Part shown: positions 1 to 64,000 of the stretch, in pieces | Position numbering within the stretch: the stretch's first letter is position 1 | How the letters are laid out: each line of letters opens with the position of its first letter | Assembly (NCBI GenBank): GCA_035296385.1 | Contig: DATHBB010000171.1 | Coordinates: forward strand, 7,329 to 71,328 | Origin: Pyrinomonadaceae bacterium | GTDB lineage: Bacteria; Acidobacteriota; Blastocatellia; Pyrinomonadales; Pyrinomonadaceae | Direction: 5' to 3' | Length of the DNA stretch: 64,000 bases | Notes under the pieces: model-generated | Told to the model about the DNA's origin: nothing | Database searches by the model: none | What the model saw: the letters and a program-made list of their open reading frames with translations, nothing else | Made by a program: the position numbers and the translations under genes

Positions 1-467
1 AGTACGCGGCCAAGGAAGAACAGATCGGCAGCGAGGCGATGCGCACCTACGAGCGCATCATCATGCTCAACATCATTGACGCGCAGTGGAAAGATCACCT
101 CCTCTCGCTCGACCACCTGAAGCAGGGCATCGGCCTCGTCGGCTACGGGCAGAAAGACCCGCTCGTCGAATACAAGAAGCAGAGCTTCGATCTCTTCCAG
201 GCGATGCTCGACCGCATTGACACGAACACGATCCGCTCGCTCTTCAACTTGCAGGTCGTCGCCGAGCAAGCGCCCGAACAGTTGCAGCAAAAGCGACGCC
301 GCACGCCGACCTCGATGACCTTCACGGGGCCGAACCAGACGGCCGCCGCCGCCGGGACGGACGAGGGCAAGATCAGAACCGTCACGCGCGACCAGCCCAA
401 AGTGGGGAGGAACGACCCCTGCGCCTGCGGTTCCGGCAAGAAGTCCAAGAAGTGCTGCGCCGCGTAA
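1..467 (+). CDS. secA: Preprotein translocase ATPase SecA, C-terminal fragment (5' end outside window)
   Basis: Frame +3 is open from the window edge. The translation DAQWKDHLLSLDHLKQGIGLVGYGQKDPLVEYKKQSF and the zinc-binding tail GRNDPCACGSGKKSKKCC are the SecA C-terminal signature. Confidence 0.9.
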   Translation, partial: YAAKEEQIGSEAMRTYERIIMLNIIDAQWKDHLLSLDHLKQGIGLVGYGQKDPLVEYKKQSFDLFQAMLDRIDTNTIRSLFNLQVVAEQAPEQLQQKRRRTPTSMTFTGPNQTAAAAGTDEGKIRTVTRDQPKVGRNDPCACGSGKKSKKCCAA

Positions 468-505
468 ATCCGGGGCGCGCTCTCCGATACAGAGGTGTTT
501 TAGTG

Positions 506-1600
506 ATGCTTCTTCCTCGCCGGTCGTCAACACTCCTGAAACTCTTCTTCGTCTGCGCGTGCCTGTTGGGGACAGGCACGCGCGCGCAGGAGGAGACGGT
601 GGGACCAACCGCCGCTGCCGCAGGCGTCGTGCATGCCGACACGGTGCGCGCCATCGAACTCTACAAACAGGGCAGCCACGCGCAGGCGGCCGACATTTTG
701 CGTCGCGCGGTCAAGCAGCGTAAAACGGACGCGCAGGCGTGGCTCCATCTCGGCATCGCACTCTCTCGCGCGGGCAAGTCGAAAGACGCGCGCAAGGCGT
801 TCGAGCAAACGCTCAAACTGAGTCCGCACACCCCTCAAGCCCATATCGGCATGGCTTACATCTACATGGACGAGAACAAGCCGGCCGAAGCCGAACAGCA
901 CGCGGTGCGCGCCGTCTCGATTGCTCCGAGGAACGCCGAGGCGCATTACGCGCTCGGGTTAATCGCCCTGCGGCAAGGCTCCGCCGCAAAAGCGTTGGCC
1001 GAAGCCGACACGACCTTGCGGCTCAATCCTGATTTCGTCGGCGCGTTAATTTTGAAAACGGAAGCGACGGTGGAGGTCTATACCGCCGCCAATGCCCAGA
1101 AGGTGGCAAAGTATCGTATGCTGAAGCAGCCCACGCCCCCGCTTACGCCGGAGGAGCGAGCCGAGAGCGGCAAGATGTTGAGGGAGGCGGCCGAGAGCGT
1201 GGAGAAATATCTCAGGCTGTCTCCCGCTTCGCCCGCCGCGGCGCGTCTGCGCGAGCAGGCCGAGGCGCTGCGCTGGCACGCCGAAGTGTTGGCCGAAAGC
1301 GATGCGCCGTTTGCTTACGCCGCCGATGCCGTCACCACGAAAGCGCAAATCGTCTCAAAGCCGGAACCGCTCTACACGGACGAGGCGCGAAACAACGGCA
1401 TCTCCGGCACGGTTCGTTTGAGGATGCTGCTCGCTTTTGACGGACGGGTCAGGCATATTTCCGTCCTGCAAGGTCTGGCAGGCGGGCTGACGGAAATGGC
1501 CGTCAATGCGGCGCGCAAGATCAAGTTCACCCCGGCCACTAAGGACGGTCGTCCCGTCTCGCAGTTCGTTACCATCGAGTACAACTTCCACATTTTCTGA
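506..1600 (+). CDS. TPR-repeat protein with TonB C-terminal domain
   Basis: Start moved to ATG 506 because 452 overlaps secA. Signal-like N-terminus MLLPRRSSTLLKLFFVCACLLG. TPR-like repeats (AQAWLHLGIALSRAGKSKDARKAFEQTLKLSP, AEAHYALGLIALRQG). TonB-C-like end (KPEPLYTDEARNNGISGTVRLRMLLAFDGRV ... IKFTPATKDGRPV). Confidence 0.8.
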   Translation: MLLPRRSSTLLKLFFVCACLLGTGTRAQEETVGPTAAAAGVVHADTVRAIELYKQGSHAQAADILRRAVKQRKTDAQAWLHLGIALSRAGKSKDARKAFEQTLKLSPHTPQAHIGMAYIYMDENKPAEAEQHAVRAVSIAPRNAEAHYALGLIALRQGSAAKALAEADTTLRLNPDFVGALILKTEATVEVYTAANAQKVAKYRMLKQPTPPLTPEERAESGKMLREAAESVEKYLRLSPASPAAARLREQAEALRWHAEVLAESDAPFAYAADAVTTKAQIVSKPEPLYTDEARNNGISGTVRLRMLLAFDGRVRHISVLQGLAGGLTEMAVNAARKIKFTPATKDGRPVSQFVTIEYNFHIF

Positions 1601-1666
1601 GTTGCCGAAACTATAATCAACGTCTCCCCGCGCCTCGGCGCAACTTCCTTTCGGGCATAACTTTTC

Positions 1667-2878
1667 ATGGCCGCAAACACTACTTCCACCAACCCGGTCG
1701 TGCAGGCCATCGCGGCGGGCACGGCTCCGCAGACGGCGCGCTTGATGGCGGCGCGCGGGCTGTTGCCGCTGGCCGAAGACGAACTGTTGGAAGTGTTGGT
1801 GACGCTCAGCGCCGACGAGAACCCGGAGATCGTCGCCGCCGCCGCCGAGACGCTCGACGCGCAACCCGGCGAGACGCTGCTGACCGTCGCTTCCGCCAGC
1901 GGGACTTCGCCCGCCGTGCTCTCTTATCTTGCCAGCCGCACCGGCGCGCCGAAGGAAGTGCATGAGGCCGTCACGCTGAATGCCGCCACGCCCGACGAGG
2001 CCATCACCCGATTAGCCTCCTCCACCTCGGACGGCTCGCTCCTCGAACTCATCTCCATCAACCAGCAGCGTCTCATCCGCACGCCCGGCATCATCGAGGC
2101 GTTGCTCTCAAACCCCGCGCGCACGAATGACGCGGAGCGGCGCGCGCAGGAAACGAAGCGCGAATTTTTCGAGAAGGAACGCGGCGCGCAGCAGGTGGCC
2201 GACGAGATGCGAGCGCGCGGGATGACGGCCGCCGCCGAGTTCGTCGAGGCGGCCGAGTCCATCGGCACGACTTCCGGCTTAACCTACGACGACGCGTGGC
2301 TGCTCGCGGAACACATCGAAGTCTCCGACGCGGACATTGACGATTCCTGGCTGCCGCTCGAAAGGATGGAGGAGTTCTTCACCGAGAGCGAGGAGCAGCG
2401 CACCGCCAACCTCGAACGCATCATCGCCGAGACACATGCAGAGGGCGGCGAAGTCGAACCCGAACGCATCTCGCTCATCCGGCGCGTGATGCTGATGAAC
2501 GTCAAAGATCGCGTCAAACTCGCGATGAAGGGCGACCGCGAGGCGCGCGGCATCCTCATACGCGATTCCAACAAGGTGGTCGCCACCGCCGTCATACACA
2601 ACCCGCGCATGACCGACAAGGAGGTGGAAAGCATCTCCGCCATGCGCACCGTCTCCGACGAAGTGCTGCGCCTCATCGCACAGAACCGCGCGTGGGCGCG
2701 CAACTATCCCGTCATCCACAACCTCGCGCGCAACCCGCGCACGCCCATCGCCACCGCCATCAACGTCCTGCTGCGGCTCCAAACCAAAGACCTGCAAAAC
2801 ATCTCTCAGAATCGCAACGTCTCCGAGGCCGTCCGCCGCCAGGCCCAACGCCTCGCCCAGACACGCAGCGGACGCTAA
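1667..2878 (+). CDS. Hypothetical alpha-helical repeat protein
   Basis: 403-codon ORF with coding-like composition and Ala/Leu/Glu-rich repeats. No family recognised. It ends 5 nt before hairpin element H1. Confidence 0.65.
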   Translation: MAANTTSTNPVVQAIAAGTAPQTARLMAARGLLPLAEDELLEVLVTLSADENPEIVAAAAETLDAQPGETLLTVASASGTSPAVLSYLASRTGAPKEVHEAVTLNAATPDEAITRLASSTSDGSLLELISINQQRLIRTPGIIEALLSNPARTNDAERRAQETKREFFEKERGAQQVADEMRARGMTAAAEFVEAAESIGTTSGLTYDDAWLLAEHIEVSDADIDDSWLPLERMEEFFTESEEQRTANLERIIAETHAEGGEVEPERISLIRRVMLMNVKDRVKLAMKGDREARGILIRDSNKVVATAVIHNPRMTDKEVESISAMRTVSDEVLRLIAQNRAWARNYPVIHNLARNPRTPIATAINVLLRLQTKDLQNISQNRNVSEAVRRQAQRLAQTRSGR

Positions 2879-2883
2879 AAAAC

Positions 2884-2968
2884 AGTGACAAGTGACAGGT
2901 GACAAGTGACAAGTTAAAGCAAAAGAATTTGTCTTTAACTTGTCACTTGTCACCTGTCACTCGTCACT
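2884..2968. repeat. Heptad-periodic palindromic element H1 (GTGACAR family)
   Basis: Left arm 2884..2919 is agtgacaagtgacaggtgacaagtgacaagttaaag. Right arm 2933..2968 is its reverse complement with 1 mismatch in 36. The loop is 13 nt (caaaagaatttgt). It lies between convergent genes and its last base overlaps the stop codon of the minus-strand gene. Confidence 0.95.
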
Positions 2969-3498
2969 TAAAAGATTTCAGAGCCTTTGCGCAGAACAGA
3001 CCACGCGACATCGGTGAGCGTGTGGCTGGCCGCGCCCCACCAGAGACCGGCGAGCGCGGCGAGCGCGGCGGCGCGCCCCGTGCCTTCCAGCCGCACGCCC
3101 GCCTCTACGGCGCGCCATGCGCCGAGGAGTTCGCCGAAATCGGGCGGCGCGCCCGCGACGACGAGAGCGCGCAGGTAGACGGCCGCGATTGTCACCAGCG
3201 ACAGCATGAAGGCGAAATAGACGACGCGGATAAGCGTGCCGAAGATGATGCCATGCGACCAGCGCGAACGGTGTCGGAACATCACCTTGTAAGGCCACCA
3301 GATGAAACGAAACACGCCCCAGCGCGTGTACTGGCGCGACTGTATATCGAGGTCAGGTCCGAACATCAGCCCGCCGAACAGCATCGCGCCCGTCGTCACC
3401 GACGCCAGCAGCAGACTCCCCGTCACGCCCCACGCGGCGACGAAAGTCGGCGCGGTGAGCAACAGCGTAATCGCGTCGTGTGTTTTTCCAGAAGGCAT
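2968..3498 (-). CDS. Membrane protein resembling DUF2227 (putative metal-binding protein)
   Basis: N-terminus MPSGKTHDAITL and the motif FGPDLDIQSRQYTRWG ... HRSRWSHG, with several hydrophobic helices, match my recollection of the DUF2227/COG2389 family. Confidence 0.65.
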   Translation of the reverse strand: MPSGKTHDAITLLLTAPTFVAAWGVTGSLLLASVTTGAMLFGGLMFGPDLDIQSRQYTRWGVFRFIWWPYKVMFRHRSRWSHGIIFGTLIRVVYFAFMLSLVTIAAVYLRALVVAGAPPDFGELLGAWRAVEAGVRLEGTGRAAALAALAGLWWGAASHTLTDVAWSVLRKGSEIF

Positions 3499-3504
3499 AA
3501 GAGC

Positions 3505-3586
3505 AGAGGTTAGAGGTCAGAGGTCAGAGGTCAGTTAAAGCAACTTCTGTCTTTTACTGACCTCTGACCTCTAACCTCTGACCTCT
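3505..3586. repeat. Heptad-periodic palindromic element H2 (AGAGGTY family)
   Basis: Arms are 3505..3540 (agaggttagaggtcagaggtcagaggtcagttaaag) and 3551..3586, about 33/36 complementary, with a 10-nt loop. It lies between divergently transcribed genes, 6 nt from the start codon at 3498. Confidence 0.9.
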
Positions 3587-3683
3587 AAGGTATAGCATGT
3601 GCGCGCGCGACGACGCAAAAACGGCCGTTTGCCAGTCGCGGCGAGGGCGCGCTACACTGTCGCGCCTCGTCGGGTGCTGGTTA

Positions 3684-4676
3684 ATGAGTAAACACGGAAA
3701 ATTTCAGACGACTTTAGAATACGCCGTCACGCGCGCCCTGCTCGGCGGCCTCGGACTGTTGCCGCGCCCGGCGGCGGTCGCCACGGGTCGCGCGGCCGGC
3801 AGGCTCGCGCACAAGTTCGCGGGCGGCCTGCGTCGCACCGGCCAAATCAACCTCAAACTCGCTTTCCCCGAAATGGACCAGCGCGAGCGCGCGAAGATGC
3901 TGCGCGCGTCTTTCGACAATCTGGGACGCTTGCTCGGCGAGTTCAGCCAGTTTCCGCGCGCGACCCCGGAGAGCTTGCGCAAGCTGGTCGAGTACGATCA
4001 GGTCGGTCTGAGGCATTTGCGCGAGGCCGAGGGACAGGGGCGCGGCGTCATCTTCCTGACGGCTCATCTGGGCGCGTGGGAGTTTCTCAGTTTCGCCTGG
4101 TCTGCGCTCGAATACCCGATCAGTTTTCTCGTGCGCCCGATAGACAATCCGCGCGTCGAGGAGTTCATAGAGGGCATCCGCACACGCTACGGCAACACGG
4201 CCATCAATAAGAAAATGGCCGCGCGCCAGGCGTTGCGCGTCCTGCGCGACGGCGGCACGCTCGGCATTCTGGCCGACCTCAACACGCACCCGAACGAAGG
4301 CGTCTTCGTCCCCTTCTTCGGCCACCTCGCCTGCACCACCTCCGGCGTCGCCACGCTCGCCCTGCGCACGGACGCGCTCGTCATCCCCACCTGCGCCGTG
4401 TGGGACAAAGAGCGCGGCCGTTTCTTCTTTCACGGCGACCCACCCGTCGAATTAGTCCGCACCGGCGACGACAAACGCGACATCGAGACAAACACGGCAA
4501 ACTTCGCCGCCGCCATCGAACGCATGATCCGCGCCTACCCGGAACAGTGGCTCTGGATTCACAAACGCTGGCGCACTCGCCCCGCCGGAGAGCCTGATTT
4601 CTATAGCCGCCGGGAACAGTTCGACACAAAAGAGCCACAACTGACCGCTCCTACCAGCCGCAACAGCTTCTCCTGA
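3684..4676 (+). CDS. Lipid A biosynthesis (Kdo2-lipid IVA) acyltransferase family protein, LpxL/HtrB-like
   Basis: Start chosen at ATG 3684 (MSKHGKFQTTLEYAV). Typical N-terminal helix. LKLAFPEMDQRERAKMLRASFDNLGRLLGEF and VIFLTAHLGAWEF (H-x4-E-type acyltransferase motif) are characteristic of the LpxL/HtrB family. Confidence 0.8.
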   Translation: MSKHGKFQTTLEYAVTRALLGGLGLLPRPAAVATGRAAGRLAHKFAGGLRRTGQINLKLAFPEMDQRERAKMLRASFDNLGRLLGEFSQFPRATPESLRKLVEYDQVGLRHLREAEGQGRGVIFLTAHLGAWEFLSFAWSALEYPISFLVRPIDNPRVEEFIEGIRTRYGNTAINKKMAARQALRVLRDGGTLGILADLNTHPNEGVFVPFFGHLACTTSGVATLALRTDALVIPTCAVWDKERGRFFFHGDPPVELVRTGDDKRDIETNTANFAAAIERMIRAYPEQWLWIHKRWRTRPAGEPDFYSRREQFDTKEPQLTAPTSRNSFS

Positions 4677-4794
4677 GCACAAATTTCAAAACTTTTTTCT
4701 TTACCGAACATACCTTCTTACTCTTTATTATCAACACTTAGCTCTCAACCCGAATCTCCTTGTCACAAAATTGTCATTTTTTTGCATTTTATTG

Positions 4795-4824
4795 TTGACA
4801 TCCCGCAAAGGTTTAGTGTAATTT
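4795..4824 (+). promoter_or_regulatory. Sigma70-like promoter candidate (TTGACA, 17-18 nt spacer, GTAATT/TAATTT)
   Basis: TTGACA at 4795..4800 and a TAAT-containing -10 at about 4818..4824, inside an AT-rich intergenic island. Confidence 0.4.
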
Positions 4825-4830
4825 CACACA

Positions 4831-5126
4831 CGTCGGAGGGCAGTAAGTTTTATAACAAAGTTCTTAAAAGAGACTGTCCTTCGAGATTTTTGAAAGCAGA
4901 AGACTTTAGGCCAGATGCTACTGGACGGAAGAGGCCAGTTTTACGAAACATTCATTTTTCCGAGCCTTGCAATTTTAACTCGCCCGTACCAACGCAGCCG
5001 ACCAACATGCCGGATCGCCCGTAAGCGACGATCTCCAGCGCCCAAGTCAACGCCACCCTGAATCTCCGAGCCTGCCCCAAAATTTCAGCCTCGTTAGTCC
5101 CCAAACTAACGAGGCTGCTTCTCTTT
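4831..5126 (+). ncRNA. Candidate orphan small RNA (promoter-to-terminator unit, about 300 nt)
   Basis: Bounded by the promoter candidate at 4795..4824 and the terminator at 5086..5126. No convincing ORF or RBS inside. AT-rich compared with the flanks. No known RNA family recognised. Confidence 0.3.
5086..5126. terminator. Rho-independent terminator, probably bidirectional
   Basis: Stem cagcctcgttagt / actaacgaggctg (13 bp) with a 6-nt loop. It is followed by cttctcttt on the plus strand and preceded by aaaattt, which gives a U-tract on the minus strand downstream of fabG. Confidence 0.75.
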
Positions 5127-5207
5127 GCAGCAATCAATTTTCGGCAGACGCCGGTTCGACGGTAACTTTTCCCACTACTCGCGAACTCCCCTTCGCAAGC
5201 GACCGTC

Positions 5208-5969
5208 TCACATCGCCAGCCCGCCGTCCACCTGAATCACCTGTCCCGTGATGTAACGCGCCGCCGGTGAAACCAGAAAACACGCGATCTCGGCGACTTC
5301 CTGCGTCTCGGCGAAGCGTCCGAGCGGAATCTGTTCGAGCAGCTTCGTCTTGTAAGCGTCGTCGAGCGCGCCCGACATGTCGGTGGCGACGAGTCCGAGC
5401 GCGAGCGCGTTGACCGTCACCTTGCGGCTCGCCACCTCTTTCGCCAGAGCCTTCGTCAAACCCACAAGCCCCGCCTTCGACGCAGAGTAATTCGATTGTC
5501 CGGCCATCCCGACCAACCCGCTGATGGAGGAGATGTTCAAGACCGAGCCGCCCTCTTCCTGCCTGAGCATCACGCGCAGCGCGGCGCGCGCGAAGTTCCA
5601 GGGGCCTTTCAAATTCGTGTCCACGACAGCGTCCCAATCGGCTTCCTTCATGCGCAGGATCAGGTTATCGCGCGTGACGCCCGCGTTGTTGACGAGAAAA
5701 TCTATGCGCCCGAACGCCTCTTTGGTCTGCTTGACCATTTCGGCCACGGCCTCCGTCTGCGCCACGTCGCACTGCGTCGCCACGGCTTTCACGCCGAGCG
5801 ACTCGATCTCTGTGCGCAACTCTTCGGCGGCCTCCGCGCTCTTCGCGTAGTTGAACGCGACATGCGCGCCGCGCCTCGCCAGCTCGAGCGCGATGGCGCG
5901 ACCGATGCCGCGCGTCGCCCCGGTCACAATCGCCGCCCGCCCGTCGAAAGGTTTAGTTGCGTCGCCCAA
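5208..5969 (-). CDS. fabG: 3-oxoacyl-ACP reductase (SDR family)
   Basis: TTG start at 5969 is preceded by GAAGGAGG. Motifs: TGATRGIGRAIA (cofactor binding), NNAG, and the catalytic YSASKAG. The end-to-end sequence is FabG-like. Confidence 0.85.
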   Translation of the reverse strand: MGDATKPFDGRAAIVTGATRGIGRAIALELARRGAHVAFNYAKSAEAAEELRTEIESLGVKAVATQCDVAQTEAVAEMVKQTKEAFGRIDFLVNNAGVTRDNLILRMKEADWDAVVDTNLKGPWNFARAALRVMLRQEEGGSVLNISSISGLVGMAGQSNYSASKAGLVGLTKALAKEVASRKVTVNALALGLVATDMSGALDDAYKTKLLEQIPLGRFAETQEVAEIACFLVSPAARYITGQVIQVDGGLAM

Positions 5970-6019
5970 AATTTTCCTCCTTCGGTCATAAAGCAGACGC
6001 CGCCGCCGGGCGTCCACGC

Positions 6020-6895
6020 TTATTTGTTCAAATCCAACGAACGGAGATACTCCTTGAACTCCAGCGCGAGGTCTGGACGCTTCAAGGCGAACTCGACGGT
6101 CGCGATGAGGAAGCCGAGTTTGTCGCCCGCGTCGTGGCGCACGCCCTCGAAGCGCACGGCGTAGAAGGGTCTGCGCTTGAGCAGAGAACGCATGGCATCC
6201 GTGATCTGTATCTCGCCGCCCGCGCCGCGCTCGGTGCGTTCGATTTCGTCGAAGATGTCGGGCGTCAGGATGTAACGACCGATGATCGCGAGATCGGACG
6301 GCGCTTCGGCGAAGGGCGGTTTCTCCACCATGTCTCTGATCTTGTAGACGCCCTCGGCGATCTCTTCCGCGTCAATCGCGCCGAAGCGCGAAATGGCTTC
6401 GCCCTCAACCTGCATCGTGCCGATGACGGGCGCGTCGTACTCCTGGTAAACCCTGAGCATCTGCTCGATGGCGGGAGTTTCGCAGTCCATGATGTCGTCG
6501 GGGAGTATGACGGCGAAGGGTTCGCCGGCGACGAAGTCGCGCGCCTGTAGGATGGCGTGGCCGAGTCCGAGGGCTTCCTTCTGGCGGACGTAACTGATGC
6601 GCGCGAGATCGGAGACGGAGCGCGCAAGGGCGAGCAACTTGTCCTTGCCGCGTTCGCGCAAGGTGTGTTCGAGTTCGTAGGAGATGTCGAAGTGGTCTTC
6701 GATGGCGTTCTTGCCGCGCCCCGTGATGATGAGAATTGACTCGACGCCGGACGCGACCGCCTCTTCGACGCCGTACTGGATGAGCGGCTTATCCACGAGC
6801 GCGAGCATCTCCTTCGGCGACGCCTTCGTCGCCGGCAGAAAGCGCGTGCCCAAGCCCGCCGCGGGAAACACCGCCTTGCGAATTTTCTGTGCCAT
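6020..6895 (-). CDS. galU: UTP--glucose-1-phosphate uridylyltransferase
   Basis: Start at MAQKIRKAVFPAAGLGTRFLPATKASPKEMLALVDKPLIQY, the GalU N-terminal signature. Length about 291 aa. Confidence 0.9.
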   Translation of the reverse strand: MAQKIRKAVFPAAGLGTRFLPATKASPKEMLALVDKPLIQYGVEEAVASGVESILIITGRGKNAIEDHFDISYELEHTLRERGKDKLLALARSVSDLARISYVRQKEALGLGHAILQARDFVAGEPFAVILPDDIMDCETPAIEQMLRVYQEYDAPVIGTMQVEGEAISRFGAIDAEEIAEGVYKIRDMVEKPPFAEAPSDLAIIGRYILTPDIFDEIERTERGAGGEIQITDAMRSLLKRRPFYAVRFEGVRHDAGDKLGFLIATVEFALKRPDLALEFKEYLRSLDLNK

Positions 6896-7079
6896 ACTGG
6901 TCTGATTCCCCTTGCCGGAAATTTCACATTCGCCAAACGGATTAGTTGTCGCGAAAGGCGCGGGCGCAACAGGGCTACCGCTTGACACGCTCGCCGACGG
7001 TCGGCTAGCGTGACCCCTTTCATCAACCGGCACTGGCGAATAGAGACAACTTCATACCACACGTTAAAGGACAGCACAA

Positions 7080-8387
7080 ATGCTCGATCTCAACTTTGTA
7101 CGCGACAACTTAGACCGCGTCCGCGCCGCGCTCGAAGCGCGCAACGCGCCCACCGCCGCGCTCGACGACTTCGCGCGCATGGACGCGGAGCGGAGGCGCG
7201 TCATCGCCGAGTCCGACGAACTCAACGCCGGGCGCAACGCGGCGAGCCGACGGATCGGCGCGTTGATGAAGGAAGGACGACGCGATGAAGCGGAGGCCGA
7301 GCGTCTGGAGGTCGGCCAACTCAAGGAGCGCATCGCGGAACTCGACCGCCAGCGCGACGAAGCCGAGGCGAGCATGAAGACGCTGCTCTCGACGCTTCCC
7401 AATTTGCCGCACGAGTCTGTCCCCGTCGGCGCGGACGAATCGGCCAACACGGAAGCGCGGCGGTGGGGCGCGCCGCCCGAGTTCGATTTCGAGCCGAAGG
7501 ATCACGTTGACCTCGGCACGTCGCTGCGGATACTCGACCTCGAAGACGCGGCGAAGATCGCCAGCGCGCGTTTCGCCATCCTCTACGGCGCGGGTGCGCG
7601 CCTCGAACGTGCGCTCATCAACTTCATGCTCGACGTGCATACGAGCGAGCACGGTTACAGGGAGACGCTGCCGCCTTTCATCGTCAACGAAAAGGCTCTG
7701 TTCGGCACAGGGCAGCTACCGAAGTTCGAGCAAGACCTGTTCAAGCTGACCGACGAACGCGGCCTCTATCTCATTCCGACGGCGGAAGTGCCCGTCACCA
7801 ACATTCACCGCGATGAGATGATCGAAGAATTGGAACGGCCACTGAAGTTTGTGGCCTATACTCCCTGCTTCCGCTCCGAAGCGGGCAGCTACGGGCGCGA
7901 CACGCGCGGGCTGATCCGTCAGCACCAGTTTGATAAGGTGGAACTGGTTAAACTCGCGCGTCCCGAAAATTCTTATGAGGAACTGGAAGGACTGACCCGC
8001 GATGCCGAGACGATTCTGCAAAAGCTGGGTCTGCACTACCGGGTCGTCACCCTCTCGACCGGCGATCTCGGATTCGCCTCTGCCAAGACTTACGACATCG
8101 AAGTCTGGCTGCCCTCGCAGAACACTTTCCGTGAAATCTCTTCGTGCTCTAACTTCGAGTCGTTTCAGGCGCGGCGCGCGCAGATACGATTCCGGCGCGC
8201 GGGCGGGAAGCCCGAATACGTTCACACCTTGAACGGCTCGGGTCTCGCCGTCGGGCGCACGTGGCTCGCCATTCTGGAAAACTATCAACAGGCCGACGGC
8301 TCGATCCGCATCCCCGAAGCGTTGCGGCCATATATGAACGGGATGGAGAAGATCGAAGCGGAGTCTGATGTGTTGGGACAATTCTAA
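7080..8387 (+). CDS. serS: Seryl-tRNA synthetase
   Basis: [22 protein letters not shown] coiled-coil N-terminus and class II core motifs ([38 protein letters not shown]). Confidence 0.95.
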
Positions 8388-8398
8388 ATTGACAGACA

Positions 8399-8436
8399 AC
8401 GAGACCCTGATGACTGCTCAATCATCAGGGTCTCGT
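8399..8436. terminator. Bidirectional hairpin terminator between convergent serS and sppA
   Basis: Perfect 15-bp stem acgagaccctgatga / tcatcagggtctcgt with an 8-nt loop. Confidence 0.75.
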
Positions 8437-8463
8437 CATTGTTAACCGCCTATCAATTACCGC

Positions 8464-10269
8464 TTACTTGATCTCTAAATCGAACGGCAGCATCGCCATC
8501 GTCTCGCCGCGTTTCATGTTTTCGAGGATGGAGAGGTAGCGCAGGGCACGGCGCATGTCCGCGGGCAAGGCCGATTCGAGCGCGGCGCGCTGCTCCCTGG
8601 CTTTAACGCTCGCGGCGTCCTCGTCGCCGCCGCCCATCCAACGTTGCAGGAAGGTGCGCGGCACGGGAAACACGACGCGGCGCACGCCTTTGTCGGCCGG
8701 GATATTCGCCAGCCCTTTGGCGACCTCGACCGCCCTGTCCAGCCCGCCGAACTCGTCAACCAGCCCGCGCTCTCTGGCCTGCGTGCCCGTCCAGACACGC
8801 CCCTGCGCGATGGAATCAACATACTCCACGTCGCGCCCGCGACCCTTCGCCACCTTCGGCAAAAAGTCGTCGTAATAAAAACTCTTCATCATCCCTTCAA
8901 ACTTGGCGCGCTCGTCTGCGTTGAACGGCTCGGTCTCGCGAAACATCCCGGCATGCTTGCCGCGCAGCACATACTCGTTGTTGACGCCGATCCAATCGTA
9001 GAAACCTTTGATGACCGGCTTGCCCGCGTAGACGCCGATGGAGCCTGTGATGGTCGAAGGCTGGGCGATGATCTTGCTCGCCGTCGCGGAGATGTAGTAG
9101 CCGCCCGAGGCCGCCACGTCGCCCATCGAGACGACGACCGGCTTCTGCGCTTTTGCTCGTTCGACCGCGTGCCAGATCACGTCGGACGCGTAAGAAGTGC
9201 CGCCCGGACTGTCAACGCGCAGCACGATGGCCTTGACGGTCTTGTCGTCGCGCGCGTCGTTCAGGGCTTTGACGACCGTGTCCGAACCCGTCGTTTGACC
9301 GCTGAACGCGCTGCCGTCATTTGACGAGCCGCCGCCGATGGGGCCGGACGCGAAGATGAGCGCGATGCGTTCGCCCTGGCCTAAGCCCACGGACTCGGGG
9401 CGCACGCGGGCATAGTCAGATTCTTTCACCCGACGCAGTTTGTCTGCGTCCTTGTAGCCGAGCCGTTTCTTGAGGTCGTCTTCCACCTCGTCGCGATACT
9501 TCGCGTCGTCAATCAGCCCCGCCGCTTTCGCCTCCCACGCGCCGAGCGGAGCGTTGTCAATAAGCGCGCGCACGTCCTCGGCGGATTTCCTGCGCGTCGC
9601 GGCAATCGTGTTCACGTAGCGCGCGAAGAACTCGTCGAGGATCGAGTTGATCACTTCGCGGCTCGCTTCCGACATCTCTTTGCGCGTGTACTGTTCGGGC
9701 GCGGTCTTGTACTTCCCGATCTGGTAGAAGTCGGCCTTGACGCCGAGTTTGTCGAGCGAGCCGCCGAGCGACATCACGTCCGCCGCGAGGCCGACGATGA
9801 AGAGATCGCCGATGGGCGCGACGTAGATGCGGTCGCAGGCGGTGGCGAGGTAATACTCCTTATTCGTGCCGTATTCCATGTAGGCGTAGACGGGTTTGCC
9901 GGTCGTGCGGAAGTCGGCGATTGTGTCGCGTATCTCGTCGGCCTTGCCCCAGCCGATCATCGTCATGTCTATCTCAAGCAGGATCGCGCCGATGCGTTTA
10001 TCGGCCTTTGCCTTCCTGATCTCCGAGAGCAGCCGCACGAGCGACCGCTCATCGCGGCCTAAGAACTGGCGCGCGAACGGGTCTTCGGGCACGTAATCGG
10101 GGAGCGCGCCTTCGAGTCTCAACACCAGCACGCTGTTGTCGCGGATGTCCGGCTCGCCGTCGCCGAAGGACGCGAACAACAACGCGACGCCGACCACGAC
10201 AACTAACGCCAACAGGACGAGCAGCCCCGCCACCCATAAAAAGATTTTCCCACCGCGTGACATAGCCAT
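8464..10269 (-). CDS. sppA: Signal peptide peptidase SppA, 67K type
   Basis: N-terminal membrane anchor followed by two tandem ClpP/crotonase-like S49 domains (VLRVDSPGGTSYASD, DVAASGGYYI). Confidence 0.9.
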   Translation of the reverse strand: MAMSRGGKIFLWVAGLLVLLALVVVVGVALLFASFGDGEPDIRDNSVLVLRLEGALPDYVPEDPFARQFLGRDERSLVRLLSEIRKAKADKRIGAILLEIDMTMIGWGKADEIRDTIADFRTTGKPVYAYMEYGTNKEYYLATACDRIYVAPIGDLFIVGLAADVMSLGGSLDKLGVKADFYQIGKYKTAPEQYTRKEMSEASREVINSILDEFFARYVNTIAATRRKSAEDVRALIDNAPLGAWEAKAAGLIDDAKYRDEVEDDLKKRLGYKDADKLRRVKESDYARVRPESVGLGQGERIALIFASGPIGGGSSNDGSAFSGQTTGSDTVVKALNDARDDKTVKAIVLRVDSPGGTSYASDVIWHAVERAKAQKPVVVSMGDVAASGGYYISATASKIIAQPSTITGSIGVYAGKPVIKGFYDWIGVNNEYVLRGKHAGMFRETEPFNADERAKFEGMMKSFYYDDFLPKVAKGRGRDVEYVDSIAQGRVWTGTQARERGLVDEFGGLDRAVEVAKGLANIPADKGVRRVVFPVPRTFLQRWMGGGDEDAASVKAREQRAALESALPADMRRALRYLSILENMKRGETMAMLPFDLEIK

Positions 10270-10730
10270 AATATTGCTTCAAGCGCTCCTGAAAATTAGC
10301 CTCCCCTTGCAGCATCGGGTTAGAACGGGAGTGCAATGTAAATACGCGAAACTCGCGGAAAAGTTTAGGCGCGCGGGCACGCCGCAGATGATACGAGAGA
10401 TCGCCATCCGGCCGTGTCCCGCCGCGAACGCCCGCGCCCTTCGCCACGCTCCGGCGCGCAACACGACTGCCTTGACACTATCACCCCCCGGTTATAGAGT
10501 CATACGCGTTTCCCCGGAGTCGCTCGAACGCGTTGAGTCAACGCACCGTCGAAACCGGCGTCCGCGGGCATTGTTTTAAACCTCATTTCCGAGACAGTCA
10601 TCGAACCGCGCACCTTCATCCGACTCTCGCACCGCTGTTTGTTATTTACGCCATCGAACTTTCATTTCCGGCCGTGACACTGCACGCAGTGTAATTAACC
10701 AACCGACCTCACCAATCACGGAGAAACAAT

Positions 10731-12995
10731 ATGCTTCACCTGCGCTTCGCCGTTCGTCATCAGCGGACGTGGCTTTATCTGATGGTGGCCGCCGCATTCT
10801 GCGCGCTCGCCCTGACGGGCACGCCGCCGCGAGTGTCCGGCGCATCCGTGGCGCGTCATGCCGATGACGTGCAGGCCGCGCCTGCCAACCACGTTCCCCA
10901 AATCCCCGTCGGCTTCGCCTACCGGCAGACAAATCTCGCCTCCGACGTTCCGGGACTCGCCTTGATCGAAGACCCACTGCTCGTCAACCCGTGGGGCATC
11001 TCGTTGAGCGCGACCGGCCCCTTCTGGATATCCAATAGCGGCAGGTCAACCTCATCGCTCTACCGCGGCGATGCGAACGGCGTCGTCTTCTTCAAGCAGC
11101 CCTACCTGCCCTCCATCACCATCCCGGACGGCAGCCCCACGGGATCGGTCGCCAATCCTGCGGCGAACGAATTCGTTCTCCCCGGCACATGCGCCGCCGC
11201 GCCGTGCGGGGCAAATGTTATCTTCGCCACGCTCACGGGCAACATCGTGGGTTGGAATCCGAACGCCCCGGCCGCCGGCTCGACCACCGGCGTCATCGCG
11301 GCGAGCCAGCCCAAGGGCTACACCGGCCTCGCCATCGGCAATAACGGCTCGGGCAATTTCCTCTACGCGGCCGGCGCCGGCCGGATTGACGTTTTCAACA
11401 GTTCTTACGAGCTTCAACCGGCGGCGAGCTTCCCGTTCGCCGACCCGACCATCCCGAACACGTCTGGGAACAGATACAGCCCTTACAACATTCAGGCCAT
11501 CGGCGGCTCGCTCTACGTCACCTACGAGAAGGTCGGCGTCGTAACCGGAGACGGAGAAGCTCTCGGCAACGGTTACGTTCGCAAGTTCGACATGAACGGC
11601 GTCCGCGACCCCACGTTCGCCATTGATAACGGCCCGCTCAACGCGCCCTGGGGCATCGCGCTTGCGCCTCCCACTTTCGGCCGCTACGGAGGCTCGCTCC
11701 TCATCGGCAATTCCGGTCGGTTCTCTCCCGGCAGCATCAACGCTTTTGACCCGGCAACCGGCGCGTTCCGCGGCGCGCTGCAAGACGAGGGCGGCAAAAG
11801 CATCGTGATCGAGAAACTGTGGGGGATCGTCTTCGGCAACGGCGCAGACGGCGGCGACCCGGACACGCTCTACTTCACCGCGGGACTCTACTTGAGGGCT
11901 AACGGCCTCTTCGGCTCGCTCAAACCCACCACGGCAACCGCCACGTCGCTCGTCCAGTTCAGTTCGTCGCACTACATCATTGACGAAAGCAGCGGCAGCA
12001 TCCAAGTCACCGTCACGCGTGACGGCGATGTCTCCGGCTCGGCGACCGTCAACTACGCCACCTACTCTCTCCTGACCGATGCGCATCCAAAAAATGATTA
12101 TGTGCCCGCTATCGGCACGCTCACGTTTGCTCCCGGCGAAACGAGCAAGACCTTCCGGGTGTTGCTCGTTGACGACAAGCACTATGACAGCCAGACGCTC
12201 CGTCTCGCCCTGAGCAACCCGACCGGAGCGGGACTCGGCAGCGTCAACCAGTCGTTGATTGCTATCATGGACAACGACACCAGGGGGGCGGCCTCCAACC
12301 CGATTGACGACACACCCTTCTTCGTCCGCCAGCACTATCTCGATTTCCTCGGGCGCGAAGCCGACACGGGCGGCTTCAACGCCTGGGTGAACGTGCTCGC
12401 GGGTTGCGCTTCGGGCAACACGGCGTGCGACCGCGTCACGGTCTCGCGTTCATTCTTCGAGTCGCCCGAATTTCAGAGCCGCGGCTACTTCATCATTCGC
12501 GCCTACATCGCCGCCTACGGGCGCAACCCGCTCTACGGCGAATTCGTGGGCGAACTCAACCGCCTGAACGGCGCGACCGCCGAAGAATCGAACGCGTTGC
12601 GCGCGGGCTTCGCCGGCGCGTTCGCCACGCGCAACGAATTCATCGCCACGCTCGGCGCGCTCACCAACGAGCAATACGTGGATCGGCTGATCGCAAATAC
12701 GGGGCTGGCCTTCCCGAACCGCGGCGCGCTCGTCGCCTCTCTCAACGCGGCGCAAAAGACGCGCGCACAGGTCTTGCAGGAGATCGTGGACAGTCCCCTG
12801 TTCGTCAACCACACTCCCACGTTCAACCGCGCCTACGTGCTCACGCAATACTTCGGCTATCTGGGTCGCAATCCCGATCAGGCGGGCTACGACATGTGGA
12901 TCAACTACCTGACGGCGAATCCGGGAGACTTCCGCACGATGGTCAACGGGTTCGTCAACTCTGTGGAATACCGCCTGCGCTTCGGGGCGGCTTAA
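10731..12995 (+). CDS. Secreted multidomain protein: TIGR03118-like N-terminal region, Calx-beta domain, DUF4214-like C-terminal repeats
   Basis: Signal peptide. YRQTNLASDVPGLALIEDPLLVNPWGIS is typical of TIGR03118-type proteins. VQFSSSHYIIDESSGSIQVTVTRDGDVSGSATVNYAT ... GTLTFAPGETSKTFRV is Calx-beta-like. FFVRQHYLDFLGREADTGGFNAWVN is DUF4214-like. Confidence 0.8.
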   Translation: MLHLRFAVRHQRTWLYLMVAAAFCALALTGTPPRVSGASVARHADDVQAAPANHVPQIPVGFAYRQTNLASDVPGLALIEDPLLVNPWGISLSATGPFWISNSGRSTSSLYRGDANGVVFFKQPYLPSITIPDGSPTGSVANPAANEFVLPGTCAAAPCGANVIFATLTGNIVGWNPNAPAAGSTTGVIAASQPKGYTGLAIGNNGSGNFLYAAGAGRIDVFNSSYELQPAASFPFADPTIPNTSGNRYSPYNIQAIGGSLYVTYEKVGVVTGDGEALGNGYVRKFDMNGVRDPTFAIDNGPLNAPWGIALAPPTFGRYGGSLLIGNSGRFSPGSINAFDPATGAFRGALQDEGGKSIVIEKLWGIVFGNGADGGDPDTLYFTAGLYLRANGLFGSLKPTTATATSLVQFSSSHYIIDESSGSIQVTVTRDGDVSGSATVNYATYSLLTDAHPKNDYVPAIGTLTFAPGETSKTFRVLLVDDKHYDSQTLRLALSNPTGAGLGSVNQSLIAIMDNDTRGAASNPIDDTPFFVRQHYLDFLGREADTGGFNAWVNVLAGCASGNTACDRVTVSRSFFESPEFQSRGYFIIRAYIAAYGRNPLYGEFVGELNRLNGATAEESNALRAGFAGAFATRNEFIATLGALTNEQYVDRLIANTGLAFPNRGALVASLNAAQKTRAQVLQEIVDSPLFVNHTPTFNRAYVLTQYFGYLGRNPDQAGYDMWINYLTANPGDFRTMVNGFVNSVEYRLRFGAA

Positions 12996-13020
12996 CAACC
13001 GCCCGCTCTCCCCGCAGGCG

Positions 13021-13066
13021 AAAAGCAGAGAGGACAGCCCAACCGGACTGTCCTCTTTGCTTTTTT
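13021..13066 (+). terminator. Rho-independent terminator
   Basis: aaaagcagagaggacag / ctgtcctctttgctttttt: hairpin plus T-tract, 26 nt after the stop at 12995. Confidence 0.8.
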
Positions 13067-13152
13067 GCCCGCGAGCGCCGGGAACAGTAGGACGCGCCCG
13101 ATGCGCCGACGACCGACGTTCAGAACAGACGACGCGCCCGTGACCTCGCCGC

Positions 13153-14262
13153 TTATCGTTTCACGATCCAGCCGCCGCCGAGCACTTCGTCGCCGCGATA
13201 GAAGACGGTCGCCTGTCCGGGCGCGATGGCGCGTTGCGGTTCGTCGAAGATGACGCGCGCGCGTCTGTCCGCGAGCGGCTCGACCGTCGCGGGGGCGGGC
13301 GCGTGGCGATAACGCACGCGCACCTCCGCGCGCACGGGCGCGTTCGGCTCGTCGAAGCTGATCCAGTTGACGCCCGCGGCCGTGAACTCGGAGGCGAGCA
13401 ACTCGTCGCTCTCGCCGACGACCACGCGGTTATGCTCCGCGTCAACTTTGACTACGTAGAGCGGCAGCGGGCGCGACAGCCCCAAGCCGCGACGCTGGCC
13501 GACCGTGTAGTGATGCACGCCCTGATGCTCGCCGAGCACGCGCCCCGACGCGTCAACGATCTCGCCCGCGCCGGGCAGACGGCGCGTCTCGCCCTCGGAT
13601 TCCAGATAACGATCTATGAAGCCCGCGTAGTCGCCGTCGGGCACGAAACAGATTTCCTGCGACTCGGCCTTTTCCGACACGGCGAGGTTGAAACGCCGCG
13701 CCGCCGCGCGCGCCTCCTCCTTACGCATCTCGCCGAGCGGAAACATCGCGTGCGCCAGTTGCGCCTGCGTCAACTCCCACAGGAAATAGGATTGATCCTT
13801 GTTCGCGTCGCGCCCGCGCAAAAGTCTGTGCCGCGCGGTCGCTTCGTCCACCGAGACGCGCGCGTAATGTCCCGTCGCCACGCGCTCGCAGCCGAGGCTT
13901 TGCGCCATCCGGTCGAGCGAGGCGAACTTCAGACGGCTGTTGCAGGCCACGCAGGGAATCGGCGTCTCGCCTTCCAGATAACTCGTGACGAACGGCTGCA
14001 CCACGTCGCGCTCGAAATCCTGTTCGAGATTCAGGACGTAGAAGGGAAAGCCGAGTTCTCCGGCCACGCGTCGCGCGTCGTACACGTCGTCGAGCGAGCA
14101 GCAGCGCGAGGGCAGAGGGTCGCCGTGTTCGTCCACGTTGATGTTGCGGTTCTGATTCCACAACTGCATCGTGAAGCCGACGAGTTCGTGCCCTGCCGCC
14201 TGTAAAATCGCCGCCGCCGCCGAAGAATCAACGCCGCCGCTCATCGCCACCGCAATCTTCAT
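13153..14262 (-). CDS. mnmA: tRNA 2-thiouridine(34) synthase
   Basis: [19 protein letters not shown]-loop, conserved Cys residues and full-length MnmA-like sequence. GAGG RBS at 14267..14270. Confidence 0.95.
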
Positions 14263-14270
14263 AAAACCTC

Positions 14271-14346
14271 GTGAATGGTGAATGGTAAATGGTGAATGGG
14301 GAAAACCGTTGTTTCATCGTTTACCATTCTCTATTTACCATTTACC
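14271..14346. repeat. Heptad-periodic palindromic element H3 (GTGAATG family)
   Basis: gtgaatg gtgaatg gtaaatg gtgaatg ... cgtttaccattctctatttaccatttacc. Imperfect inverted repeat lying 9 nt upstream of the mnmA start, inside its 5' UTR. Confidence 0.85.
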
Positions 14347-14461
14347 GCTTTTGCTTCCCCTTTGCAGCGGGTGTTAAGATTCCCACACAGACAACAAATG
14401 TGCCTGACAGATAACAGTTAAGGATAACCGAAACGGCGGGAAAGTTCAGCCGTGCGAGAGA

Positions 14462-14515
14462 GTCCCAAATCTCAAGTACCGGGTCAATCGGGCTTTCGGA
14501 CTTGAGACTTGGGAC
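14462..14515. promoter_or_regulatory. Inverted repeat in the leader of the CbbQ-like gene
   Basis: gtcccaaatctcaagt (14462..14477) and acttgagacttgggac (14500..14515): 16-nt arms with 1 mismatch, ending 15 nt before the ATG at 14531. Confidence 0.5.
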
Positions 14516-14530
14516 ATTGGGACTATAAGC

Positions 14531-15334
14531 ATGGAAAGAGCCATCGCAGAATACACCGTCGCCGAAGAGCCTTATTACCTGCCCGTGGCGGGCGAGGTGG
14601 AGATGTTCGAGGCGGCGAACGCGGCGCGCCTGCCCGTGATGTTGAAGGGGCCGACGGGCTGCGGCAAGACGCGCTTCGTCGAGCACATGGCGTGGCGCTT
14701 GCAGCGCCCGCTCATCACGGTGGCGTGCCATGAAGATTTGTCCGCGACCGACCTCGTCGGCCGCTTCCTGCTCGAAGGCGAAGAGACCGTCTGGCACGAC
14801 GGGCCGCTCACGTCGGCGGTCAAGAGCGGCGCGATCTGTTATCTGGACGAAGTGGTGGAGGCGCGCAAGGACACGGTCGTCATCATCCACCCGCTCACCG
14901 ATCACCGCCGCCGCCTGCCCATCGAGAAGCGCGGCACGATACTCGATGCGCCCGACGATTTCATGCTCGTCGTCTCCTACAACCCCGGCTACCAGTCGGT
15001 CTTGAAAGACCTCAAGCAGTCAACGCGCCAACGCTTCGTCTCGCTCGAATTCGACTACCCGCCCGCCGAACTCGAAGCCGAGATCGTCGCCCGCGAAGGG
15101 GGCGTCGAAGAGACGACGGCGCGCGACCTCGTGCAGATCGGCCACAAGGTCAGAAACCTGCGCGGCCACGGCCTCGAAGAAGGCGTCTCCACGCGCCTCC
15201 TCATCTACGCCGCCCAACTCATCGCGCGCGGCATCCCCTCGATCACCGCCGCCGAAGTCGCCCTCGCCTCGCCCATCACCGACGACCGCGAACTACAGCG
15301 CAGCATCCGCGAGATCATCACGACCGTGATCTAA
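14531..15334 (+). CDS. MoxR-class AAA+ ATPase, CbbQ/NirQ/NorQ family
   Basis: 267 aa. Walker A GPTGCGKT and Walker B ICYLDEV. Size and overall sequence are typical of CbbQ/NorQ. Confidence 0.9.
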
Positions 15335-15346
15335 CTTCCCACTACT

Positions 15347-15892
15347 ATGGACGAAGCCTTAGCCGAATACTTCCTCGAAGACGCGCTGGCGGTCTTTCGC
15401 AAGTATAAGAAACTCGCCGAGGGTGCGTTGGCGCAACTCGACGACGAGCAGTTCTTCGCGCAGATTGACGCGGAGGCGAACAGCGTCGCCGTGATCGTGA
15501 AGCACCTGGCGGGCAACATGCGCTCGCGTTGGACTGATTTTTTGACGACGGACGGCGAGAAGCCGGACAGGGATCGCGACGCGGAGTTTCGCCTTGAAGC
15601 TAGCACGACGCGGGCGGAGGTGATGAGTTGGTGGGACGGGGCTTGGCAATGCGTGTTCGAGGCGGTCGAACCGCTCAACCCGTCAGACCTCTCGCGCACG
15701 GTGTCAATCAGGGGCGAGCCGCACACGGTCGTCAAGGCGATCAACCGGCAGTTGACGCACTACGCGTATCACGTCGGGCAGATCGTGCTGCTGGCGAAGC
15801 ATTTCAAATCCGGCGGCTGGGAATCTTTGAGCATCGCGCCGGGGGCTTCGGAAGCGTTCAATCAATCCATGCGCGGGAGCGAAACGTCTTGA
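15347..15892 (+). CDS. DinB-superfamily protein (DUF1572-like)
   Basis: 181 aa. [37 protein letters not shown] and the C-terminal [11 protein letters not shown] are consistent with a His-based four-helix DinB fold. Confidence 0.75.
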
Positions 15893-15929
15893 GGCTAAGG
15901 TTAGTCCATGTGCGGTTAGTTATGAAGCG

Positions 15930-18900
15930 ATGAGCGAGCGGGAAGAGAAAGAGATGCGCGACGCGGAGGCGAGCGAAACGGAGGCGGTTGAATCGCTGCC
16001 GGTGGCCGAAGCCCTGCGCGAACAACTCGGCGAGGTGCGGAGCGCGAGCGAGCAGCGAACCATCGCGGGACTCGTGCGCGAGATCGGCAAACTTCCCGCC
16101 GACCGCACGCGCGCCGTGCTTGAAGTGAGCGCGCAACTGGCGGCTCTGAGTTTGCGCGTGAGTCTGGAGTTTTTGCGCGCGGCGACGGGTGCGGCGCAGG
16201 TGTTGGAAGCGGCGGGGTTGCGCGAGTGGGGCGACATGGGGTGTCGGCTGGCGTCGGCCGACGTTGAGACGGGCGCGAACTTCTTTAAGGCGGGCGTGGC
16301 GGAACTGCTCGAAGTGCCCTCGGAAGCGCGCCCGCTGCTGTTTCAGGTTTGCGCGCGCCAGTCGCCGCTCTCGACCTCTATCGCCACCGAGACTTTCAAA
16401 CGCGCGCCGGAACTGGCGCGCGCCGCCGGAGACGGCGAATCGCTCGCCTCGACTTACGAAGTCGCGCTTGAGATCGCGCGCCGCTCCGCGCGCCACAGTG
16501 CGGACTTTCTCGCCGCCTCGCCCGCCGCCTTCGCGCATCTGGAAAAGTATGGCGCGGCGGAAGATGCGGGGCAAAATGAAGTGGCGCGCGCCGCGCTGCA
16601 CCTCGCCGCGATGTTCGCGCGGCGCGCGGGCGGCGTGGCCGCCGATGCGTGGGCGGGACTTCCCGCCGCCACCGACGGTCTCGGCGCGGAACAGGCACGC
16701 ACTCTCTTTCATCACACAGAGCAGTTTCTCGAACGCGGCGGCGCGGCGGCGCTGCACTTTCTCGTTGCGGGCGGCGAGGTGCTCAGGCTCGCGCCGCAGG
16801 TCTTCACGGATTGGACGGCACTGCTCGGCACGGTCGCGGCGCAGGGCAACGCCCCGCTCATCTCGCTCGCGCGCCACAGCCCGCTTTTCTTCCACGCGCT
16901 CCCCTCACACGGGGCGCGCGCCAATTACAGAGCCGAACTGGCGCGGCGCGTCATCGCCGCGACGCGCGCCGTGGTCGAGGTGGATGCGGAGGCGGCGATC
17001 TCCTGTTTTCGTTCCGCGCCGGCGGCGTTGCGTGCGGCTTCCATCGAACAGTTTGAGCAGTGGGCGCGTGACGGCCTCGCGCTGAAACGCAACGACGCGC
17101 GCTCGCGCCGCAGTTACTACGGACTCGAAACGAGGCAGAGCAATGCCGCGCTCGCCGAGGGCGGCATGGGACTCTCGCTCGATGCGGTTGCGCCGACGCT
17201 TCGCCTCTACGTCGAGGGCTTAACGGGACGCGCCGTGGATGTCGCCTCGCTTGCGGCCGTGCCCGACGAGTCGCGCATCGGAGACGGCCGCACGATCCAC
17301 CTGCCCGCGTCGGTCGCGGAGTTTGCCGACGACGAGCGCAACTTCCGTCTCTACAAAGTGCTCGCCGCGCACGCCGCCGGGCAGATCGAATTCGGCACGC
17401 ACGCACGCGCCGGTAATGTTGGGGAAGGGAGCGCACCTCTGCGCGCCGCCTTCGCCTCAATCGCCGAACTCTACGCCGAAGAGAACGCCGATGCGCTCGA
17501 CGCCTTCGCGCTCGACGGCTACATCAACGATCCTGCAAAGAGCGAACCCGCCCTCGCGCCCGCCGAGGAGGCGCGGCGCGCGCGCGCGAAACGGCGGCGA
17601 ATGCCGAAGGAGGCCGACTATCGCGCCGTGCTCCTCCTCTTCCCGCTCCCCGTGCTTGCCGCGCGCATTTTCGGCACGCTGGAGAACGGCCGCATTGACA
17701 GGCGACTGCGCCACGCCTATCGCGGCCTCGCGCGCGATCTCGATCTCGTCCGCTCGCACCTGCGCGCGAGTCGCCCGCGCATCGCCGCCGTGCCCCTCAC
17801 GCTCGTGCCCTTCGAGTTGCTCTTCCAGATCACTCTGTGCGGCGGCGCGCTCGACGACGCGCGTTCCTTCTACGGCCAGATCGTCGCGGAACTCGAATCA
17901 ATCGTCGCCGATTACCTCGGCGGCGCGTCAGCCTCGGTCGCGGACACCTTGATGGCGACGAGCCGCGTCTACACGCTCTTTCAATCCGTCACGCCGCAGG
18001 AGACCGAACAGCAGGAGCAGCAGTCGGACGCGAACGACGACGGCGGCAGCGGCGCGGAGTCGCAACTCGACGACTCGAACCGGCGCGATCCGAATAACCC
18101 GGACGCGCAGCCGCAAAAAGACCCGCCGCCGAACGACGCGCGCGAACTCTTCAACGCGTGGGCGAAGTCGAACTCTTCCGTCGAGGACGCGGCCGAGCAG
18201 CTTTTCGGCGCGGAGCGTTGGACGCAGTCGCAGTCGCCGGAGCAGGAATTGGAGGCGGGCGAAGTGGCCTACAGTTACGACGAGTGGGATCGCGAACTCG
18301 CGGACACGCGTGTCAACTGGTGTCGCGTCGTCGAGAAGCGCGTCAGGAACGGCGACCGCTCGTTCGTCGAACTGACCCGCTCGCGTTATCGCGGCGTCAT
18401 CTCTTCGATCAAACACCAGTTTCAGTTGATGCGGCCGGAAAGTTTGCTGCGCGTCCGCAACGAACTCGACGGCGACGACTACGATCTGGACGCCGTCATC
18501 AACTACGTCGCAGACCGCCGCGCCGACGGCCGACAGTCCGAGCGGCTCTACACGAAACGCCTGCGCCGCGAGCGCGACGTGGCCGTGTCGTTCCTGCTCG
18601 ACCAGTCTTCTTCCACGGCGCGCACTATCGGCCGCCACCCCTTGCAACCTTACACGCACCCCGGCCGCCGCATCATCGAGATCGAAAAGGAAGGACTCGT
18701 CCTGATGAGCGAGGCGCTCGAAGCCGTGGGCGACGCCTACGCCATCTACGGCTTCACGTCCGAGGGGCGGCGCAACGTGAAGTTTTACGTCGTCAAAGAT
18801 TTCGACGAGCGCCACTCCGAAGAGATCGAGCGGCGCATCGGCGGCATTAACTATCAACACAACACGCGGCTCGGCGCAGCCGTCCGCCACGCCGCCGCGC

Positions 18901-19181
18901 GCCTGCGCACGCAGGAAGCGCGCACGCGCCTGCTTGTAGTACTCTCCGACGGGCGGCCTTACGATCACGACTACGGCGACGCGCGGTACGCGCGCGAAGA
19001 CACGCGTGAGGCGCTCCGGCAGGCGCGCCTCTCGGGCATCACCCCTTTTTGCATCACCATCGACCGCGACTCCGAAGCGGAACTCAAAGACCTCTACGGC
19101 GAAGTCGGCTACACGATCATAGACGACGTGCTAAGTCTTCCCGAACGCATGCCCGCAATCTACCGTAGGCTGACGACGTGA
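15930..19181 (+). CDS. VWA-domain protein, CbbO/NorD-like partner of the AAA+ ATPase
   Basis: 1083 aa. C-terminal VWA domain with MIDAS-like LLDQSSST, then [31 protein letters not shown] and PFCITID. Long helical N-terminal region as in CbbO/NorD. Confidence 0.85.
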
Positions 19182-19239
19182 GTGGAAATTGAAGGGGGCG
19201 GCGCGGGCAGGAAAACCGGCGGGCGCGAGAAAATTAAAA

Positions 19240-19283
19240 GGGTGAGTCTCGGAAACTTGCAGGTAAACGAGACTCACCCTTTT
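19240..19283 (+). terminator. Rho-independent terminator
   Basis: 12-bp perfect stem gggtgagtctcg / cgagactcaccc followed by tttt, 59 nt after the stop at 19181. Confidence 0.8.
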
Positions 19284-19620
19284 GCCTCTAGCTCTTCATG
19301 TTTGGAGCACACGCCGAAACGCATCGCCTCACAGGAGACTCAAAATCGGCTCCGCGCTCGCGTGTCGGGCGGGATTTTACGCCCGCCTGCGCGGCGCGTC
19401 TGCGCGCTGACGTACAGAATAAAAGTTCCGTTCGTTATATTTTCGCCAAACAGAATTCGTAAAAACGGTCAAACGATTGCGCGCAAGAATGCAGGGTGCT
19501 CGTCATTCTTGTAATTGTAACTTTGAACCGCACGCGCTCATCCGGCTGGCCGAAAGCCGGACGAACCGCAGGCGTGTGCGGTGAAATTCAACCAGGCGGC
19601 TTCACACAGGAGGAACTTCA

Positions 19621-20001
19621 ATGCGACGAATTTTGGCTCTTTTGAGCCTTGCGGCTCTGGCGACCTTCGGGGCGGCTTGCGCCGCCACCGACAACGCGAA
19701 CGTGGGTAATGCCAACAACACGAACGCCGGAAACCTGAACGCCACCAGCGGCACGACCAACGGAAACACGGGCGGCACGACCGGCGCAACGACCGGAACC
19801 GGCGCGACCGGCACGACCGCCGCGCCCGACAATCTGAACACCGGCAACGCGAACTCCGGCAACACTAATAACGCGAACTCCGGTAATACGAATCGGGGTA
19901 ACGCGAACAACACCAACGCGGGCAACGGTAACGCCAACAGCGGCACGATGCGCGGCGGCAACACGAACACGGGCACGGGCGCAAACCGCAACACCCCGTA
20001 G
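19621..20001 (+). CDS. Low-complexity Asn/Thr/Gly-rich putative lipoprotein
   Basis: Strong RBS (caggaggaacttcaATG). Signal peptide with a lipobox-like LATFGAAC. The rest is N/T/G/A repeats (GNANNTNAGN, GNANSGNTNNANSGNTN). Followed by element H4. Confidence 0.6.
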   Translation: MRRILALLSLAALATFGAACAATDNANVGNANNTNAGNLNATSGTTNGNTGGTTGATTGTGATGTTAAPDNLNTGNANSGNTNNANSGNTNRGNANNTNAGNGNANSGTMRGGNTNTGTGANRNTP

Positions 20002-20031
20002 TTTCGCCCGAACGACTCCGCGAGTCTAAAT

Positions 20032-20112
20032 AACGATGAAGTGGGAACGCGGAACGATGAACTGAAAGCAAGTGTCTTTCAGTTCATCGTTCCGCGTTCC
20101 TACTTCATCGTT
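20032..20112. repeat. Heptad-periodic palindromic element H4 (AACGATG/GGAACGC family)
   Basis: 37-nt arms (20032..20068 and 20076..20112) are complementary except for one G-T pair. The loop is 7 nt (caagtgt). It lies between convergent genes. Confidence 0.95.
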
Positions 20113-20168
20113 TTGCTTTGCGTCTCTGCGGTGCAAGGTTTCGCTTAAACCCAAACGCACGCGGGCGC

Positions 20169-22505
20169 TTATGCTTTACCGAAGAAGCGAAAGGTGAGTC
20201 CCGCCGTCACGCCGCGCGGGTAGCCGGGCGTTCCGTGAATGCGTGGGACGGCGGCGTCGTTCGGTCTGAGCCGCGACTCGAAATAGTTCTGCGTCTCGAA
20301 GTAGCGTTTGTCGGTCAAATTGTCTATCGAGAAATTGAAGTCAACCCAGCGCCGTAGGCGTTTCGTCAAACTGAAATCGATCACGTCGAGGCCGGAGGCG
20401 CGCAAGGCCGCGTCGTCCGGGTCGAGCCGGTAGTTGCCCGTGTGACGGTAGCCGAGCGAGGCGCTCAGGCCGCGATAGCCGGAGAGGATGAGCGCGGCGT
20501 TCGCGACCGTGTGCGGCGCGCCGTCAACATATGAGCGCGGGCGCGTGCCGCGAAAGAAGGCGTTGCTAACCTGAGTCAATCCGCCGTTGAAAGACAGGTG
20601 CTTCGTCAGCCGCGCCGAAGTCTTGAACTCGAAGCCGTAAGAACGGCTCGCGCCGGTGAACTCGAAACTGCCGTCGTCCGGGACATAAATTTGTTCGTTC
20701 GAGCGGTCGATGAGAAAGATGTCCGTGACGAGCGAAAAGCGTCTGAAGTTGTGCGACGTGCCGAGCTGGTAGAAATTCGTCGTCGCAACTTTCGGCGCTG
20801 TCGGCTGGCCTACGACGCCGCGCGCGTCCTGGCTCGAAATGCCGCGCCCGTAGTTGAAATAGAAGACGGCGGGGAACTTGTCCGAAGGCGCGTAAGACGC
20901 GCTGAACTTCGGCTGGAAGCGCGCGGCGTGCTCCGTGCCCGAACCCTTGGGCGAGACTCTGTCGTCCACGTCGAAGCGAAAATAGTCGAAGCGCAGACCG
21001 GCCTCGACGTGCAGGTGACCGTGCAGAAAGTCCACGCCGTTTTGCGCGTAGCCGCTCGCGTTCGTGACGCGCACGCGCGCATCGGTCAGGAGCCGCGTCG
21101 TGACGTTCGGGCTGATCTCCGCGCCGACCGTGATGGGGTTGCGCCCGACCGTCGGGTAGAGTCCCACGTTGATCTGGTTGTCGTGGTAATTTGCGCCGAG
21201 TGTGACGAGCGCGGGGTTGTTGAAGAATTTGTAAGGGCGCAAATATTGGACGTTAGCGCCTTCCTGCAAGCGCGAGTCGTGCTGTTGAATCTCGTCGCCG
21301 TTCACTTCGTCCGCGAGGAAGAAGGTGAAGTTTGAATAAAGGTCGAAGAGTGAGCGAGAGACGAAAGCGTCGGCCTTGAAGGTCGCGCCCGAGGCCGACT
21401 CGTTGCGGAAATAGAGGCCGATTGTGCCGCTCTGGACGCGACCGCCGCTGTCCGGGTCGAGCGCGCCGAAGCGATCCAGACGCCCCGCCGCCACTTCGTC
21501 GAGCGGAATCTGGCCGGAGGAGAAAAAGTTGTTTCGCGCCGCGTTCAGTTTGACGCCTGCGGCGCGCTTGTCGCTCAAGCGGCGCGTGTAGTTCAACGTC
21601 AGGTTGTCGCGGCGGTAGCGCAGAGGGTTTTGGAAAGGGCCGTCGGTGCGCGACGCTTCGTAGGCGACGAAGGCGTCGGCGCGTTCGAGTCGCGGGCTGT
21701 AGGCGAGAAAGGTGCGGAAGGTGTCGAACGAGCCGCCTTGCAGCCGGAGGGTGAGCGTGTCGGGCAGAGACTCGCGCAGGCGTATGTGGACGACACCGAG
21801 ACCGGAGAAGTCGCCGTACTGCGCGTTGAAAGGACCGTTCAGGATGTCAACGTCCTGCACGAGTTCGGGCGTCAGGCTCTTCAGGCCGCCGAGATAGCCT
21901 TGCCCGTGCCCCTGCGTCGCCTGATTCTGCTGCACGTCGTTGACGAGAACTTTGAGGCCGCCGCCCACGCCGCCGTGATCGAGGTTAAAACCGAAGCGGC
22001 GTATTTCGAGCGACTTGCCGCCGCCTTCGTGTTGTCCGGCGTTGATTCCGGCGCTCAAGGTCTGGAAGAGTTGATCGTCTCTGAGAAACAGTGTGTTGTT
22101 GAAGACGGCGTCGTTGCGCCGGTCGAGCACAGGGTCGAGCGCGGTCGCTTCGATGCGTACGCTTTCGTGAACGGGCGGGATGACGTAAGCGACACGGACG
22201 GAGAGATTTTCGCTCGACTCGTCGGGGTTGATGGTTTTAGAGACGAGCGCGAGATTCTTTCCGAAGAACCTGAGCGACAGAGTTTCGGCGGGCACAACGG
22301 CGCGAAAGTTTCCTTCGGCGTCGCTCTCGATTCGCTGCTCGCCCGAAGCGTAGCGGACGAGTATGGAGACGCCCGCGACCCGTTCGTTCTGCTGCGTGAT
22401 AATCGTGCCGGAGAGCGTGCGCGCCGTCGGCTGCGTCTGCTGCGCCGCAATTGCGGCGGGCAGAGAAAGTATGACTAAAAGAATAAAGGGCGCAAGTTTT
22501 TGCAT
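20169..22505 (-). CDS. TonB-dependent receptor with N-terminal CarboxypepD_reg-like domain
   Basis: Signal peptide MQKLAPFILLVILSLPAAIAAQ, a CarboxypepD_reg-like segment (LSGTIITQQNERVAGVSILV ... DAEGNFRAVVP), then plug-like and beta-barrel-like composition over 778 aa. Confidence 0.85.
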   Translation of the reverse strand: MQKLAPFILLVILSLPAAIAAQQTQPTARTLSGTIITQQNERVAGVSILVRYASGEQRIESDAEGNFRAVVPAETLSLRFFGKNLALVSKTINPDESSENLSVRVAYVIPPVHESVRIEATALDPVLDRRNDAVFNNTLFLRDDQLFQTLSAGINAGQHEGGGKSLEIRRFGFNLDHGGVGGGLKVLVNDVQQNQATQGHGQGYLGGLKSLTPELVQDVDILNGPFNAQYGDFSGLGVVHIRLRESLPDTLTLRLQGGSFDTFRTFLAYSPRLERADAFVAYEASRTDGPFQNPLRYRRDNLTLNYTRRLSDKRAAGVKLNAARNNFFSSGQIPLDEVAAGRLDRFGALDPDSGGRVQSGTIGLYFRNESASGATFKADAFVSRSLFDLYSNFTFFLADEVNGDEIQQHDSRLQEGANVQYLRPYKFFNNPALVTLGANYHDNQINVGLYPTVGRNPITVGAEISPNVTTRLLTDARVRVTNASGYAQNGVDFLHGHLHVEAGLRFDYFRFDVDDRVSPKGSGTEHAARFQPKFSASYAPSDKFPAVFYFNYGRGISSQDARGVVGQPTAPKVATTNFYQLGTSHNFRRFSLVTDIFLIDRSNEQIYVPDDGSFEFTGASRSYGFEFKTSARLTKHLSFNGGLTQVSNAFFRGTRPRSYVDGAPHTVANAALILSGYRGLSASLGYRHTGNYRLDPDDAALRASGLDVIDFSLTKRLRRWVDFNFSIDNLTDKRYFETQNYFESRLRPNDAAVPRIHGTPGYPRGVTAGLTFRFFGKA

Positions 22506-22528
22506 GGCGGCTATTGTACACTGAGGAC

Positions 22529-23653
22529 ATGACGGACAAAGAGCAGTTCACAATCGGGGTCGAGGAAGAATACCAGATCGTTGATCGGGAGACGCGCGAG
22601 TTGCGCCCGCGCGCCCTGCGTATCCTGCCGGAGGCGCAAGAGGCTGTGGGCGAGAGCGTCACGCCGGAACTCTACCTCTCGCAGATCGAGATCGGCACAA
22701 ATATCTGCGCGACGCTCGGAGAGGTGCGCGACGAACTCACGCACCTGCGCCGCGAAGTCATCTCCGCCGCCGAATCCGACGGCCACTGGATCGCTGCGGC
22801 GGGCACGCATCCCTTTTCTCACTGGGCGGATCAAGAGTTGACGCCCAAGCGTCGTTATCGCGGCATCGCGGATGAGTACGAACAACTGGCGCGCGAGCAG
22901 TTGATCTTCGGCTGCCACGTCCACATCGGCATGCGCGACCGCGAGGCGGCGATTCATGTGATGAACCGCGCGCGACTGTGGCTCGCGCCGCTTCTGGCGC
23001 TCGCCGCCAACTCGCCCTACTGGCTCGGCTGGGATACGGGCTACGCCAGTTTCCGCACCGAAATCTGGCGGCGCTGGCCGATGTCCGGCACGCCGCAAGT
23101 CTTTCGCTCGCGCGAAGAATACGACGCGCTCGTCGCAACTCTGGTCGAAACCGGAAGCGTGTCGGACGGGACGAAAATCTACTGGGACGTGCGCCCCTCG
23201 GCGCGCTACGAAACGCTCGAATATCGCGTCACGGACGTGTGCCTGACGATTGACGAAGCCGTCATGATCGCCGGACTCGTGCGCGCGCTCACGCGCACCG
23301 CCTACGCACACTACATGCGCGGCGAACCGCTCACCGAAGTGCGCCCCGAACTGCTCCGCGCAGCCAAGTGGCGAGCGGCGCGCTACGGCCTCGACGCAGA
23401 ACTGGTAGATGCGCGCGACGGCTGCGCGCGCCCCGCCGCCGAACTCATCGAAAAGCTGCTCGCGCACCTGCGCCCCGCGCTCGAAGAGGACGGCAACTGG
23501 GATGAAGTCGCCGCGCTCACGCGCTACACGCTGGCGCGCGGCAACGGGGCGGCGCGACAGCGTCAGGTCTTCACGCGCACCGAGAGCTACGAGGCCATCG
23601 TCGATCTCATCGTCAGCGAAACGGCCAAAGGCACGGAGCGTGCGTCGTCGTAA
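22529..23653 (+). CDS. Carboxylate-amine ligase, YbdK/GCS2 family
   Basis: FTIGVEEEYQIVD and FGCHVHIGM are family hallmarks. The start is either ATG 22529 or TTG 22514, only 8-23 nt from the divergent receptor start codon. Confidence 0.9.
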   Translation: MTDKEQFTIGVEEEYQIVDRETRELRPRALRILPEAQEAVGESVTPELYLSQIEIGTNICATLGEVRDELTHLRREVISAAESDGHWIAAAGTHPFSHWADQELTPKRRYRGIADEYEQLAREQLIFGCHVHIGMRDREAAIHVMNRARLWLAPLLALAANSPYWLGWDTGYASFRTEIWRRWPMSGTPQVFRSREEYDALVATLVETGSVSDGTKIYWDVRPSARYETLEYRVTDVCLTIDEAVMIAGLVRALTRTAYAHYMRGEPLTEVRPELLRAAKWRAARYGLDAELVDARDGCARPAAELIEKLLAHLRPALEEDGNWDEVAALTRYTLARGNGAARQRQVFTRTESYEAIVDLIVSETAKGTERASS

Positions 23654-23741
23654 AGGGGCGCAGGCCATCGTAAAATTGAAGGGAGATGTTACCTGCGCGT
23701 CGCCGGTAAGCGCGTGAGCGAATCGTTAAGGAAGCCGCGTG

Positions 23742-24152
23742 ATGGACGAGCGAAAGAGGCGTCTGAAGAAAGAGTACCTGCAACAGCGCAGGGCGATGGG
23801 CGTCTTCCTCATACGCAATACGGTCAACGACAAGGTGCTCGTCGGCGTCGGTCTCGATCTTTCAGGCATCATCAACAGCCACAAGTTCCAACTGGCGGCG
23901 GGCGTTCACCGCAACCGGCGTCTGCAAAGCGATTGGAACGCGCTCGGCGGCGCGAACTTCACCTTCGAGATTCTCGATCAACTCGAACCGCGCGCGGACG
24001 CCGAAGACGACGGGCGACAGGATTTGGCGTTTCTCGAAGAACTCTGGCTGGAGAAGTTGCAACCGTTCGGCACGCGCGGCTACAACAAACGCAAGCTGAC
24101 GAGAGAAGAGATGCTGCGGCGAATCGCAGCCGGACAGTCGCCCAAACACTGA
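23742..24152 (+). CDS. GIY-YIG domain protein
   Basis: AAGGAAG RBS 7 nt before ATG 23742. GVFLIRNTVNDKVLVGVGLDLSGIINSHKFQLAAGVHRNRRLQSDW ... FTFEILD follows the GIY-(10-11 aa)-YIG ... R ... H ... N ... E layout of small GIY-YIG proteins. Confidence 0.7.
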   Translation: MDERKRRLKKEYLQQRRAMGVFLIRNTVNDKVLVGVGLDLSGIINSHKFQLAAGVHRNRRLQSDWNALGGANFTFEILDQLEPRADAEDDGRQDLAFLEELWLEKLQPFGTRGYNKRKLTREEMLRRIAAGQSPKH

Positions 24153-24221
24153 CGCTCGAATTACGCGGAAAATTTCGTTCCGGCCTGGGCAGATTTTACC
24201 AGCCCCGTCTCAACCAGCCGG

Positions 24222-24251
24222 TTGAGACGCCTGAGAGCGGTGCGGTATAGT
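24222..24251 (+). promoter_or_regulatory. Sigma70-like promoter upstream of the tRNA-Ser locus (TTGAGA, 18-nt spacer, TATAGT)
   Basis: TTGAGA at 24222..24227 and TATAGT at 24246..24251, about 15 nt before the tRNA-like 5' fragment. Confidence 0.5.
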
Positions 24252-24266
24252 GTGTGAGCAAATTAG

Positions 24267-24302
24267 GGAGGCTTGGGCTAATTGGTAAGTCAGCAGTCTT
24301 GA
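24267..24302 (+). pseudogene. 5' half of a disrupted tRNA-Ser(UGA) gene (acceptor strand through anticodon)
   Basis: GGAGGCT TG GGC TAATTGGTAA GTC A GCAGT CTTGA is 29/36 identical to the intact tRNA-Ser 424 bp downstream. The D-loop and the C-U-UGA part of the anticodon loop are identical. Similarity stops exactly after anticodon base 36. Confidence 0.8.
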
Positions 24303-24334
24303 GTCCCGTTGTCTCTGTCGCTATATTATTTTCT

Positions 24335-24700
24335 ATGAGAATTACTCAAAGAAAAGGTGACATAGCAACTGCTCAGGCCATAGCAACCTTTACACGTTTG
24401 GGCTACGATGTGTCCATTCCGATAACGGAATCTGCTAAATATGACTTAATCGTTGATACGCCCGATGGACTCAGACGGGTACAGGTTAAATATAGCAGTG
24501 ATCGGAAAGTGGGTTTAAGAAACATCCACTCAAACGCGAGCGGGTATGTGGTGAAAAAATGTGAGCCGAACGCTTACGATTGGCTCTATATCCTCTATGC
24601 GGCGCAAACTGGATTTGAGGAATATCTGTTACCCGAATGTTTTGCGGGTCGAAACTCTGTAAGTCTCACCCCATATTCCAGGATTCTGATGGAAGGGTAG
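24335..24700 (+). CDS. PD-(D/E)XK endonuclease, I-Ssp6803I-like (homing-endonuclease-type)
   Basis: ATG 24335 gives MRITQRKGDIATAQAIATFTRLGYDVSIPITESAKYDLIVDTPDGLRRVQVKYS. This is the KG-(x)-AE ... G ... V ... P ... YDLI ... RVQVK pattern of the small PD-(D/E)XK family that includes the tRNA-intron homing endonuclease I-Ssp6803I. The ORF is visibly AT-rich relative to the flanks, and its stop codon lies inside the tRNA. Confidence 0.7.
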   Translation: MRITQRKGDIATAQAIATFTRLGYDVSIPITESAKYDLIVDTPDGLRRVQVKYSSDRKVGLRNIHSNASGYVVKKCEPNAYDWLYILYAAQTGFEEYLLPECFAGRNSVSLTPYSRILMEG

Positions 24701-24776
24701 CCTAATTGGTAAGGCAGTAGTCTTGAAAACTACCGCACGAAAGTGCTTGCAGGTTCGAGTCCTGTCCCTTCCGCCA
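24691..24776 (+). tRNA. tRNA-Ser (anticodon UGA), CCA encoded
   Basis: Manual cloverleaf. Acceptor GGAAGGG / CCCTTCC. 3-bp D stem GCC/GGC with loop TAATTGGTAA. Anticodon stem GTAGT/ACTAC with loop CTTGAAA. Long variable arm GCAC-GAAA-GTGC. T arm GCAGG-TTCGAGT-CCTGT. Discriminator G, then CCA. Confidence 0.9.
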
Positions 24777-24803
24777 TTTTGAATTTAAGGTTCGGAGACG
24801 CAT

Positions 24804-24829
24804 GACGGGTTCGAGTCCCTCAGCCTCCG
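24804..24829 (+). pseudogene. 3' end (T arm plus acceptor strand) of the disrupted tRNA-Ser gene
   Basis: GACGGG TTCGAGT CCCTC AGCCTCC G. The AGCCTCC strand is the exact complement of GGAGGCT at 24267..24273, not of the intact tRNA acceptor. The T stem has an extra C. No anticodon-stem 3' strand is present. Confidence 0.7.
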
Positions 24830-24850
24830 TTTGATTTGAGACGCACGCTT

Positions 24851-24886
24851 GAGCCGCCCCCGCTTGCCGCAGAGCATGGGCGGCTC
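24851..24886 (+). terminator. Hairpin, possible terminator of the tRNA transcription unit
   Basis: gagccgccc / gggcggctc: 9-bp stem, 18-nt loop, followed by a T-containing tract (gttcagttt). Confidence 0.4.
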
Positions 24887-24932
24887 GTTCAGTTTGCGGT
24901 TGGCGTGTGATGATAAGGAGTGAGGACGGATC

Positions 24933-26078
24933 ATGCTCGAATTTTTGACGTGTGAAACGGTGGCGGGCGCGGCGCGTGCGGCACTCTCGTCGGGGCAGAC
25001 GCTCGCGGCGAATCTCTGGCTGTGGCAGGCGCAAGCAGCGCCGACGCCTACCCCGCAAGCCGCTCTGCAAACAACACCCACGCCGATCACGCCCGCCGCA
25101 CCGCCTCCACCGGAGAGCAACGTCAACTGGGCGATCCGTTTCTGGAACAACTACCTCAACCAGAAACTTGAGATCGGCGACACGCTCAAAATCTCCGTCG
25201 CCTCGCTCATCCTCGGCGTGCTCATTCTGCTCGCCGCGTGGGTCTTGTCGCGCACGCTTCGCAGGTTGCTCGAAGGGCGTCTGGCCGCGCGCACACATCT
25301 CGATCCGGGTTTACAGTTCACGCTGCTCAGGCTCACGCATTACGTGATTCTGACGGTCGGCATCATTCTCGCCGCGAGCGTCGGGTTGAACGCGAATTTC
25401 ACTTCAGTCGCCGTCATCTTCACCGCGCTCTCGGTCGGCATCGGCTTCGGCTTGCAGTTCATCGCGGGCGACATCGCCTCCGGCTTCATACTGCTCTTCG
25501 AACGCCCCGCGCGCATCGGCGACTGGGTCACGATCACGGGGCCGGACAGCAAGCTCACCGAAGGCCGCGTGCAGGCGATCAACCTGCGCACGACATCCGT
25601 GCTGACCAACGACCGCATCACCGTCATCGTCCCGAACTCGAAACTCGTCAACGACAACCTCGTCAACTGGTCTTACGCAGACCGACGCTCGCGCATCAGT
25701 GTGCCCGTCGGGGTCTCCTATAACGCGGACGTTGATCTCGTCACGGACACGCTCTTGCGCGCCGCCGAAGGGATCACGCACGTCTTGCCCGAACCGAAGC
25801 CGAACGTGCAGTTCCTCGGCTTCGGCGAATCGTCGCTCGACTTTCGCCTGCTCGTCTGGACGGACAGGCCGCGCCGCCACCCGCAGATCAAAAGCGACAT
25901 TAACTACCGCATCTGGCGTCTCTTCAAAGAGGCCGGAATCGAAATCCCCTTCCCGCAGCGCGATCTCAACCTGCGCGGCGCGTCGCTTCGCCTGGACACG
26001 CCCGGCGGCCAACATCTCAGGCTCTCCGGCGCGGACGAAGAGGACGAAGAGCGCGAAGAAAATCTGACGCGAAGATAA
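24933..26078 (+). CDS. Mechanosensitive ion channel family protein (MscS-like)
   Basis: AAGGAG RBS. Transmembrane helices, then the MscS beta-domain RIGDWVTITGPDSKLTEGRVQAINLRTTSVLTNDRITVIVPNSKLVNDNLVNWS. Confidence 0.85.
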   Translation: MLEFLTCETVAGAARAALSSGQTLAANLWLWQAQAAPTPTPQAALQTTPTPITPAAPPPPESNVNWAIRFWNNYLNQKLEIGDTLKISVASLILGVLILLAAWVLSRTLRRLLEGRLAARTHLDPGLQFTLLRLTHYVILTVGIILAASVGLNANFTSVAVIFTALSVGIGFGLQFIAGDIASGFILLFERPARIGDWVTITGPDSKLTEGRVQAINLRTTSVLTNDRITVIVPNSKLVNDNLVNWSYADRRSRISVPVGVSYNADVDLVTDTLLRAAEGITHVLPEPKPNVQFLGFGESSLDFRLLVWTDRPRRHPQIKSDINYRIWRLFKEAGIEIPFPQRDLNLRGASLRLDTPGGQHLRLSGADEEDEEREENLTRR

Positions 26079-26085
26079 AACTTTC

Positions 26086-26228
26086 GGGGAAAGGGGAAGG
26101 GGGAAGGGATAAAGGTAAAGACAGGAAGCAGGAATTGACTCGCGCCGCTATAATTGTCTTACTCTGATTCTTTACCCTTTCCCCCTTCCCTTTTCCCTTT
26201 CCCCCTACTCATTACCCTTACCCTTTTT
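26086..26228. repeat. Heptad-periodic palindromic element H5 (GGGGAAR/GGTAAAG family)
   Basis: The left arm ggggaaa ggggaag ggggaag ggataaa ggtaaag (26086..26120) faces C/T-rich complementary repeats at 26171..26228. The central segment is about 50 nt. Pairing is imperfect. Confidence 0.8.
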
Positions 26229-26317
26229 TGCACACTTCTGCTAGGCTGTTATCGTTTCTATGAATGAACTGCCACTCAGTAAAGCGTTCGACTAAAAGAG
26301 ACGGAGTTGTCCCCCGA

Positions 26318-26938
26318 ATGCGTTCCGCACGTTCCCTGAATCCGAGCCAGCGCGCCGCCGTGCCCGATAAGCGCGAAGCCATCTTGCGCGCCGCCACCAA
26401 AGTCTTCGCCACGAACGGCTACTTCAACTCGAAGGTGGCCGACGTGGCGCGCGTCGCGGGCGTCGCCGACGGCACGGTCTATCTCTACTTCAAGAGCAAA
26501 GAGGAAATCCTGCGTTCGATCTTCGAGCGCGGCGTGAATGATGCCGTCACGGACGCGCGCGCCGAGGTCGCCTCGCTCACGGACGCGCGCGAGAAGTTGC
26601 GCCGCATCGCGCGCCTGCATCTCGAACGGCTCGGCGCGGATCGCGATCTGGCCGTCGTCTTTCAAGTCGAACTGCGCGGCTCGACGAAGTTCATGGAAGA
26701 GTTTTCCGCAGCCGGTCTCGCCGAGTACCTGCGGCTCATCCGTGAGACGCTGGAAGAGGGGCAGCGCGCCGGACTCTTTCGCGCGGAACTGAACGCGAAA
26801 GTCGTCGCCAAGATTCTCTTCGGCGCGCTCGACGAGATGGCGACCAACTGGATTCTCTCGCCGCGCGCCTACAAGCTCGCGCCGCTGGCCGATCAAGTGC
26901 TCGACATTTTTCTGAACGGAGTAAGCACCAGCAGATGA
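26318..26938 (+). CDS. TetR/AcrR family transcriptional regulator
   Basis: HTH region ILRAATKVFATNGYFNSKVADVARVAGVADGTVYLYFKSKEEIL. The stop overlaps the next start (ATGA). Confidence 0.85.
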   Translation: MRSARSLNPSQRAAVPDKREAILRAATKVFATNGYFNSKVADVARVAGVADGTVYLYFKSKEEILRSIFERGVNDAVTDARAEVASLTDAREKLRRIARLHLERLGADRDLAVVFQVELRGSTKFMEEFSAAGLAEYLRLIRETLEEGQRAGLFRAELNAKVVAKILFGALDEMATNWILSPRAYKLAPLADQVLDIFLNGVSTSR

Positions 26939-28902
26939 CCGCAGACCCCAAGACGAACAGCGCGAACACGACGGAGACGGACGCCGCAAACGCGACCGCC
27001 GCAGCAGCAACAACAGCGGCGGGAGGCGAAGCGACTACCGCCGCGACGGGCGCGGAAGATTTCATACACATCCCGCTGCCCACGCGCGTCCCGCTCTCCG
27101 CGGACGAACCTCAGACGCTCGCGGAAGTTTTCGAGCGCGCCGTCACGCGTCACCCCAAGCGCGACGCGCTCAACTACAAGCGCGACGGCGTGTGGCGCTC
27201 GATCTCCTCCGCCGAATTGCTCGAACGCGCGCAACTCATCGCCTACGGACTCTACGCGCTCGGCCTCCGGCGCGGTGAACGCGCGGCCATTCTCTCCGAG
27301 AGTTCGCCCGAATGGACGCTCACGGACGCGGGCTGCCAGTTCGCAGGCGTCGTTGATGTTCCCATCTACCCGACGCAAGCGCCGCCGCAGGTGCGCTACA
27401 TCCTCGACGATTCGGGCGCGCGCGTGCTCTTCGTGCGCAACCGCGACTCATTCCAGCGCATCTTCGAGGCCATCGACGGCGCGCCCGCGCTCGAACACCT
27501 CGTTTTCTTCGAGCCGGAGGGCGCGGAAGAGACCGGCGCGACGACGCTCGAAGCGTTGATCGAACGCGGGCGCGCGCTGCGCGACGAACAACCCGATTTA
27601 ATCAACGAACTCGCGCACGCCGCCAAACCGGAAGACCTCGCGACGATCATCTACACTTCCGGCACGACGGGCGAGCCGAAAGGCGTCATGCTCACGCACT
27701 CGAACCTCGTCACGAATCTGATCGACAGTTCCGGCCATCTCGCCTTCAGCGAGACAGACGTGGCGCTCTCCGTGCTCCCGCTCTCGCACGTCCTCGAACG
27801 TCTCGGCATGTACATGTACATTTATCACGGGATGAGCGTCTTCTACGCGGAGTCAATCGAGAAGATCGGCGAGAACATACGCGAGGTGCGCCCGACCGTC
27901 ATGCTCTGCGTGCCGCGTCTCTTCGAGAAGATTTACGCGCGCATACAGGAGAAGGCCACCGCCGCCGGAAAACTCCAGGCCGGAATACTCGCCTGGGCGG
28001 TCGGCGTCGGGAAACTCTGGGCGCAAACCGTGGTCGCGCGCAAGCCCGTCCCGCCGCTCTTGCAGTTGAAGCACAATCTCGCCACGCGTCTCGTCTTCTC
28101 GAAGTGGCGTGCGGGCTTGGGCGGGCGTATGCGCCTGTTCGTCTCGGGCGGCGCGGCGCTGCCCGAAGAGATCGGCTACATCTTCATGGGCGCGGGCGTG
28201 CCCATCGTGCAGGGCTACGGGCTGACTGAAACTTCGCCCGTCATCGCCGCCGGGACGCTGGAAGACAACCGCATCGGCACGGTGGGGCGACCGATCAAAA
28301 ACGTCGAAGTGCGCATCGCGCCCGACGGGGAGATCGAGACGCGCGGGCCGAACATCATGCGCGGCTATTACAAGAAGCCCGCCGAGACGCGCGCCGTTTT
28401 CACGGACGACGGCTGGTTCAAGACGGGCGACATCGGCTTGATTGACGCGGACGGCTTCCTGAAGATCACGGACCGCAAGAAGGAGCTTTTCAAAACGTCG
28501 GGCGGCAAGTACATCGCGCCCTCCGTCATCGAGACGCGCATCAAGAGCTCGCGCTTCGTCAATCAAGTCGTGCTCGTAGGCCACGGGCGCAAGTACCCGG
28601 CGGCGCTCATCGTCCCCGACTGGGAACAACTCCGCGCCTACGCGCAACACAAAGGCATACGCGACGGCGTCGGGACGCCCGCAGAGATGTGCCGCCACCC
28701 GCGCCTGCTCGATCTCGTGCAGCGACAGGTTGAGGCCTCGTGCGCCGACCTCTCGCAGTACGAACGCGTCAAGCGCATCGCGCTGTTGGAGCGCGAACTC
28801 TCCATCGAAGGCGGCGAACTCACGCCCACGCTCAAGGTCAAACGCCGCGTCGTTGACGAAAAATATCGCGACGTGATCAACCGCCTTTACGCGAACAGTT
28901 AA
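26935..28902 (+). CDS. Long-chain fatty acid--CoA ligase (AMP-forming)
   Basis: AMP-binding motifs IIYTSGTTGEPKGVMLTHSN, GYGLTETS and FKTGDIG. N-terminal low-complexity Ala/Thr extension. Confidence 0.9.
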   Translation: MTADPKTNSANTTETDAANATAAAATTAAGGEATTAATGAEDFIHIPLPTRVPLSADEPQTLAEVFERAVTRHPKRDALNYKRDGVWRSISSAELLERAQLIAYGLYALGLRRGERAAILSESSPEWTLTDAGCQFAGVVDVPIYPTQAPPQVRYILDDSGARVLFVRNRDSFQRIFEAIDGAPALEHLVFFEPEGAEETGATTLEALIERGRALRDEQPDLINELAHAAKPEDLATIIYTSGTTGEPKGVMLTHSNLVTNLIDSSGHLAFSETDVALSVLPLSHVLERLGMYMYIYHGMSVFYAESIEKIGENIREVRPTVMLCVPRLFEKIYARIQEKATAAGKLQAGILAWAVGVGKLWAQTVVARKPVPPLLQLKHNLATRLVFSKWRAGLGGRMRLFVSGGAALPEEIGYIFMGAGVPIVQGYGLTETSPVIAAGTLEDNRIGTVGRPIKNVEVRIAPDGEIETRGPNIMRGYYKKPAETRAVFTDDGWFKTGDIGLIDADGFLKITDRKKELFKTSGGKYIAPSVIETRIKSSRFVNQVVLVGHGRKYPAALIVPDWEQLRAYAQHKGIRDGVGTPAEMCRHPRLLDLVQRQVEASCADLSQYERVKRIALLERELSIEGGELTPTLKVKRRVVDEKYRDVINRLYANS

Positions 28903-28965
28903 AACCTGAAACCTACGCGCGGCGAGCATCGTTAGATAACTTTCCGCTTGTAGCGGCAGAAGAGA

Positions 28966-29144
28966 TTCACCGCAGAGGCGCAGAGCAAAGCCGCAAGAGG
29001 CGTCGCAGAGGAAAACGATGAAGTAGGAACGCGGAACGATGAAGTAAAAGCAACTGTCTTTAGTTCATCGTTCCGCGTTCCTACTTCATCATTTGTTTTC
29101 TCTGCGCCCGTCTCTGCGGCTTTGCTCTGCGCCTCTGCGGTGAA
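28966..29144. repeat. Palindromic element H6-outer (TTCACCGC ... GCGGTGAA family) carrying a nested element
   Basis: ttcaccgcagaggcgcagagcaaagccgcaagaggcgtcgcagagg ... cctctgcg ... ctctgcgcctctgcggtgaa. The termini are shared with the elements at 43605 and 49477. Confidence 0.9.
29014..29092. repeat. Palindromic element H6-inner (AACGATG/GGAACGC family), nested in the centre of H6-outer
   Basis: About 75/81 positions are identical to H4 at 20032..20112 by hand alignment, and it has the same loop core aaagcaa-N-tgtcttt. Confidence 0.9.
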
Positions 29145-29186
29145 TGCTTTTAGTCGTAGTTAATTTTAATCGAACAACAAACGGCC

Positions 29187-30578
29187 ATGAGTCTTAAGAA
29201 CATCATCACTTTACTGCGCGAGGCCGTCGGCGGCTCGGAGCAGGATTTCACGAAAGGCAGCATCAACCGCGCCATCGTGCTGCTCTCCGTGCCGATGATC
29301 CTGGAGATGATGATGGAGTCGCTGTTCGGCGTCGTCAACATCCTCTACGTCGCGCGGCTCGGCGCGGAATCAATCGCCACCGTCGGCCTGACCGAGTCCA
29401 TGCTCACGATCATCTTCGGCATCGCGATGGGACTCAGCATGGCGACGACGGCGACGGTCGCGCGGCGCACCGGCGAGGGCGACACGGAAGGCGCGGCGGT
29501 CGCCGCAGTTCAAGCCATCATGCTCGGCGTGCTCACGTCGCTGCCCGTGGCCGTCGTGGGCGTCGTGTACGCGCCCGCGCTCCTGCGGGTGATGGGGGCG
29601 GAGGCGGGCGTCGTCGCGAGCGGCTCTACTTACGCGGCGATCATACTCGGCGGCAACGTCTGCATCATGCTGCTGTTTCTCATCAACGCGATCTTTCGCG
29701 GCGCGGGCGACGCGGCGGTGGCGATGCGCTCGCTCTGGATCGCCAACCTCGTCAACATCGCGCTCGACCCCTGCCTCATCTTCGGACTCGGCCCCTTCCC
29801 CGAACTCGGCGTCACCGGCTCGGCCATCGCCACGACCATCGGGCGCTCAACGGGCGTCGTCTATCAACTCTGGATTCTGCTCGGCGGGCGCAGCCGCGTC
29901 AAAGTTACGCGCGCGCACCTGCGGCTCGATCCGGCTGTGATGATGAGACTGCTGCGGATTTCTCTGGGCGGGATGTTTCAATATCTCGTGGCGACGGCGA
30001 GTTGGCTGGGGCTGACGCGCATCGTCGCCATCTTCGGAAGCGAAGCTCTGGCGGGCTACACGCTCTCGCTCCGCATCATCATCTTCGCGCTCCTGCCTTC
30101 GTGGGGCATGGCGAACGTGGCGGCCACGCTCGTCGGGCAGAATCTCGGCGCAGGCCAGCCGGAGCGCGCGGAGCGTTCGGTGTGGCGGGCGGGATTGAGC
30201 AACATGATCTTTCTCGGCGCGGTCGCGCTCGTCTTCGTCGTCTTCGCCGAACGCATCATCGGCCTCTTCACGGGAGACGCGGGCGTCGTCGCCTACGGCG
30301 TCTCAAGCCTGCGCCTCTTGAGCTACGGCTACATTTTCTACGCCTACGGCATGGTGATGGTGCAGGCGTTCAACGGAGCGGGCGACACCTTCACGCCGAC
30401 CATGATCAACCTCGGCTGCTACTGGCTCTTCCAAATCCCGCTCGCCTACGCCCTCGCCATCCCTTTCGATCTGGGCGCAACAGGCGTCTTCGCGGCGATT
30501 CCCGTTAGCGAATCGCTGCTCACCATCGTCGCCGTAATCTTCTTCCGGCGCGGGCGTTGGAAGACGCAGGAAGTTTAA
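29187..30578 (+). CDS. MATE family efflux transporter
   Basis: 463 aa with about 12 predicted helices. Typical MATE N-terminus ([29 protein letters not shown]) and an internal repeat. Confidence 0.9.
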
Positions 30579-30701
30579 GTTGTCCGTGGTCAGTAGTCAG
30601 TTGTCCGTTGCATGTGGCTCTCACATGCGTGGCTAAAGATTGAATTGATCAACTGACGACAGACAAAGAACAACTGACAACGGACTACGGACAACTGACG
30701 G
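30579..30701. repeat. Heptad-periodic palindromic element H7 (CAGTTGTCCGT family)
   Basis: gttgtcc gtggtca gtagtca gttgtcc gttg ... caactgacaacggactacggacaactgacgg. Imperfect. The central part carries its own small hairpin (catgtg ... cacatg). It lies between convergent genes. Confidence 0.85.
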
Positions 30702-30704
30702 TTT

Positions 30705-31379
30705 TTACTTCAACGTCTCTTTCGTCCAACTTTTGATCGCCGCGCTCATCTCGTCGAGTTGTTCGTCGAAGAAGTGTCCAGCGCCGGTGATAACCTGAAC
30801 GCGGGCGTGAGCTTCGGGCGGGATTTCGGCGGCGAGCGTTTGGAGTGTGGCGATGTCGCCGAACTCGTCGCGGTCGCCGTGGACGAAGAGCAGGGGCTTG
30901 CGGCATTCTCTGAGGAATGAGAAATCGTAGCCGCGCTCGGCGATGCTGACGGGCGTGCCGATGGCGACGAGCGCGCTCACGCGCGGGTCGTGTGTGCCCG
31001 CTTCCAGCCCGACGCGCGCGCCGAAGGAGAAGCCCGCGACGAGGAGCGGCAAATTGGGGTAGCGTTCGACGAGATAGTCGAGCGCGAGATGCGCGTCCGC
31101 TTGTTCGCCGCGCGCGTGGTCGTGCGTGCCGGTCGTCTGGCCGACGCCGCGAAAGTTGATGCGGAGGGCGACCGCGCCCGCGTCGTTCAAGGCGCGCGCG
31201 GCGCGGAAGACGACTTTGTTGTGCATCGTCCCGCCGTGCAGGGGGTGCGGGTGGAGTACGAGCGCGGCGGCGCGTAAGCCCGCAGAGGCGGGCGGCTCTT
31301 TCAAGATCGCTTCGAGCCGCCCGTGCGGGGCGGGTATGAAAAGATTGCCGACCGGATACAAAGTTAGTTTCCACCTCAC
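30705..31379 (-). CDS. Alpha/beta hydrolase (COG2945-like)
   Basis: GRLEAIL ... LVLHPHPLHGGTMHNKVV and the nucleophile elbow GFSFGA. The start is uncertain (GTG 31379, TTG 31361 or 31439). Confidence 0.75.
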   Translation of the reverse strand: MRWKLTLYPVGNLFIPAPHGRLEAILKEPPASAGLRAAALVLHPHPLHGGTMHNKVVFRAARALNDAGAVALRINFRGVGQTTGTHDHARGEQADAHLALDYLVERYPNLPLLVAGFSFGARVGLEAGTHDPRVSALVAIGTPVSIAERGYDFSFLRECRKPLLFVHGDRDEFGDIATLQTLAAEIPPEAHARVQVITGAGHFFDEQLDEMSAAIKSWTKETLK

Positions 31380-31478
31380 GACGAAGAATTTCGGGAATCT
31401 CGATTGGTGAGAGACTAGCAGAGAAGCGTGCGGGCGCAAATGTAGGGGGCGCGGCTTCGGGCGGGCGGCGGTAGGTAG

Positions 31479-31522
31479 AAAAAGAGCGGGCGCGAAAACT
31501 AACTTTCGCGCCCGCTCTTTTT
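31479..31522. terminator. Hairpin terminator with flanking A/T tracts (bidirectional form)
   Basis: aaaaagagcgggcgcgaaa ... tttcgcgcccgctcttttt. Confidence 0.75.
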
Positions 31523-31531
31523 GTTTGATGC

Positions 31532-31565
31532 GCGGGCGAACCGGCGTTGCTGCCGGTTCGCCCGC
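31532..31565. terminator. GC-rich hairpin immediately downstream of the M36 protease gene
   Basis: gcgggcgaaccggc gttgct gccggttcgcccgc: 14-bp perfect stem. Confidence 0.6.
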
Positions 31566-31597
31566 AGGTTAAAGCGGCTTTTGATCGCCGCGAGTGT

Positions 31598-34500
31598 TTA
31601 GGGCAGCGCCTCGATGTTGACGATGAAGCGGAACGCTCCGTCGCGCATCACGCCGAAGAGGAACTGCACGTTCATGCTCTGCCCGTTCGCCAGCGGCGTG
31701 CCGAGCGCCACGGTCGGCACCCTCAGGCTGCTGTTGATGCCGCCGCCGCGCGGCTGGTTGGGCGGTTCTTCAAGGGTCGTGCCTTCGATGGTCGTCGGCT
31801 GACCGTTGATCATGACGTTGTTGATGGTGGTTGAAGTGAGCGCCCGCAGGTCTGCCTGTCCGGGGCCGTCGCCCGGGCTGCCCAGAGTGGTTAAGTCAAC
31901 AATACGGAAGCGGAGGCGTGTCACCGCCGTGCCCGTGTTGTTGGTGATCTTGCGCCGGATGCTCAGGAAGCCGAACGCCGACTTGTTTGGGTCGCACGGA
32001 GGCGTGTCGGGCGCGCCGCAACCGAGTCGCTTGCGGTTCTCCCCGCCGCCGGGCGTCTGTGTCGGATCAACGAGGCCCAGACGCTCGAACTGGTTACGTT
32101 CAATCGGGCTGCTCCTGTTTTCCGGCCCCGGTGCGCCGAGAATCGTCGGCACGGTAGAGCCTGCCGTCGGTCCGGGGAACGGTATGTTGTCCACGGCGAC
32201 GAGCTGGAAGTCGGAGGCGTTATCTCCGGTGTCCTGCGGGAAGCTGGACGCCAGATTGATTTTGCGCACGTAGGCGTGCTGCACGTTCGGCCTGGTGTTG
32301 GCCGTGCGCGGCAGCCCGTTGCCCTCGATGTAGGGCCAGCTTCCGCCGTTGCCGACGAAGCCGACCGAGTCGATGGTGACGTTAAAGGTGTTGTCCACCA
32401 GAGCGATGCCCTGATTGTTCGGGAACAGGTCGTTGAAGGACAGCGACAAGTCGAGCGGCGCATAAGCCGCCAGACTGTAGCCCGAAGCCGTCGGACTCGC
32501 GTTGCTGTTGCCGATGAGGATGTGTCCTCGTCGCGGGATGGTTGTGCCCGCGGGCAGGGTCAGGAGCGAATCGTTGGAGCCGCGCCTGAGTGCGTAGCCG
32601 CTGATGCTGATCGTCGCATCCGTGTTGTTGTACAGCTCGACGTACTCGTCGTTCACGTTGGACGTGGTCGGAGTCGGACTCGGGCTGGCCGGAGGCGGCT
32701 GAACGACGCCTGACTGGCGGAACTCGCTGATGATCACCTCGCCCGGCTGAGCCAATCTCGGGGTTGGCGTCGGCGACGGCGAGGTGCTGCCGCTGTTGCA
32801 GATGGCGAGCGTGTAGTTGCCGCCGCCGTTGACGACAGTTTCATGAACGACGACGACGTAGGTAGCCCCCGCCGGAACCAGGACCGAATAAGAGGCCGGT
32901 ATGTTGGCCGCCGGACTGGTGCCGAGGTCGCCCAAGTAGTTGGCCGACTTGTTGGCCGGATCGTAAGCGTTCAGGTAAGCCGCGCTGAACATGTTGGCCG
33001 TGGTTGCCTGAAGCGTGATCCGGATGCAGGCCGCCTGGCTGCTCGTGTTCTGGAAGGTGTACTGGTCGTAGCGAACCGTCCCGGGTCCGGCAAACTCGCC
33101 GGGGAACGGCTTCGTGCTGCAGGCGCTCGGATTCGCGTCGCGGTTGAGGCGGTTGGTTTGCGTCATGTCGCCGGCGGCAATGCTGCCGTTGATCGGCGGA
33201 GTGACGGCCTCGCAGGCGAGGTTTTCCCGCGCAGTGAAATTCGCGTCGGTGACCGGGCCTTGCAGGTTGTTGTAAGTGCGGCTCGGCGGCGTGTACGTGT
33301 TGTTGCTGCCGGAAGGCGTCACGGTGTAGTTGCCGCCGCGCGTCAGGTTCGGGAACGAGTAGAAGCCGCCGCCGGAAGTGACGGTGGTTCTCGATTCCGT
33401 GCCGGTGAGCGTGATGGTAATGCCGTCAATGCCCGCCGCGCCGTTCTCCGTGGTGACGCGCCCGCTGATGCTCGCCTGCGCGAGGAGCGAGAAGTTGGCG
33501 TCCGTAACGTTCGCGTTCAGGTTGTTGTAAGTGCGACTCGGCGGCGTGTAGTCGAAGCCCGGCGTCGTCGGCGTGACGGTGTAGCTGCCGCCCGCGACGA
33601 GGTTCGGGAACGAGTAGTTGCCGTTCGCGTCGGTGTTGGTGGTCGCGGTGGTCGTGCCGCTCAAAGTGATCTGGATACCGGCGACGCCGTTTCCGCCACT
33701 GTCGGTCACGCGACCGCTGATGGAGACGGTGGAGACGCCGAAGCGCGAGCAGGGCTGCGCGTTCGTCGAGAGTAGAACCGTGTCGATGCGCGCGCCGGAC
33801 TGTCCGGGCGCGATGGTGTTGGCATCGGCGATGACCGTCCACTTGAGTTGCACGCTCTGGCCGTTGGCCGTCGGCGGCAAGTTGACGACCGAGGTGATGA
33901 ACTCCGGATTATCCGTCGTACCGGCGGAAACACCCGTCCACGCGTTGCCTTGGTTGATCGAGCCGTTGTAACCGCCGCTGACGAAACTGCCGCCCGCCGC
34001 GATGATCTCTCTGAACGGCTGAGCGCCGATCTTGATGTGCAACTGCATGCCGTCGAAGTTGTCTTCGAGGTTGTAGAGGTTGCGGAAGCTCACGCGCGCC
34101 TGTCCGGTGTTGACCGGGAAGGTCGGCGAGATGAGATCGGCTGTGCCGGCGTTGGTCGGGTTCGTGGTGAACGCCGAGTTGGGCGGGGTGTCCGATTTGG
34201 CGGAGTTGGTCTGCCAGGGCATGCCCGCGCCGGAGCGCTGCGTCGTCCAACCGGCAGGCAGCGCCGGAGGCGTCACGCCGTCGAAGTTCTCGAAGGTGGT
34301 GAGCGCTGCGGGCTGACCGACGTTCAGGAAGTACGTGTAGGTGATCGGGCCGAGACTGCTCTCGACCAAGATGCTCAAAGGAATCGCCGCGCCGCAAGCG
34401 GTCTCGACGGGCACGGTGTAGTCGATGGTCTGCGAATCGGTTTCGCCGGGCGTGACCGTGCCGTAGTTGGCTACGTTGTTGGCGCCCGTGATGGTGGCCG

Positions 34501-36940
34501 TCGTGTTATCAGCGTTGTGCGCGCACAGGATGTTGGTGAGCGGGATGCTGATGCGGGCGGTTTCGCCCGGTTCGACGACGCCGTCGCCGTCGCCCGTCTG
34601 TTCCGTCGCGGTGACGTTTCCGAGCCGCAGGTTCACGGGGTCAAAACTTTCCGTGACGCTCGTACCCGCGATGCTCGCGCGGAAGCCCGCGCCGCGAATG
34701 CGGAAGCCTTCCCAGATTTCGAGTTCGTCCGCGCCGGCGGCAGCCGCGCAGTTGGCGGCGAGAATCGAATCGCGCCCCTGGAGTTGCGTCGGGCTGGCGG
34801 GGTCGAGTTTCATGCCGTCGGTAACCATCTGGAGCATGCGATTGTTGCCGCCCAGAAGGCCGTATTTCTCTATGAGTTTGGCGCGCACTTCCCACAGCGC
34901 CGTACACCACACCTCGCCCTGATTATGGACCTGGGTGGCCGAACCCGGGTTCACGGGGAAAGCCGCGTCGCTGACGTTGATCTGCGCCGGGTCGATGTCG
35001 GCGAGGGTGAGCGGGTTGTGCGATCTGCCGTTGGCGGCGACGGCGGATTTAACCGCGTAGGGGAAACGACGGATGCCGCGATAGTAATCGCGCGTGTCGT
35101 AAGCGCCCATCGGGTAGAGTTGCTTGCCGTCGGTGTCCATCTTGCCGATGACGGAGTTGATCGAGAGGCCGTAGAAGTCCGACCAGCCTTCGCCCATGCC
35201 CGCAGCCGCGTCGGTGTTCAGGCCGAGCGCGTTGGCGTGCAGGCGGTTCGACGTGCCGTGCGTCAACTCGTGGATGATGACATCCTGATCGAGGTCGCCG
35301 TCACGATTGGTTTGCCCCGCCGCCGTGAAGATGTACATCTGCATGCGACCGGGAGTGCCGTCGGGCGGGGTCAGGAAGTTGGCATTGTTCGTGCCGGAGA
35401 AGTCCTGCGCCTGCGCGAGGACGGGGTCGCCGCCCACGCCGCCGCGATTGAAGTTGTCAACCTGGAAGTTGCGCGCGCCCTCGACGAAGCCGAGGTCGTA
35501 GAGGCGGTCGTGATAGCGGTTCGACCAGAAGAAGAGGTTGACGACCGCGCCCATGCGGAACTGTGCATCCGAAGGGTTGGTAGAACCAGCCGGATCAGCC
35601 GAGCCGTCGGGACGGTAGGTGAAATTAAAGACGCGATTCGTCGCGGTGGAGCGCCCGCCGTCCGGGTCGGACATGGTTGGGGGGTCAATGCCGTCCGGGG
35701 CGACGAGGTCTAAACCGGCGTCAACGTTGTTGCCGGTCGTCGAAGGGTTCGGGCCGGCGGAATCGGGAATCCAGCCGAGCAAGTTGGATTCGTGCTCGCT
35801 CACGAGCGTGATGTTCGTGCGCATGATGCCCGGCGCTTGCGGGACGGGCGGCGCGATGGCCTGCGGCGGACCGAGCGGATTGATCGGCGTCGGGCTGTCG
35901 TCGTTGTAGACGTTGTAGGTGACGGCCTGCGTCTGATCCTGCGTCATGTTCTTGCGCCAGAGCAGGACGCCCGTGTTGGCGTCGATGACCGAGTAGTAGG
36001 CGGTTTCAGAGTCCCACAAGAGCATCGAATAGGCGAGCACGGCGTGGCCGGGCACGAGCGGGAAATAGACGAGCGAGGTCTTGGTCTCTTCCTTGAGCGG
36101 GCCGCGCGAAACGACCTGCTTGCCGTTATCGTCTGTGCCGATGACGGAGAGGGTGCTCGCGTCAACTTTGACGTTGATGCTCCTGATGCCGGCGGCGACT
36201 GCGTCAGTCGCGTTGAGGCCGGGCGTAGAACTGAGCCTTTCGGAGCGCAAGCCCGCGGCGAGCAGGCCGGTCGTGCGCACCAGACGCCCATCCGGCGTCA
36301 AGATGCCGCGCACGTAGCCCTGAAACACGGGGATGCCGTTGATCTCCTGCTCCAATTCGACGAACGCGAGATTGCCCGACGGATTCGCGTAATCGGAATA
36401 TTTCTTGAGTTGCGACGCCTGCGCCCGGGTCAAGCCGTAGAGCGCCGCGTTTTCGGTGATGAAACCGCGCAGGGCCGATTCCCTCGGGCCTCCGACACCG
36501 GACGCCTGAGAGGCCGGTAGCTCGCCCGCGCCTTCGACCCGCACGATTTCCGGGACGCTCAAGGCTTCATTGTAAACGACTTTCAAGCTGGGCACGCGCG
36601 AAGCCAACTGCGCCTCTGCCGCACTCATGGCTCGCTGCACGGTGACGGCTGATTCGCGCTGGCTCTGCGTGGCGACGGCCTGCTTCTGCGAACTCACCGC
36701 AAGCTGTGCGCCTTTCTGCTTGAGAGCCACGTTATCAACATCCTCCGGGGCGCTCGCGCTCCGCAGTCTGATGTCGTAATTTTCGAGGCCGGTACGGGTC
36801 GTGGGGGCGATCTCTTTACCGCGAGTTTTATCGCTTTTGCGGTTGCCCTGGCTGGAAGCAACCGGGCCGAAGTCGAACACTACGGCTCCCATGGCGACGG
36901 CAATGCTGAGGAGCAGCAGCCATCGTTTAAAGTTCCTCAT
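31598..36940 (-). CDS. Giant secreted multidomain metalloprotease, M36 (fungalysin) family catalytic domain
   Basis: Signal peptide, propeptide-like N-terminus, HELTHGTSNRL (HExxH) and GEGWSDF as in M36. Two CarboxypepD_reg-like repeats (SISGRVTDSGGNGVAGIQITLSG ... and SISGRVTTENGAAGIDGITITLTG ...). A lamin-tail-like segment (VIISEFRQSG ... NDEYVELYNNTDATISISGYAL). Confidence 0.85.
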   Translation of the reverse strand: MRNFKRWLLLLSIAVAMGAVVFDFGPVASSQGNRKSDKTRGKEIAPTTRTGLENYDIRLRSASAPEDVDNVALKQKGAQLAVSSQKQAVATQSQRESAVTVQRAMSAAEAQLASRVPSLKVVYNEALSVPEIVRVEGAGELPASQASGVGGPRESALRGFITENAALYGLTRAQASQLKKYSDYANPSGNLAFVELEQEINGIPVFQGYVRGILTPDGRLVRTTGLLAAGLRSERLSSTPGLNATDAVAAGIRSINVKVDASTLSVIGTDDNGKQVVSRGPLKEETKTSLVYFPLVPGHAVLAYSMLLWDSETAYYSVIDANTGVLLWRKNMTQDQTQAVTYNVYNDDSPTPINPLGPPQAIAPPVPQAPGIMRTNITLVSEHESNLLGWIPDSAGPNPSTTGNNVDAGLDLVAPDGIDPPTMSDPDGGRSTATNRVFNFTYRPDGSADPAGSTNPSDAQFRMGAVVNLFFWSNRYHDRLYDLGFVEGARNFQVDNFNRGGVGGDPVLAQAQDFSGTNNANFLTPPDGTPGRMQMYIFTAAGQTNRDGDLDQDVIIHELTHGTSNRLHANALGLNTDAAAGMGEGWSDFYGLSINSVIGKMDTDGKQLYPMGAYDTRDYYRGIRRFPYAVKSAVAANGRSHNPLTLADIDPAQINVSDAAFPVNPGSATQVHNQGEVWCTALWEVRAKLIEKYGLLGGNNRMLQMVTDGMKLDPASPTQLQGRDSILAANCAAAAGADELEIWEGFRIRGAGFRASIAGTSVTESFDPVNLRLGNVTATEQTGDGDGVVEPGETARISIPLTNILCAHNADNTTATITGANNVANYGTVTPGETDSQTIDYTVPVETACGAAIPLSILVESSLGPITYTYFLNVGQPAALTTFENFDGVTPPALPAGWTTQRSGAGMPWQTNSAKSDTPPNSAFTTNPTNAGTADLISPTFPVNTGQARVSFRNLYNLEDNFDGMQLHIKIGAQPFREIIAAGGSFVSGGYNGSINQGNAWTGVSAGTTDNPEFITSVVNLPPTANGQSVQLKWTVIADANTIAPGQSGARIDTVLLSTNAQPCSRFGVSTVSISGRVTDSGGNGVAGIQITLSGTTTATTNTDANGNYSFPNLVAGGSYTVTPTTPGFDYTPPSRTYNNLNANVTDANFSLLAQASISGRVTTENGAAGIDGITITLTGTESRTTVTSGGGFYSFPNLTRGGNYTVTPSGSNNTYTPPSRTYNNLQGPVTDANFTARENLACEAVTPPINGSIAAGDMTQTNRLNRDANPSACSTKPFPGEFAGPGTVRYDQYTFQNTSSQAACIRITLQATTANMFSAAYLNAYDPANKSANYLGDLGTSPAANIPASYSVLVPAGATYVVVVHETVVNGGGNYTLAICNSGSTSPSPTPTPRLAQPGEVIISEFRQSGVVQPPPASPSPTPTTSNVNDEYVELYNNTDATISISGYALRRGSNDSLLTLPAGTTIPRRGHILIGNSNASPTASGYSLAAYAPLDLSLSFNDLFPNNQGIALVDNTFNVTIDSVGFVGNGGSWPYIEGNGLPRTANTRPNVQHAYVRKINLASSFPQDTGDNASDFQLVAVDNIPFPGPTAGSTVPTILGAPGPENRSSPIERNQFERLGLVDPTQTPGGGENRKRLGCGAPDTPPCDPNKSAFGFLSIRRKITNNTGTAVTRLRFRIVDLTTLGSPGDGPGQADLRALTSTTINNVMINGQPTTIEGTTLEEPPNQPRGGGINSSLRVPTVALGTPLANGQSMNVQFLFGVMRDGAFRFIVNIEALP

Positions 36941-37699
36941 ATCTAAATCCTTTCATCACCTCAGGAAGGAGGTACTGGGTCTGTCGGACGAAAATCTGTA
37001 AAAGTTCACAGTCCGGCTCTCGGACTCCGAAACATTTGACTATTCAGGCGGCTCCGGCGTTCGCGTCCCGGGTGGCGTTAAAGCTGCGTGCGGGACTGAA
37101 GCGAACCGGAACTGAATGAGACGCAAGGGCAGAACTAAACCCAGTAGCCAATCGAGCTCAAGCCGTGTGTGGGTCTGAACAAGTTGAATACGAGGGCAAA
37201 ATCGGTATCGGAAATTTCAGGATTGAATAGCGCAGAGTAAATTAATAAGGGGAGCGGGACGGCATAGCGGCATGCGTCCGCGGGTCTTGATTGCATCAGA
37301 TAAACTACCTTTTTCAAACCTTGTGCGAGAAGCGAAGACAACGCTTCCACCGACACGTATCGAGAAAGTCAACTGAAGAGTCTAAATTGACTGTTAGTTA
37401 TTGGCAGGACGAAAAAGCTCTAAACTTTAGCTAAGCCCGAGAAAGTTAAATAAATCCGGAGCAAATGTCAAGGCGAAAGAGGGCAGTTTTCAAGGACGGC
37501 GCAAGCGTTTGCCCGCCGCCGCCGCGCACGAATTTCAAGGCCGCGCGCCGCGCGCGATAGCTCACCGCCGCGAATTGAAATCTTGACTTGTCCGCGCCCG
37601 ACAGCGTAGCTTTCACTGGTGGAGACTGGGCGCGCTAAAAACAGGCGCGCGAGTTGAAACGAGCACCCACTACTTTCCGGCGCACGAAAATTTCCAGTT

Positions 37700-40600
37700 A
37701 TGAGCGATAGCAAGCAACACGATCTCACCACCGTGCCGCACGAAGACGGTTTTCGCCCGCGCGAGATGCAGGCCGCGCTCGCGTCCCTGCGCGAGAGCAA
37801 TCAGACGCTCGAAGCCATCATCCACGCCTCGCCGCTCGCCATCATCACGCTCGACCCCGAAGGCATCGTCAAGATGTGGAACAGCGCCGCCGAACGCATC
37901 TACGGCTGGAGCGAAGAGGAAGTGTTAGGCCGCCCGCTGCCTACCGTCCCGCTCGACCGGCAGGAGGAGATGCGGCAGAACCACCACCGCGCCCTTCAGG
38001 GCACGGACTTCAAAGCCTACGAGACCGAACGCCTGCGCAAAGACGGCACGCAGATCAGCGTCAGCATCTCGACGGCGCCGCTCCGCGATTCGGAAGGGGA
38101 ACTCAAGGGCGTCGTCGCGCTCGTCGAAGACATCACGGAGCGCAAGCGCGCCGAGCGCGAGAAGTCGCGTCTGGCGGCGGAAGTCGAAAGCCAGCAGCGG
38201 CGTCTGGACTCGATCATCAAGAGCGTGCCCGGCGTGGTCTGGGAGGCCTGGGGCGAGCCGGATGAATCGAATCAGCGCATCAACTTCGTCAGCGACTACG
38301 TCGAGAAGTTGCTCGGCTACACGGTCGAGGAATGGCTCTCGACGCCGAACTTCTGGCTCACAATCGTCCACCCCGAAGACCGCGAGCGGGCGGCGCGCAA
38401 CGCCGTCGCCACCTTCGAGAGCGGGGAAATCGGCACGAACCAGTTTCGCTGGATGACGAAAGACGGGCGCGCCGTGTGGGTCGAAGCGCATTCGATTGCC
38501 ATCACGGACGCGCGCGGGCGACCCGTCGGGATGCGCGGCGTGACGATGGACATCACGGAGCGCAAGGAGGCGGGCGAGGCGCTCAGCCGCAGCGAGGAGC
38601 GTTACCGCGCCTTCATCGAACAGAGCAACGAGCCGATCTGGCGTTTCGAGTTGCGCGCGCCCATCCCCGTCAACCTTTCGACCGACGAGCAGATCGAACA
38701 TTTTTACGCGGCGGGCTATCTCGCCGAGTGCAACGACGTGATGGCGCGCATGTACGGTTACGCGAGCGCGAGCGAACTCATCGGCAAGCCACTCGAAGCC
38801 TTCCTGCCGCGCACGCCCACGAATCTGGACTACCTGCGCGCCGCCATCAACTCCGGCTACAGCCTCACCGACGTGGAATCGCAGGAGCTTGATCGCGAAG
38901 GGCACACGAAATATTTCCTCAACAACCTCGTCGGCATCGTCGAAGGCGGCATGCTCCGGCGCGTGTGGGGCACGCAGCGCGACATCACCGAGCACAAGCG
39001 CGTGGAAGAAGAGCTGCGACGCTGGGAGCAGATTTTCCAGCACGCGGGCTGGGGCGTGGCGATGGGCGATCCGGCGACGGGCACGCTCAAAGCCCTCAAC
39101 CCGGCCTTCGCGCGCATGCACGGCTACACGGTCGAGGAGATGATCGGCAAGCCGCTCACGGACATGTTCGCGCCCGAAGAACGCCCGCAACTGGCCGGGC
39201 ACATACGCATCGTCGCCGAAAAGGGACACCACATCTACGAGTCGATCCACATTCGCAAAGACGGCACGCGCTTTCCGGTCCTCGCCGACGTGACGGCCTA
39301 CAAGGACGAGCAGGGCAACGTCCTCTATCGCGCGGCCAACATACAGGACATCACCGAGCGCAAGCGCGCGGAGGAGGCCGAGCGTTTCCTCGGCGACGCG
39401 ACGACCATGTTCACCTCCTCGCTCGACTACGAACTGACGCTCGAATCCGTCGCGCGCCTCGCCGTGCCTTACGTGGCCGACTACTGCCTCGTCCACATGC
39501 TCGAAGACGACAGTTCGATCCGCCGCATGATCGTGGCGCATCAAGACCCTGCGCGCGAGGCCGCGTGGCGCGACATGCAGCGCCGCTTCCCGCTCGATCT
39601 CAACACGCCGCACACCATCGCCAAAGTTTTGCGCTCCGGGCGGGCGGAGATGTTCTCTTTAGTCTCCGACGAATTGATGCAGCGAGTGATCGGCGACCCC
39701 GCCGAGATCAGGATGCTCAAGGAGTTCGACATCAAGGCTTCGATGATCGTGCCGCTCGTGGCGCGCGGGCGCACCATCGGCGCTTTGACTTTCATCAGTT
39801 CGGAGTCCGGGCGTCATTACGCCGAAGATGATTTCGCGCTCGCGCAGGAACTCGCGCGCCGCGCCGTGTTCGCCATCGACAACGCGCGACTCTATGGCCG
39901 CGCGCAGGAGGCCAACCGTGCGAAGGACGAATTCCTCGCCACGCTCTCGCACGAACTGCGCACTCCCCTGACGCCCATCATCGGCTGGGTGCACATGATG
40001 GGCACAGGCCAACTCGCCCCCGCCGACATCCAGCACGGCCTCACGATCATCGCCAAAAATTCGCAATCGCTCTCCCGACTCATCAACGACCTGCTCGACA
40101 TGTCGGCCATCCTCAGCGGCAAGATGCGCATTGACACGCTGCCCGTGCCGCTCGACGGGGCGGTCAAAGAGGCCATCGAAACCGTGCGCCCGCAGGCGGT
40201 GAAGCAGGACATCAGGATCGAACTCGCGCCCTGCGAGGGGCTGGAAGAGGTGACGGTCTCCGGCGACCGCACGCGGCTCGTGCAGGTCTTCTGGAATCTC
40301 CTGGCGAACGCGGTCAAGTTCTCTCCGCGCGGTGGCCGCGTCAAAGTCGTCTGCGAGATCGCGGGCGGCGGGGCGGCGCACGTCCGCGTGGAAGACGAGG
40401 GCGAAGGCATCAGGCCGGAGTTTCTCCCGCACGTCTTCGAGCGATTCCGGCAGCAGGATATGTCAACGACGAAGATGCACGGGGGCTTAGGCATCGGGCT
40501 GGCGCTCGTTAAGAGTTTCGTGGAGGCGCACGGCGGCACGGTCGCGGCGTCGAGCGCGGGCGAGGGGCGCGGGAGTCGTTTCACCGTGACGCTGCCGCTC

Positions 40601-41092
40601 TTGCAGAGGCCAGCGGTCGCGCGCGCCGCGCCGGTCGATCCGGCGGCTGACGCGGCGTGCGAAATCGAGGGCGCCTGTCACGCGCTGATCATCGAGGACG
40701 CGCGCGATACGTTGGAGATGCTGCGCGTGGCTTTCGAGGTGCGCGGCTTCCGCACGAGCACCTGCGCCACGCCCGAAGAGGCTCTCGCCATTGCAGCAAA
40801 CGAACACTTTGATATAATCATTTCCGATATTGGTCTTCCAAACATTGACGGTTACGAACTTTTGCAGCGGCTGCGCATGCAGTCGCCGCGTCTGCGCGAA
40901 GTGCCCGCGCTCGCCTTGACGGGCTATGCCGCGCAGAGAGACATTGACGCCGCCCTCACCTCCGGCTTCAGCGCGCACCTCGCCAAACCATTCGATCCGG
41001 CCACGCTGGCCGCGACCGTGGATGCGTTGCTCAACCGTCAAGCGTCCGACTCACCGGACACGGACGAACGACCCGATGTGTCGCGGTCGTGA
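37700..41092 (+). CDS. Hybrid sensor histidine kinase (multiple PAS, GAF, HisKA, HATPase, receiver)
   Basis: Repeated PAS/PAC segments ending in DITERKRAE. H-box FLATLSHELRTPLTPI. ATPase G-boxes (GGLGIGLALV). C-terminal receiver (DIIISDIGLPNIDGYEL ... KPF). Confidence 0.9.
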   Translation: MSDSKQHDLTTVPHEDGFRPREMQAALASLRESNQTLEAIIHASPLAIITLDPEGIVKMWNSAAERIYGWSEEEVLGRPLPTVPLDRQEEMRQNHHRALQGTDFKAYETERLRKDGTQISVSISTAPLRDSEGELKGVVALVEDITERKRAEREKSRLAAEVESQQRRLDSIIKSVPGVVWEAWGEPDESNQRINFVSDYVEKLLGYTVEEWLSTPNFWLTIVHPEDRERAARNAVATFESGEIGTNQFRWMTKDGRAVWVEAHSIAITDARGRPVGMRGVTMDITERKEAGEALSRSEERYRAFIEQSNEPIWRFELRAPIPVNLSTDEQIEHFYAAGYLAECNDVMARMYGYASASELIGKPLEAFLPRTPTNLDYLRAAINSGYSLTDVESQELDREGHTKYFLNNLVGIVEGGMLRRVWGTQRDITEHKRVEEELRRWEQIFQHAGWGVAMGDPATGTLKALNPAFARMHGYTVEEMIGKPLTDMFAPEERPQLAGHIRIVAEKGHHIYESIHIRKDGTRFPVLADVTAYKDEQGNVLYRAANIQDITERKRAEEAERFLGDATTMFTSSLDYELTLESVARLAVPYVADYCLVHMLEDDSSIRRMIVAHQDPAREAAWRDMQRRFPLDLNTPHTIAKVLRSGRAEMFSLVSDELMQRVIGDPAEIRMLKEFDIKASMIVPLVARGRTIGALTFISSESGRHYAEDDFALAQELARRAVFAIDNARLYGRAQEANRAKDEFLATLSHELRTPLTPIIGWVHMMGTGQLAPADIQHGLTIIAKNSQSLSRLINDLLDMSAILSGKMRIDTLPVPLDGAVKEAIETVRPQAVKQDIRIELAPCEGLEEVTVSGDRTRLVQVFWNLLANAVKFSPRGGRVKVVCEIAGGGAAHVRVEDEGEGIRPEFLPHVFERFRQQDMSTTKMHGGLGIGLALVKSFVEAHGGTVAASSAGEGRGSRFTVTLPLLQRPAVARAAPVDPAADAACEIEGACHALIIEDARDTLEMLRVAFEVRGFRTSTCATPEEALAIAANEHFDIIISDIGLPNIDGYELLQRLRMQSPRLREVPALALTGYAAQRDIDAALTSGFSAHLAKPFDPATLAATVDALLNRQASDSPDTDERPDVSRS

Positions 41093-41180
41093 AGCGCGAG
41101 CGAAGTAATTTTTTCTTCGCCCCGAGGTTTACTTTCCAGTTGCCGTAGGCCGCGCAAGCGGAAAGGGAGATAGAGTAAAG

Positions 41181-41696
41181 ATGTTGGCAGCCCCTGAACC
41201 TGTCGCGCACGCGACCAACGCGGCGCGCGTCGGAATAGTGATGTTTGTTCCGAATCGCCTCGCTTTCGGCGGAGACCCCCCTTCGTCGAATCACCCCTCA
41301 CCCTTCAACGACGAGCCACAGTTGAAGAGGAACAAACCGCGCGCACTCGTCGTTGACGACGCGCCGGACGTGACGGAGATGCTCGCCATCCTGCTCCAAT
41401 ATGCGGGCTACGAGGTGGTCACGGTTTACTCAGGCGCGCAGGCTCTCAGCGCGGCGCGCGGCGGGCAGTTCGATGTGCTCGTCTCGGACATCGGAATGCC
41501 CGGCATGAACGGTTACGAACTGGCCGAAGCCCTGCGCGCGCTGCCCGATTATCGGGTCACGCCGATGATCGCCGTCACGGGTTTTACGATGTACGAAGAC
41601 CGCGACCGCGCCCTCCGCTCCGGCTTCAACGCGTTTTTGACGAAACCCATTAACCCGCACGATCTCATTAGTCTCGTCGAACGTTTGCGAAGCTGA
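41181..41696 (+). CDS. Single-domain response regulator (CheY-like) with N-terminal extension
   Basis: ALVVDDAPDV ... VLVSDIGMPGMNGYEL ... AVTGF ... FLTKP receiver motifs. Confidence 0.8.
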   Translation: MLAAPEPVAHATNAARVGIVMFVPNRLAFGGDPPSSNHPSPFNDEPQLKRNKPRALVVDDAPDVTEMLAILLQYAGYEVVTVYSGAQALSAARGGQFDVLVSDIGMPGMNGYELAEALRALPDYRVTPMIAVTGFTMYEDRDRALRSGFNAFLTKPINPHDLISLVERLRS

Positions 41697-41735
41697 CCGT
41701 CCACGGAGTCGGCTTCGCCTGAAGCGAAATTCTTC

Positions 41736-43601
41736 ATGTCTATCGAAGAGTCGGAAGCGTCCGTCCTCATCGTCAACGACTCCACAGATGCGCTCGCGCT
41801 GCAAAGCGCGGTGTTGCAGCAAGCCGGTTATCGTGTGCTCACGGCGGCTGACGGCCTTGAAGGACTCGCCATTGCGCGCCGCGAAATCCCCGCCCTCGTC
41901 GTCAGCGATGTCAGCATGCCGCACATGGACGGCATCGAACTCTGCCGCCGCCTGCGCGAAGACGCGCGCCTCCAACTCACGCCCATCCTGCTCGTCAGCG
42001 CCTACCGCCACGACACGCGGAGCGTGCTCGAAGGTCTCAAGGCCGGAGCCGACGATTACATCGAAGCGCCTTTCGACCCGCTGCGCCTCGTCGCGCAGGT
42101 CGCGCGCATGCTCGAACGCGCGCGCCTCGAAGCCCACTACCGCGACATCGTCGAACAGTCCGGCGACATCATCTACACGCACGACCTCGAAGGCCGGTTG
42201 ACGAGCCTCAACGCCGCCGGACTACTCTTCAGCAGCCGGCGGATGGAGGAAGCTATCGGCCAGCACTTCGCCGCCGTGTTCAAATTGGATGTCGGGGAGC
42301 AGGAGGTCGGAGAGTGGATCAGGAACCTGCGGAGCGCGGGCGCGGGTCGCGCCGAAGCGCAATGCACGAGCGCGAATGGCGAGCGGTGTTGGCTGGAATT
42401 CAACATGTCTCTCATCTGCGCGCGCGACGGCGCGCCCACAGGCGTGCGCGGCGTGGCGCGCGACATCACGAGCCACAAGCGGATCGAGGAGCGTCTGCGT
42501 CGCAGCGAAGAACGCTACCGCGAGTTGGTTAATAACGCCAACGACATCATCTACACGACCGACATGGAAGGCCGCTACACCTCGCTCAACCGCGCGGGCG
42601 AGCACATCAGCGGCTACACGCGCGAAGAAATTCTGGGGAAGAGTTGGAAGGAGATAGTCGCGGCGGAATACGTCACGCTCGTCAGCGAGATGCTTTTGCG
42701 CAAGCTGGCCGGACAGGAAACGGTCACGTTCTACGAGATCGAAATGATCGCCAAGAACGGGCGGCGCATCCCGCTTGAGATCAACAGCCAGATCATTTAC
42801 GAAGACGGCCAGCCTGTCGGACTGCAAGGCATCGCGCGCGACATCACGGAACGCAAGCGCGCGGAAGCGCTCCTGCGCACGAGCTTCGAGCAGGAGGTCG
42901 AGAGCGAGAAGATGCGCAGCCTCGGCCAACTCTCAGCGGGCGTGGCGCACAACTTCAACAACGCGCTGGCCGCCGTGCTCGGGCGCACCCAACTCCTCCT
43001 GCGCTCCGTGACGGACGAACGGCAGCGGCGCAGCCTCGAAGTTATCGAAACGGCCACGCAGGACGCCGCCGAGATCGTCCGCCGCATACAGACCTTCGCG
43101 CGCCGCGCGCCCTCCGCGCAGTTCGCGCAAGTCTCGCTCTCGCAGCTCGTGACCGACGCCGTGCAACTGACGCGCACGAGTTGGCAGGACGACGCGCAAG
43201 TGCACGGTCGCCACTACGACGTTAGCTTCTCGAACGAAGTCGGCGCGGGCGATCTCATCGAAGCCAACGCGACGGAACTGCGCGAGGTCTTCGTCAACTT
43301 GATCTTCAACGCGCTCGACGCGATGCCCGCGGGCGGGCGCATCGCTCTGCGCGAGACGAGGCGCGACGAGTGGTTCGTCGTCGAAGTCGGCGACACGGGC
43401 GAGGGCATCGCGCCGGAGTTTCAAGACCGCATCTTCGAGCCGTTCTTCACCACCAAAGGCTCGCAAGGCTCCGGCCTCGGCCTCGCCGTCTCCTACGGCA
43501 TCGTCAAACGTCACGGCGGCACGATTGAAGTCGCCAGCGAGACGGGCAACGGCACGACCTTCACGCTCACCTTCCCCTGCCTTCGTAAAAACGAACAGTA
43601 A
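41736..43601 (+). CDS. Receiver-PAS-PAS histidine kinase
   Basis: N-terminal receiver (VLIVNDS ... VVSDVSMPHMDGIEL), two PAS segments, H-box AGVAHNFNNAL, and an ATPase domain (GSGLGLAVSYGIVKRHGG). Confidence 0.9.
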   Translation: MSIEESEASVLIVNDSTDALALQSAVLQQAGYRVLTAADGLEGLAIARREIPALVVSDVSMPHMDGIELCRRLREDARLQLTPILLVSAYRHDTRSVLEGLKAGADDYIEAPFDPLRLVAQVARMLERARLEAHYRDIVEQSGDIIYTHDLEGRLTSLNAAGLLFSSRRMEEAIGQHFAAVFKLDVGEQEVGEWIRNLRSAGAGRAEAQCTSANGERCWLEFNMSLICARDGAPTGVRGVARDITSHKRIEERLRRSEERYRELVNNANDIIYTTDMEGRYTSLNRAGEHISGYTREEILGKSWKEIVAAEYVTLVSEMLLRKLAGQETVTFYEIEMIAKNGRRIPLEINSQIIYEDGQPVGLQGIARDITERKRAEALLRTSFEQEVESEKMRSLGQLSAGVAHNFNNALAAVLGRTQLLLRSVTDERQRRSLEVIETATQDAAEIVRRIQTFARRAPSAQFAQVSLSQLVTDAVQLTRTSWQDDAQVHGRHYDVSFSNEVGAGDLIEANATELREVFVNLIFNALDAMPAGGRIALRETRRDEWFVVEVGDTGEGIAPEFQDRIFEPFFTTKGSQGSGLGLAVSYGIVKRHGGTIEVASETGNGTTFTLTFPCLRKNEQ

Positions 43602-43604
43602 AGA

Positions 43605-43706
43605 TTCACCGCGGAGGCGCGGAGCAAAGCCGCAGAGTGTGCGCAGACAAGATCATTCAACTCTCTCTGCGCACACTCTGCGCACACTCTGCGTCTCTGC
43701 GGTGAA
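43605..43706. repeat. Palindromic element H8 (TTCACCGC ... GCGGTGAA family)
   Basis: ttcaccgcggaggcgcggagcaaagccgcagagtgtgcgcag ... ctgcgcacactctgcgcacactctgcgtctctgcggtgaa. It starts 4 nt after the kinase stop codon. Confidence 0.9.
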
Positions 43707-43844
43707 TGCTTTCCTTCCTGAAAATCGCTCTCATGCTCGCACGCTTTTCTTCCACCCGCGCTTCCATGTTATTTTGTGGCCGCAAGCGTACAACCCGCGC
43801 AAAAGTTCCAGCCACGCGCTACGGGAAAGGGACGGCAACTTTTT

Positions 43845-45665
43845 ATGGAGAACGCCGGAAGTCACGAAGCCGCCGCCGCCGCTACTGCCAGTGCCGGAGA
43901 GGTCGTCATCGCGCGCGACGACCCGGGCAGCGGCGACGATGCCGCCGCGCCGCCGCGCGAACGGCGAAACGTCTTCGCGTCGGCTGCCGTCGTGCGCGCC
44001 CTCTATCTCTCTATCGGCGCGCTCGTCATCGCCGCCGTCTTCTGGCTACTACAGTTCTCCACAGATGCCATCTGCTGCGGCGACTTCGACGGTTACTATC
44101 ACATCGGTTGGAGCGCGCAACTCTGGCAGGGCATACGCACAGGCCAGTTCCCGCCGCAGTTCACCTGGCTGCCGCTGACGACCTTGAACGCGCGCGATTA
44201 CGTGGATCATCATTTCCTCTTCCACATCTTGCAGATTCCCTTCACCTTCTTTCAGGACGTGCGCACGGGCGCGAAAATTTCCGCTTGGCTCTTCGGCACG
44301 CTCGCCGTCTTCTCCTGCTACTGGATGCTCGTGCGCTATCGCATACAGTACCCGCTCGTCTGGCTCATCGCGCTCCTCGGATGTTCCGCGCCCTTTCTGT
44401 TTCGCATGAACATGACGAAGGCGATGAGCGTCTCCGTCGTGCTGCTCATCCTCGGCATTCACCTGCTCTTTCAAAGAAAATATTTGTGGCTGCTCCCGCT
44501 CGCCTTCATCTTCACTCTGACTTACGACATGTTCGTCCTGCTCGGACTCGTCGCGTTCATCTGGACAGCCGTTGTCGCGTGGAGCGAGCGGCGCTTCGAG
44601 TGGAGGCCGCTTGCGTGGGTCGTGGTCGGAGTCGGCGCGGGTACAGTTATCAACCCCTACTTCCCGCACAACGTCCGGCTGCTCTACGCGCACATCATGA
44701 TGAAGGTCACGTCAGGCGGCTTTGCGACGGCGGTGGGGCAGGAGTGGTATCCCTACGACAGTTGGGACTTCGCGCGCAACTGCACCGTCGCCTTCGCCGC
44801 GATGATCACCGGCTACATCGCCTTCAACTGGCACGACCGCAAACGCGCCGCGCGCCCGCTCTTCTTTCTCATCTTCTCGACCATCCTGCTCATCGCCAAC
44901 GCGCGCTGGCGTCGCTTCGCGGAATACTGGCCGCCCTTCGCCATCCTCTTCGCCGCCTTCACCCTGCAACTCGTCTTCGAGCGCGCACGCTCCGCCTACG
45001 GCAACTTGCCCGCAGACGTGTTGGACGAACTTGAGCCTTACCTTGATCGCCCCGCGAGCGGCGAGAGTGGCCGCGCCGTGAACGCGTCGCCGGAGTGGAG
45101 CGCGACGCACAAAACTCTGGCGGCCTCCGTCGTCGCGCTCCTGCTCGCCGTCCCGATGATCTCCATGATCGTCGCCGAGACGCGCGAGATCGCGACGACC
45201 GCGCCGCACGAAGAGTACACGAAGGGCATCGAGTGGATGCGCACGCACGTTCCCGCCGGGCAGGTCATCTTCAACACCGACTGGGACGACTTCCCCAAAC
45301 TCTTCTACTACGACCCGACGCACCTGTACGTCTCCGGCCTCGACCCGAGTTACCTGCACGAACGCGACCCCGCTTTGTCGCGTCTCTACGAAGACATCAC
45401 GCTCGGCAGGAACAAAGACCCCGGCCCCGCCATACGCGACCGCTTCGGCGCGCGCTACGTCTTCACCGACAACGAGGACGTACACAACGATTTCTACGAT
45501 GCCGCGATGGACAGCGGGTGGTTCGACGAGGTTTACACGGACAAGGACTGCACCATCCTCTACATACGCGACCAGAAAGGCACGCCCGCGCCCCTCGAAC
45601 CCGGCGACGATAACGAGCCGGACGAAGACACCGACGGCGAGGCGGACGAAGGCGATGCGACCTAG
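43845..45665 (+). CDS. Polytopic membrane protein, possible GT-C-type glycosyltransferase
   Basis: More than 10 hydrophobic helices, then a soluble C-terminal domain and an acidic tail. Function assignment is weak. Alternative GTG start at 43776. Confidence 0.6.
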   Translation: MENAGSHEAAAAATASAGEVVIARDDPGSGDDAAAPPRERRNVFASAAVVRALYLSIGALVIAAVFWLLQFSTDAICCGDFDGYYHIGWSAQLWQGIRTGQFPPQFTWLPLTTLNARDYVDHHFLFHILQIPFTFFQDVRTGAKISAWLFGTLAVFSCYWMLVRYRIQYPLVWLIALLGCSAPFLFRMNMTKAMSVSVVLLILGIHLLFQRKYLWLLPLAFIFTLTYDMFVLLGLVAFIWTAVVAWSERRFEWRPLAWVVVGVGAGTVINPYFPHNVRLLYAHIMMKVTSGGFATAVGQEWYPYDSWDFARNCTVAFAAMITGYIAFNWHDRKRAARPLFFLIFSTILLIANARWRRFAEYWPPFAILFAAFTLQLVFERARSAYGNLPADVLDELEPYLDRPASGESGRAVNASPEWSATHKTLAASVVALLLAVPMISMIVAETREIATTAPHEEYTKGIEWMRTHVPAGQVIFNTDWDDFPKLFYYDPTHLYVSGLDPSYLHERDPALSRLYEDITLGRNKDPGPAIRDRFGARYVFTDNEDVHNDFYDAAMDSGWFDEVYTDKDCTILYIRDQKGTPAPLEPGDDNEPDEDTDGEADEGDAT

Positions 45666-45730
45666 CCGAAATCGGATTTGAGAGCGCGTATGCGGGCGAA
45701 TGAATCGAGTCGAATTTTATGTGGAATGAG

Positions 45731-46102
45731 ATGAAGGTGAGGACTCTAAAAATCGCGGCGGTCGTGATTCTCCTGTCGCTTGTGCTCGGCGCTACTGCGG
45801 GCTGTAACCGCTCGCAGACGCGTGAGGCGACGCAGCCCCGGCCCTCCGCTTTCGAGCGCGATCTGGCCTCCGTGCAGCGCAACAACTTCCAGAAAGTTTA
45901 CGTCATCTCGCGCCCCGACGGCGGCACGCTCAACGCCGACGACAAAGCCTACCTCAAAACGAACATGCCGATTGAGACCACCATGCGCATCCTCACGGAC
46001 GAAGACCGCCGCGTCATCATCGGCACGAACTTCGACTTCAAGCCCGAACACCTCGACGCGCTCAACAGGCGCTTCAAGGTTGAAGACTACACCGGCAGAT
46101 GA
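45731..46102 (+). CDS. Putative lipoprotein, unknown function
   Basis: MKVRTLKIAAVVILLSLVLGATAGC is a signal peptide with a lipobox. Alternative start at 45719. Confidence 0.55.
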   Translation: MKVRTLKIAAVVILLSLVLGATAGCNRSQTREATQPRPSAFERDLASVQRNNFQKVYVISRPDGGTLNADDKAYLKTNMPIETTMRILTDEDRRVIIGTNFDFKPEHLDALNRRFKVEDYTGR

Positions 46103-46195
46103 GCACGCGCCGCCGTCGCACCTCAATCGGGCGGCTGACACCAACGCCTTGCTCCGTTCGTTACTTTACGTGTGAGACTGACCTTCGCGCCGCGT

Positions 46196-46600
46196 TCACT
46201 TCTTACGGTTGAGTATCGCGGAAGCCGAGATGTCTGTAGCTCCCCTGTGTGAGAAGCGGTAGGCGATCTGCCTGCCGTTCAGGCGTTCGATCACGACGCG
46301 GCCTTTATCCACGCAAGCATCCTGTCCCGACGTGATGCTCTCTCTGAACACGGCGCTCTTCGAGTTGATCCGGACGAGCCGCCACCTGCCCCCGCAATTT
46401 AGCGACGGGTATTCGATCAGATACTTCCCGCCCCGCCGCGCCGTGAGCCGCATCGTCCAGGTGGAGTCGGTATCGATCTGATAACCCGTGCCCTCCCACG
46501 TCCCGTTCAACCAGGCCCTGTTGCCCTTACCCTGCTGCGCGTACACGATGGAACTCATGCAGAGCATCAGCAACACGGTTGCCGCGAGTTTACGCGTCAT
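46196..46600 (-). CDS. Secreted hypothetical protein
   Basis: An internal ATG at 46600 gives MTRKLAATVLLMLCMSSIVYAQ (signal peptide) plus a 112-aa beta-rich body. The longer upstream extension of the ORF is Arg/Ala-rich and not protein-like. Confidence 0.55.
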   Translation of the reverse strand: MTRKLAATVLLMLCMSSIVYAQQGKGNRAWLNGTWEGTGYQIDTDSTWTMRLTARRGGKYLIEYPSLNCGGRWRLVRINSKSAVFRESITSGQDACVDKGRVVIERLNGRQIAYRFSHRGATDISASAILNRKK

Positions 46601-46662
46601 AAAATTTTTCCCGTTGAGAAAATGAGTGATCAAGTTTGACCCCGGAGAGTTTATCGTTCGCC

Positions 46663-47088
46663 TTAGCCGTTCTGCAGCGCCGAGCGCAGATACCAACTGA
46701 ACCCGATGAGCACGACGAAGAGTGCCACCATCATGATGAACAGCCACTTGTTGCGCCGTCCCGTCCTGATCTGCCAGATGCCGCTCACGAGGCTGCCGAG
46801 TCCGAAGACGAGCACCATGCCGAACAGCGCGAGGATGAGTTGCGCTTGCTGTGGCGTGCCCGTGAAGCGCGCCCCGCCCGTGCTCTCGCCCGCCTGTAGC
46901 AAGAGCGGCGCGACGTTGTAGGTGATCGTCCCCATCAGCCCGATGAGGAACACGCCGATCAGCAATTGCATCCAGCCGAGGCGGCGCACCTGCTTCGCCG
47001 TCCGCAAACGCTTCCCGCAATTCGGGCACTTGCCGACCGTCTCATTAGTAACGTGTCCACAACTAAAACAACTGCTCGTTTCTTCCAT
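46663..47088 (-). CDS. Zinc-ribbon membrane protein
   Basis: CFSCGH ... CPNCGK zinc ribbon followed by four hydrophobic helices. GGAGGT lies 10 nt upstream of ATG 47088. Confidence 0.6.
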   Translation of the reverse strand: MEETSSCFSCGHVTNETVGKCPNCGKRLRTAKQVRRLGWMQLLIGVFLIGLMGTITYNVAPLLLQAGESTGGARFTGTPQQAQLILALFGMVLVFGLGSLVSGIWQIRTGRRNKWLFIMMVALFVVLIGFSWYLRSALQNG

Positions 47089-47355
47089 CACAACTTCTAC
47101 CTCCACAGAGAGAGAGCCTGCGCGCGCGCCCGTCTCTTCGCGGACGAGACGGGCACGCGGGCGTTATCAGTTGAGCTACAGTCCGAAAGTTAAAGAAGTT
47201 GGACGTGCGGCTAAAAGAAGACCGTTCATACGGCGGCGGAAAAGCGCGGGGAAGATAACGGCGCGCCGGGGCGCTTGTCAATAGTTATAAAAAACTGGGA
47301 GAGGTTCGGTTCGAAGGTGGACGCTCAAGCCCCGCCCTTTCGCGCCCTCGACGCT

Positions 47356-47598
47356 TCAAACTCCCGGGCGTTGCAAGGCGCTTCTGACCGCCGCCAGCAC
47401 TTGTTCGTCCGTCGGCAGCTTGAGCCAACTTCTCTTCAAGATGAGTTTGTCGTCCAGCCAGACGGAGAACTCCCCCATGCGGCCCTGCACGAGTCGCGGC
47501 TCGATCCCCGTTTCACTTCTGACGAGCGCCGCCACACGGGCGGCACGTTCACCATAAGACTTTCAAATTTTGCAATGGCGAATGACGATCTCTCTCAT
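47356..47598 (-). CDS. SelW/Rdx-family selenoprotein candidate (in-frame TGA at codon 12 read as Sec)
   Basis: Hand translation: MREIVIRHCKI-U-KSYGERAARVAALVRSETGIEPRLVQGRMGEFSVWLDDKLILKRSWLKLPTDEQVLAAVRSALQRPGV. It aligns with Rdx proteins (I-x-YC-x-x-C/U ... RA ... G-x-G-x-F-x-V ... dg-x-li ... FP). The TGA at 47563..47565 is at the second redox position. GAGGTGA RBS lies 5 nt upstream of the ATG. The gene is 34 nt downstream of the quinone oxidoreductase gene. Confidence 0.7.
47526..47546 (-). promoter_or_regulatory. SECIS-like hairpin downstream of the in-frame UGA
   Basis: Minus-strand RNA GUGCCGCC CGUGU GGCGGCGC: 8-bp stem, 5-nt G/U-containing loop. The stem starts 17 nt after the UGA codon. 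Confidence 0.55.
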
Positions 47599-47631
47599 CC
47601 GTGTCACCTCTCAAACAGTCGCTTTCAAATC

Positions 47632-48663
47632 TCAAGGGACGAGCACGAGTTTGCCGAACTGCGCGCGGTCTTCCAAAAGTTCGTGCGCGCGTCGCGCTTC
47701 GGCGAGCGGGAGCGTCTGCGAAACGACGGCGCGAAGCTGCCCGCGCTCTACGAACTTCATGGCGTCGAGCAGTTCGGCCTTCGACCCCATGAACGAACCG
47801 AGCAGGCTGACGTGGCGGTAAAAGACTTGCCGGAGGTCTGTGCGCGCGTCGTAGCCGCTCGTCGCGCCGCAGGTGACGAGCCGCCCGTTTCGTGCCAGCA
47901 CGCTGATAGAACCCGGCCACGTCTCCGCGCCCGTATGCTCGAATACGACTTCGACGCCCTTCTTGTTCGTCAGACGCCTCACTTCTTTCGGCCAGTCGGC
48001 GTGCGTGTAGTTGATCGTCTCGTCCGCGCCTAGCGAGCGCGCCTTTTCGAGTTTCTCGTCCGAACCGGCGGTGGCGATGACGCGCGCCCCCCGCAGTTTC
48101 GCGATCTGGATGCCGATTGATCCGACGCCGCTCCCCGCCGCGTGGATCAGAACGTCCTCGCCCGGCTCGACGCGCGCCCGCGAGACGAGCATGTGCCACG
48201 CCGTCACCGTCACGAGCGGCAACGCCGCGGCCTCTTCCCAACTCAAATCCGACGGCTTCGGGACGACGTTCACCGCAGGAGCCGAGACGAACTGCGCGTA
48301 GCCACCATCGCGCCGGTAGCCGAGTATGTCGTAGCTCGCGCACAGATTGTCCAGCCCGCGCAGGCACTCCGCGCAGTGCCCGCACGACACGCCCGGCTGC
48401 AACAACACCTCGTCGCCCGCGCGCACCCAGTCAACCACCTCTCCCACCTCGCGCACCACGCCCGCGATGTCGTTCCCCAGAATGTGCGGCAGCGGAATCT
48501 CTATGCCCGGCAGCCCCTTTCGCGCCCACACGTCCAGATGATTCAAAGCGCACGCGCGCACCTCGACCAGCACCTCGTTCGCCCTCGTGCGCGGCTCAGG
48601 CGCGTCCTCGACATACTCCAACACCTCCGCCCCGCCGTGTTGCCTGAAGATGACAGCTTTCAT
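47632..48663 (-). CDS. Zinc-type alcohol dehydrogenase / NADPH:quinone oxidoreductase family protein
   Basis: MKAVIF ... GGAEVLEYVE ... LNHLDVW, a Cys-rich structural zinc loop (CGHCAECLRG ... C) and the Rossmann motif HAAGSGVG. Confidence 0.9.
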   Translation of the reverse strand: MKAVIFRQHGGAEVLEYVEDAPEPRTRANEVLVEVRACALNHLDVWARKGLPGIEIPLPHILGNDIAGVVREVGEVVDWVRAGDEVLLQPGVSCGHCAECLRGLDNLCASYDILGYRRDGGYAQFVSAPAVNVVPKPSDLSWEEAAALPLVTVTAWHMLVSRARVEPGEDVLIHAAGSGVGSIGIQIAKLRGARVIATAGSDEKLEKARSLGADETINYTHADWPKEVRRLTNKKGVEVVFEHTGAETWPGSISVLARNGRLVTCGATSGYDARTDLRQVFYRHVSLLGSFMGSKAELLDAMKFVERGQLRAVVSQTLPLAEARRAHELLEDRAQFGKLVLVP

Positions 48664-48667
48664 GTTA

Positions 48668-48822
48668 TTCAGTCCTTAGTCAGTTGTCCGTTGTCAGTTG
48701 TTTATAGCTCGTAGTCCGTTGTCAGTTGTTCAATTTAATCTTTAGCAACTCGCCCGGTGCAGCACAAAACAACGGACGACGGACGACGGACAACTGACTA
48801 AGCCTGACGGACAACCGACAGT
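48668..48822. repeat. Heptad-periodic palindromic element H9 (CAGTTGTCCGT family)
   Basis: gtcagttgtccgttgtcagttg ... gtagtccgttgtcagttgtt faces aaacaacggacgacggacgacggacaactgac ... Imperfect. It lies between divergent genes, 5 nt from the start codon at 48663. Confidence 0.85.
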
Positions 48823-48938
48823 CTTTCATGTTAAATATCGACTCGGATTCTACAAGCTACTTCGCACGCGGGCTAGCGTGTCCCGGCTGAGAAGGTCGGT
48901 GCGCGTCAACTTATTTTTTGCGCTGAGGAATTGAACGG

Positions 48939-49433
48939 ATGAGCAGGATCATCGTCGGTGTGTTGGGGCCGGGCGAGGGTGCGATGGACGAAGCCGTGCG
49001 CGCGGCGTTCGAGTTGGGGCAGTTGATCGCGGCGGAGAATTGGGTGTTGCTGACGGGCGGGCGCGACGCGGGCGTGATGGAGGCGGCCAGTCGGGGCGCG
49101 AAGTCGGCGGGCGGTTTGACGGTCGGGATTTTGCCTTCGGAGGATGCGCGGGGCGCGTCGGAGTTCGTGGACCTACGCATCATGACGGGCATGGGACAGG
49201 CGCGCAACAACATCAACGTGCTCTCCAGCCGACTCCTCTTTGCCTGCGGCACGGGCGCGGGCACGGCCTCCGAGATCGCGCTCGCCATCAAAGCGAAGAA
49301 GCACGTCATACTGCTTTGCACGGACGAGGCGAGCGAGAAGTTTTTCAAGTCGTTGGGGAAACAACGCGTGTCTGCGGCAGACGATCCGAGCGCGGCGATT
49401 GAGCTGGCGAGAAAGTTATTGATGGAACAATAG
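48939..49433 (+). CDS. TIGR00725-like (SLOG/LOG superfamily) protein
   Basis: IIVGVLGPGEG ... LLTGGRDAGVMEAASRGAKSAGGLTVGILP ... ACGTGAGTASEIALAIK. Confidence 0.8.
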   Translation: MSRIIVGVLGPGEGAMDEAVRAAFELGQLIAAENWVLLTGGRDAGVMEAASRGAKSAGGLTVGILPSEDARGASEFVDLRIMTGMGQARNNINVLSSRLLFACGTGAGTASEIALAIKAKKHVILLCTDEASEKFFKSLGKQRVSAADDPSAAIELARKLLMEQ

Positions 49434-49476
49434 CCCGACAGCGTGCGAACCAAGCAACTTCAAGCGTTAATTATGA

Positions 49477-49577
49477 TTCACCGCAGAGGCGCAGAGCAGA
49501 ACCGCAGAGGGGGCGCAGAGAAGAAGTTAATCTTTTCTCTGCGCCCCCTCTGCGCCTCTCTGCGTCTCTGCGGTGAA
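49477..49577. repeat. Palindromic element H10 (TTCACCGC ... GCGGTGAA family)
   Basis: ttcaccgcagaggcgcagagcagaaccgcagagggggcgcagag ... ctctgcgccccctctgcgcctctctgcgtctctgcggtgaa. It lies between convergent genes. Confidence 0.9.
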
Positions 49578-49601
49578 GGGTTTTATTCCTTTCAAACAAA
49601 C

Positions 49602-50561
49602 TTAACCCGCAACGACGGCTACTTCGTCGCACGTCGTTTCTTGAGCTGTACCTTCCACCTGCTGCCGCGCGTGATACGAGGAACGCGTGAGCGGGCTTGA
49701 TTCGACGTGATGAAAGCCCATCTCCATGCCGATCTCGCGCCAGCGCGCGAACTCGGCGGGCGTCACATATCGTTCGACGGGCAGGCGGCGCGCGTGCGGT
49801 TGCAGGTATTGGCCGATGGTCATGATGTCGCAACTTGCGGCGCGCAAATCTTTCATCAACTCGACCACTTCGTCGAACGTCTCGCCGAGGCCGACCATGA
49901 TGCCGCTCTTGGTGAGCATACCGCGTCGCTCCACGTCGCGGCGACGCGCTGCGCGTTCAAGGAGCGTCAGCGTCTGCCCGTACTTCGCGTCGGGGCGCAC
50001 GCGGCGGTAAAGACGCGCGATGGTTTCGGTGTTGTGGTTGAGCACGTCGGGTTGCGCGTCGAGCACCGTGTTGAGCGCGGCCTCGTCGCCGTTGAAGTCG
50101 GGAATGAGGACTTCGATTTTGCACGCGGGATTCGCGGCGCGCACTTCGCGTATGGTCTCAGCCCAGTGCGCCGCGCCGCCGTCCGTTAAGTCGTCGCGGT
50201 TAACGGAGGTGATGACGGCGTAGGCGAGATCGAGATGGCGCACGGCTTCGGCGACGTGGCGCGGCTCGTCCTTATCGAGTTCGCCCGGCTTGCCTTTGCC
50301 GACGGCGCAGAAGCCGCAATGGCGCGTGCAGATGTCGCCGCCGAGCATGAAGGTGGCCGTGCGGTCAGACCAGCACTCGAAGATGTTCGGGCAGCGCGCC
50401 TCCTGACAGACCGTGTGCAGATTCAAACCCTCGATCAACTTCAAGACGTGGTTCTGATTCGACGGGTCGCCGATGCGAATCTTCAACCAGTCGGGCTTGC
50501 GTCCCGTCGGGCGTCCCGCAGGCGTTGGAATATTGCTGATGACTTTTAACTCGCGGCTCAA
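49602..50561 (-). CDS. lipA: Lipoyl synthase
   Basis: CQEARCPNIFEC auxiliary cluster motif and the radical-SAM motif CTRHCGFC. Full-length LipA-like sequence. Confidence 0.95.
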   Translation of the reverse strand: MSRELKVISNIPTPAGRPTGRKPDWLKIRIGDPSNQNHVLKLIEGLNLHTVCQEARCPNIFECWSDRTATFMLGGDICTRHCGFCAVGKGKPGELDKDEPRHVAEAVRHLDLAYAVITSVNRDDLTDGGAAHWAETIREVRAANPACKIEVLIPDFNGDEAALNTVLDAQPDVLNHNTETIARLYRRVRPDAKYGQTLTLLERAARRRDVERRGMLTKSGIMVGLGETFDEVVELMKDLRAASCDIMTIGQYLQPHARRLPVERYVTPAEFARWREIGMEMGFHHVESSPLTRSSYHARQQVEGTAQETTCDEVAVVAG

Positions 50562-50605
50562 TAAATTCGCTCCACAAATGATTTTCGACTTTTTCGACTG
50601 TGCGG

Positions 50606-51616
50606 CTATTTTAACATTTGCTCCGCACCGTTGTCGCTTCCAACGCCGTCGCCGCCGATACTGACAGCGAGCCGCGCGAGCACGTCCGCATCAACGTTCC
50701 CGCCCGTGAGCACGACGCCGATGCGACGCAGACCGCGCGGGAGTTTGTCGAACAACACGGCGGCAGCCGCCAGCGCGCCCGTCGGCTCGACCAGTATTTT
50801 CAGACGAAACAGCAGGAACTTCATCGCCTCCGCCGTCTCCGCGTCTGTGACCGTCAACACGTCGTCCGCGTTTTGCATGACGAAGTGAAAGGTCAGCGCG
50901 CCCGGCGTCTGCACGCGCGCGCCGTCGGCGATGGTCGGCGGCGGCGGGATCGTGACGCGCTCTCCCTTCAAGAGAGATTGCCGCGTGTCGTCGCCCGTCG
51001 CGGGTTCGACGGCGAAACAGCGAATCCGCGCGTTCAACCCTCGCGCCGCCGTGCTCGCCCCTGCGAACAAACCGCCGCCGCCGCAGGGCACGACAATCGC
51101 GTCGAGGTCTTGAACTTCTTCCATCAACTCAAGCGCGCACGTTCCCTGCCCCGCCATCACATGATAATCGTCGTAAGGCGGCACGAGGACGAGACCATTG
51201 CGTTCGGCAACGTCGCGCGCGACCCGTTCGCGGTCGTCGCGCTGCCGGTCGTAGAAGACGACTTCCGCGCCGTAGCCTCTGGTGGCCGCCACCTTCGCGC
51301 GCGGCGCATCCTCCGGCATCACGATACAAGCGCGCGTGCCCGCATCGCGAGCCGCGAGCGCGACGGCCTGCGCGTGATTGCCGGACGAAAAGGCTGCGAC
51401 GCCGCGCGCGCGCTCCAAGGCGTCGAGCGCGAGAATCTTGTTCGTCGCCCCGCGCATCTTGAACGCACCGGCGCGTTGAAAATTTTCGCACTTGAAAAAA
51501 ACTTCGCGCCCGCCGCCCGCCGCACTGTTGAAAGCGCGCGAAGACATAACCGGCGTGCGGTGCACGCGCGATGCGATGCGGCGCTCGGCCTCGCGTATGA
51601 ATTCAAGCGTGAGCAT
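50606..51616 (-). CDS. PLP-dependent threonine/serine dehydratase family protein
   Basis: FKCENFQRAGAFKMRGA (PLP lysine motif), SSGNHAQAVA and a GGGGL glycine loop. Its start overlaps the lipB 3' end by 14 nt. Confidence 0.85.
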   Translation of the reverse strand: MLTLEFIREAERRIASRVHRTPVMSSRAFNSAAGGGREVFFKCENFQRAGAFKMRGATNKILALDALERARGVAAFSSGNHAQAVALAARDAGTRACIVMPEDAPRAKVAATRGYGAEVVFYDRQRDDRERVARDVAERNGLVLVPPYDDYHVMAGQGTCALELMEEVQDLDAIVVPCGGGGLFAGASTAARGLNARIRCFAVEPATGDDTRQSLLKGERVTIPPPPTIADGARVQTPGALTFHFVMQNADDVLTVTDAETAEAMKFLLFRLKILVEPTGALAAAAVLFDKLPRGLRRIGVVLTGGNVDADVLARLAVSIGGDGVGSDNGAEQMLK

Positions 51617-52268
51617 ATACCTCTTCCGTCGCCGTCATGTCGAAGACTTCCGCGAAGCGCGCGACGATGCGGTCTTCCACTTCGCGCATGTCGAGTTCGC
51701 GGCCTAACAGTTCGTGCATAGAGGTGACGGGTTCTCCCTCGCAAGCGATGATCAGATCGAAGAAGCTGAGGTCGGTGTTGACGTTTAAGGCGAAGCCGTG
51801 CGTCGTCACCCAGCGCGAGATGTGTACGCCGATGGCGGCGACCTTGCCGCGCGTCGTGTGCACGCCCGTCAAGCCCTTGATCCTGAAACCCTCGATTCCG
51901 AAATCCGCGAGCGCGCGAATCAAAGCCTCTTCTATTTCGCGCACGTAGCGGTGAACGTCCTCGCGGTCGGGACTCAAATTGATGATCGGGTATCCGACGA
52001 GTTGACCCAGGCCGTGATAAGTCGCTTTGCCGCCCCTGTTGGTTTCAAAGAGCGTGATGCCGCGCGACGCCAACGCGTCGGGCGAAGCGAGCACGGCGGA
52101 CTCTTCGGCGCGACGACCGAGCGTGAGGACGTGCGGGTGTTCGACGAGCAGAAGCGTGTCCGCGCACGCGCGCGCTTTGAGCGCGGCCTCGGTCTGCTTC
52201 TGAATTTGGTAGGCCGCGCCGTACTCCATACGTCCGAGGCGGCGAACCCGTAGCGTTCTGTTCGGCAT
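51603..52268 (-). CDS. lipB: Octanoyltransferase
   Basis: Start at MPNRTLRVRRLGRMEYGAAYQIQ. Motifs LLLVEHPHVLTLGR, RGGKATYHGLGQLVGYP and GVHISRWVTTHGFALNV. Confidence 0.9.
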   Translation of the reverse strand: MPNRTLRVRRLGRMEYGAAYQIQKQTEAALKARACADTLLLVEHPHVLTLGRRAEESAVLASPDALASRGITLFETNRGGKATYHGLGQLVGYPIINLSPDREDVHRYVREIEEALIRALADFGIEGFRIKGLTGVHTTRGKVAAIGVHISRWVTTHGFALNVNTDLSFFDLIIACEGEPVTSMHELLGRELDMREVEDRIVARFAEVFDMTATEEVYAHA

Positions 52269-52431
52269 CGCAAAGAAGGTTCGTTTCCGGTTTTCGCCCG
52301 TGTCGCCTCCATTGTAACAGCGCGCTGTCGCGGACGCCGAACGAACCGGACTGTCCTTTGCCAACTTGACGCCGCGACGCGCGCGGGCATAGTTTGTCGT
52401 CAAACGCGATGATTTCAGAGGAGGAACGATT

Positions 52432-52971
52432 TTGAAACTTGTCCCAGCACTCGGCCTTGCCTGCCTGTTGCTTTTGCCCGCTACTACGTTTTCTGCGCAG
52501 CCGCGCCAGCGCCGCAGCACGACGCCGCAGAGGCGTCCCGCAGCGACCCGCTCGCAGAAGCCCGCGACGGCGAGCACCAGCACGCTCAACGAGGCGCGCA
52601 TACGCCTCACCGACGAGTTGAAGACGCTGACGCGCTTTCTCTATCTATACGGGCGCACCTCGATTGGCGTGGAGAACAACGAGAAGCAGGCGCGCGACGC
52701 GGGCGCGGTCTCGCCCGAAGCGCAGGCCATACTCAACCGCAGCCGCTCGACCGTGCTTGAGAGCGTAGGCAACATACGCGACCGCCTCGACAAACTCGAA
52801 CTCTACTTCCGCACGACGCCCGGCCTCGAACAACAATACCGGCGCTTAACCGGAGTCGCCGCCACCGCCGCCACCGCCGAACAGCGCGCCAACTCCGGCC
52901 AACTCGACGCCGCCGGACGCACCCTCATCGAAGTCGCCAACCAACTCGCAGACGCGCTTCTGGAAATGTGA
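52432..52971 (+). CDS. Secreted hypothetical protein
   Basis: GGAGGA RBS before TTG 52432. Signal peptide MKLVPALGLACLLLLPATTFSAQ. Helical body. No family recognised. Confidence 0.55.
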   Translation: MKLVPALGLACLLLLPATTFSAQPRQRRSTTPQRRPAATRSQKPATASTSTLNEARIRLTDELKTLTRFLYLYGRTSIGVENNEKQARDAGAVSPEAQAILNRSRSTVLESVGNIRDRLDKLELYFRTTPGLEQQYRRLTGVAATAATAEQRANSGQLDAAGRTLIEVANQLADALLEM

Positions 52972-52975
52972 GAGC

Positions 52976-53052
52976 AGTGACAAGTGACGAGTGACAAGTT
53001 AAAGACAGGTGCTTTGCTTTAACTTGTCACTCGTCACTTGCCACTTGTCACT
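52976..53052. repeat. Heptad-periodic palindromic element H11 (GTGACAR family, loop core inverted)
   Basis: agtgacaagtgacgagtgacaagttaaag ... ctttaacttgtcactcgtcacttgccacttgtcact. The stop codon of the minus-strand gene (53048..53050) lies inside the right arm. Confidence 0.9.
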
Positions 53053-54271
53053 TCTTCACGTAGTAGCCTGAGCGGGCGCGGACGCGTGCGTCGGCGCGTG
53101 CGGGCGTGCGGACTTTGATGTTGAGAAACTTGCCGTTGGGCGCGTCGCTGTTGGAATAGTATTGGAGTAAATACTGCGCGCGGAGTTCGGCGGCGATGCG
53201 GCGAAGGATTTCGTCGAACTCTTCGACCTGTTCGGGTTTGAAGGACGCGCCGCCCGTCGTCTCTGCGAGTTGCTGCATGCCTTCCTGTGCGCGCGTGCCG
53301 CGTGCATTGAACTTGAGTCCGCCGCCGCTCGGGTTGATGGAATAAAAGACGGCGTCGGCGCGCTGCACCTCGCGCTGCACTTCGAGGAGCGCGCGGCGGT
53401 GCGTGTCGCGCTGGCGCGTAAGGGCATTGGCGGGCAATTTCTCGCCGCGATTCCGGGCTCGCGCTTCTTCAACTTCGCCTTCGCGCACGCGGTCGCTGTA
53501 GTTGTCGTCGCCGTCGGAGATGGCGAGGATGACGCGCCGGTGGCGACCGGGCGCGTTCTGCGCGAGATAGCGCGCCGCCGTGATGGTTGCGTCGTAGAAG
53601 GCCGTCGGCGTAGGCTTTTGCGGTGCGGGAATCTTGAGCAGCGAGGCCGAGGCGATTTCGGCGGAGGCGAGTTGCTGTTCGAGTCGCGGCGTCTGTTCGA
53701 TGCGGAAGACGGCGGCGCGATCAACCGGCTTCAAGACCTGTTTCAAGAAGCGCGCGGCGGCCTCCTGCTCGAACGCGAAACGCTGCCCGACGCTGCTCGA
53801 CACGTCGAAGAGGATGGCGATGTCGAGCGGCACTTGATCGGCGTCGCCCACCTGCGCGATCTCCTGCGCGCGCCCTTCCTCTTCCAGACGAAAATCCGTC
53901 GCCTTCAACCCCTGCACCGGCTCGCCCTGCGCGTTCGTCACGGAGACGGGCACGACCACCAGATTCGACGTAACGCGCACGATGTCGTCGTCGTCGCTGA
54001 TGGTCTCGTCGGTCACGGGCGTCTGCGGCGCGGGCGTCGGCGTCGGCTTTGAAGTTTGTTGCGGCGCGGGCGTCGGCGTCTGCTGCGGCGTCGGCGTCGG
54101 GAGTTGCGGGACGCAGACCGGTTGTTGTTGCGACGCGGACGAAGTGTTGTCACTCGTCTGCCGTGCGCTCGCGCTCGTCCCGTAGAAAAAAGCTGCCGGC
54201 GTACTTCCGAGAAAGATTGCCAGCACGAGTAGCGTCCGCAGCTTGTTGTTAACTGAGTTCATCGAAACCAC
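53048..54271 (-). CDS. VWA-domain protein of the acidobacterial VWFA-related type (TIGR03436-like)
   Basis: Signal peptide, Pro/Thr/Gln-rich linker, then FRLEEEGRAQEI ... DIAILFDVSSSV (MIDAS) ... VILAISDGDDNYS ... VFYSINP. Confidence 0.8.
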   Translation of the reverse strand: MVSMNSVNNKLRTLLVLAIFLGSTPAAFFYGTSASARQTSDNTSSASQQQPVCVPQLPTPTPQQTPTPAPQQTSKPTPTPAPQTPVTDETISDDDDIVRVTSNLVVVPVSVTNAQGEPVQGLKATDFRLEEEGRAQEIAQVGDADQVPLDIAILFDVSSSVGQRFAFEQEAAARFLKQVLKPVDRAAVFRIEQTPRLEQQLASAEIASASLLKIPAPQKPTPTAFYDATITAARYLAQNAPGRHRRVILAISDGDDNYSDRVREGEVEEARARNRGEKLPANALTRQRDTHRRALLEVQREVQRADAVFYSINPSGGGLKFNARGTRAQEGMQQLAETTGGASFKPEQVEEFDEILRRIAAELRAQYLLQYYSNSDAPNGKFLNIKVRTPARADARVRARSGYYVKK

Positions 54272-54281
54272 CCTTGATGAA

Positions 54282-54373
54282 GAAAGGGGTAAAGTGGAAG
54301 GGGTAAAGGGTAAAGTGAAAACCGAAACAGGCTTCCTCTTCTTCCTTTACCCTTTGCCCTTTACCCCTTCCCC
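54282..54373. repeat. Heptad-periodic palindromic element H12 (GGGTAAAG family)
   Basis: gaaaggg gtaaagt ggaaggg gtaaagg gtaaagt gaaaacc ... cctttaccctttgccctttaccccttcccc. It lies between two same-strand genes. Confidence 0.85.
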
Positions 54374-54387
54374 GTCTTATGCGTTGC

Positions 54388-55440
54388 TTATTCTTCGGGC
54401 GTGGCCGCGTCCGGCTTGGCCGTGCTCATGACGGGCGCGGCCTGCATGAGACCGCGATTGACGAGCACGCTGATCTCCACGCGACGGTTCTGCTGGCGAC
54501 CCTCGCGCGTCTTGTTGTCGGCGACGGCCTGCTGTTCGCCGTAGCCGAACGGCGTCACGATGCGGCGCAGCGGGATGTTGTGCGTGTAGGCCAGATATTG
54601 CACGACCGCGTCGGCGCGCTTCTGGCTGAGCATGCGGTTCTTCGATTCCGCGCCGTCGGCGCTGGCGAAGCCGCGCACTTCGAGGACGTAGCCGCGCGCT
54701 TTCAAAGCCTGCTGCGCGATCTGGTCGAGCGTCGTCTTGGCTTCGGTCGAGAGCACGGCGCTGCCGACGCGGAAGTTGACGGCGACCGTCTGCTGCGCGA
54801 CGTAGTCGTCGAGCGCGCTGATGCGTTCGTTGGTCATGTTGACGCCGGAGACGGCGGCGTCCGCCGTTTCCTGCGCAGCCTTCGCGCCGCCGCCCGCGGC
54901 GTTGGCAACTGCCGCCAGTTCATCCAACTGCCCCGAAATACGCTGCGAATTCTGTTCGACCTGACCGATGCGATTCTCGGCGGTGCCGACGCGCGACTCG
55001 ACCGGATCGACGCGCGCCTGAATCGACTGCGCCACCCTCAGGTCGGTGCTCCCGAAGCGGACTTTCTCCGCGACGAGGAAGCCCGAAGCGTCGCCGCGCC
55101 CTTCGACTTCGAGATTGAGGCCGCGCAGGATGTTCGACGCGCCGTAGGTCGAGCCGCCGCCGAAGAAGCCGCCCTTCGACTTGACGGTCGTGCGGTCGGT
55201 CAGGCGCACGGTGGTGTTGACGCCGTTGAGGTCCTGGACGACGAAAGTGTTGGCGTCGATGTCGCGGCTGGTGACGACGCCTTTGACGGTCATCTTCTGG
55301 CCGCTGGCGACCGTGCGCGAGCCGGCGCTGCCGCTGCTCGGCTGGTCTGTGCTCTGTGCGAAGGCGACGGAGGCCAACGCCAGCACGAGTGTGAGGGCGA
55401 TGGTTGACACCTGGAATCTGTTCGACTTGTTCACGCTCAT
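54388..55440 (-). CDS. OmpA-family protein with coiled-coil linker
   Basis: Start at MSVNKSNRFQVSTIALTLVLALASVAFAQ. C-terminal OmpA-like domain (FRVGSAVLSTEAK ... VRGFASADGAESKNRMLSQKRADAVVQYL ... NRRVEISV). Confidence 0.85.
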   Translation of the reverse strand: MSVNKSNRFQVSTIALTLVLALASVAFAQSTDQPSSGSAGSRTVASGQKMTVKGVVTSRDIDANTFVVQDLNGVNTTVRLTDRTTVKSKGGFFGGGSTYGASNILRGLNLEVEGRGDASGFLVAEKVRFGSTDLRVAQSIQARVDPVESRVGTAENRIGQVEQNSQRISGQLDELAAVANAAGGGAKAAQETADAAVSGVNMTNERISALDDYVAQQTVAVNFRVGSAVLSTEAKTTLDQIAQQALKARGYVLEVRGFASADGAESKNRMLSQKRADAVVQYLAYTHNIPLRRIVTPFGYGEQQAVADNKTREGRQQNRRVEISVLVNRGLMQAAPVMSTAKPDAATPEE

Positions 55441-55815
55441 TTTTTTCTTTCTCCCACTTAGCTGAATTATAAAATTTGGCTGCTGCTGTTCCTCGAAGGC
55501 GACGATTCGCGGCGCGAGTTGTTTACTGCCCGACAAAGAAAAAGCGTCGCAGCGACCACATGCTGCGGCGCACCGGACGCTTATGTCGGGTGCGCGCCCA
55601 CGAACCGTTCTGACCAACCCACGCGAGGTGTTGTTTTGGTTTCCCTGAATCGCCTGTGATTCTCTTCAAACATGTTTGGGGAGTCAAGAGCGTAGATGAC
55701 AAAAAGACGCGTTTCCGTTGCGCCGAAGCGATTTAGAATTTGATCGCCACGCTATCGCAACAATTTGAAGTGGAAAGGCAACGGGCGACGCGCGAAAGTG
55801 AAGACTGGTAAAACG

Positions 55816-55845
55816 TTGACATTTGAATCCTCGCCTGATTATCTT
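55816..55845 (+). promoter_or_regulatory. Sigma70-like promoter candidate (TTGACA, 17-18 nt spacer, TTATCT/TATCTT)
   Basis: TTGACA at 55816..55821 and a -10-like box at 55839..55845, about 70 nt upstream of ATG 55916. Confidence 0.4.
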
Positions 55846-55915
55846 TCACGCCGACCGCGAATCGTCACGGGCCGCCGCTCTTCGTAATTCCTTCAACAAA
55901 CGTCGGAGCGTTTCC

Positions 55916-57184
55916 ATGAAAACATTAGTCTCCTTCTGCTATGGCTTCATCATCCTGATCGGTTATGTCCTCCTCGTGCCACCGGCAAAAGCACAGGAGG
56001 CGCGCGGCGTCGGCATCCCTGCCGCCACGCCCGCCGGTCGCTATTACGCGCTCGTCATCGGCAACAACGCTTATACGTCCGTGCCCAAGTTGAAGACCGC
56101 CGAGGCGGACGCGCGCGAGGTCGCCGCGCTGCTCAGAGATTCATACGGCTTCGAGACGAAACTACTCCTGAACGCCACGCGCCAGCAGATTATGTCGGCG
56201 TTCACCTCCTACCGCCGCACGCTCGCGCCGGACGCGAGCCTGCTCATCTATTACGCGGGTCACGGCATCAACGATAAGGACGCGGACAAGGCTTACTGGC
56301 TGCCCGTGGACGCCACGCTCGACGACCAATCGAACTGGATCATCGCCGACGAGATCACGACCGCGCTCAAGGTCATCCCGGCGAGACACGTGCTCGTCAT
56401 CTCGGACAGTTGCTATTCGGGAACGCTCACCAGAGGCTTGAGCGATTCGCTGCCTCGCCCGACCGAGCGCGAACAGTTCCTGCAGCGGATGGCGGCGGGG
56501 CGTTCGCGGACACTGATGGCTTCGGGCGGCGACGAGCCGGTAGCGGACGGAGGAGGGGGCGGGCATTCGATCTTCGCCGGGGCGCTGCTGCGTGGGCTGA
56601 AAGAGATGGACAAGGGACAGTTCACGGCGTCCGAGTTGTTTCGTTATCACGTGCAAGAGCCGGTAGCGGGGCGGGCGAATCAGACGCCGGAATACAACCC
56701 TCTGAGAAACTCCGGGCACGAGAGCGGGGATTTCATCTTCGAGCGCGTGAAGGCGGGCGACAAGACGGCGGAAGTCAAAGCGACCGCCAATCCGCCGGAC
56801 TCTTCACGCGCTCCCGGCATTGCCAAGTTAAACGCCACTGTGACGGCATTGCGTTTTTATCTGCCGAAGCCGAACGATGAGAGAATCTATCGCACGCGCT
56901 TTCCCAGGTCGGAAGTCAGCTTCGTTAATTGGGAGCTTGAACTCGGTTTCCCTGACCCGCGCCGGGAGGTTCCACTCGTCGTTGACGGGGTGCTGTACCG
57001 CGCGGACGGGAGCGTGGACATCAAGGGGACTGCGAAGGGAGTTATCCAGCCCGGCTGGACCTCGGTGACGATAATTCACGGGTGGGGTTATCAGGAAGCC
57101 GGTAAATGGCCTATCGAGACATACCGTGTAGAACTGTTTATCGAGGGGCAAAAAATCGCGACGGGATCATTTGAGGTGTATTAG
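55916..57184 (+). CDS. Caspase-family (peptidase C14) protein with signal/anchor and uncharacterised C-terminal domain
   Basis: MKTLVSFCYGFIILIGYVLLVPPAKAQ. YALVIGNNAY. A His/Cys dyad context (IYYAGHG and VISDSCYSG). A beta-rich C-terminal domain of about 150 aa with no recognised family. Confidence 0.85.
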   Translation: MKTLVSFCYGFIILIGYVLLVPPAKAQEARGVGIPAATPAGRYYALVIGNNAYTSVPKLKTAEADAREVAALLRDSYGFETKLLLNATRQQIMSAFTSYRRTLAPDASLLIYYAGHGINDKDADKAYWLPVDATLDDQSNWIIADEITTALKVIPARHVLVISDSCYSGTLTRGLSDSLPRPTEREQFLQRMAAGRSRTLMASGGDEPVADGGGGGHSIFAGALLRGLKEMDKGQFTASELFRYHVQEPVAGRANQTPEYNPLRNSGHESGDFIFERVKAGDKTAEVKATANPPDSSRAPGIAKLNATVTALRFYLPKPNDERIYRTRFPRSEVSFVNWELELGFPDPRREVPLVVDGVLYRADGSVDIKGTAKGVIQPGWTSVTIIHGWGYQEAGKWPIETYRVELFIEGQKIATGSFEVY

Positions 57185-57207
57185 GGCAATGTAACCGCTC
57201 CACGCAA

Positions 57208-57243
57208 AAGGTGGCCGCTACTCCGAGGAGTAGCGGCCACCTT
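57208..57243. terminator. Bidirectional hairpin terminator between convergent genes
   Basis: aaggtggccgctactcc ga ggagtagcggccacctt: 17-bp perfect stem, with a short A run upstream and a T-rich tract (ctttgtt) downstream. Confidence 0.8.
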
Positions 57244-57259
57244 CTTTGTTGTCCCCGAA

Positions 57260-58789
57260 CTAGACCGAAAATTGTCCGGCTTCAAGCAACTCTTTGACAT
57301 AGGCGAGGAAGCGCTCGGCGTCCGCGCCGTCGATGATGCGGTGGTCGAAGGAGAGCGCGAAGTAGGCCATGTGACGGATGGCGATGTAGTCGTCGCCTTC
57401 GGGCGTGGTCAAGACTTTCGCGCGCTTCTCAATCGTGCCGATGCCGAGGATGGCGACCTGCGGCTGGTTGATGATGGGCGTGCCGAAGAGGCCGCCGAAG
57501 ACGCCGGGGTTCGTGACGGTGAAGGTGCCGCCCGCCACCTCGTCGGGCTTGAGTTGCTTGTTGCGTGCGCGGTCGGCCAGATCGTTTGCGGCGCGCGCGA
57601 GGCCGGAGATAGAGAGGTCGTCGGCGCGTTTGATGACGGGCACGATCAAGCCCCAGTCGAGCGCGACGGCCATGCCGAGATTGATGTCCTGCTTGTAGAC
57701 GATCTGATCGCCACTGACCTGCGAGTTGAAGATCGGAAACTTGCGCAGCGCGTTCGTGATGGCCTGGAAGATGAACGGCATGTAGGTCAACTTCGTGCCC
57801 GTGCGCTGCTGGAACTCCGCCTTGTGACGGTCGCGTAGCTTGGCGATGCGCGTCATGTCGATCTCATAGACGGTCGAGACGTGCGCCGACGTGTTCTGCG
57901 ACATGATCATGTGCTCGGCGATCTTCTTGCGCATCAGGGTCATCGGCTCGACGCGGTCGCCTGCACCGGGTTGCACGTGCGGCGCTTGCGCGGGCGGCGT
58001 CTGCACGGCGGGCTGCTGTTGCGGTTGCTGTTGCGGCGCACGCGCTTCGGCTGGCTGCGACTGCTCCGCGCCCGATTCGATGAAGCTGAGAATGTCGTTT
58101 TTGGTGACGCGCCCGCTCATCCCCGTGCCTTCGAGGCGCGTGATGTCTATGTTGTGCTCGCGCGCGATGTTGCGCACAAGCGGACTGGACTTCGTGCGAC
58201 GCAAATCTTCTACCGACTGCGCGCCGCCGTTTGCGCCGGTGGATGCGTCAACCGCCTGCTCGCCGCCGTTGCCCGCGCCCGACGCGCCTGATGCGAGCGA
58301 CTGGCCTTCCGCCTTCGCGCCCGGGCGCTCCGAGTCGTAACTCCTGCCCGCGACCTCGGCGGTCTGCGGCGATACGGGCGGCGCGGCAGATGCTTGCGAT
58401 GCCGGTTGTGTCGTCGTCGCCTGCGGAGGCGCGGGCGGCGGCGCGCTTTCGACGGCGGCTTGCGCGGCGGGCGCGGGAGTTGCGGCAGCAGGCGCGCTCG
58501 CCGCCGCCGCAGGTTGCGCGCTGGCAGGGGGCGCGGCGCTGGCAGTCTCACCCTCCGCGCCGATGAATGCCACGACCTTGTTCACCTCGACCGTCTCGCC
58601 CTCTTTGAACAAGACCTCGATGAGCGTCCCGGCGGCGGGGCTGGGAATTTCCGCGTCAACCTTGTCGGTCGAAATCTCGAACAGCGGCTCGTCGCGCTCC
58701 ACGCGCTCGCCCACCTGCTTCATCCAACGCGTGATCGTGCCCTCGGCGATGGACTCGCCCATCTGCGGCATCACAACTTCTGTACTCAT
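57260..58789 (-). CDS. 2-oxoacid dehydrogenase E2 (dihydrolipoamide acyltransferase)
   Basis: Lipoyl domain (MPQMGESIAEGTI ... EISTDKVDAEIPSP), Ala/Pro linker, E3-binding domain (SPLVRNIAREHNIDITRLEGTGMSGRVTKNDI) and a catalytic domain with SFDHRIIDG. Confidence 0.9.
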   Translation of the reverse strand: MSTEVVMPQMGESIAEGTITRWMKQVGERVERDEPLFEISTDKVDAEIPSPAAGTLIEVLFKEGETVEVNKVVAFIGAEGETASAAPPASAQPAAAASAPAAATPAPAAQAAVESAPPPAPPQATTTQPASQASAAPPVSPQTAEVAGRSYDSERPGAKAEGQSLASGASGAGNGGEQAVDASTGANGGAQSVEDLRRTKSSPLVRNIAREHNIDITRLEGTGMSGRVTKNDILSFIESGAEQSQPAEARAPQQQPQQQPAVQTPPAQAPHVQPGAGDRVEPMTLMRKKIAEHMIMSQNTSAHVSTVYEIDMTRIAKLRDRHKAEFQQRTGTKLTYMPFIFQAITNALRKFPIFNSQVSGDQIVYKQDINLGMAVALDWGLIVPVIKRADDLSISGLARAANDLADRARNKQLKPDEVAGGTFTVTNPGVFGGLFGTPIINQPQVAILGIGTIEKRAKVLTTPEGDDYIAIRHMAYFALSFDHRIIDGADAERFLAYVKELLEAGQFSV

Positions 58790-58804
58790 ATAATCTCCCT
58801 AAGA

Positions 58805-58892
58805 CAGTGACAAGTGACGAGTGACAGGTGACAAGTTAAAACAAAAGAACTTGTCTACCGTCTCGTCACCTGTCACTCGTCACTTGTCACTG
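58805..58892. repeat. Heptad-periodic palindromic element H13 (GTGACAR family)
   Basis: cagtgacaagtgacgagtgacaggtgacaagttaaaac ... gtctaccgtctcgtcacctgtcactcgtcacttgtcactg. It lies between same-strand genes of the dehydrogenase cluster. Confidence 0.9.
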
Positions 58893-59165
58893 TTTTTCTG
58901 CCGTCGTCGGATCGATGATCGTTCTGATCTCGGAAATGCGGTTCGCCGGAAAGCCGCCCTGCGACGCGTGCTCGCGCACCATCTCCTCGTTCGGCGCGAT
59001 ATAGACGCAATAGATTTTGTCGTCCGTCACGTAACTCTGCACCCACTGAATCTGCGGTCCCAGATCGTTCAGGACGCCGCAAGACTTCTGCGAGATGGCC
59101 TGCAACGCGTCGCCCGTCAACTTCCCCGCCTCCGGAAATTCTCGCTCAATAACATACTTCGGCAT
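58887..59165 (-). CDS. DUF4242-like small protein
   Basis: MPKYVIEREFPEAGKLTGDALQAISQKSCGVLNDLGPQIQWVQSYVTDDKIYCVYIAPNEEMVREHA matches my recollection of DUF4242. Its last codons overlap the right arm of H13. Confidence 0.7.
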   Translation of the reverse strand: MPKYVIEREFPEAGKLTGDALQAISQKSCGVLNDLGPQIQWVQSYVTDDKIYCVYIAPNEEMVREHASQGGFPANRISEIRTIIDPTTAEKQ

Positions 59166-59182
59166 GATCGTACTCCTCAAAA

Positions 59183-59271
59183 CAGAATTCAGAACTCAGA
59201 ATACAGAAGCCGGAATAAAGACAAGAGTGAGGTTTTTAATTCTGACTCCTGTGTTCTGAATTCTGACTTCT
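59183..59271. repeat. Heptad-periodic palindromic element H14 (CAGAATT family)
   Basis: cagaatt cagaact cagaata cagaagc cggaata aag ... tttttaattctgactcctgtgttctgaattctgacttct. Imperfect. Confidence 0.85.
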
Positions 59272-59276
59272 ACACT

Positions 59277-60305
59277 TTAATACGCCGCCAGTTTGCGCGC
59301 CGCTGCGAGCACGTCTTTGATCTGCGGCAGGTGATATTCTTCGAGCGGCGGCGAATAGGGCACGGGCGTGTCAATCGCCGCGAGGCGCACGACTGGTGCG
59401 TCCAACCACTCGAACGCCTCTTCGGCAATCGTCGCCGCGATCTCGCCGCCGATGCCGCCCGTGCGCGCCGCCTCGTGCAAGATCAAAACCTTGTTCGTCT
59501 TCTTTACCGACGCGAGTATCGCAGGCTTGTCCATCGGCGCGAGCGTGCGCAGGTCTATCACTTCAACGTCCAGACCTTCTTTCTCTAATTCCTCAGCCGC
59601 GTCGAGCGCGTTCAGGACCTGCGCGCCGAACGTGATGATGGACAGGTCGCGCCCCTCGCGCGCCGTGCGCGCTTTGCCGATTTCTACTATGTAGTCGTCC
59701 TCCGGCAACTCTTCGCGCAGGCGCGGGAGGCGGTAGAGTTTCTTGTGCTCGAAGTAGAGCACGGGGTCGGGGTCGCGTATGGCGGCTTTAATCAAACCCT
59801 TCGCGTCGTAGGCCGTTGAAGGCTCGACGATCTTCAAGCCCGCCGTGTTCAAAAAGAACGACTCGGCGTTGACCGAATGGAACGGCCCCGAGTGCACGCC
59901 CGCGCCGCAAGGGCCGCGAAACACTGTCGGCAGCCCCGCGCCCCAGCGGTAACGACACTTCGCCGCGTAGTTCGTCAACATGTCGAAGCCGGGCGAGATG
60001 AAGTCTATGAACTGAAACTCCGCGACGGGTCGCATCCCCATCAGCGCCGCGCCGCACGCCGCGCCGACAATCGCCGCCTCCGAGATCGGCGTGTCGATCA
60101 CGCGCCCCTCGCCGAACTCGTCTAAAAGGCCGTCCGTGACTTTGAACGCGCCGCCGTAAGCGCCCACGTCCTCGCCGATGACGAACACGCTGGGGTCGCG
60201 CTCCATCTCTTCCCAGATGCCCTGACGGATCGCCTCTACAAACGTCGCCACGCCGCCGCGCGACGGGCGGTTCGATTTATGCTCTTTTTTAACTGCGGTT
60301 GACAT
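59277..60305 (-). CDS. 2-oxoacid dehydrogenase E1 component, beta subunit
   Basis: Full-length similarity to the transketolase-like E1 beta family (VFVIGEDVGAYGGAFKVTDGL ... RVIDTPISEAAIVG ... FQFIDF). Confidence 0.9.
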   Translation of the reverse strand: MSTAVKKEHKSNRPSRGGVATFVEAIRQGIWEEMERDPSVFVIGEDVGAYGGAFKVTDGLLDEFGEGRVIDTPISEAAIVGAACGAALMGMRPVAEFQFIDFISPGFDMLTNYAAKCRYRWGAGLPTVFRGPCGAGVHSGPFHSVNAESFFLNTAGLKIVEPSTAYDAKGLIKAAIRDPDPVLYFEHKKLYRLPRLREELPEDDYIVEIGKARTAREGRDLSIITFGAQVLNALDAAEELEKEGLDVEVIDLRTLAPMDKPAILASVKKTNKVLILHEAARTGGIGGEIAATIAEEAFEWLDAPVVRLAAIDTPVPYSPPLEEYHLPQIKDVLAAARKLAAY

Positions 60306-60327
60306 ATCGGATGAAAGATATCGCCTC

Positions 60328-60879
60328 TTATTTTACGGTGATGGTCTGCGCGCTCTTGAGCAGACTTTCCTTATATTTTTCGTGCTGTGCGATGGTCGAA
60401 TTGAAGTTGAACAACAGCAGTTGGCCGTCGAAGACGGTGAAATACATATCGTTGATGACGCCCGTGTCAATCGCCGCCGCCTTCAAGTGCAGGCGAACCC
60501 AGCGCGTCCCGTTGAGCGTGACGATCTCGCGCACGATCCATTCAAGGCCGGGGATGCCGCTCTCAAGTTGCTTCTCCATCATCTTCTTCAACTCGTCCAG
60601 GGCTATTGGCGGAAGTCCGCTGCCCCTAGCCCCGAAAGCGACCGAGACGTTGTGCCGCTCATTCGCACTGTAGGCGACATCCGGCGCGTAGGCCGCACCG
60701 TTGCGACCGTACTTGAAGTTGATGTCCTCTTTCGACATCGGCTTGAATCCGGGGGGCGGCACGAAGCTGACGCGCCCGTCTTTGAATTGCACACGTTCAG
60801 CGGTTTGCGCGTGAGCGTTCGCGCCCGACAAGACAAAGGCCAGCAGGACGAAAGCGACGACGAGGTTCGCACGTCTCAT
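60328..60879 (-). CDS. Secreted hypothetical protein inserted between E1 alpha and E1 beta
   Basis: Signal peptide MRRANLVVAFVLLAFVLSGANAHAQ. No family recognised. The start lies 3 nt after the E1 alpha stop. The 3' third is visibly more AT-rich than the neighbouring genes. Confidence 0.6.
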   Translation of the reverse strand: MRRANLVVAFVLLAFVLSGANAHAQTAERVQFKDGRVSFVPPPGFKPMSKEDINFKYGRNGAAYAPDVAYSANERHNVSVAFGARGSGLPPIALDELKKMMEKQLESGIPGLEWIVREIVTLNGTRWVRLHLKAAAIDTGVINDMYFTVFDGQLLLFNFNSTIAQHEKYKESLLKSAQTITVK

Positions 60880-60882
60880 ATC

Positions 60883-62019
60883 TCAATTGCCCCCGAAGAC
60901 TTTCGGGCGAAACGCGGGCGGCACGATTGAGTTATCGAAGACGCCGTAAGCGGCCTTCTCCGCGTCGGGCATCGGCGACTCCTCGGCCCACGCCACGTCC
61001 TCGTCAATCTCGCGCACGACGCCCGCGACGATCTCGTCAAGCTCGGCCTGCGTCGCGACATTTTGCGTCAACAGGTGGCGCGTGAATCTATCGACGGGGT
61101 CGCGCTTCTCCCACATCGCGAGTTCTTCGGAGGCGATGTAACGCTGGTCGTCGTGCTCCGCGTGGCCTTTGCGCCGGTAGGTCTTGGCTTCGATCAAAAC
61201 CGCCCCGCCGCCCCCGCGCGCAAACTCCGCCGCGCGCTTCGTCACTTCGTAACAGGCGATGATGTCGTTGCCGTCAACGATGTGGCCGGGGATGCCGTAG
61301 CCTGCGGCCTTGTCTGCGAGGTTCTCAACGGCTGTCTGCAAGCGCGTCGGCGTCGAGTAGGCGTACCAGTTGTGTTCGGCGATGATGATGACGGGAAGGC
61401 GCTGCACGGCGGCGAAGTTCAGCCCCTCGTGGAACGCGCCCGTGCTCATGCCGCCGTCGCCGATGTAGGCCATCGCGACGATCTCTTTCTTCTGCATGCG
61501 CGCGCCGAGCGCGATGCCGGTCATCACCGGGATCATGTCGCCGAGGTGCGAGATGGGGCCGATGAAGCCCTTCTCCATGTTGCCGAAGTGGATGTTGAGG
61601 TCGCGCCCTTCCGACGGCCCCCACGCCTTCGCCATGTACTGCGCGAAAATCTCACGCGGGCGGATACCCTTCACCAGCACCGCGCCGAGATCGCGTATGA
61701 GCGGCGCGATGAAGTCCTGTTTATCGAGCGCGTAGCACGTCCCCACCGCCGTCGCTTCCTGACCGAGCGAACGAAAGACGCCGCCGACAACTTTCGTCTG
61801 CCGGTACAAATTCACCAGCCGCTCTTCGACGAGCCGCGTCAGCAACAGGTAGCGATACAACTCCAACAACTGCTCGCGCCCGAGCGTCGTCTCCGTCGTG
61901 CAGATCAACTCCTCGTCGGCGACGCCTGCCGACGCGTTCGCGCCGTTGCCGTCCGCACCTTTGCGACCCTTCGCCTCGCCCTGCTTCGACGCGCCTTTGC
62001 GCTTTGTCTCTGTCTTCAT
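60883..62019 (-). CDS. 2-oxoacid dehydrogenase E1 component, alpha subunit (TPP-dependent)
   Basis: TPP-binding motif YIGDGGMSTGAFHEGLNFAAV ... IIAEHN. Full-length E1 alpha-like sequence. Confidence 0.9.
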   Translation of the reverse strand: MKTETKRKGASKQGEAKGRKGADGNGANASAGVADEELICTTETTLGREQLLELYRYLLLTRLVEERLVNLYRQTKVVGGVFRSLGQEATAVGTCYALDKQDFIAPLIRDLGAVLVKGIRPREIFAQYMAKAWGPSEGRDLNIHFGNMEKGFIGPISHLGDMIPVMTGIALGARMQKKEIVAMAYIGDGGMSTGAFHEGLNFAAVQRLPVIIIAEHNWYAYSTPTRLQTAVENLADKAAGYGIPGHIVDGNDIIACYEVTKRAAEFARGGGGAVLIEAKTYRRKGHAEHDDQRYIASEELAMWEKRDPVDRFTRHLLTQNVATQAELDEIVAGVVREIDEDVAWAEESPMPDAEKAAYGVFDNSIVPPAFRPKVFGGN

Positions 62020-62025
62020 AAAAGA

Positions 62026-62145
62026 TTGTCAGTGGTCAGTTGTCCGTCGCCAGTTGTTTTCGTCTCGCCTAACTTGAGAGCCTGAACTTTAGCCCGCCGC
62101 CCGTGCTACACAAACAACGGACAACTGACTACGGACAACTGGCAG
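62026..62145. repeat. Heptad-periodic palindromic element H15 (CAGTTGTCCGT family)
   Basis: attgtcagtggtcagttgtccgtcgccagttgttt ... aaacaacggacaactgactacggacaactggcag. It lies between lpd and E1 alpha on the same strand. Confidence 0.85.
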
Positions 62146-62148
62146 CCC

Positions 62149-63552
62149 TTAAAAGTGAATGGTCAGGCCATGAATGCCTTCGGCGGCTTCCATCATGGCT
62201 TCGGAGACGGTCGGGTGCGCGAAGATGGTGCGCCCGAGTTCCTCTGCGGTCGATTCGAGTTGGAGCGCGACGCCCGCCTCGGCGATGAGTTCCGTCGCGT
62301 GCGCCCCGATGATGTGCACGCCCAGAAGTTCGTCATACTTCGTCTCGCTGACGACTTTGATGAAGCCCTCTTCTTCGCCGAGTATGCGCGCCTTGCCCGA
62401 CGCGGAGAACGGGAACTTCGCCACACGCACGTCGTAGCCCTCCTTCTTCGCCGCCGCTTCCGTCAGACCGACGGACGCGACTTCCGGATCGCAATAAGTG
62501 CATGAAGGGACGTGGCGCATGTTGATCGGGTGCGGCTTCTGCCCCGCGATCTGCTCGACCACGAGGATGCCCTCTTTCGACGCGAGGTGCGCGAGCCACG
62601 GCGTAGGGATCACGTCGCCGATGGCGTAGACGCCCGCTTCGCCCGTGCGGCAAAATTCATCTACTTGAACGTTCCCGCGCTCGACCTTGATCTTCGTGCC
62701 TTCCAGCCCTAAGCCTTCGAGGTACGGCATGCGCCCGACGGCGACGAGGAACATCTCGGCTTCGAGCCTGACTTCCGCGCCCTTCGCGTCCTTGCCCGTC
62801 ACGACGACGCCTTTATCCGTCTTCTCCATCTTCTCCAGACGCGTGCCGAGTTGCTGCTTGATGCCGCGCTTGCGGAAAGATTTTTCGAGTTCGACGCACA
62901 CTTCCTCGTCTTCGAGCGGCAGCAGATGCGGCATGAGTTCCACGATGGTCGTCTCCGTCCCGAAGCGCGAGTACACGGACGCGAACTCTACGCCGACCGC
63001 GCCTGCGCCCATCACGATGAGAGACTTCGGCACTTCCTTGAGTTCCAGTATGTGGTCGCTGTTGACGACGCGCGCGCCGTCCGTCTCGAAGCCCGGTATG
63101 GGGCGCACGACCGAACCCGTCGCGATGATGATGTTCTTCGTCTCGATGGTCTGCTTCGCGCCGTCCGCGCCCGTGACTTCGACACGACCGGGGAGCGCGA
63201 GTTTGCCCGTCCCGTTGAAGACCGTCACCTTGTTCTTCTTCATCAGGTAGGAGACGCCCGCCGCGTTCTTATTGACGATCTTATCTTTGCGTTTCTGCAC
63301 GGCGTCGAAGGCGAGTTTGACTTCCGAGACCTGCACGCCGTGATCGCCCAGATGCTGCGCGAGTTCGTAGTTGTGCGCCGACATCAACAGCGCCTTCGTC
63401 GGGATACAGCCGCGCAACCCGCACGTCCCGCCCAGACGCTTCTCTTTCTCCACGAGCGCGACCTTCAAGCCGAGTTGCGCCCCGCGTATGGCGGCCACAT
63501 ATCCGCCGGGGCCTGCGCCGATAACCGTCACGTCAAATTGTTCTGTCGCCAA
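62149..63552 (-). CDS. lpdA: Dihydrolipoyl dehydrogenase (E3)
   Basis: FAD motif VIGAGPGGY, redox-active disulfide GGTCGLRGCIPTK, and a C-terminal HAHPT-x-SE interface motif. Confidence 0.95.
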   Translation of the reverse strand: MATEQFDVTVIGAGPGGYVAAIRGAQLGLKVALVEKEKRLGGTCGLRGCIPTKALLMSAHNYELAQHLGDHGVQVSEVKLAFDAVQKRKDKIVNKNAAGVSYLMKKNKVTVFNGTGKLALPGRVEVTGADGAKQTIETKNIIIATGSVVRPIPGFETDGARVVNSDHILELKEVPKSLIVMGAGAVGVEFASVYSRFGTETTIVELMPHLLPLEDEEVCVELEKSFRKRGIKQQLGTRLEKMEKTDKGVVVTGKDAKGAEVRLEAEMFLVAVGRMPYLEGLGLEGTKIKVERGNVQVDEFCRTGEAGVYAIGDVIPTPWLAHLASKEGILVVEQIAGQKPHPINMRHVPSCTYCDPEVASVGLTEAAAKKEGYDVRVAKFPFSASGKARILGEEEGFIKVVSETKYDELLGVHIIGAHATELIAEAGVALQLESTAEELGRTIFAHPTVSEAMMEAAEGIHGLTIHF

Positions 63553-63719
63553 AACGTTTTCGTCCTCTCGAAAGTGGAGGCGGCACCGAGCGCGCGTCAG
63601 GCATTTGCCGCGCGCCGCCGCCCCGAAATAGAGACTTTATTGTATGTGTAGCTGTTGCAAACGGGGATTATAATGCCTCCGGTCTTTTTCATCCAGCGAC
63701 GGGAGAAACCGAACACACC

Positions 63720-64000
63720 ATGAAACACACCGCAGCCTACGAACGACTCGTGGCCGACGCCAAAACACGCATCCGCGAACTCAACGTCCAACAAACACTC
63801 GAACACCTCGACGCCAACCCCGAAGCGCGCCTCATAGACGTGCGCGAAGACCACGAATGGCAAGCCGGCCACGCCGCGCGCGCAGAGCATTTGGGGCGCG
63901 GCATCATCGAACGCGACATCGAAGGAGTTATCCCCGACAAACAGACCGAACTCATACTCTACTGCGGCGGCGGCTACCGCTCCGCTTTAGCCTGCGACAA
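63720..64000 (+). CDS. Rhodanese-domain protein (3' end outside window)
   Basis: ATG 63720 follows GGGAGA. Translation: MKHTAAYERLVADAKTRIRELNVQQ ... RLIDVREDHEWQAGHA ... ILYCGGGYRSA (active-site Cys loop). The frame is open to the window edge. Confidence 0.75.
   Translation, partial: MKHTAAYERLVADAKTRIRELNVQQTLEHLDANPEARLIDVREDHEWQAGHAARAEHLGRGIIERDIEGVIPDKQTELILYCGGGYRSALACD

Follow-up and report, generated by a model that had tools for sequence, protein, structure and literature searches.

Sixteen long palindromes, most of them with arms made of short tandem arrays of heptanucleotide units, punctuate the 64-kb window analysed here (the whole stretch of DNA under study), which is part of the core chromosome of a Pyrinomonadaceae bacterium, a soil acidobacterium (Acidobacteriota). 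At about an even chance, we interpret these elements as REP/MITE-like dispersed non-coding palindromes with fast turnover, built on a heptameric-repeat plan known from Xanthomonas.

An earlier note on this DNA had listed at least 15 palindromic intergenic elements. All 15 were recovered by an inverted-repeat search of the window (arms of 20–62 nt, 78–97% complementary), and a 16th, absent from that list, was added at 14462–14515. Strong hairpins (gapless, score of at least 16) numbered 16 in the window compared to 0 in each of 20 shuffles. Likewise, 18 lag-7 arrays were found compared to an average of 0.27 over 30 shuffles that preserved dinucleotides, each remaining lag giving 0–6 arrays with the exception of the lag-14 harmonic, and in most elements Tandem Repeats Finder called period 7 on both arms. 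Truly heptameric units are present in 12–13 of the 16 elements; the outer arms at 28965 and the palindromes at 43605 and 49477 belong instead to a separate, non-heptameric family D of the form GATTCACCGCAGAGGCGCAGAG...CTCTGCGGTGAATGC, with GCAGAG sub-repeats spaced by 8–11 nt. Degenerate heptamers are mixed in the 20032 and 29013 elements (lag-7 identity of 0.53–0.59), and the right half of a family-D arm (20113–20150) directly follows the former. The near-perfect pairing reported earlier was correct (35/36 in the 2884 element, 36/37 plus one G-T in the 20032 element), and all 16 elements folded as RNA into long hairpins (free energies between −31 and −88 kcal/mol, z-scores between −3.4 and −15). 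They are not CRISPRs, as already recognised. The claim that they fill nearly every larger gap was overstated, since 15 of the 29 gaps of at least 75 nt hold an element; ordinary terminator-like hairpins occupy four further gaps. The AAGTCYC unit family of the 16th element also occurs at three related loci (L064, L070 and L104).

Table. Palindromic elements of the 64-kb window (free energies in kcal/mol; nt distances to neighbouring genes).
Position	Strand	Family (units)	Structure	Context
2884..2968	.	A (GTGACAA/GTGACAG) hairpin	36-nt arms; apex AGTTAAAG...CTTTAACT; free energy −62.9, z −14.4	Convergent genes; 5 nt past stop of 1667-2878; right end abuts TAA stop of 2968-3498(-)
3505..3586	.	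B (AGAGGTC/AGAGGTT) hairpin	36-nt arms; apex AGTTAAAGCAA...TGTCTTTTAC, same as in 2884 element	Divergent genes; DUF2227 start codon 6 nt away, lpxL start 10 nt away
14271..14346	.	G (GTGAATG/GTAAATG) hairpin		mnmA start codon 8 nt downstream
14462..14515	.	AAGTCYC unit family (GAGTCCC/AATCTCA...ACTTGAGACTTGGGAC)	z −3.8	Ends 15 nt ahead of ATG 14531
20032..20112	.	C (AACGATG/GAACGCG/AAGTGGG) hairpin	37-nt arms; free energy −67.1, z −15	Convergent genes
26086..26223	.	F (GGGGAAG/GGTAAAG) hairpin	55-nt loop	Tandem genes; 7 nt past mscS stop codon
28965..29145	.	Composite	Outer arms family D (GATTCACCGCAGAGGCGCAGAG..., 8-11-nt sub-repeats); family-C heptamer hairpin 29013-29094 nested at apex	
30578..30700	.	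E (GTTGTCC/GTGGTCA/GTAGTCA) hairpin		Begins at matE TAA stop; ends 4 nt from stop of 30705-31439(-)
43605..43710	.	D palindrome	Non-heptameric; free energy −76.2	3 nt past stop of histidine kinase 41736-43601
48668..48822	.	E hairpin	Long, partly repeated interior	Divergent genes; 4-11 nt from start codon of alcohol dehydrogenase 47632-48663(-)
49477..49580	.	D palindrome	Non-heptameric; free energy −88.4	Convergent genes
52973..53055	.	A hairpin	Apex orientation opposite	4 nt past stop of 52432-52971; outermost TTGTCAC unit contains TGA stop of 53048-54271(-)
54282..54373	.	F (GGGGTAA/AGGGTAA) hairpin		Between start of 53048-54271(-) and stop of ompA-like 54388-55440(-)
58801..58896	.	A hairpin		Inside lpd-E1alpha-E1beta-p92-E2 operon; TGA stop (58887-58889) of 92-aa gene is TGA of outermost GTCAC unit; E2 Shine-Dalgarno and ATG 16 nt beyond other end
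59183..59271	.	H (CAGAATT/CAGAACT) hairpin		lpd-E2 operon, between E1beta and 92-aa gene
62026..62145	.	E hairpin		lpd-E2 operon; 3 nt past lpd stop codon, 6 nt ahead of E1alpha start codon

More than 40 unit families, identified in 0.89 Mb, share a common plan. An A-rich leader that ends in CA precedes four heptamers and an AAAG-type apex stem; after a loop that varies greatly between elements come CTTT, the four complementary heptamers and finally a T-rich trailer. The elements are discrete, ~75–130 nt long and defined at their ends; the outer ends of family A (n = 251) follow the consensus (T)AARARCA followed by GTGAC, and the array never extends outward. Within a family, five core nucleotides are invariant while one or two further positions are free to vary, e.g. 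GTGAC + RR. In 224 of 235 elements (103 of 114 when family A is left out) the 5′ arm is G-rich and C-poor, and 143 of 235 have stop codons in all three frames of that arm, compared to 3 of 111 controls. Nesting is seen at 29013, where family C lies within family D, and in family-A loops containing GTTTCAR and GTGAATC arrays. The hairpin-templated expansion put forward in the earlier note did not find support, as arms are fixed at about four units across families (278 of 432); nor do the two arms mirror their unit variants, the in-register complement being found at 45% of variant positions versus 42% after a 7-nt slide.

The elements are wedged between, or overlap, stop and start codons. The median distance is 3 nt past the stop codon upstream (at most 10 nt in 125 of 160 cases) and 13 nt to the next start codon (at most 20 nt in 151 of 231), compared to medians of 30 and 92 nt, respectively, for ordinary hairpins. 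The contacts with stop codons (2968 and 53048) and the closeness to start codons (3498, 14262 and 48663) noted previously were borne out by the sequence, as was the indifference to gene orientation: the gaps holding elements in the window are convergent (5), divergent (3) or tandem (7), and three elements lie within a single operon. Co-directional gene pairs flank 82% of the fully classified copies, with the next start codon only ~13 nt on.

The elements are not confined to the window. Family A alone accounts for more than 115 loci, distributed over at least 25 species-level genomes, and the density of elements drops from 1.8 per 10 kb at E1beta identities of at least 90% to 0.10 under 85%. 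We read this as a lineage bloom, and the elements as a large, lineage-restricted population of the Pyrinomonadaceae. Syntenic comparison revealed rapid turnover, the orthologous gaps of close relatives holding other families or being empty. Across 80 orthologous operon loci, the same three operon spacers hold differing families or none; L024 and L066 carry family A and family E, respectively, between flanks that are 96% identical, and L173 and L175 share 2848 identical nt plus 556 nt at 99.6%, yet the whole stop-to-ATG spacer is swapped. At the L027 site orthologous to 14271..14346, an AGTGAAR/AGTGACA element stands in place of GTGAATG/GTAAATG. Strains 99.5–99.9% identical showed no indel in any element and no copy-number change, contrary to what the earlier note anticipated, and no clean case emerged in which an empty and a filled site could be aligned through their flanks. 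A ~40-nt non-repeat apex (CAGAAACCTTGTCTTTAAACTTGTCTTGATTCYKGCTC) is common to six copies, two of them from the same MAG, whose flanks are non-homologous save for one orthologous pair; one family, non-repetitive apex included, recurs at unlinked loci within a genome and across many species.

Defined ends, a fixed length of about four units, distribution, lineage bloom, turnover, nesting, placement and stop-codon content all count in favour of mobile elements, and the CAGAAACCTTGTCTTTAAACTTGTCTTGATTCYKGCTC apex at unlinked loci with non-homologous flanks points to copy-and-paste. The elements would spread in this manner through a trans-acting activity encoded elsewhere, which probably reads the hairpin or the periodicity rather than one sequence, and would survive where harm is least. 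Several points stand against this reading. More than 40 sequence families would call for many cognate enzymes or for a single structure-specific one; we know of no structure-specific mobilising enzyme of such a kind. No transposase gene is present in the 64-kb window, and the search for RAYT-type genes proposed in the earlier note retrieved two RAYT-like genes in 1.5 Mb of related loci, both flanked by other, non-heptameric repeats and neither by heptamer arms. A longer form of family A enclosing a gene was not encountered, each of the 101 arm pairs being at most 150 nt apart. Nor was an unambiguous target-site duplication found at the element ends, both of which carry a TA/TAA that is palindromic in its own right. 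Mobility alone does not account for the 7-nt period or the polarity of the arms. Once inserted, an element would terminate any incoming reading frame by means of its 5′-arm stops, while its stem would re-approximate the flanking sequences. Co-transcribed elements would yield RNA hairpins of 25–40 bp. On the analogy of E. coli REPs situated less than 16 nt from a stop codon, these may hinder ribosomes during termination and serve as barriers to decay or as partial terminators between cistrons; in E. coli, REPs within 15 nt of the stop codon stall ribosomes (PMC12306157).

A single period common to more than 40 unrelated units suggests a sequence-independent process, and microsatellites formed in place would provide one: local slipped-strand mispairing followed by intrastrand template switching would create a palindrome without any movement, units recurring by mutational or compositional preference. 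Many bacteria have an excess of heptameric simple-sequence repeats (PMC4692102), single-arm arrays occur in L124, L140 and L141, and the difference upstream of mnmA between GTGAATG in the window and AGTGAAG/AGTGAAA/AGTGCCG/AGTGACA in L027 resembles in-place drift. Nevertheless, we consider this origin unlikely given that arms are sharply fixed at four units instead of broadly spread, show no length polymorphism in the 99.5–99.9% identical strains, have defined outer ends and conserved apex motifs, that unlinked loci share an identical non-repeat apex of 40 nt, and that near-identical strains swap a whole spacer to an unrelated unit family. Similarly improbable are host-selected functional RNAs, i.e. 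long bidirectional terminators, 3′-end stabilisers or intercistronic processing sites (e.g. for RNase III). Selection on structure would account for differing sequences with one architecture, and the very stable folds, the proximity to stop codons, the fact that 7 of the 10 convergent gaps of the window hold an element or else an ordinary terminator hairpin, the excess of left A-tracts (63/231) and right T-tracts (50/231) over the reverse arrangement (6 and 15), and one orthologous pair with changes at 5 of 12 loop positions and 2 of 56 arm positions are all consistent with it. However, an A- or T-tract flanks only ~22–27% of elements, T-tracts are missing from about three quarters, none was flagged when 44–64 kb was scanned for consensus terminators, and ordinary terminators coexist with the elements in the window, in agreement with the earlier view that these are not ordinary intrinsic terminators. 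Moreover, three elements are internal to one operon, three occupy divergent promoter gaps, most copies separate co-directional genes just ahead of a start codon, and presence is not conserved at orthologous sites. The claim that the structure itself is selected was not upheld either: most of the mismatches between the two arms are transitions without compensation, and those compatible with G-U are not preferred to A-C in the sense RNA (88 versus 85), leaving no signature specific to RNA pairing. This missing excess and the U-tract-less majority count against an RNA role, and the shared architecture could stem from a shared mode of origin.

The near-universal polarity would be explained in one step if a double-strand break within a gap had the same G-rich heptamer added about four times, from a template or by slippage, at each of its 3′ ends before joining. 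G-rich additions at both 3′ ends would produce a palindrome with a G-rich 5′ arm on both strands, a polarity also seen in Xanthomonas pairs (PMC4692102). Such break repair would also explain equal short arms with highly variable loops, whole-spacer replacement and, through a later break in the hairpin loop, a younger element of a different family nested inside. Yet the conserved apex and the non-repeat sequence common to unlinked copies fit whole-element copying better, the model is purely inferential, and no candidate enzyme was identified in this analysis; to our knowledge, no bacterial enzyme has a heptamer-adding break-repair activity. We regard it as quite improbable. There is very little probability that the arms are arrays of DNA-binding sites, four per arm with 7-bp phasing, for a nucleoid-associated, regulatory or partition-type protein, with the inverted symmetry reflecting either extrusion of a cruciform or a binder that is dimeric or tetrameric: although an invariant 5-nt core with one or two free positions is typical of reiterated sites, three heptamers span two helical turns and an RNA-specific signature is absent, the lineage contains more than 40 unrelated cores, orthologous positions do not retain the sites, placement tracks codon boundaries rather than promoters, and no candidate protein was found in this analysis.

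The earlier note could not match these repeats to a named class, which is only partly right: heptameric repeats have been described in Xanthomonas, and REP/REPIN and MITEs are close in behaviour. The Correia/NEMIS MITEs of Neisseria are non-coding, gene-adjacent, co-transcribed elements of ~100–150 nt with terminal inverted repeats and TA at both ends, which form long hairpins and can supply stop codons or alter expression. Correia elements constitute one family, with a terminal inverted repeat of 26 bp and proven TA duplication, whereas in our elements a heptamer array makes up the entire arm, families number in the dozens, and neither a duplication nor a parent insertion sequence is demonstrated; small non-coding gene-adjacent hairpins with terminal inverted repeats, TA ends and stop-codon supply are nonetheless common to both. 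With REP/REPIN, mobilised by RAYT (Y1) transposases, the elements share high-copy extragenic hairpin palindromes, several families per genome, lineage-specific blooms, rapid turnover, insertion of other elements in loops, and sites just past stop codons, the position at which ribosomes are stalled by REPs in E. coli (PMC12306157). They differ in having no GTAG or CGTC tag at their ends, in arms made of tandem heptamers instead of one imperfect palindrome, and in that no RAYT gene of the sample has heptamer-arm flanks. GTAG-type REPIN-like elements and RAYT-like genes are present in the related loci L168 and L181.

Cyanobacterial STRR heptanucleotides and the TAACTGA repeats of Beggiatoaceae are intergenic tandem heptamers, many of them a few nt upstream of starts, with stop codons in their units and a patchy phyletic distribution (PMC4679880), all features found here; unlike our elements, they form direct arrays, often long, without a four-plus-four hairpin organisation, a single inverted case being known among the 170 repeat sets of the orange Guaymas 'Maribeggiatoa' genome (PMC4679880). 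In Xanthomonas, the (GGGAATC)n long simple-sequence repeats mostly have four units, lie ~90% in intergenic regions near the 3′ end of the upstream ORF (~28 nt away), and include 70–75 convergent inverted pairs per genome that are able to form stem-loops, with the G-rich array as the 5′ arm on each strand; related species do not retain them at the same genes (Rehm et al. 2015, PMC4692102). Essentially a single G-rich unit, one investigated for G-quadruplex formation, occurs in Xanthomonas, whereas most of the more than 40 units described here are unable to form quadruplexes, almost all copies are paired into hairpins, and conserved apex and end motifs, nesting and start-codon abutment are added. 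The two systems have in common the 7-nt unit, mostly four units per array, gene-adjacent intergenic sites, a G-rich 5′ arm and non-conservation of sites.

Inverted repeats were recovered by a repeat finder at each of the 15 positions listed in the earlier note, with arms of 20-62 nt and 78-97% complementarity, and Tandem Repeats Finder revealed period-7 arrays in both arms of most of these elements. A lag-7 autocorrelation scan of the window returned 18 arrays compared to a mean of 0.27 in 30 dinucleotide-preserving shuffles, lag 14, the harmonic, being the sole other enriched lag. The window also contains 16 gapless hairpins scoring at least 16, against none in each of 20 shuffles, and RNA folding of all 16 gave long hairpins of −31 to −88 kcal/mol (z-scores −3.4 to −15). 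We refer to elements by start coordinate and group them by unit (family A, GTGACAA/GTGACAG; B, AGAGGTC; C, an AACGATG mix; D, GCAGAG-type; E, GTTGTCC/GTAGTCA; F, GGGGAAG/GGGTAAA). While all 15 listed elements exist, the heptameric arms ascribed to them fail for the three members of family D, which lack the 7-nt tandem unit of the heptamer elements. The signature of family D was found in 1 of 197 related loci, and the family therefore appears specific to the window's own lineage. With the addition of a sixteenth heptamer hairpin, the divergent gap between mnmA and a cbbQ-like gene holds two elements, one beside each start codon. The impression that nearly every larger gap is filled did not hold, as only 15 of the 29 gaps of at least 75 nt contain an element and four contain an ordinary terminator-like hairpin in its place. 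Most occupied gaps are filled by the element over 50-100% of their length. The overlapping tandem repeats inside a small ORF of the window have periods that are multiples of three and are thus coding repeats, unlike the heptamers.

Coordinates of elements and neighbouring features in the window and in related loci (L numbers)
Feature	Locus	Coordinates	Description
Family D elements	Window	28966 (outer arms), 43605, 49477	Conserved ends GATTCACCGCAGAGGCGCAGAG...CTCTGCGGTGAATGC; GCAGAG sub-repeats 8-11 nt apart
Degenerate heptamer mixes	Window	20032, 29013	
Sixteenth heptamer hairpin, AAGTCYC family	Window	14462-14515	Absent from the earlier list; ends 15 nt before the ATG at 14531
Family D signature, other copies	Window; L177	20113-20150; 14635	GATTCACCGCAGAGGCGCAGAG...; separate dispersed palindrome
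Ordinary terminator-like hairpins	Window	13021-13064, 19236-19283, 31479-31522, 57208-57243	GC-rich stems of 16-19 bp, A/T-rich flanks
Overlapping tandem repeats	Window	19773-19943	Periods 9, 15, 18 and 24 (CGGCACGAC, AACGCGAACTCCGG-type); inside small ORF 19621-20001
ORF with PD-(D/E)XK endonuclease domain (PF11645)	Window	24254-24700	Its end overlaps the first 10 nt of tRNA-Ser(TGA) (24691-24776)
Family-A-like hairpins	L067; L077	4577-4659; ~7930-8000	MAGs labelled Verrucomicrobiota; 9 nt from a start codon, orthologous site
RAYT-like ORF	L181	5139-5789	Pfam Y1_Tnp, 21 bits, just under cut-off; HYH motif; p92-E2 spacer of a related species; flanks GTTCAGAGTTCAAGCTTTAGCTTG / CAATCTAAAGATTGAACTCTAAAC
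Y1_Tnp gene	L067	2403-2948	36 bits; 1.6 kb from the heptamer hairpin; between direct copies of its own REP (GGAGCCGGCACGCCCTCGTGCCGGAGGCTTAACG)
163-nt indel in coding region	L142; L145	9631; 16518-16680	Contigs 99.4% identical; unrelated to the repeats

A total of 208 strong heptamer hairpins built from more than 40 unit sequences were found in 0.89 Mb of loci bearing family A; examples of units are GTGACAA, GTGAATC, GTTGTCC/GTAGTCA, GTGATGA, GGGTAAA, AGAGGTC, ATTGCGG, GTTTCAR, GGGATGA, GCTGTTA and AAGTCYC. Arm length is sharply fixed, with four units in 278 of 432 arms, three in 79 and five in 52, and since lengths barely vary, the correlation between left and right array lengths (r = 0.2) is uninformative. 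In family A, the seven bases preceding the first GTGAC read AARARCA (A 0.73, A/G, A 0.64, A/G, C 0.63, A 0.96), GTCACTG(Y)TTT stands at the mirror end, and no array extends beyond these defined ends. Towards the loop, an AAAG/CTTT-like stem recurs in many families, and in the window a AGTTAAAGCAA...TGTCTTTAAC apex is common to families A, B and C. Elements are also nested: family C sits at the apex of family D at 29013, and GTTTCAR or GTGAATC arrays lie within family-A loops at several loci.

The two arms differ in composition. G exceeds C in the 5′ arm of 224 of 235 hairpins (103 of 114 when family A is left out) compared to 71 of 111 ordinary hairpins used as a control, C making up just 12% of the 5′ arm. 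Because this arm is G-rich and C-poor, stop codons occur in all three of its frames in 143 of 235 elements, versus 3 of 111 controls. By a hand estimate from the counts, the excess of stop codons over that predicted from base composition is only about 1.6-fold, and we set this enrichment aside as evidence in itself.

Each side of every hairpin was classified by a codon-usage score trained on the Pfam-supported genes of the window. Heptamer hairpins lie a median of 3 nt past the stop codon (at most 10 nt in 125 of 160) and a median of 13 nt ahead of the start codon (at most 20 nt in 151 of 231), the corresponding medians for ordinary hairpins being 30 and 92 nt. Where a start codon lies within 30 nt (n = 165), it is ATG in 81% of cases. 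A T-rich stretch precedes the start (TTTCTT-ATG), and a Shine-Dalgarno-like motif is present in 17% of copies only. Co-directional gene pairs flank 134 of the 164 fully classified copies. As the earlier note had it, the elements of the window occupy gaps of every orientation (5 convergent, 3 divergent and 7 tandem), three of the seven tandem gaps lying inside the 2-oxoacid dehydrogenase operon. The contact with stop codons was likewise borne out: the TGA within the outermost GTGAC unit is the stop codon of the 92-aa gene p92 (58887) and of the gene ending at 53048, and the TAA of gene 2968-3498 adjoins a heptamer array.

The genes of the window are core chromosomal genes of a Gram-negative bacterium, including the SecA C-terminus, SerRS, MnmA, LpxL, a TonB-dependent receptor, LipA and the lpd-E1alpha-E1beta-E2 operon; Pfam analysis revealed no transposase among its 46 ORFs, and tRNA-Ser was the only known RNA family matched in it at the gathering score of Rfam. 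When the family-A signature GTGACRAGTGACAAGTTAAAR was scanned in one genome per species, it was found at at least 115 loci and, among the matches listed, in at least 25 species. Nearly all carriers among those matches are MAGs assigned to Pyrinomonadaceae or Acidobacteriota, and the complete Pyrinomonadaceae chromosomes OY970256.1 and OY970389.1 are among the carriers too. Confinement to the window, which the earlier note had named as a refuting outcome, can therefore be set aside. Strong heptamer hairpins numbered 1.8 per 10 kb in loci with at least 90% E1beta identity, and 0.39, 0.21 and 0.10 in remoter bins. The hairpins in the two MAGs labelled Verrucomicrobiota point either to an element type that crosses phyla or to mis-binned contigs. 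In low-GC CPR, GTGACAA/GTTACAA heptamer arrays ending in GTTAAAA were seen in a Doudnabacteria MAG (L019) and a Daviesbacteria MAG (L063), one being a single arm and the other an imperfect hairpin just upstream of an ATG. More distant relatives (L131, L174, L178, L185; L167-L182) carry other intergenic repeat types in the same operon spacers, namely CAGGATT/ACAAGATT unit arrays rich in ANGGA motifs and GTAG-type REPIN-like elements (GTTTAGAAGCGGGCTACCGCCCG...CGGGCCGTAGCCCGACTCTAAAC).

Two metagenome contigs align without gaps to the window at 99.5% and 99.9% identity. No indel and no SNP was found in any element between such near-identical strains, which thus give no sign of microsatellite-like instability. 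Between window positions 49929-64000 and L001, the 99.5% identical contig, all 65 SNPs are genic; the 1.76 kb of non-coding DNA in this interval contains none, the genic rate predicting about 9. With 0 of 65 SNPs in elements or other non-coding DNA, the idea of raised mutation in the elements was rejected for near-identical strains. We also retrieved 80 loci around E1beta orthologs sharing 76-96% amino-acid identity. Across these loci, the Lpd-E1alpha, E1beta-p92 and p92-E2 spacers contain differing unit families, single arms or other repeats, or are empty. Two of the related loci, L173 and L175, match exactly over 2848 nt and at 99.6% over 556 nt, yet one spacer differs entirely from TAA to ATG: its element is of CTTTGYA type in one locus and of GTCAGT type in the other. 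In another pair (L024 and L066), whose flanks are 96% identical, one spacer holds family A in one locus versus family E in the other, and another spacer keeps the same family-A element in both. Upstream of mnmA, the GTGAATG units of the window are replaced at the same place in an ortholog (L027) by AGTGAAG/AGTGAAA/AGTGCCG/AGTGACA. The 163-nt coding indel between L142 and L145 may reflect either the assembly or a strain difference.

Six family-A copies share a non-repetitive apex of about 40 nt (CAGAAACCTTGTCTTTAAACTTGTCTTGATTCYKGCTC); only two of the six are orthologous, the other flanks being unrelated, and two copies come from one MAG. All 101 family-A arm pairs in the sampled loci lie at most 150 nt apart and none forms a long, gene-enclosing version, so that an autonomous parent insertion sequence with family-A termini was rejected among these pairs. 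TA or TAA, a candidate target-site duplication, is frequent at both ends of the elements, but it is itself palindromic and doubles as a stop codon, and so is indistinguishable from a piece of the palindrome or from the stop codon. The orthologous operon spacers yielded no alignable pair of empty and filled sites. RAYT genes were searched by tblastn with two Y1 transposase queries, and hits were verified by Pfam. RAYT-like genes were detected in L181 (21 bits), L067 (36 bits) and L077, each flanked by its own non-heptameric repeats, and the check for linkage came out negative, no RAYT gene being flanked by heptamer repeats in the window or in about 1.5 Mb of related loci. In L168, the inverted pair that flanks the RAYT-like ORF of L181 occurs without the gene as a hairpin in the E1beta-p92 spacer; L181 and L168 represent a REPtron/REPIN-like system in the same spacers as the heptamer elements.

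The earlier note had argued that arrays matching on both arms imply hairpin-templated expansion and that the structure itself is selected. We anchored 19 family-A copies by their apex and scored unit positions departing from the consensus: the opposite arm was complementary at 45% of them in register versus 42% after a 7-nt slide. Arm mismatches are transitions in 77% of cases, and in the sense RNA of co-directional pairs G-U-compatible and A-C mismatches are balanced (88 versus 85). These figures leave both templated expansion and selection for RNA pairing unsupported here, though either may still play a part. One orthologous pair, with changes at 5 of 12 loop positions versus 2 of 56 arm positions, hints that the arms are under some constraint. 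In an intrinsic (rho-independent) terminator, a short stem rich in GC closes a loop of 3-8 nt and is followed directly on its 3′ side by a U-tract. Flanks resembling those of terminators are over-represented, though in a minority of copies: of 231, 63 have A4 to the left and 50 have T4 to the right, versus 6 and 15 in the reverse arrangement. A consensus scan flagged no element between 44 and 64 kb, though it flagged the ordinary hairpin at 57208, in agreement with the earlier view that these are not ordinary terminators. Such ordinary hairpins coexist with the heptamer elements, so the genome is not short of conventional terminators. Nor are the elements CRISPRs, as also previously stated: a CRISPR array consists of direct repeats of 24-48 nt with unique spacers of similar length between them, whereas the units here are contiguous, 7 nt long and arranged in inverted pairs.

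Our preferred reading of the elements is a lineage-wide population of palindromic repeats, REP/MITE-like in kind and built on a heptameric-repeat plan. They would be copied to new intergenic sites and quickly replaced, and what would make them tolerable is that they close off incoming reading frames and fold back on themselves. They likely influence translation termination, mRNA ends and the coupling of neighbouring genes. More conjecturally, the elements could originate in break repair with two-ended repeat addition, which would cover several of the following at once: the 7-nt period, the four-unit limit, the arm polarity and the mobilising activity. Since period, four-unit arms and polarity are common to dozens of unrelated sequences and to Xanthomonas, a sequence-independent machine may be at work; candidates may be a process akin to telomere healing that adds heptamers, by templating or slippage, to each of the two 3′ ends at a break, or a structure-specific hairpin-copying system. 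With the stem linking a stop codon (some 3 nt off) and the start codon that follows (some 13 nt off and mostly lacking a Shine-Dalgarno motif), terminating ribosomes may also re-initiate across the hairpin, in a bacterial analogue of ribosome shunting. We consider these readings, a machine new to bacteria and re-initiation across the hairpin, improbable. Over-representation of heptameric repeats in many bacteria has been recognised since 2007, and to our knowledge these repeats have no accepted origin or role. This lineage is an unusually rich natural experiment: its dozens of unit families follow a single rigid plan with strict polarity, and its elements nest, are positioned to the codon and turn over very fast between strains. 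This richness in variants makes the question of origin testable by population metagenomics and in cultured Pyrinomonadaceae. Roughly half the larger gaps between genes of these abundant soil bacteria are occupied by 25-40-bp hairpins, which are expected to affect models of operon expression, the prediction of terminators and sRNAs, the assembly of metagenomes and the typing of strains.

Full-text literature searches returned nothing on such repeats in Acidobacteria. Small dispersed repeats were reportedly described in cyanobacteria by Elhai and colleagues (2008), and MITEs of the Correia type offer another class for comparison. Like MITEs, the elements are small and non-coding and carry inverted repeats at their termini, but for family A no parent insertion sequence with the same termini was found in the sampled loci. 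They behave similarly to REPs and REPINs in being high-copy, extragenic inverted hairpin doublets, but lack the defining GTAG/CGTC end tag, family-A ends being AARARCA/GTGAC and those of other families unrelated; CGTC was seen only within the unit variant GTGACGA. They also differ in that neither the window nor about 1.5 Mb of related loci yielded a cognate RAYT gene with matching repeats on its flanks. Ribosome stalling is caused in E. coli by REPs located at most 15 nt from a stop codon (PMC12306157). In Beggiatoaceae, cyanobacteria and Bacteroidetes, direct arrays of the TAACTGA heptamer lie a short way ahead of start codons (MacGregor 2015, PMC4679880). The closest precedent is found in Xanthomonas, whose genomes each contain about 185 arrays of (GGGAATC)n. 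Most of these have four units, about 90% are intergenic, the mean distance to the upstream ORF is 28 nt, 70-75 convergent inverted pairs could form stem-loops, and the arrays are not kept at the same genes across species (Rehm et al. 2015, PMC4692102). The two systems are alike in period, unit number, placement, polarity and turnover: four units are the mode in both (278 of 432 arms here and the majority in Xanthomonas; PMC4692102), and the arrangement of convergent pairs in which the G-rich array leads on either strand recurs here in 224 of 235 hairpins. However, the G-tract, G-quadruplex-capable unit of Xanthomonas has its counterpart here in family F only, G-tracts being absent from GTGACAA, AGAGGTC, GTTGTCC and CAGAATT. 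New here relative to Xanthomonas are the many different units, a conserved apex, nested elements and contact with start codons.

Follow-up and report, generated by a model that had tools for sequence, protein, structure and literature searches.

Five hairpins in a stretch of 64,000 nucleotides from a Pyrinomonadaceae bacterium, here called the window, were reported in a preliminary description to share one asymmetric apex, AAAGCAA-N(3-9)-TGTCTTT, on arms of different families. This raises the question of whether the apex reflects a common origin of these elements or is kept as a binding site for a protein or as an RNA loop motif. The window lies on contig C171 of assembly G000 (4.63 Mb in 317 contigs, 61.6% G+C), and the analysis covered this genome, its congeners and further members of the family and class.

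The apical core and its hairpins

A search for AAAGCAA-N(0-12)-TGTCTTT resulted in five matches in the window, located at 2916, 3537, 20065 and 29047 on the forward strand and at 53001 on the reverse strand. The expected number is 0, as no match occurred in 100 dinucleotide shuffles. All five apices were found where they had been reported and in both orientations (four forward, one reverse), and the degenerate apex given for H14 is present as well. The elements of the window are listed below; the hairpins are given without strand, and the sign is that of the core where one was assigned.

2884-2968: H1, hairpin with GTGACAR arms between convergent genes; core AAAGCAA-AAGAAT-TTGTCTTT at 2916-2936 (+)
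3505-3586: H2, hairpin with AGAGGTY arms between divergent genes; core AAAGCAA-CTTC-TGTCTTT at 3537-3554 (+)
20032-20112: H4, hairpin of the AACGATG/AACGCGG/AAGTAGG family between convergent genes; core AAAGCAA-G-TGTCTTT at 20065-20079 (+)
29013-29094: H6-inner, hairpin of the AACGATG family; core AAAGCAA-C-TGTCTTT at 29047-29061 (+)
52976-53045: H11, GTGACAR hairpin; reverse core AAAGACA-GGTGCT-TTGCTTT at 53001-53020 (-)
58801-58896: GTGACAR hairpin with a decayed core, AAAACAA-AAGAACT-TGTCTAC, at 58838-58858
59183-59265: H14, hairpin with CAGAATW arms; half-decayed reverse core AAAGACA-AGAGTGAGG-TTTTT at 59217-59237

The stems of the elements are 29-41 bp long with fold z-scores between -10 and -18; for H1, the DNA fold has an energy of -41.8 kcal/mol (z = -13) and a single bulged T. 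H6-inner is nested in the apex of an outer hairpin of the GCAGAG type (28966-29144). The five core-bearing elements cited earlier are all gene-less, and their arms are unrelated as described, since GTGACAR, AACGATG/AACGCGG/AAGTAGG and AGAGGTY represent separate heptamer families.

For the whole genome, a hairpin scan with a cut-off score of at least 15 yielded 1,206 hairpins. One hairpin was obtained from a shuffled megabase, which corresponds to about five by chance. The arms were 7-periodic in 535 of the 864 longest hairpins, and in a scan for heptamer arrays at least 90% of the arrays were paired. Based on in-house gene calls, which are a rough estimate (3,627 genes, 86% coding), 97% of the hairpins are intergenic. 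The hairpins are enriched in spacers between convergent genes (25% of the hairpins vs. 14% of the spacers) and depleted in those between divergent genes (5.6% vs. 14.5%). As in the heptamer hairpins of the Xanthomonas/Nostoc type, tandem 7-nt units, intergenic location and convergent pairs were found. The placement at the 3′ ends of genes is terminator-like. The long stems are not rich in G+C, however, and only some of the copies have a T tract. The outer borders of the arms are A-rich, with AAARCA or AAAGCY directly adjoining the arm. The idea that these borders represent the asymmetric core divided into two was rejected, since symmetric and mixed pairs also occur and the numbers are small.

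Exact copies of the core (AAAGCAA-N(1-9)-TGTCTTT) were identified 34 times in the genome (15 on the forward and 19 on the reverse strand), each of them between long complementary arms. All exact copies thus lie at hairpin apices. The two asymmetric combinations of half-sites amount to 34 copies in total, compared to five for the two perfectly palindromic combinations. AAAGCA and TGTCTT were the most enriched apex hexamers (140 and 135 of 707 short-loop hairpins, respectively). Among the 791 hairpins with loops of up to 40 nt, a centred core was found in exact form in 34, with one mismatch in 52 and with two mismatches in 71 cases. Thus about 157 of the 791 short-loop hairpins, or about 20% of a population of roughly 800-1200 hairpins, carry the core with at most two mismatches, and about 80% are without it, which bears on the refuting condition named earlier, that most elements do not have the motif. 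Loose matching with one mismatch per half resulted in about 200 matches genome-wide, a number equal to chance, and matching restricted to the apices was used instead.

The core is frequent in the AACGATG, GTGACAR and AGAGGTY families and weaker in AAGGGR. Most exact cores belong to the AACGATG family, and the commonest variant of the left half in the GTGACAR family is AAAACAA. In the large GTCAGTT/GTCCGTT families the core is absent and a different asymmetric apex of 40 nt is found instead.

Folding of the top strand pairs AAAG with CTTT, followed by a single bulged T and by CAA(A) paired with (T)TTG around the loop; the bottom strand folds as the mirror image with a bulged A. The "asymmetric loop" is a one-base bulge adjoining the loop, and the 14 bases are the innermost segment of the stem. 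The loop length is specific for the arm family, with 1-2 nt for AACGATG, 6 nt for GTGACAR and 4 nt for AGAGGTY. In another genus the loops range from 1 to 11 bases and their sequences are unrelated. Since the spacing varies between 1 and 11 nt, a fixed duplex-DNA site for a dimer is ruled out, and any recognition would be of the folded hairpin. An IHF site and a dimer-binding operator were likewise ruled out by spacing and order. Covariation is thin, as the sole compensatory variant in the bulge register is AAAGCGA..CGTCTTT (2 copies) and other variants are mostly unpaired. Its use for deciding between the bulge register and in-register pairing was given up, the double changes being too few.

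Distribution, inversion and decay of the core

The exact pattern was found in all 19 genomes of the genus. Two further genera of the family, represented by G020 (13 copies) and G023 (6 copies), also carry the core, whereas the reversed control pattern gave 0-1 matches. In three other genera of the family and in other families of the class the core did not exceed the control, and matches outside the family, for which the flanks were fetched, are not located in hairpins. In G020 the arms below the core belong to the families AACGCTG/AAGTCAG, GTTCAAA and GGAGTCN, and in G023 to GGGATGA, GATTGCG, GAGTCYG and AGTAGNC. In total, at least ten heptamer arm families that are unrelated to each other carry this core, and they come from three genera within a single family of acidobacteria. 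The new arm families under an unchanged core in other genera are the strongest support for the main point of the preliminary description and indicate that the core is a module in its own right, not tied to particular arms. Together with the family-specific loop lengths, this supports the common origin of the apex that had been suggested. The observation is broader than first stated (three genera and at least ten arm families) and weaker in coverage (four-fifths of the hairpins without core). The core is a real lineage-wide module of selfish repeats similar to intervening sequences (IVS), but its changes of orientation and its junk-like decay, described below, make it look like a mark of shared ancestry more than a working signal.

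The apex had also been proposed to give each element a polarity, which might correlate with replication and with the flanking genes. These correlations were determined and all were null. In tandem spacers of G000 (rough gene calls), the core is directed along transcription in 52 and against it in 47 cases. No relation of its orientation to local GC skew or to gene-strand bias was found in this genome. On the closed 5-Mb chromosome of G020, where the replication origin was taken as dnaA and is a rough estimate, there was no replichore bias (9:8 and 5:5). Mismatches in the arms did not show a bias of G·T over A·C either, with 80:70 on the core strand and 257:290 on the transcribed strand. The RNA loop motif considered in the preliminary description is accordingly unlikely in a strand-specific form.

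The absence of an orientation bias is explained by the flipping of apices at homologous loci. The region 2200-4200 of the window has a second copy in G000 on contig C193 with 85% identity. In the H1 copy on this contig, arms and flanks are unchanged and the apex is the reverse complement of that in the window. H2 was found to be orthologous in all 18 congeners examined, with the apex spacer CTTC retained. Its apex is in forward orientation in 8 genomes and on contig C193, and flipped in about 7. Since G019 and G001 share a derived duplication and yet differ in the orientation of H2, at least two flips must have occurred. The polarity of the apex is therefore real in each copy but unstable, and it is not a lasting mark of orientation. 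Inversion through the two arms would be the obvious mechanism of flipping.

The mean arm mismatch was 8% for hairpins with an exact core and 37% for those with three core changes (Spearman 0.45, p = 1e-12), although this comparison is partly confounded, because weaker core matches may include unrelated hairpins. The same trend was present within families. As the decay of the core tracks that of the arms, intact cores are a feature of young copies. The H2 copy on C193 has retained its arms with a core decayed to TAATCGG..TGTTTTT, and across the congeners the left half of H2 is mostly AAATCAG. The apex of H1 varies among species with a common arm family. Core variants are mostly uncompensated, and the evolution of the core at individual loci looks neutral.

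Turnover, nesting and S23p cassettes

In the spacer of H1 a heptamer hairpin was found in every congener, with arms of the type GTGACAR, GTRAGCA, GTGAATC or GGTGAAT. In G006, G009 and G001 a GTGAATC hairpin is nested in a GTGACAR apex, and in G012 the inner hairpin alone is left. At 80 metagenome loci encoding the protein next to H1 a similar turnover with a broader range was observed. The site syntenic to H4 is occupied by ordinary GC-rich intrinsic terminators in G006, G019 and G001 and by a hairpin of the GCAGAG type in G003. At the H6 site, 16 congeners possess an inner hairpin with related CGATGAA arms and another apex (GGCAACTCG..GAGTGCC). The outermost arm unit is all that G000 has in common with them, and the H6 interior of G000 looks to have been replaced by a standard copy consisting of AACGATG arms and the core. 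Nested hairpins are located between AAAG.. and ..CTTT of the outer apex. Comparison of these sites revealed neither a target-site duplication nor a clean empty site. The hairpins occupy the slots of terminators and turn over fast between congeners.

Some hairpins contain a gene. A search for such elements by long-range inverted repeats was abandoned, since it mostly returned two neighbouring hairpins flanking an ordinary gene. The true cassettes were located by a scan for orphan heptamer arrays. Two hairpins with loops of 400 nt led to small ORFs. All four genes of the PF05635 family (23S_rRNA_IVP, S23p) in G000 are located in the loops of heptamer-armed hairpins. The protein is a four-helix bundle. 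The respective arms belong to the families GTGACAGG, AGAGGTY, AAGGGR and GTCMGTT. Heptamer hairpins also enclose 36 of the 37 short S23p genes of the congeners and most of those in four other genera. More than 20 arm families enclose S23p genes, including CAGAATW, the arm family of H14, in congeners (L189-L194). S23p genes occur also in genera without the core.

At the junctions between arm and cargo, halves of the core were found in some arm families only, namely GTGACRA, AGAGGTY, AATGATG and GTGATGA. The GTGACRA cassette of G011 has the order arm, CAGATAAAAGCAAGCGG, gene, GCGTCTT, arm, with AAAAGCAAG as the core half on the left; G003 and G004 have variants of it. AGAGGTY cassettes possess AAAAGCAGG or AAGCAAG next to the left arm and TGCGTTCACT before the right one. 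In one cassette of G015 (L185) the right junction reads TGTCTTT-TA-arm. In G023, L224 carries the symmetric pair AAAGCAG..gene..TTGCTTT and L213 has nearly the whole core on a single side of its gene. Core halves are missing from the GTGACAGG cassette of G000 and from many cassettes elsewhere, and no cassette with AACGATG arms was found. AAAGCAA is part of the coding sequence in GTGACRA cassettes and of the 5′-UTR in AGAGGTY cassettes, which indicates that the motif tracks the inner end of the stem and not the gene.

Since the same kinds of arms enclose nearly all S23p genes, the hairpins can be regarded as gene-less miniatures of cassettes of the IVS type. They are best read as IVS-type elements outside the rRNA, mostly gene-less, with the core as the innermost helix and the loop as a slot for cargo. 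The 23S rRNA is absent from the assembly of G000.

Origin of the core and relation to known systems

The explanation preferred here, to which we assign about an even chance, is that heptamer hairpins of the IVS type have the core as a common apical module, which spreads with the elements, flips through their arms and decays neutrally. The core would travel with whole elements during their copying or conversion, as suggested by the specific loop length of each arm family. It may be passed between arm families by nesting or by exchange at the loop, the loop being a slot in which nested hairpins or an S23p gene can sit; such an exchange was not observed directly. After copying, the core would decay about as fast as the arms. 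Recombination or template switching between the two arms would turn the core over, which would lead to both orientations without relation to genes or replication. The structure of the core, its distribution, its flipping, its decay along with the arms, the nesting and the link to cassettes are observed, whereas spread by copying or conversion, exchange among arm families and the way in which the core flips are inferred. Fourteen exact bases on at least ten arm families with unrelated loops are poorly explained by descent alone, unless the spread needs intact cores.

This last point leads to an explanation that is possible but not probable, in which the core is a folded single-stranded site, recognized or cut by a trans-acting copying factor such as a nuclease, a recombinase or an S23p/Avd-like pentamer. 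Only intact bulged cores would proliferate, and they would later be free to decay. The exactness of the half-sites around unrelated loops of 1-11 nt fits such a reading of the stem-loop. The strong preference for the asymmetric form over perfect palindromes, the insertion of new hairpins exactly inside the core and the intact cores of young, near-perfect hairpins point in the same direction. The occupation of the H4 and H6 sites is specific for G000, which shows a recent spread. However, the search for an enzyme gave no candidate; a link between the Y1 transposase and the core was not found, and a reverse transcriptase (RVT_1) is absent from G000, which also argues against retro-mobility. Target-site duplications and clean empty sites are missing at the sites compared. 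About 80% of the hairpins, including whole large families, are without the core and yet as abundant, and S23p genes exist in genera that do not have it. It would be this recognition site that makes the finding important. In a wider and more speculative form, which we consider unlikely, the core would be recognized on the folded strand by a system that copies IVS-type hairpins without a transposase, possibly with an S23p/Avd-like pentamer, and that inserts hairpins and cassettes into loops and terminators. If this applied, intervening sequences would be a class of active mobile elements and S23p would gain a function.

It is quite unlikely that an S23p insert was lost by internal deletion, comparable to a MITE, and left its two different ends joined as the halves of the core, so that asymmetry and polarity record the 5′ and 3′ ends of the gene. 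The junctions of the GTGACRA cassettes in G011, G003 and G004 and of the AGAGGTY cassettes would agree with such an origin, and the cassette on contig C98 is similar at both of its ends to the 40-nt apex of the GTCAGTT family. Against it, the position of AAAGCAA follows the arm boundary and not the gene, most cassettes have no core halves, and the one-sided core of L213 and the symmetric pair of L224 in G023 do not fit two distinct gene ends. With regard to MITEs in general, inverted arms are present, and the gene-bearing relatives carry S23p, not a transposase.

A function of the core as an RNA loop motif, for instance as a terminator loop, as a site for an RNase or an RNA-binding protein or as a regulatory element, is very unlikely. 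The hairpins are located downstream of genes, are enriched between convergent and depleted between divergent genes, and stand in for intrinsic terminators at a syntenic site. Their long perfect stems would suit RNase III, as in IVS elements (PMC4990558). The core, however, is oriented at random with respect to transcription (52:47), its variants are uncompensated, and apices of orthologs flip in an unchanged context. A bias of G·U over A·C is absent on the transcribed and on the core strand. At the gathering threshold of Rfam only a tRNA was detected in the window, and the hairpins gave sub-threshold matches to generic miRNA precursors. The evidence against a strand-specific RNA role of the core does not count against the hairpins as terminators.

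The interpretation as REP/REPIN elements mobilised by a RAYT (Y1 transposase) that reads the bulged hairpin is largely refuted and hardly conceivable: the elements are extragenic palindromes with an extrahelical base and G000 has one Y1_Tnp gene, but this gene is flanked by other short GC-rich hairpins and not by heptamer hairpins, Y1_Tnp was not found in the core-bearing genomes G001, G002, G003, G006, G009, G011 and G012 (G003, 93% complete, has 9 exact cores), it is common in families without the core, and there is neither a GTAG/CGTC tag nor a replication-strand bias. An extrahelical base in a palindrome resembles the features recognized in IS200/IS605 and REP elements. The attC sites of integrons have R″/R′ boxes (RYYYAAC...GTTRRRY) at the base and extrahelical bases in the stem. 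They were rejected as a model, since GTTAAAG/CTTTAAC occurs here in reversed order, at the apex instead of the base and in one arm family only.

The closest known elements are the IVS of the 23S rRNA, many of which encode an S23p protein. The IVS of Coxiella burnetii contains an S23p ORF and is excised by RNase III; its 28-bp stem includes a single mismatch and a single bulge (Warrier et al., 2016; PMC4990558). Tandem GACAGAT heptamers of variable copy number are part of this stem (PMC4990558). The elements of this study are similar in their long stem of terminal inverted repeats and in a loop where an S23p (PF05635) gene can be present. They differ in their location between protein-coding genes instead of helix 25/45 of the 23S rRNA, and in their number of about 1200 per genome, nearly all gene-less. 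A conserved bulged apical core across arm families is undescribed for IVS elements.

Inverted pairs of heptamer repeats were described as SSR for Xanthomonas (GGGAATC) and as STRR for Nostoc (Rehm et al., 2015; PMC4692102), and TAACTGA repeats for Beggiatoaceae (PMC4679880). They share with the hairpins the tandem 7-nt units, the intergenic and often head-to-head arrangement and the differences between related genomes. These two studies treat the arms alone, in terms of a G-quadruplex or of translation (PMC4692102; PMC4679880), and a conserved asymmetric centre, nesting or a link to S23p cassettes is not reported in them. Novel points are the occurrence of the core throughout the lineage, the bulge in its stem, the flipping of the apex and the parallel decay of core and arms. 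Heptamer-repeat hairpins (STRR, Xanthomonas and acidobacterial) and the S23p-bearing IVS of rRNA, each unexplained for decades, appear here as one system.

REP/REPIN elements and their RAYT (Bertels and Rainey, 2011; PMC3116915) are comparable in being abundant extragenic palindromes at gene ends with families of near-identical copies, and in both cases the hairpin and not the duplex is the likely active form. The arms found here are tandem heptamers instead of a fixed palindrome of 20-30 nt, without a conserved 5′ tetranucleotide and without a link to a RAYT.

The core is a short assayable mark at the point where hairpins and genes are inserted and could be used as bait in binding or cleavage assays, and it can serve as a marker for the spread, flipping and decay of the elements. 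If it marks descent only, the result is still of use, as it shows that inversion wipes out apex polarity in palindromes of this kind and that a functional meaning should not be attached to it.

The terminal hairpins of parvoviruses occur as flip and flop, in which an asymmetric tip is present in two reverse-complement forms on an unchanged stem; the inversion of spacers between inverted repeats is a comparable case. The flips described here differ in that they occurred between species at chromosomal loci, and nothing points to rolling-hairpin replication. The SDR of Nostoc are reportedly units of about 20-27 nt, nested in repeat-rich hairpin contexts and present in both orientations. As far as this description goes, they resemble the core as very short, conserved and nested units that are found in both directions.

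S23p cassettes and the GTCAGTT/GTCCGTT apex

All four S23p genes (PF05635, 23S-rRNA intervening-sequence protein) of the Pyrinomonadaceae assembly are located within the loops of heptamer-armed hairpins, each with a different arm family.

S23p genes of the assembly
C180:19745-20059
C120:17207-17524
C86:6913-7224
C98:1505-1819

Where congeners carry GTGACRA cassettes, the gene probably starts at a GTG codon that falls within the last arm unit. Longer PF05635-like proteins (180-210 aa; loci L200-L203, from G008, G014, G011 and G010) are encoded outside hairpins, and direct heptamer repeats (TTCAGAT TTGAAAT CTCAGAT..) were found upstream of their genes.

The GTCAGTT/GTCCGTT hairpins form a large family of about 150 copies, including those at 30578-30696 and 62026-62138 of the window. 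This family has its own asymmetric apex of 40 nt (CATGTGGYTATCACRCGAGTTGCTAAAGAC..), which occurs in both orientations and is similar to both ends of the C98 cassette. The apex looks as if it had arisen through an internal deletion.

One-sided arrays of (CTTGAAA/CCTGAAA)n were identified within GTGACAR apices, adjoining TGTCTTT (contigs C249:5665 and C17:17179; locus L022 of the congener G003). Since these lack a partner arm, heptamer arrays may arise in place, in the hairpin loop.

Surroundings of the core-bearing hairpins

The H2 hairpin is retained in every congener and is separated by 10 nt from a plus-strand acyltransferase gene.

Features adjoining H2 and H4, and GCAGAG-type hairpins
3496-3596, H2 hairpin; a minus-strand gene for a 176-aa membrane protein has its start codon 6 nt away
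20168-22505, 779-aa gene adjoining H4
28966-29144, 43605-43700 and 49477-49575, GCAGAG-type hairpins

The H2 arms consist of Shine-Dalgarno-like GAGG runs and anti-Shine-Dalgarno-like CCTC runs, and H2 may therefore influence translation or promoter use.

A second copy of positions 2200-4200 (approximately 2 kb, 85% identity), containing both H1 and H2, was found in the same assembly (C193:19894-21889), and the flipped H1 apex came from this copy. It is explained by either a duplication or the co-binning of a second strain.

In G014 and G018, the syntenic stretch lacks the 779-aa gene, and their matches to positions 19400-29700 break off near query position 600 and resume near 3050. In G003, the H4 site is taken by a GCAGAG-type hairpin with the apex AAAGACATTATTCTT. 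Hairpins of this type show no 7-nt periodicity and have apices other than the core (AGAAGAAGTTAATCTTTTCT; ACAAGATCATTCAACTCTCT).

Y1 transposase locus

The sole Y1_Tnp (IS200/RAYT-like) gene of the assembly lies outside the window (C42:6493-6822; locus L013), with short GC-rich hairpins on either side (GTCCCGTGAGGGAC, GTCCCTACGGGAC, GCCCCTGACGGGGC). The gene and its flanking hairpins appear to form a REP/RAYT-type system of their own, with no relation to the heptamer hairpins.

Follow-up and report, generated by a model that had tools for sequence, protein, structure and literature searches.

A candidate intron-less homing endonuclease cassette with a spare tRNA in the tRNA-Ser(UGA) gene of a Pyrinomonadaceae bacterium

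To persist inside highly conserved, essential genes, homing endonuclease genes are believed to depend on introns or inteins (PMC3943268). How, then, can a gene of this kind lie in the anticodon loop of a tRNA gene with no self-splicing element around it? The question is raised by a locus of a Pyrinomonadaceae bacterium, located in a DNA stretch of 64,000 nt (contig DATHBB010000171.1, positions 7,329 to 71,328) that we call the window. Here the resident tRNA-Ser(UGA) gene (24267..24829; plus strand, like all features described below) is split in its anticodon loop by an AT-rich insert of approximately 0.5 kb. A sequence-only reading of the window had proposed that a resident tRNA-Ser(UGA) gene was broken by a cassette of this size, which carries a replacement gene instead of a self-splicing intron. 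Both parts of the proposal are supported, since relatives harbour the unbroken gene at this locus, and the insert contains a complete tRNA-Ser(UGA) and yields no intron match.

Layout of the split gene and its insert

The insert of about 490 bp consists of a promoter-like element, a gene for a 121-aa endonuclease and a complete, different tRNA-Ser(UGA). It forms an island of 42-48% GC between flanks of 56-73% GC, and only about 32 nt plus 27 nt of its DNA lie outside the ORF and the tRNA. The entire unit is bracketed by the old tRNA promoter and the old terminator. The former was located by a promoter scan at 24222..24251 (TTGAGA, 18 nt, TATAGT), and the element GTTGAG...GGTGCGGTATAGTG is also present 5' of the uninterrupted tRNA in alleles without insert (empty alleles). 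The latter is a hairpin at 24851..24895 (GAGCCGCCC ... GGGCGGCTC, with a T-containing tail; RNA fold -33.6 kcal/mol, z -3.78), which is kept 3' of empty and occupied alleles alike.

Two stumps of the resident (outer) gene flank the insert. The 5' stump at 24267..24302 (GGAGGCTTGGGCTAATTGGTAAGTCAGCAGTCTTGA) corresponds to nt 1-36 of the uninterrupted native tRNA, with which it shares 35 of 36 positions, and comprises the acceptor 5' strand, the D arm, the anticodon-stem 5' strand and C-U-UGA. Its identity to the intact inner gene, recounted here, is 29/36 as reported before, with mismatches at positions 4, 6, 7, 9, 11, 24 and 28. The 3' stump at 24804..24829 (GACGGGTTCGAGTCCCTCAGCCTCCG) contains in this order a damaged T-stem 5' strand, the T loop, the T-stem 3' strand, the acceptor strand AGCCTCC and the discriminator G. 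The details previously noted for this fragment are all present: AGCCTCC (24822..24828) is complementary to GGAGGCT of the 5' stump, and the T-stem 5' strand has an extra C, in addition to a G-to-A change, when compared to the native GGGGG. The final 22 nt are identical to the native 3' end. The view of both fragments as tRNA remnants found little backing from tRNA searches, as nhmmer with a tRNA-Ser profile gave weak matches for the stumps alone (5' stump, E 0.7; 3' stump, E 0.009) and neither ARAGORN nor Rfam reports them as tRNA, but it is settled by the empty alleles: since both stumps match uninterrupted alleles, a chance origin is excluded.

Alignment with the empty alleles further shows that outer nt 37 to ~46 are missing or unrecognisable in the window, and no complement of the anticodon-stem 5' strand was found in 24777..24803. 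The latter region contains the 3' spacer of the cassette, in which the motif TTTGAATTTA is conserved, and after it the degenerate remains of the outer variable arm. By the same alignment, the right junction lies somewhere within this region, the identity of which is 0.71-0.84 among occupied alleles. For the left junction, a break exactly after base 36 had been proposed. The 5' half is indeed there, but the exact point could be anywhere in TTGA (tRNA nt 33-36), as these four bases also begin the -35 box of the cassette. Due to this common TTGA, the founding event may have been microhomology-mediated and not clean homing.

Within the insert, the promoter scan revealed a promoter-like site at 24299..24327 (TTGAGT, 17 nt, TATATT), the -35 box of which overlaps the TTGA of the anticodon loop. 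The distance of 7 nt from TATATT to the ATG corresponds to a leaderless geometry, and distant cassettes show a matching TTGACA-N17-TATAAT-N7-ATG geometry with a similar spacer. From this we infer a putative functional promoter of the endonuclease gene. As seen earlier, an AT-rich ORF of 121 codons plus stop (24335..24700) lies between the 5' fragment and the intact tRNA. Its stop codon TAG (24698..24700) falls within the inner tRNA, so that the two genes share 10 nt. The inner tRNA-Ser(UGA) at 24691..24776, with the acceptor sequence GGAAGGG, was again recognized as intact by ARAGORN and Rfam (62.3 bits, E 1.2e-12). Its mean pairwise identity among occupied alleles is 0.989, and it is retained in two alleles with a deleted stump (L004 and L005). 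This inner copy is presumably the working one.

Empty and occupied alleles in relatives

In a metagenome scan, an uninterrupted anticodon arm was found in 19 contigs. At the orthologous locus, L088, L093, L098, L090, L085 and L083 are empty, while L001-L005 and L108 are occupied. L001-L005 and L083-L098 come from soils. The empty alleles L088, L093, L098, L090 and L085 carry GGAGGCTTAGGCTAATTGGTAAGTCAGCAGTCTTGAAAACTGCCGCGAGAAATCGCTTGGGGGTTCGAGTCCCTCAGCCTCCG between the common promoter and terminator; the uninterrupted tRNA is of the GGAGGCT type and is the only tRNA at this site. They also share the neighbourhood of the window, with GCS2 upstream (86-87% aa identity) and MscS (78-93%) and TetR (87-94%) downstream, as compared in those contigs that extend far enough. 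The genes directly adjoining the cassette in L001, L002 and L093 have no Pfam matches. Thus, the two outcomes anticipated for the orthologous locus, an uninterrupted tRNA-Ser gene of the GGAGGCT type or the same cassette, both occur, and a tandem duplication without the ORF was not seen in relatives. Since close relatives keep this gene unbroken, the cassette would owe its place in an essential RNA gene to the replacement that it carries, and not to a self-splicing intron. Our main interpretation, according to which the inner tRNA would take over the function of the gene destroyed by the insertion, therefore holds in the light of this comparison.

Presence and absence of the cassette at one precise site of a conserved gene is a polymorphism among close relatives. 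In trees of MscS, TetR and GCS2, alleles with and without the cassette intermingle, and the same is seen in trees of the 70-75 nt directly flanking the tRNA. The branching of the cassette tree roughly follows that of the flanks, and the synonymous divergence of the ORF is equal to or higher than that of the flanking genes, which would also fit long vertical residence with occasional loss. With dS of 0.33-1.3 for the ORF versus 0.2-0.5 for the flanking genes, calculated from few sites of differing base composition, old vertical residence and horizontal spread among relatives are inseparable.

Several alleles deviate from the arrangement in the window. L004 is devoid of the 3' stump, and L005 of the 5' stump and of 18 codons; such degenerate forms are as expected for the life cycle of a homing gene. 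L106 retains the outer nt 1-32 and the part from nt 37/38 to the gene end, so that the loop alone was replaced. In L021, the 3' piece begins in the loop.

The stumps had been described as decaying. This is only partly right, and overstated for most of their length, because they are far better conserved than neutral sites. In the 5' stump, 2/36 columns vary among six occupied alleles, versus 74/118 third positions in the ORF (Fisher p = 3e-10). The last 17 nt of the 3' stump are constant in six occupied alleles, which were located by this same 17-nt motif, while the 10 nt just 5' of it vary; in the independent alignment A2 the 22-nt segment has a mean pairwise identity of 1.000. Altogether, mean pairwise identities of 0.98 and 1.00 in the stumps stand against 0.52-0.71 in adjacent non-coding DNA. 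This conservation would fit a use as recombination arms, and it could also reflect a function of the stumps instead of repeated homing. In L107 the outer acceptor strands covary (GGAGGCG with CGCCTCC), as would result from the invasion of another native allele.

The endonuclease and its link to tRNA-Ser(UGA)

The ORF is matched by Pfam PF11645 with 62.5 bits (E 5.6e-17; curated cut-off 26.1 bits). A match to PDB 2OST was obtained with the single sequence (E 2e-4) and with the family profile (E 1.2e-9, 2OST_A, residues 1-90). The AlphaFold2 model of the ORF has a pLDDT of 87.2 and a pTM of 0.82, and with this predicted model the Foldseek matches 1-4 are 2OST chains (best 2OST_A, E 1.7e-7, TM 0.73), followed by Hjc resolvases. 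The product is a protein of the I-Ssp6803I family, for which the model predicts a restriction-endonuclease-like alpha/beta fold. The previous assignment as an I-Ssp6803I-type PD-(D/E)XK protein thus gains support from PF11645, the 2OST profile match and the top Foldseek match. E32, D37, D41 and Q50-V51-K52 align with D32, D37, D41 and Q50-V51-K52 of 2OST and represent the putative catalytic set; D37, D41, Q50 and V51 are invariant in alignment A1. In most homologues from Patescibacteria, K52 of the QVK motif is replaced by R, so that some members may not be active nucleases. Among relatives, the dN/dS of the ORF is 0.03-0.09 over dS of about 0.3-1.3, values that speak for strong purifying selection at the sequence level; for TetR, the values involving L001 were left out due to a frame-offset artefact.

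At least 987 homologues exist, mostly of 113-124 aa, and relatives carry the NCBI label 'group I intron-associated PD-(D/E)XK endonuclease'. NCBIfam models gave no match with the ORF, and an exact-sequence look-up of the 121-aa protein returned no record. Among 185,579 species genomes, relatives with 54-93% identity were found at 149 places in several phyla, among them Acidobacteriota, Patescibacteria, Actinomycetota and Planctomycetota, and the family is also present in phages. The search for the ORF beside tRNA genes elsewhere, suggested by the sequence-only reading, revealed a tRNA-Ser(UGA) at a distance of up to 150 nt in 80/83 loci. The linked tRNA is located downstream, upstream on the same strand, or upstream on the opposite strand. 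An additional partial tRNA-Ser match is present in 20/83 loci, and stumps are absent at the remaining 63/83 loci of this wider family. In all four IMG/VR viral contigs (4/4), and also in the Arthrobacter phage Talia1610, the ORF lies in a tRNA array beside tRNA-Ser(UGA) or a similar gene. In Talia1610 it is gene 129, together with tRNA-Ser(tga). Truncated copies are L005 and P0047. As typical for homing genes, the distribution is patchy, incongruent with that of the hosts and accompanied by degenerate copies; and in common with genes of the T4 seg/mob type, the ORF has a variant of its presumed target next to it and is not embedded in a self-splicing element.

The endonuclease-linked tRNAs of Pyrinomonadaceae, including the inner tRNA of the window, form a cluster separate from the native type, in line with a spare tRNA that moves together with the ORF. 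The intact inner gene of L010 is of a third type, while its broken outer gene resembles the endonuclease-linked one, a sequence relationship which suggests serial replacement.

Proposed mechanism, rival readings and related systems

We consider it likely that the insert is an intron-less homing endonuclease cassette in the anticodon loop of the host tRNA-Ser(UGA) gene, which replaces its target and keeps the stumps as homology arms. The nuclease would act on the native tRNA-Ser gene in its uninterrupted state and cut it within or close to the anticodon arm, which is naturally pseudo-palindromic, and the occupied allele would serve as template for break repair. The 36-nt 5' stump and ~20 nt of the 3' stump, matching a highly conserved target, would act as homology arms, and the repair would copy in the ORF together with the spare tRNA. 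Differences from the target would protect the latter from being cut. Those located up to ~11 nt from the junction are limited to position 24 and the 28:42 stem pair: spare and native tRNA have identical anticodon loops and differ only at positions 24, 28 and 42 within a 23-bp loop-centred window, so that resistance of the spare copy is not evident from its sequence. Judging by the stumps, the cut would fall within the gene in which the cassette now resides, as is the case for intron-encoded enzymes. As a precedent, the tetrameric I-Ssp6803I binds a pseudo-palindromic target of 23 bp (PMC3384342). A wider proposal, which in our opinion could equally well prove right or wrong, is that PF11645 nucleases form a widespread intron-independent class homing into tRNA genes. 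Its tRNA-Ser(UGA) subfamily would move between bacterial phyla and by way of phage tRNA arrays, in that it kills the resident gene and installs a resistant copy, and cassettes would succeed each other in an arms race over anticodon-stem variants, with the stumps as universal homology arms. If so, the distant members next to tRNA-Pro and tRNA-Tyr in phages would be counterparts of this system for other tRNAs.

Four other explanations were weighed against such a cassette. The insertion may be real and the protein not, or no longer, a homing nuclease; the ORF and the tRNA would then be a co-adapted module of two genes, for example with a protein acting on tRNA-Ser(UGA) or its gene to the benefit of host or phage, and would spread by ordinary recombination or by phage tRNA arrays. 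The low dN/dS of 0.03-0.09, tighter than in the host flanking genes, is in line with this possibility, as are the near-universal link to one tRNA species in three gene orders, the occurrence in phage tRNA arrays, the change of K52 to R in many homologues and the rough congruence of cassette and flank trees. We nevertheless regard it as unlikely, since relatives are scattered over several phyla at 55-69% identity, with only 149 places in 185,579 species genomes, close relatives are polymorphic at one exact site, L005 and P0047 are truncated, broken target genes adjoin the ORF in 20 loci, and the nearest solved relative is a bona fide homing endonuclease. Compatible with homing, and in our estimate somewhat less probable still, is a function of the outer stumps themselves. 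At the RNA level, the 5' acceptor strand and the 3' T-arm/acceptor piece could pair into a tRNA-like end, which would guide RNase P or 3' processing or shield the nuclease mRNA. At the level of the DNA, the half-site of the anticodon arm that overlaps the -35 box of the ORF could be an operator for autorepression. Here the conservation of the stumps, which equals that of the working tRNA (0.98-1.00 versus 0.99; 0.52-0.71 in neighbouring non-coding DNA), their covarying acceptor strands in L107 and the overlap of the stump end with the ORF promoter have to be set against the loss of one stump each in L004 (3') and L005 (5'), mutations in the T-stem 5' strand or T loop in the window, L005, L108 and L106, the missing nt 37 to ~46, so that no tRNA can be rebuilt, and the 63/83 loci of the wider family without any stump.

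The two remaining explanations do without a mobile endonuclease cassette of the proposed type. A tandem duplication of tRNA-Ser, followed by deletions and insertion of an unrelated ORF, would account for the homology of inner and outer tRNAs (29/36 in the 5' half), and the missing outer nt 37 to ~46 imply at least one step of deletion or decay. However, empty alleles have exactly one tRNA at the site, both stumps match a single native gene and their acceptor strands are complementary, the insert is an island of 42-48% GC, L106 is cleanly replaced in the loop only, and the inner tRNA falls into one group with the endonuclease-linked tRNAs from other genera and not with the native type. We rejected this very improbable scenario on the basis of the single tRNA in empty alleles and the grouping of the inner tRNA. 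Even harder to believe is a degenerate group I intron with a homing gene, or an island of the integrase type by which part of the tRNA was duplicated, despite the NCBI name 'group I intron-associated' for relatives and the fact that integrative elements commonly duplicate tRNA ends. When a group I intron or other ribozyme was sought with Rfam in 23600..25500 at E up to 10, only tRNA and a chance isrG match were obtained; there is no Intron_gpI match, and the non-coding DNA amounts to the two short pieces of ~32 nt and ~27 nt. Splicing could not restore the outer tRNA, as nt 37 to ~46 and the anticodon-stem 3' strand are absent. An archaeal-type split tRNA, the halves of which are both expressed and then joined to a functional molecule, was rejected in view of the same gap and of L004 and L005, each lacking one stump. 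The integrase island was discarded as well: the 0.5-kb insert harbours no integrase and no att repeats, but only the 121-aa nuclease ORF and the tRNA.

In the literature on I-Ssp6803I, free-standing homing endonucleases and replacement tRNAs we found no description of such a cassette architecture. The closest known enzyme is I-Ssp6803I from the group I intron in tRNA-fMet of Synechocystis (PDB 2OST; PF11645). It has the family, the fold and the small size in common with the window protein and its insertion is also in a tRNA anticodon loop; a pseudo-palindromic anticodon-arm target (PMC3384342) is plausible for the window enzyme, too. In contrast to I-Ssp6803I, the window gene is free-standing without an intron, is paired with a complete spare tRNA and has tRNA-Ser(UGA) as presumed target, and its subfamily comprises proteins of about 115-124 aa versus ~150. 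SegB of phage T4 resembles it as a free-standing endonuclease gene among or beside tRNA genes, which is thought to drive its own inheritance and that of neighbouring tRNAs; the copy of the neighbouring gene on the element itself has to be spared from cutting, and phage tRNA arrays also carry the endonuclease family of the window. However, SegB is a GIY-YIG enzyme of co-infecting phages with a tRNA intergenic region as listed target, whereas the element in the window is a chromosomal PD-(D/E)XK gene inside its broken target, with both stumps kept and with its type attached to one specific tRNA species (80/83 loci). Enzymes of the T4 seg/mob type cut at a distance of hundreds to thousands of bp from their own gene (PMC2988022), the opposite of what the stumps suggest for the window.

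Cyanobacterial HNH homing-endonuclease genes adjoin long tRNA gene arrays, and horizontal spread of the adjacent tRNA genes by the endonuclease was proposed for them, too (PMC8421152). They differ in nuclease family, in the number of tRNAs (up to 43 versus one) and in that the resident tRNA gene is neither disrupted nor replaced (PMC8421152). In fractured genes, a homing-endonuclease gene interrupts a host gene, which is rescued by split inteins (PMC2677866). As in the window, the homing gene lies between the halves of an essential gene without a contiguous self-splicing element, but the product is rejoined by protein trans-splicing (PMC2677866), while the halves in the window are not rejoined and a second complete gene in the insert presumably supplies the function. 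The notion that the function of the target tRNA is saved by element-borne tRNA sequence is reminiscent of integrative elements. Those that target tRNA genes carry a replacement tRNA end, and the displaced native fragment stays at the border. The insert described here is only 0.5 kb long, lacks an integrase and att-type recombination, supplies a whole tRNA and not a 3' end, and has stumps on both sides.

The locus may thus represent a third solution beside introns and inteins, in which a spare copy of the destroyed gene is brought along. The evidence for this is comparative, and the empty, occupied and degenerate alleles in close relatives offer a ready experimental system. If the mechanism is true, it would account for tRNA alleles replaced by horizontal transfer and for part of the tRNA pseudogene stumps in Acidobacteriota, Patescibacteria and Actinomycetota, and tie chromosomal tRNA turnover to phage tRNA arrays. 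The I-Ssp6803I family would then reach well beyond cyanobacterial introns and provide compact nucleases (~120 aa) with natural specificity variation for targets of the size of tRNA genes. For genome annotation it is relevant that such genes are now labelled 'hypothetical', 'Holliday junction resolvase' or 'group I intron-associated'. Further material is available in about 150 related loci in the genome collection, in phage copies and in the cultured Arthrobacter phage Talia1610.

Interrupted and uninterrupted alleles of a tRNA-Ser(UGA) gene

The only tRNA gene called by ARAGORN in the 64 kb is a tRNA-Ser(UGA) at 24691..24776 (62.3 bits in Rfam). It is flanked by two plus-strand pieces of another tRNA-Ser gene. 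The piece at 24267..24302 (GGAGGCTTGGGCTAATTGGTAAGTCAGCAGTCTTGA) is a correct 5' half with C-U-UGA at its end and is 29/36 identical to the intact gene, and the piece at 24804..24829 (GACGGGTTCGAGTCCCTCAGCCTCCG) consists of the T arm and the acceptor 3' strand. AGCCTCC of this 3' piece pairs with the upstream GGAGGCT, not with GGAAGGG of the intact gene. Between the two stumps lies an ORF of 121 codons (24335..24700, plus strand), whose start is fixed by the conserved MRxTQRKGD of its homologues. The GC content of 24250..24800 is 42-48%, compared to 56-73% in the flanks. Thus, all four components named in the sequence-only reading (intact tRNA, 5' half, 3' T arm/acceptor piece and ORF) were recovered by ARAGORN, Rfam, the ORF call and the sequence. 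Overlooked in that reading was the position of the ORF stop codon (24698..24700) within the intact tRNA. Processing of the tRNA by RNase P would thus strip the stop codon from the mRNA, which could act as a built-in brake on nuclease expression. The ORF also ends inside the 5' part of the following tRNA (24691..24700 in the window) in the loci L006/L109, L030 and L112.

A metagenome scan for the anticodon arm expected of the unbroken outer gene (GGTAAGTCAGCAGTCTTGAAAACTGC) returned 19 contigs. An uninterrupted 83-nt tRNA-Ser(UGA) is present in L088, L093, L098, L090, L085 and L083; its first 36 nt match the stumps of the window at 35/36 positions and its last 22 nt at 22/22. Its promoter (GTTGAG...GGTGCGGTATAGTG) and its terminator hairpin are the same as in the window, and its neighbours, where the contig extends far enough, are GCS2 (86-87% amino acid identity), MscS (78-93%) and TetR (87-94%). 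Given these empty alleles, it is close to certain that the resident tRNA-Ser gene was split by insertion of approximately 490 bp. In other relatives the orthologous locus is occupied by a cassette with an ORF 86-93% identical to that of the window (L001-L005 and L108, of which L003-L005 are titled Pyrinomonadaceae MAGs). The nested layout is as in the window in L001-L003 and L108; L004 has lost the 3' stump and L005 the 5' stump together with the first 18 codons. Since both keep the inner tRNA, this is presumed to be the working copy. The prediction that relatives would carry either an uninterrupted GGAGGCT-type gene or the same cassette was thus borne out in both forms. Empty and occupied alleles are interleaved in gene trees as well as in trees built from the 70-75 nt that border the tRNA, which argues for repeated gain or loss with crossovers inside the tRNA sequence.

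The left junction lies after tRNA nt 32-36. On the right side, similarity to the native gene restarts in the variable arm or T arm, and therefore nt 37 to about 46 were lost in the lineage of the window. The more distant occupied allele L106 (ORF 79% identical) still has nt 1-32 of the outer gene and all of it from nt 37/38 onwards, which puts the site of the original insertion at the anticodon loop. Together with the empty alleles and the insert size, this agrees with the proposed break of an ancestral tRNA-Ser(UGA) in this loop by a cassette of about 0.5 kb. The claim of a break exactly after anticodon base 36 stands as far as the 5' piece ends with C-U-UGA, but the exact junction is ambiguous, because TTGA is common to the anticodon loop and to the overlapping -35 box of a second, promoter-like site before the ORF. 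This predicted site (24299..24327, plus strand; TTGAGT-17-TATATT in the promoter scan) has a -10 box that ends 7 nt ahead of the ATG, as for a leaderless mRNA, and distant cassettes likewise show a TTGACA-N17-TATAAT-N7-ATG layout with a similar spacer. The old tRNA promoter (24222..24251, plus strand; TTGAGA-18-TATAGT, promoter scan) and terminator hairpin (24851..24895, plus strand; fold -33.6 kcal/mol, z -3.8) still frame the whole unit.

In Patescibacteria and phage cassettes the TTGACA promoter is found just upstream of the ORF (L012, L013, L017, L019, L045, L050 and L104). Its spacer, GTTGCCCATACC(G/T)GTAT, is conserved across phyla, and the window spacer CCCGTTGTCTCTGTCGC is similar. A partial palindrome within the conserved spacer, ATACCGGTAT, may be an operator.

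The endonuclease family and its linkage to tRNA-Ser(UGA)

In line with the proposal that the ORF encodes an I-Ssp6803I-type PD-(D/E)XK endonuclease, it matches Pfam PF11645 (PDDEXK_5) with 62.5 bits (cut-off 26.1) and the I-Ssp6803I structure (PDB 2OST) with an E of 2e-4 as a single sequence and 1.2e-9 with a 34-sequence family profile. The top Foldseek matches of its AlphaFold2 model (pLDDT 87, pTM 0.82) are four 2OST chains (E 1.7e-7, TM 0.73), followed by archaeal Hjc resolvases. Since the relatives in the protein database (at least 987) mostly have 113-124 aa, the ORF with its 121 aa is full length for its subfamily. It is under strong purifying selection, tighter than the neighbouring host genes (dN/dS of 0.03-0.09 over dS 0.3-1.3 versus roughly 0.1-0.3). 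In the protein alignment A1 of the homologues, K74 is invariant, and the lysine of the Q-V-K motif (K52 in the window) is arginine in most Patescibacteria homologues; either the catalytic lysine may lie elsewhere in the subfamily, or many copies may not be active nucleases. In the occupied allele L002 the conserved ATG is ACG (6001..6012), and the called gene begins three codons upstream at another ATG (MLSTRVTQ...).

In a scan of one genome per species, relatives were found at 149 places. The best 80 of these 149 were retrieved; they are 54-93% identical and belong to Pyrinomonadaceae, Blastocatellia, many Patescibacteria, Actinomycetota, Planctomycetota, Omnitrophota and others. According to ARAGORN, a tRNA-Ser(UGA) lies at most 150 nt from the ORF in 80/83 loci. 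Sorted by the nearest tRNA, the loci show three arrangements, with the tRNA downstream (37), upstream on the same strand (13) or upstream on the opposite strand (25). An additional partial tRNA-Ser match adjoins the ORF in 20/83 loci. We found 3' stumps directly after the ORF in L017, L019, L021, L029, L039 and L074, 5' stumps in L007, L010 and L045, and an exact repeat of the leader and tRNA nt 1-28 in L063.

The linkage extends to phages. In IMG/VR viral contigs (n=4), the ORF is found in large tRNA arrays, adjoining tRNA-Ser(UGA) or a similar gene. Gene 129 of the cultured Arthrobacter phage Talia1610 (L112 1501..1947), labelled 'Holliday junction resolvase', shares 63% identity with the ORF of the window and has a 52-nt overlap with tRNA-Ser(tga). 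Distant PF11645 members with 31-37% identity adjoin other tRNAs in Vibrio and Mycobacterium phage tRNA arrays, and tRNA genes may be the targets of the entire family. In Vibrio phage River4 (L114 1477..1869), gp105 ends 1 nt before tRNA-Pro, and in Mycobacterium phage Stubby (L113 1501..1842) the PF11645 homologue, which is only partly annotated, follows tRNA-Tyr. The viral contigs L103 (3363..3450) and L104 (2880..2961) have tRNA-Ser(UGA)-like genes by the ORF that appeared only as partial nhmmer matches, since their unusual T loops or D arms escaped ARAGORN. Talia1610 harbours a second 'tRNA-Ser(tga)' of 69 nt, without long variable arm, 1.2 kb upstream.

Stumps, spare tRNA and a proposed homing mechanism

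The split outer gene had been regarded as decaying. Decay was indeed found in the vicinity of the right junction (variable-arm remnant, T-stem 5' strand and T loop), but otherwise the stumps are conserved. Among occupied alleles, the 5' stump has a mean pairwise identity of 0.978 and the last 22 nt one of 1.000; the working tRNA reaches 0.989, ORF third positions 0.67 and adjacent non-coding DNA 0.52-0.71. Variable columns number 2/36 in the 5' stump versus 74/118 at ORF third positions (Fisher p = 3e-10). The native tRNA is itself almost invariant across genera with flanks down to about 60% protein identity. We infer that the stumps serve as, or are renewed as, homology arms; that such conservation reflects a function of their own seems less probable. 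The outer acceptor strands of L107 have changed in concert (GGAGGCG with CGCCTCC), as would be seen after invasion of another native allele.

The tRNAs linked to the endonuclease in Pyrinomonadaceae have the T arm GCAGGTTCGAGTCCTGT in common and mostly the anticodon stem GTAGT/ACTAC, and they cluster apart from the native type with GGGGGTTCGAGTCCCTC and GCAGT/ACTGC. By these signatures, spare tRNA and nuclease gene travel as a pair. In L010 (Pyrinomonadaceae MAG, 891..1630) it is the broken outer tRNA that looks like the endonuclease-linked type, with an intact inner tRNA of a third type, which suggests serial replacement by successive cassettes displacing one another.

The insertion and its empty site, the family membership (PF11645, 2OST), the tRNA linkage in 80/83 loci, the selection on the ORF and the stump conservation support the nested cassette of endonuclease and replacement tRNA-Ser claimed before, and homing with a spare tRNA is its probable mechanism. 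The predicted target of the enzyme is the tRNA-Ser(UGA) gene in its uninterrupted form, which would be cut within or close to the anticodon arm. I-Ssp6803I, a tetramer, recognises a pseudo-palindrome of 23 bp (PMC3384342), and anticodon arms are sequences of this kind. Repair from the occupied allele would then copy in the ORF and the spare tRNA. The latter would be protected from cutting by the features in which it departs from the target; close to the junction, it does so solely at position 24 and at the symmetric 28:42 pair.

Relation to known systems and neighbouring insertions

Integrative elements exist that restore tRNA ends, and these are comparable to the cassette in spirit, as are the 'fractured genes' (PMC2677866). 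Its intron-less homing logic is that of the seg/mob genes of T4, among them SegB in the tRNA cluster of this phage (PMC2988022; PMC8421152). In contrast to these, the cassette is chromosomal, has a nuclease of another family, is nested in its broken target and keeps both stumps. With I-Ssp6803I it shares the family and the kind of site, but not the intron that defines that system: Rfam, searched over 23600..25500 with E values of up to 10, gave no group I intron (the sole matches were the tRNA and one chance match), and with only approximately 32 nt and 27 nt of insert beyond ORF and tRNA we discarded the intron reading. Full-text literature searches found no description of this endonuclease/spare-tRNA arrangement. 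It is the association with self-splicing sequences that frees homing genes to invade conserved genes (PMC3943268), and the cassette would be an alternative solution.

Directly upstream of the tRNA promoter lies an ORF of 137 aa (23739..24152, plus strand), and a GIY-YIG-like catalytic domain is all that it contains (E 0.056 in Pfam; E 3e-7 with TIGR01453 'group I intron endonuclease', short of the cut-off of that model). Counterparts with 78-88% identity are present in L001, L003 and L005; L002, L004 and the empty alleles gave no match. This ORF is possibly a second free-standing endonuclease gene, degenerate and situated at a variable spot. The gene content between GCS2 and the tRNA promoter varies in almost every relative (L088 2322..4061; L001 4865..5737; L002 4018..5825). 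In the empty allele L088, 1.6 kb of DNA separates an intact, upstream GCS2 from a repeat of its codons 335-375; this stretch contains a 267-aa ORF of unknown kind and a DUF4160/DUF2442 pair. It is a further insertion, and with it the end of the target gene, GCS2, was duplicated.
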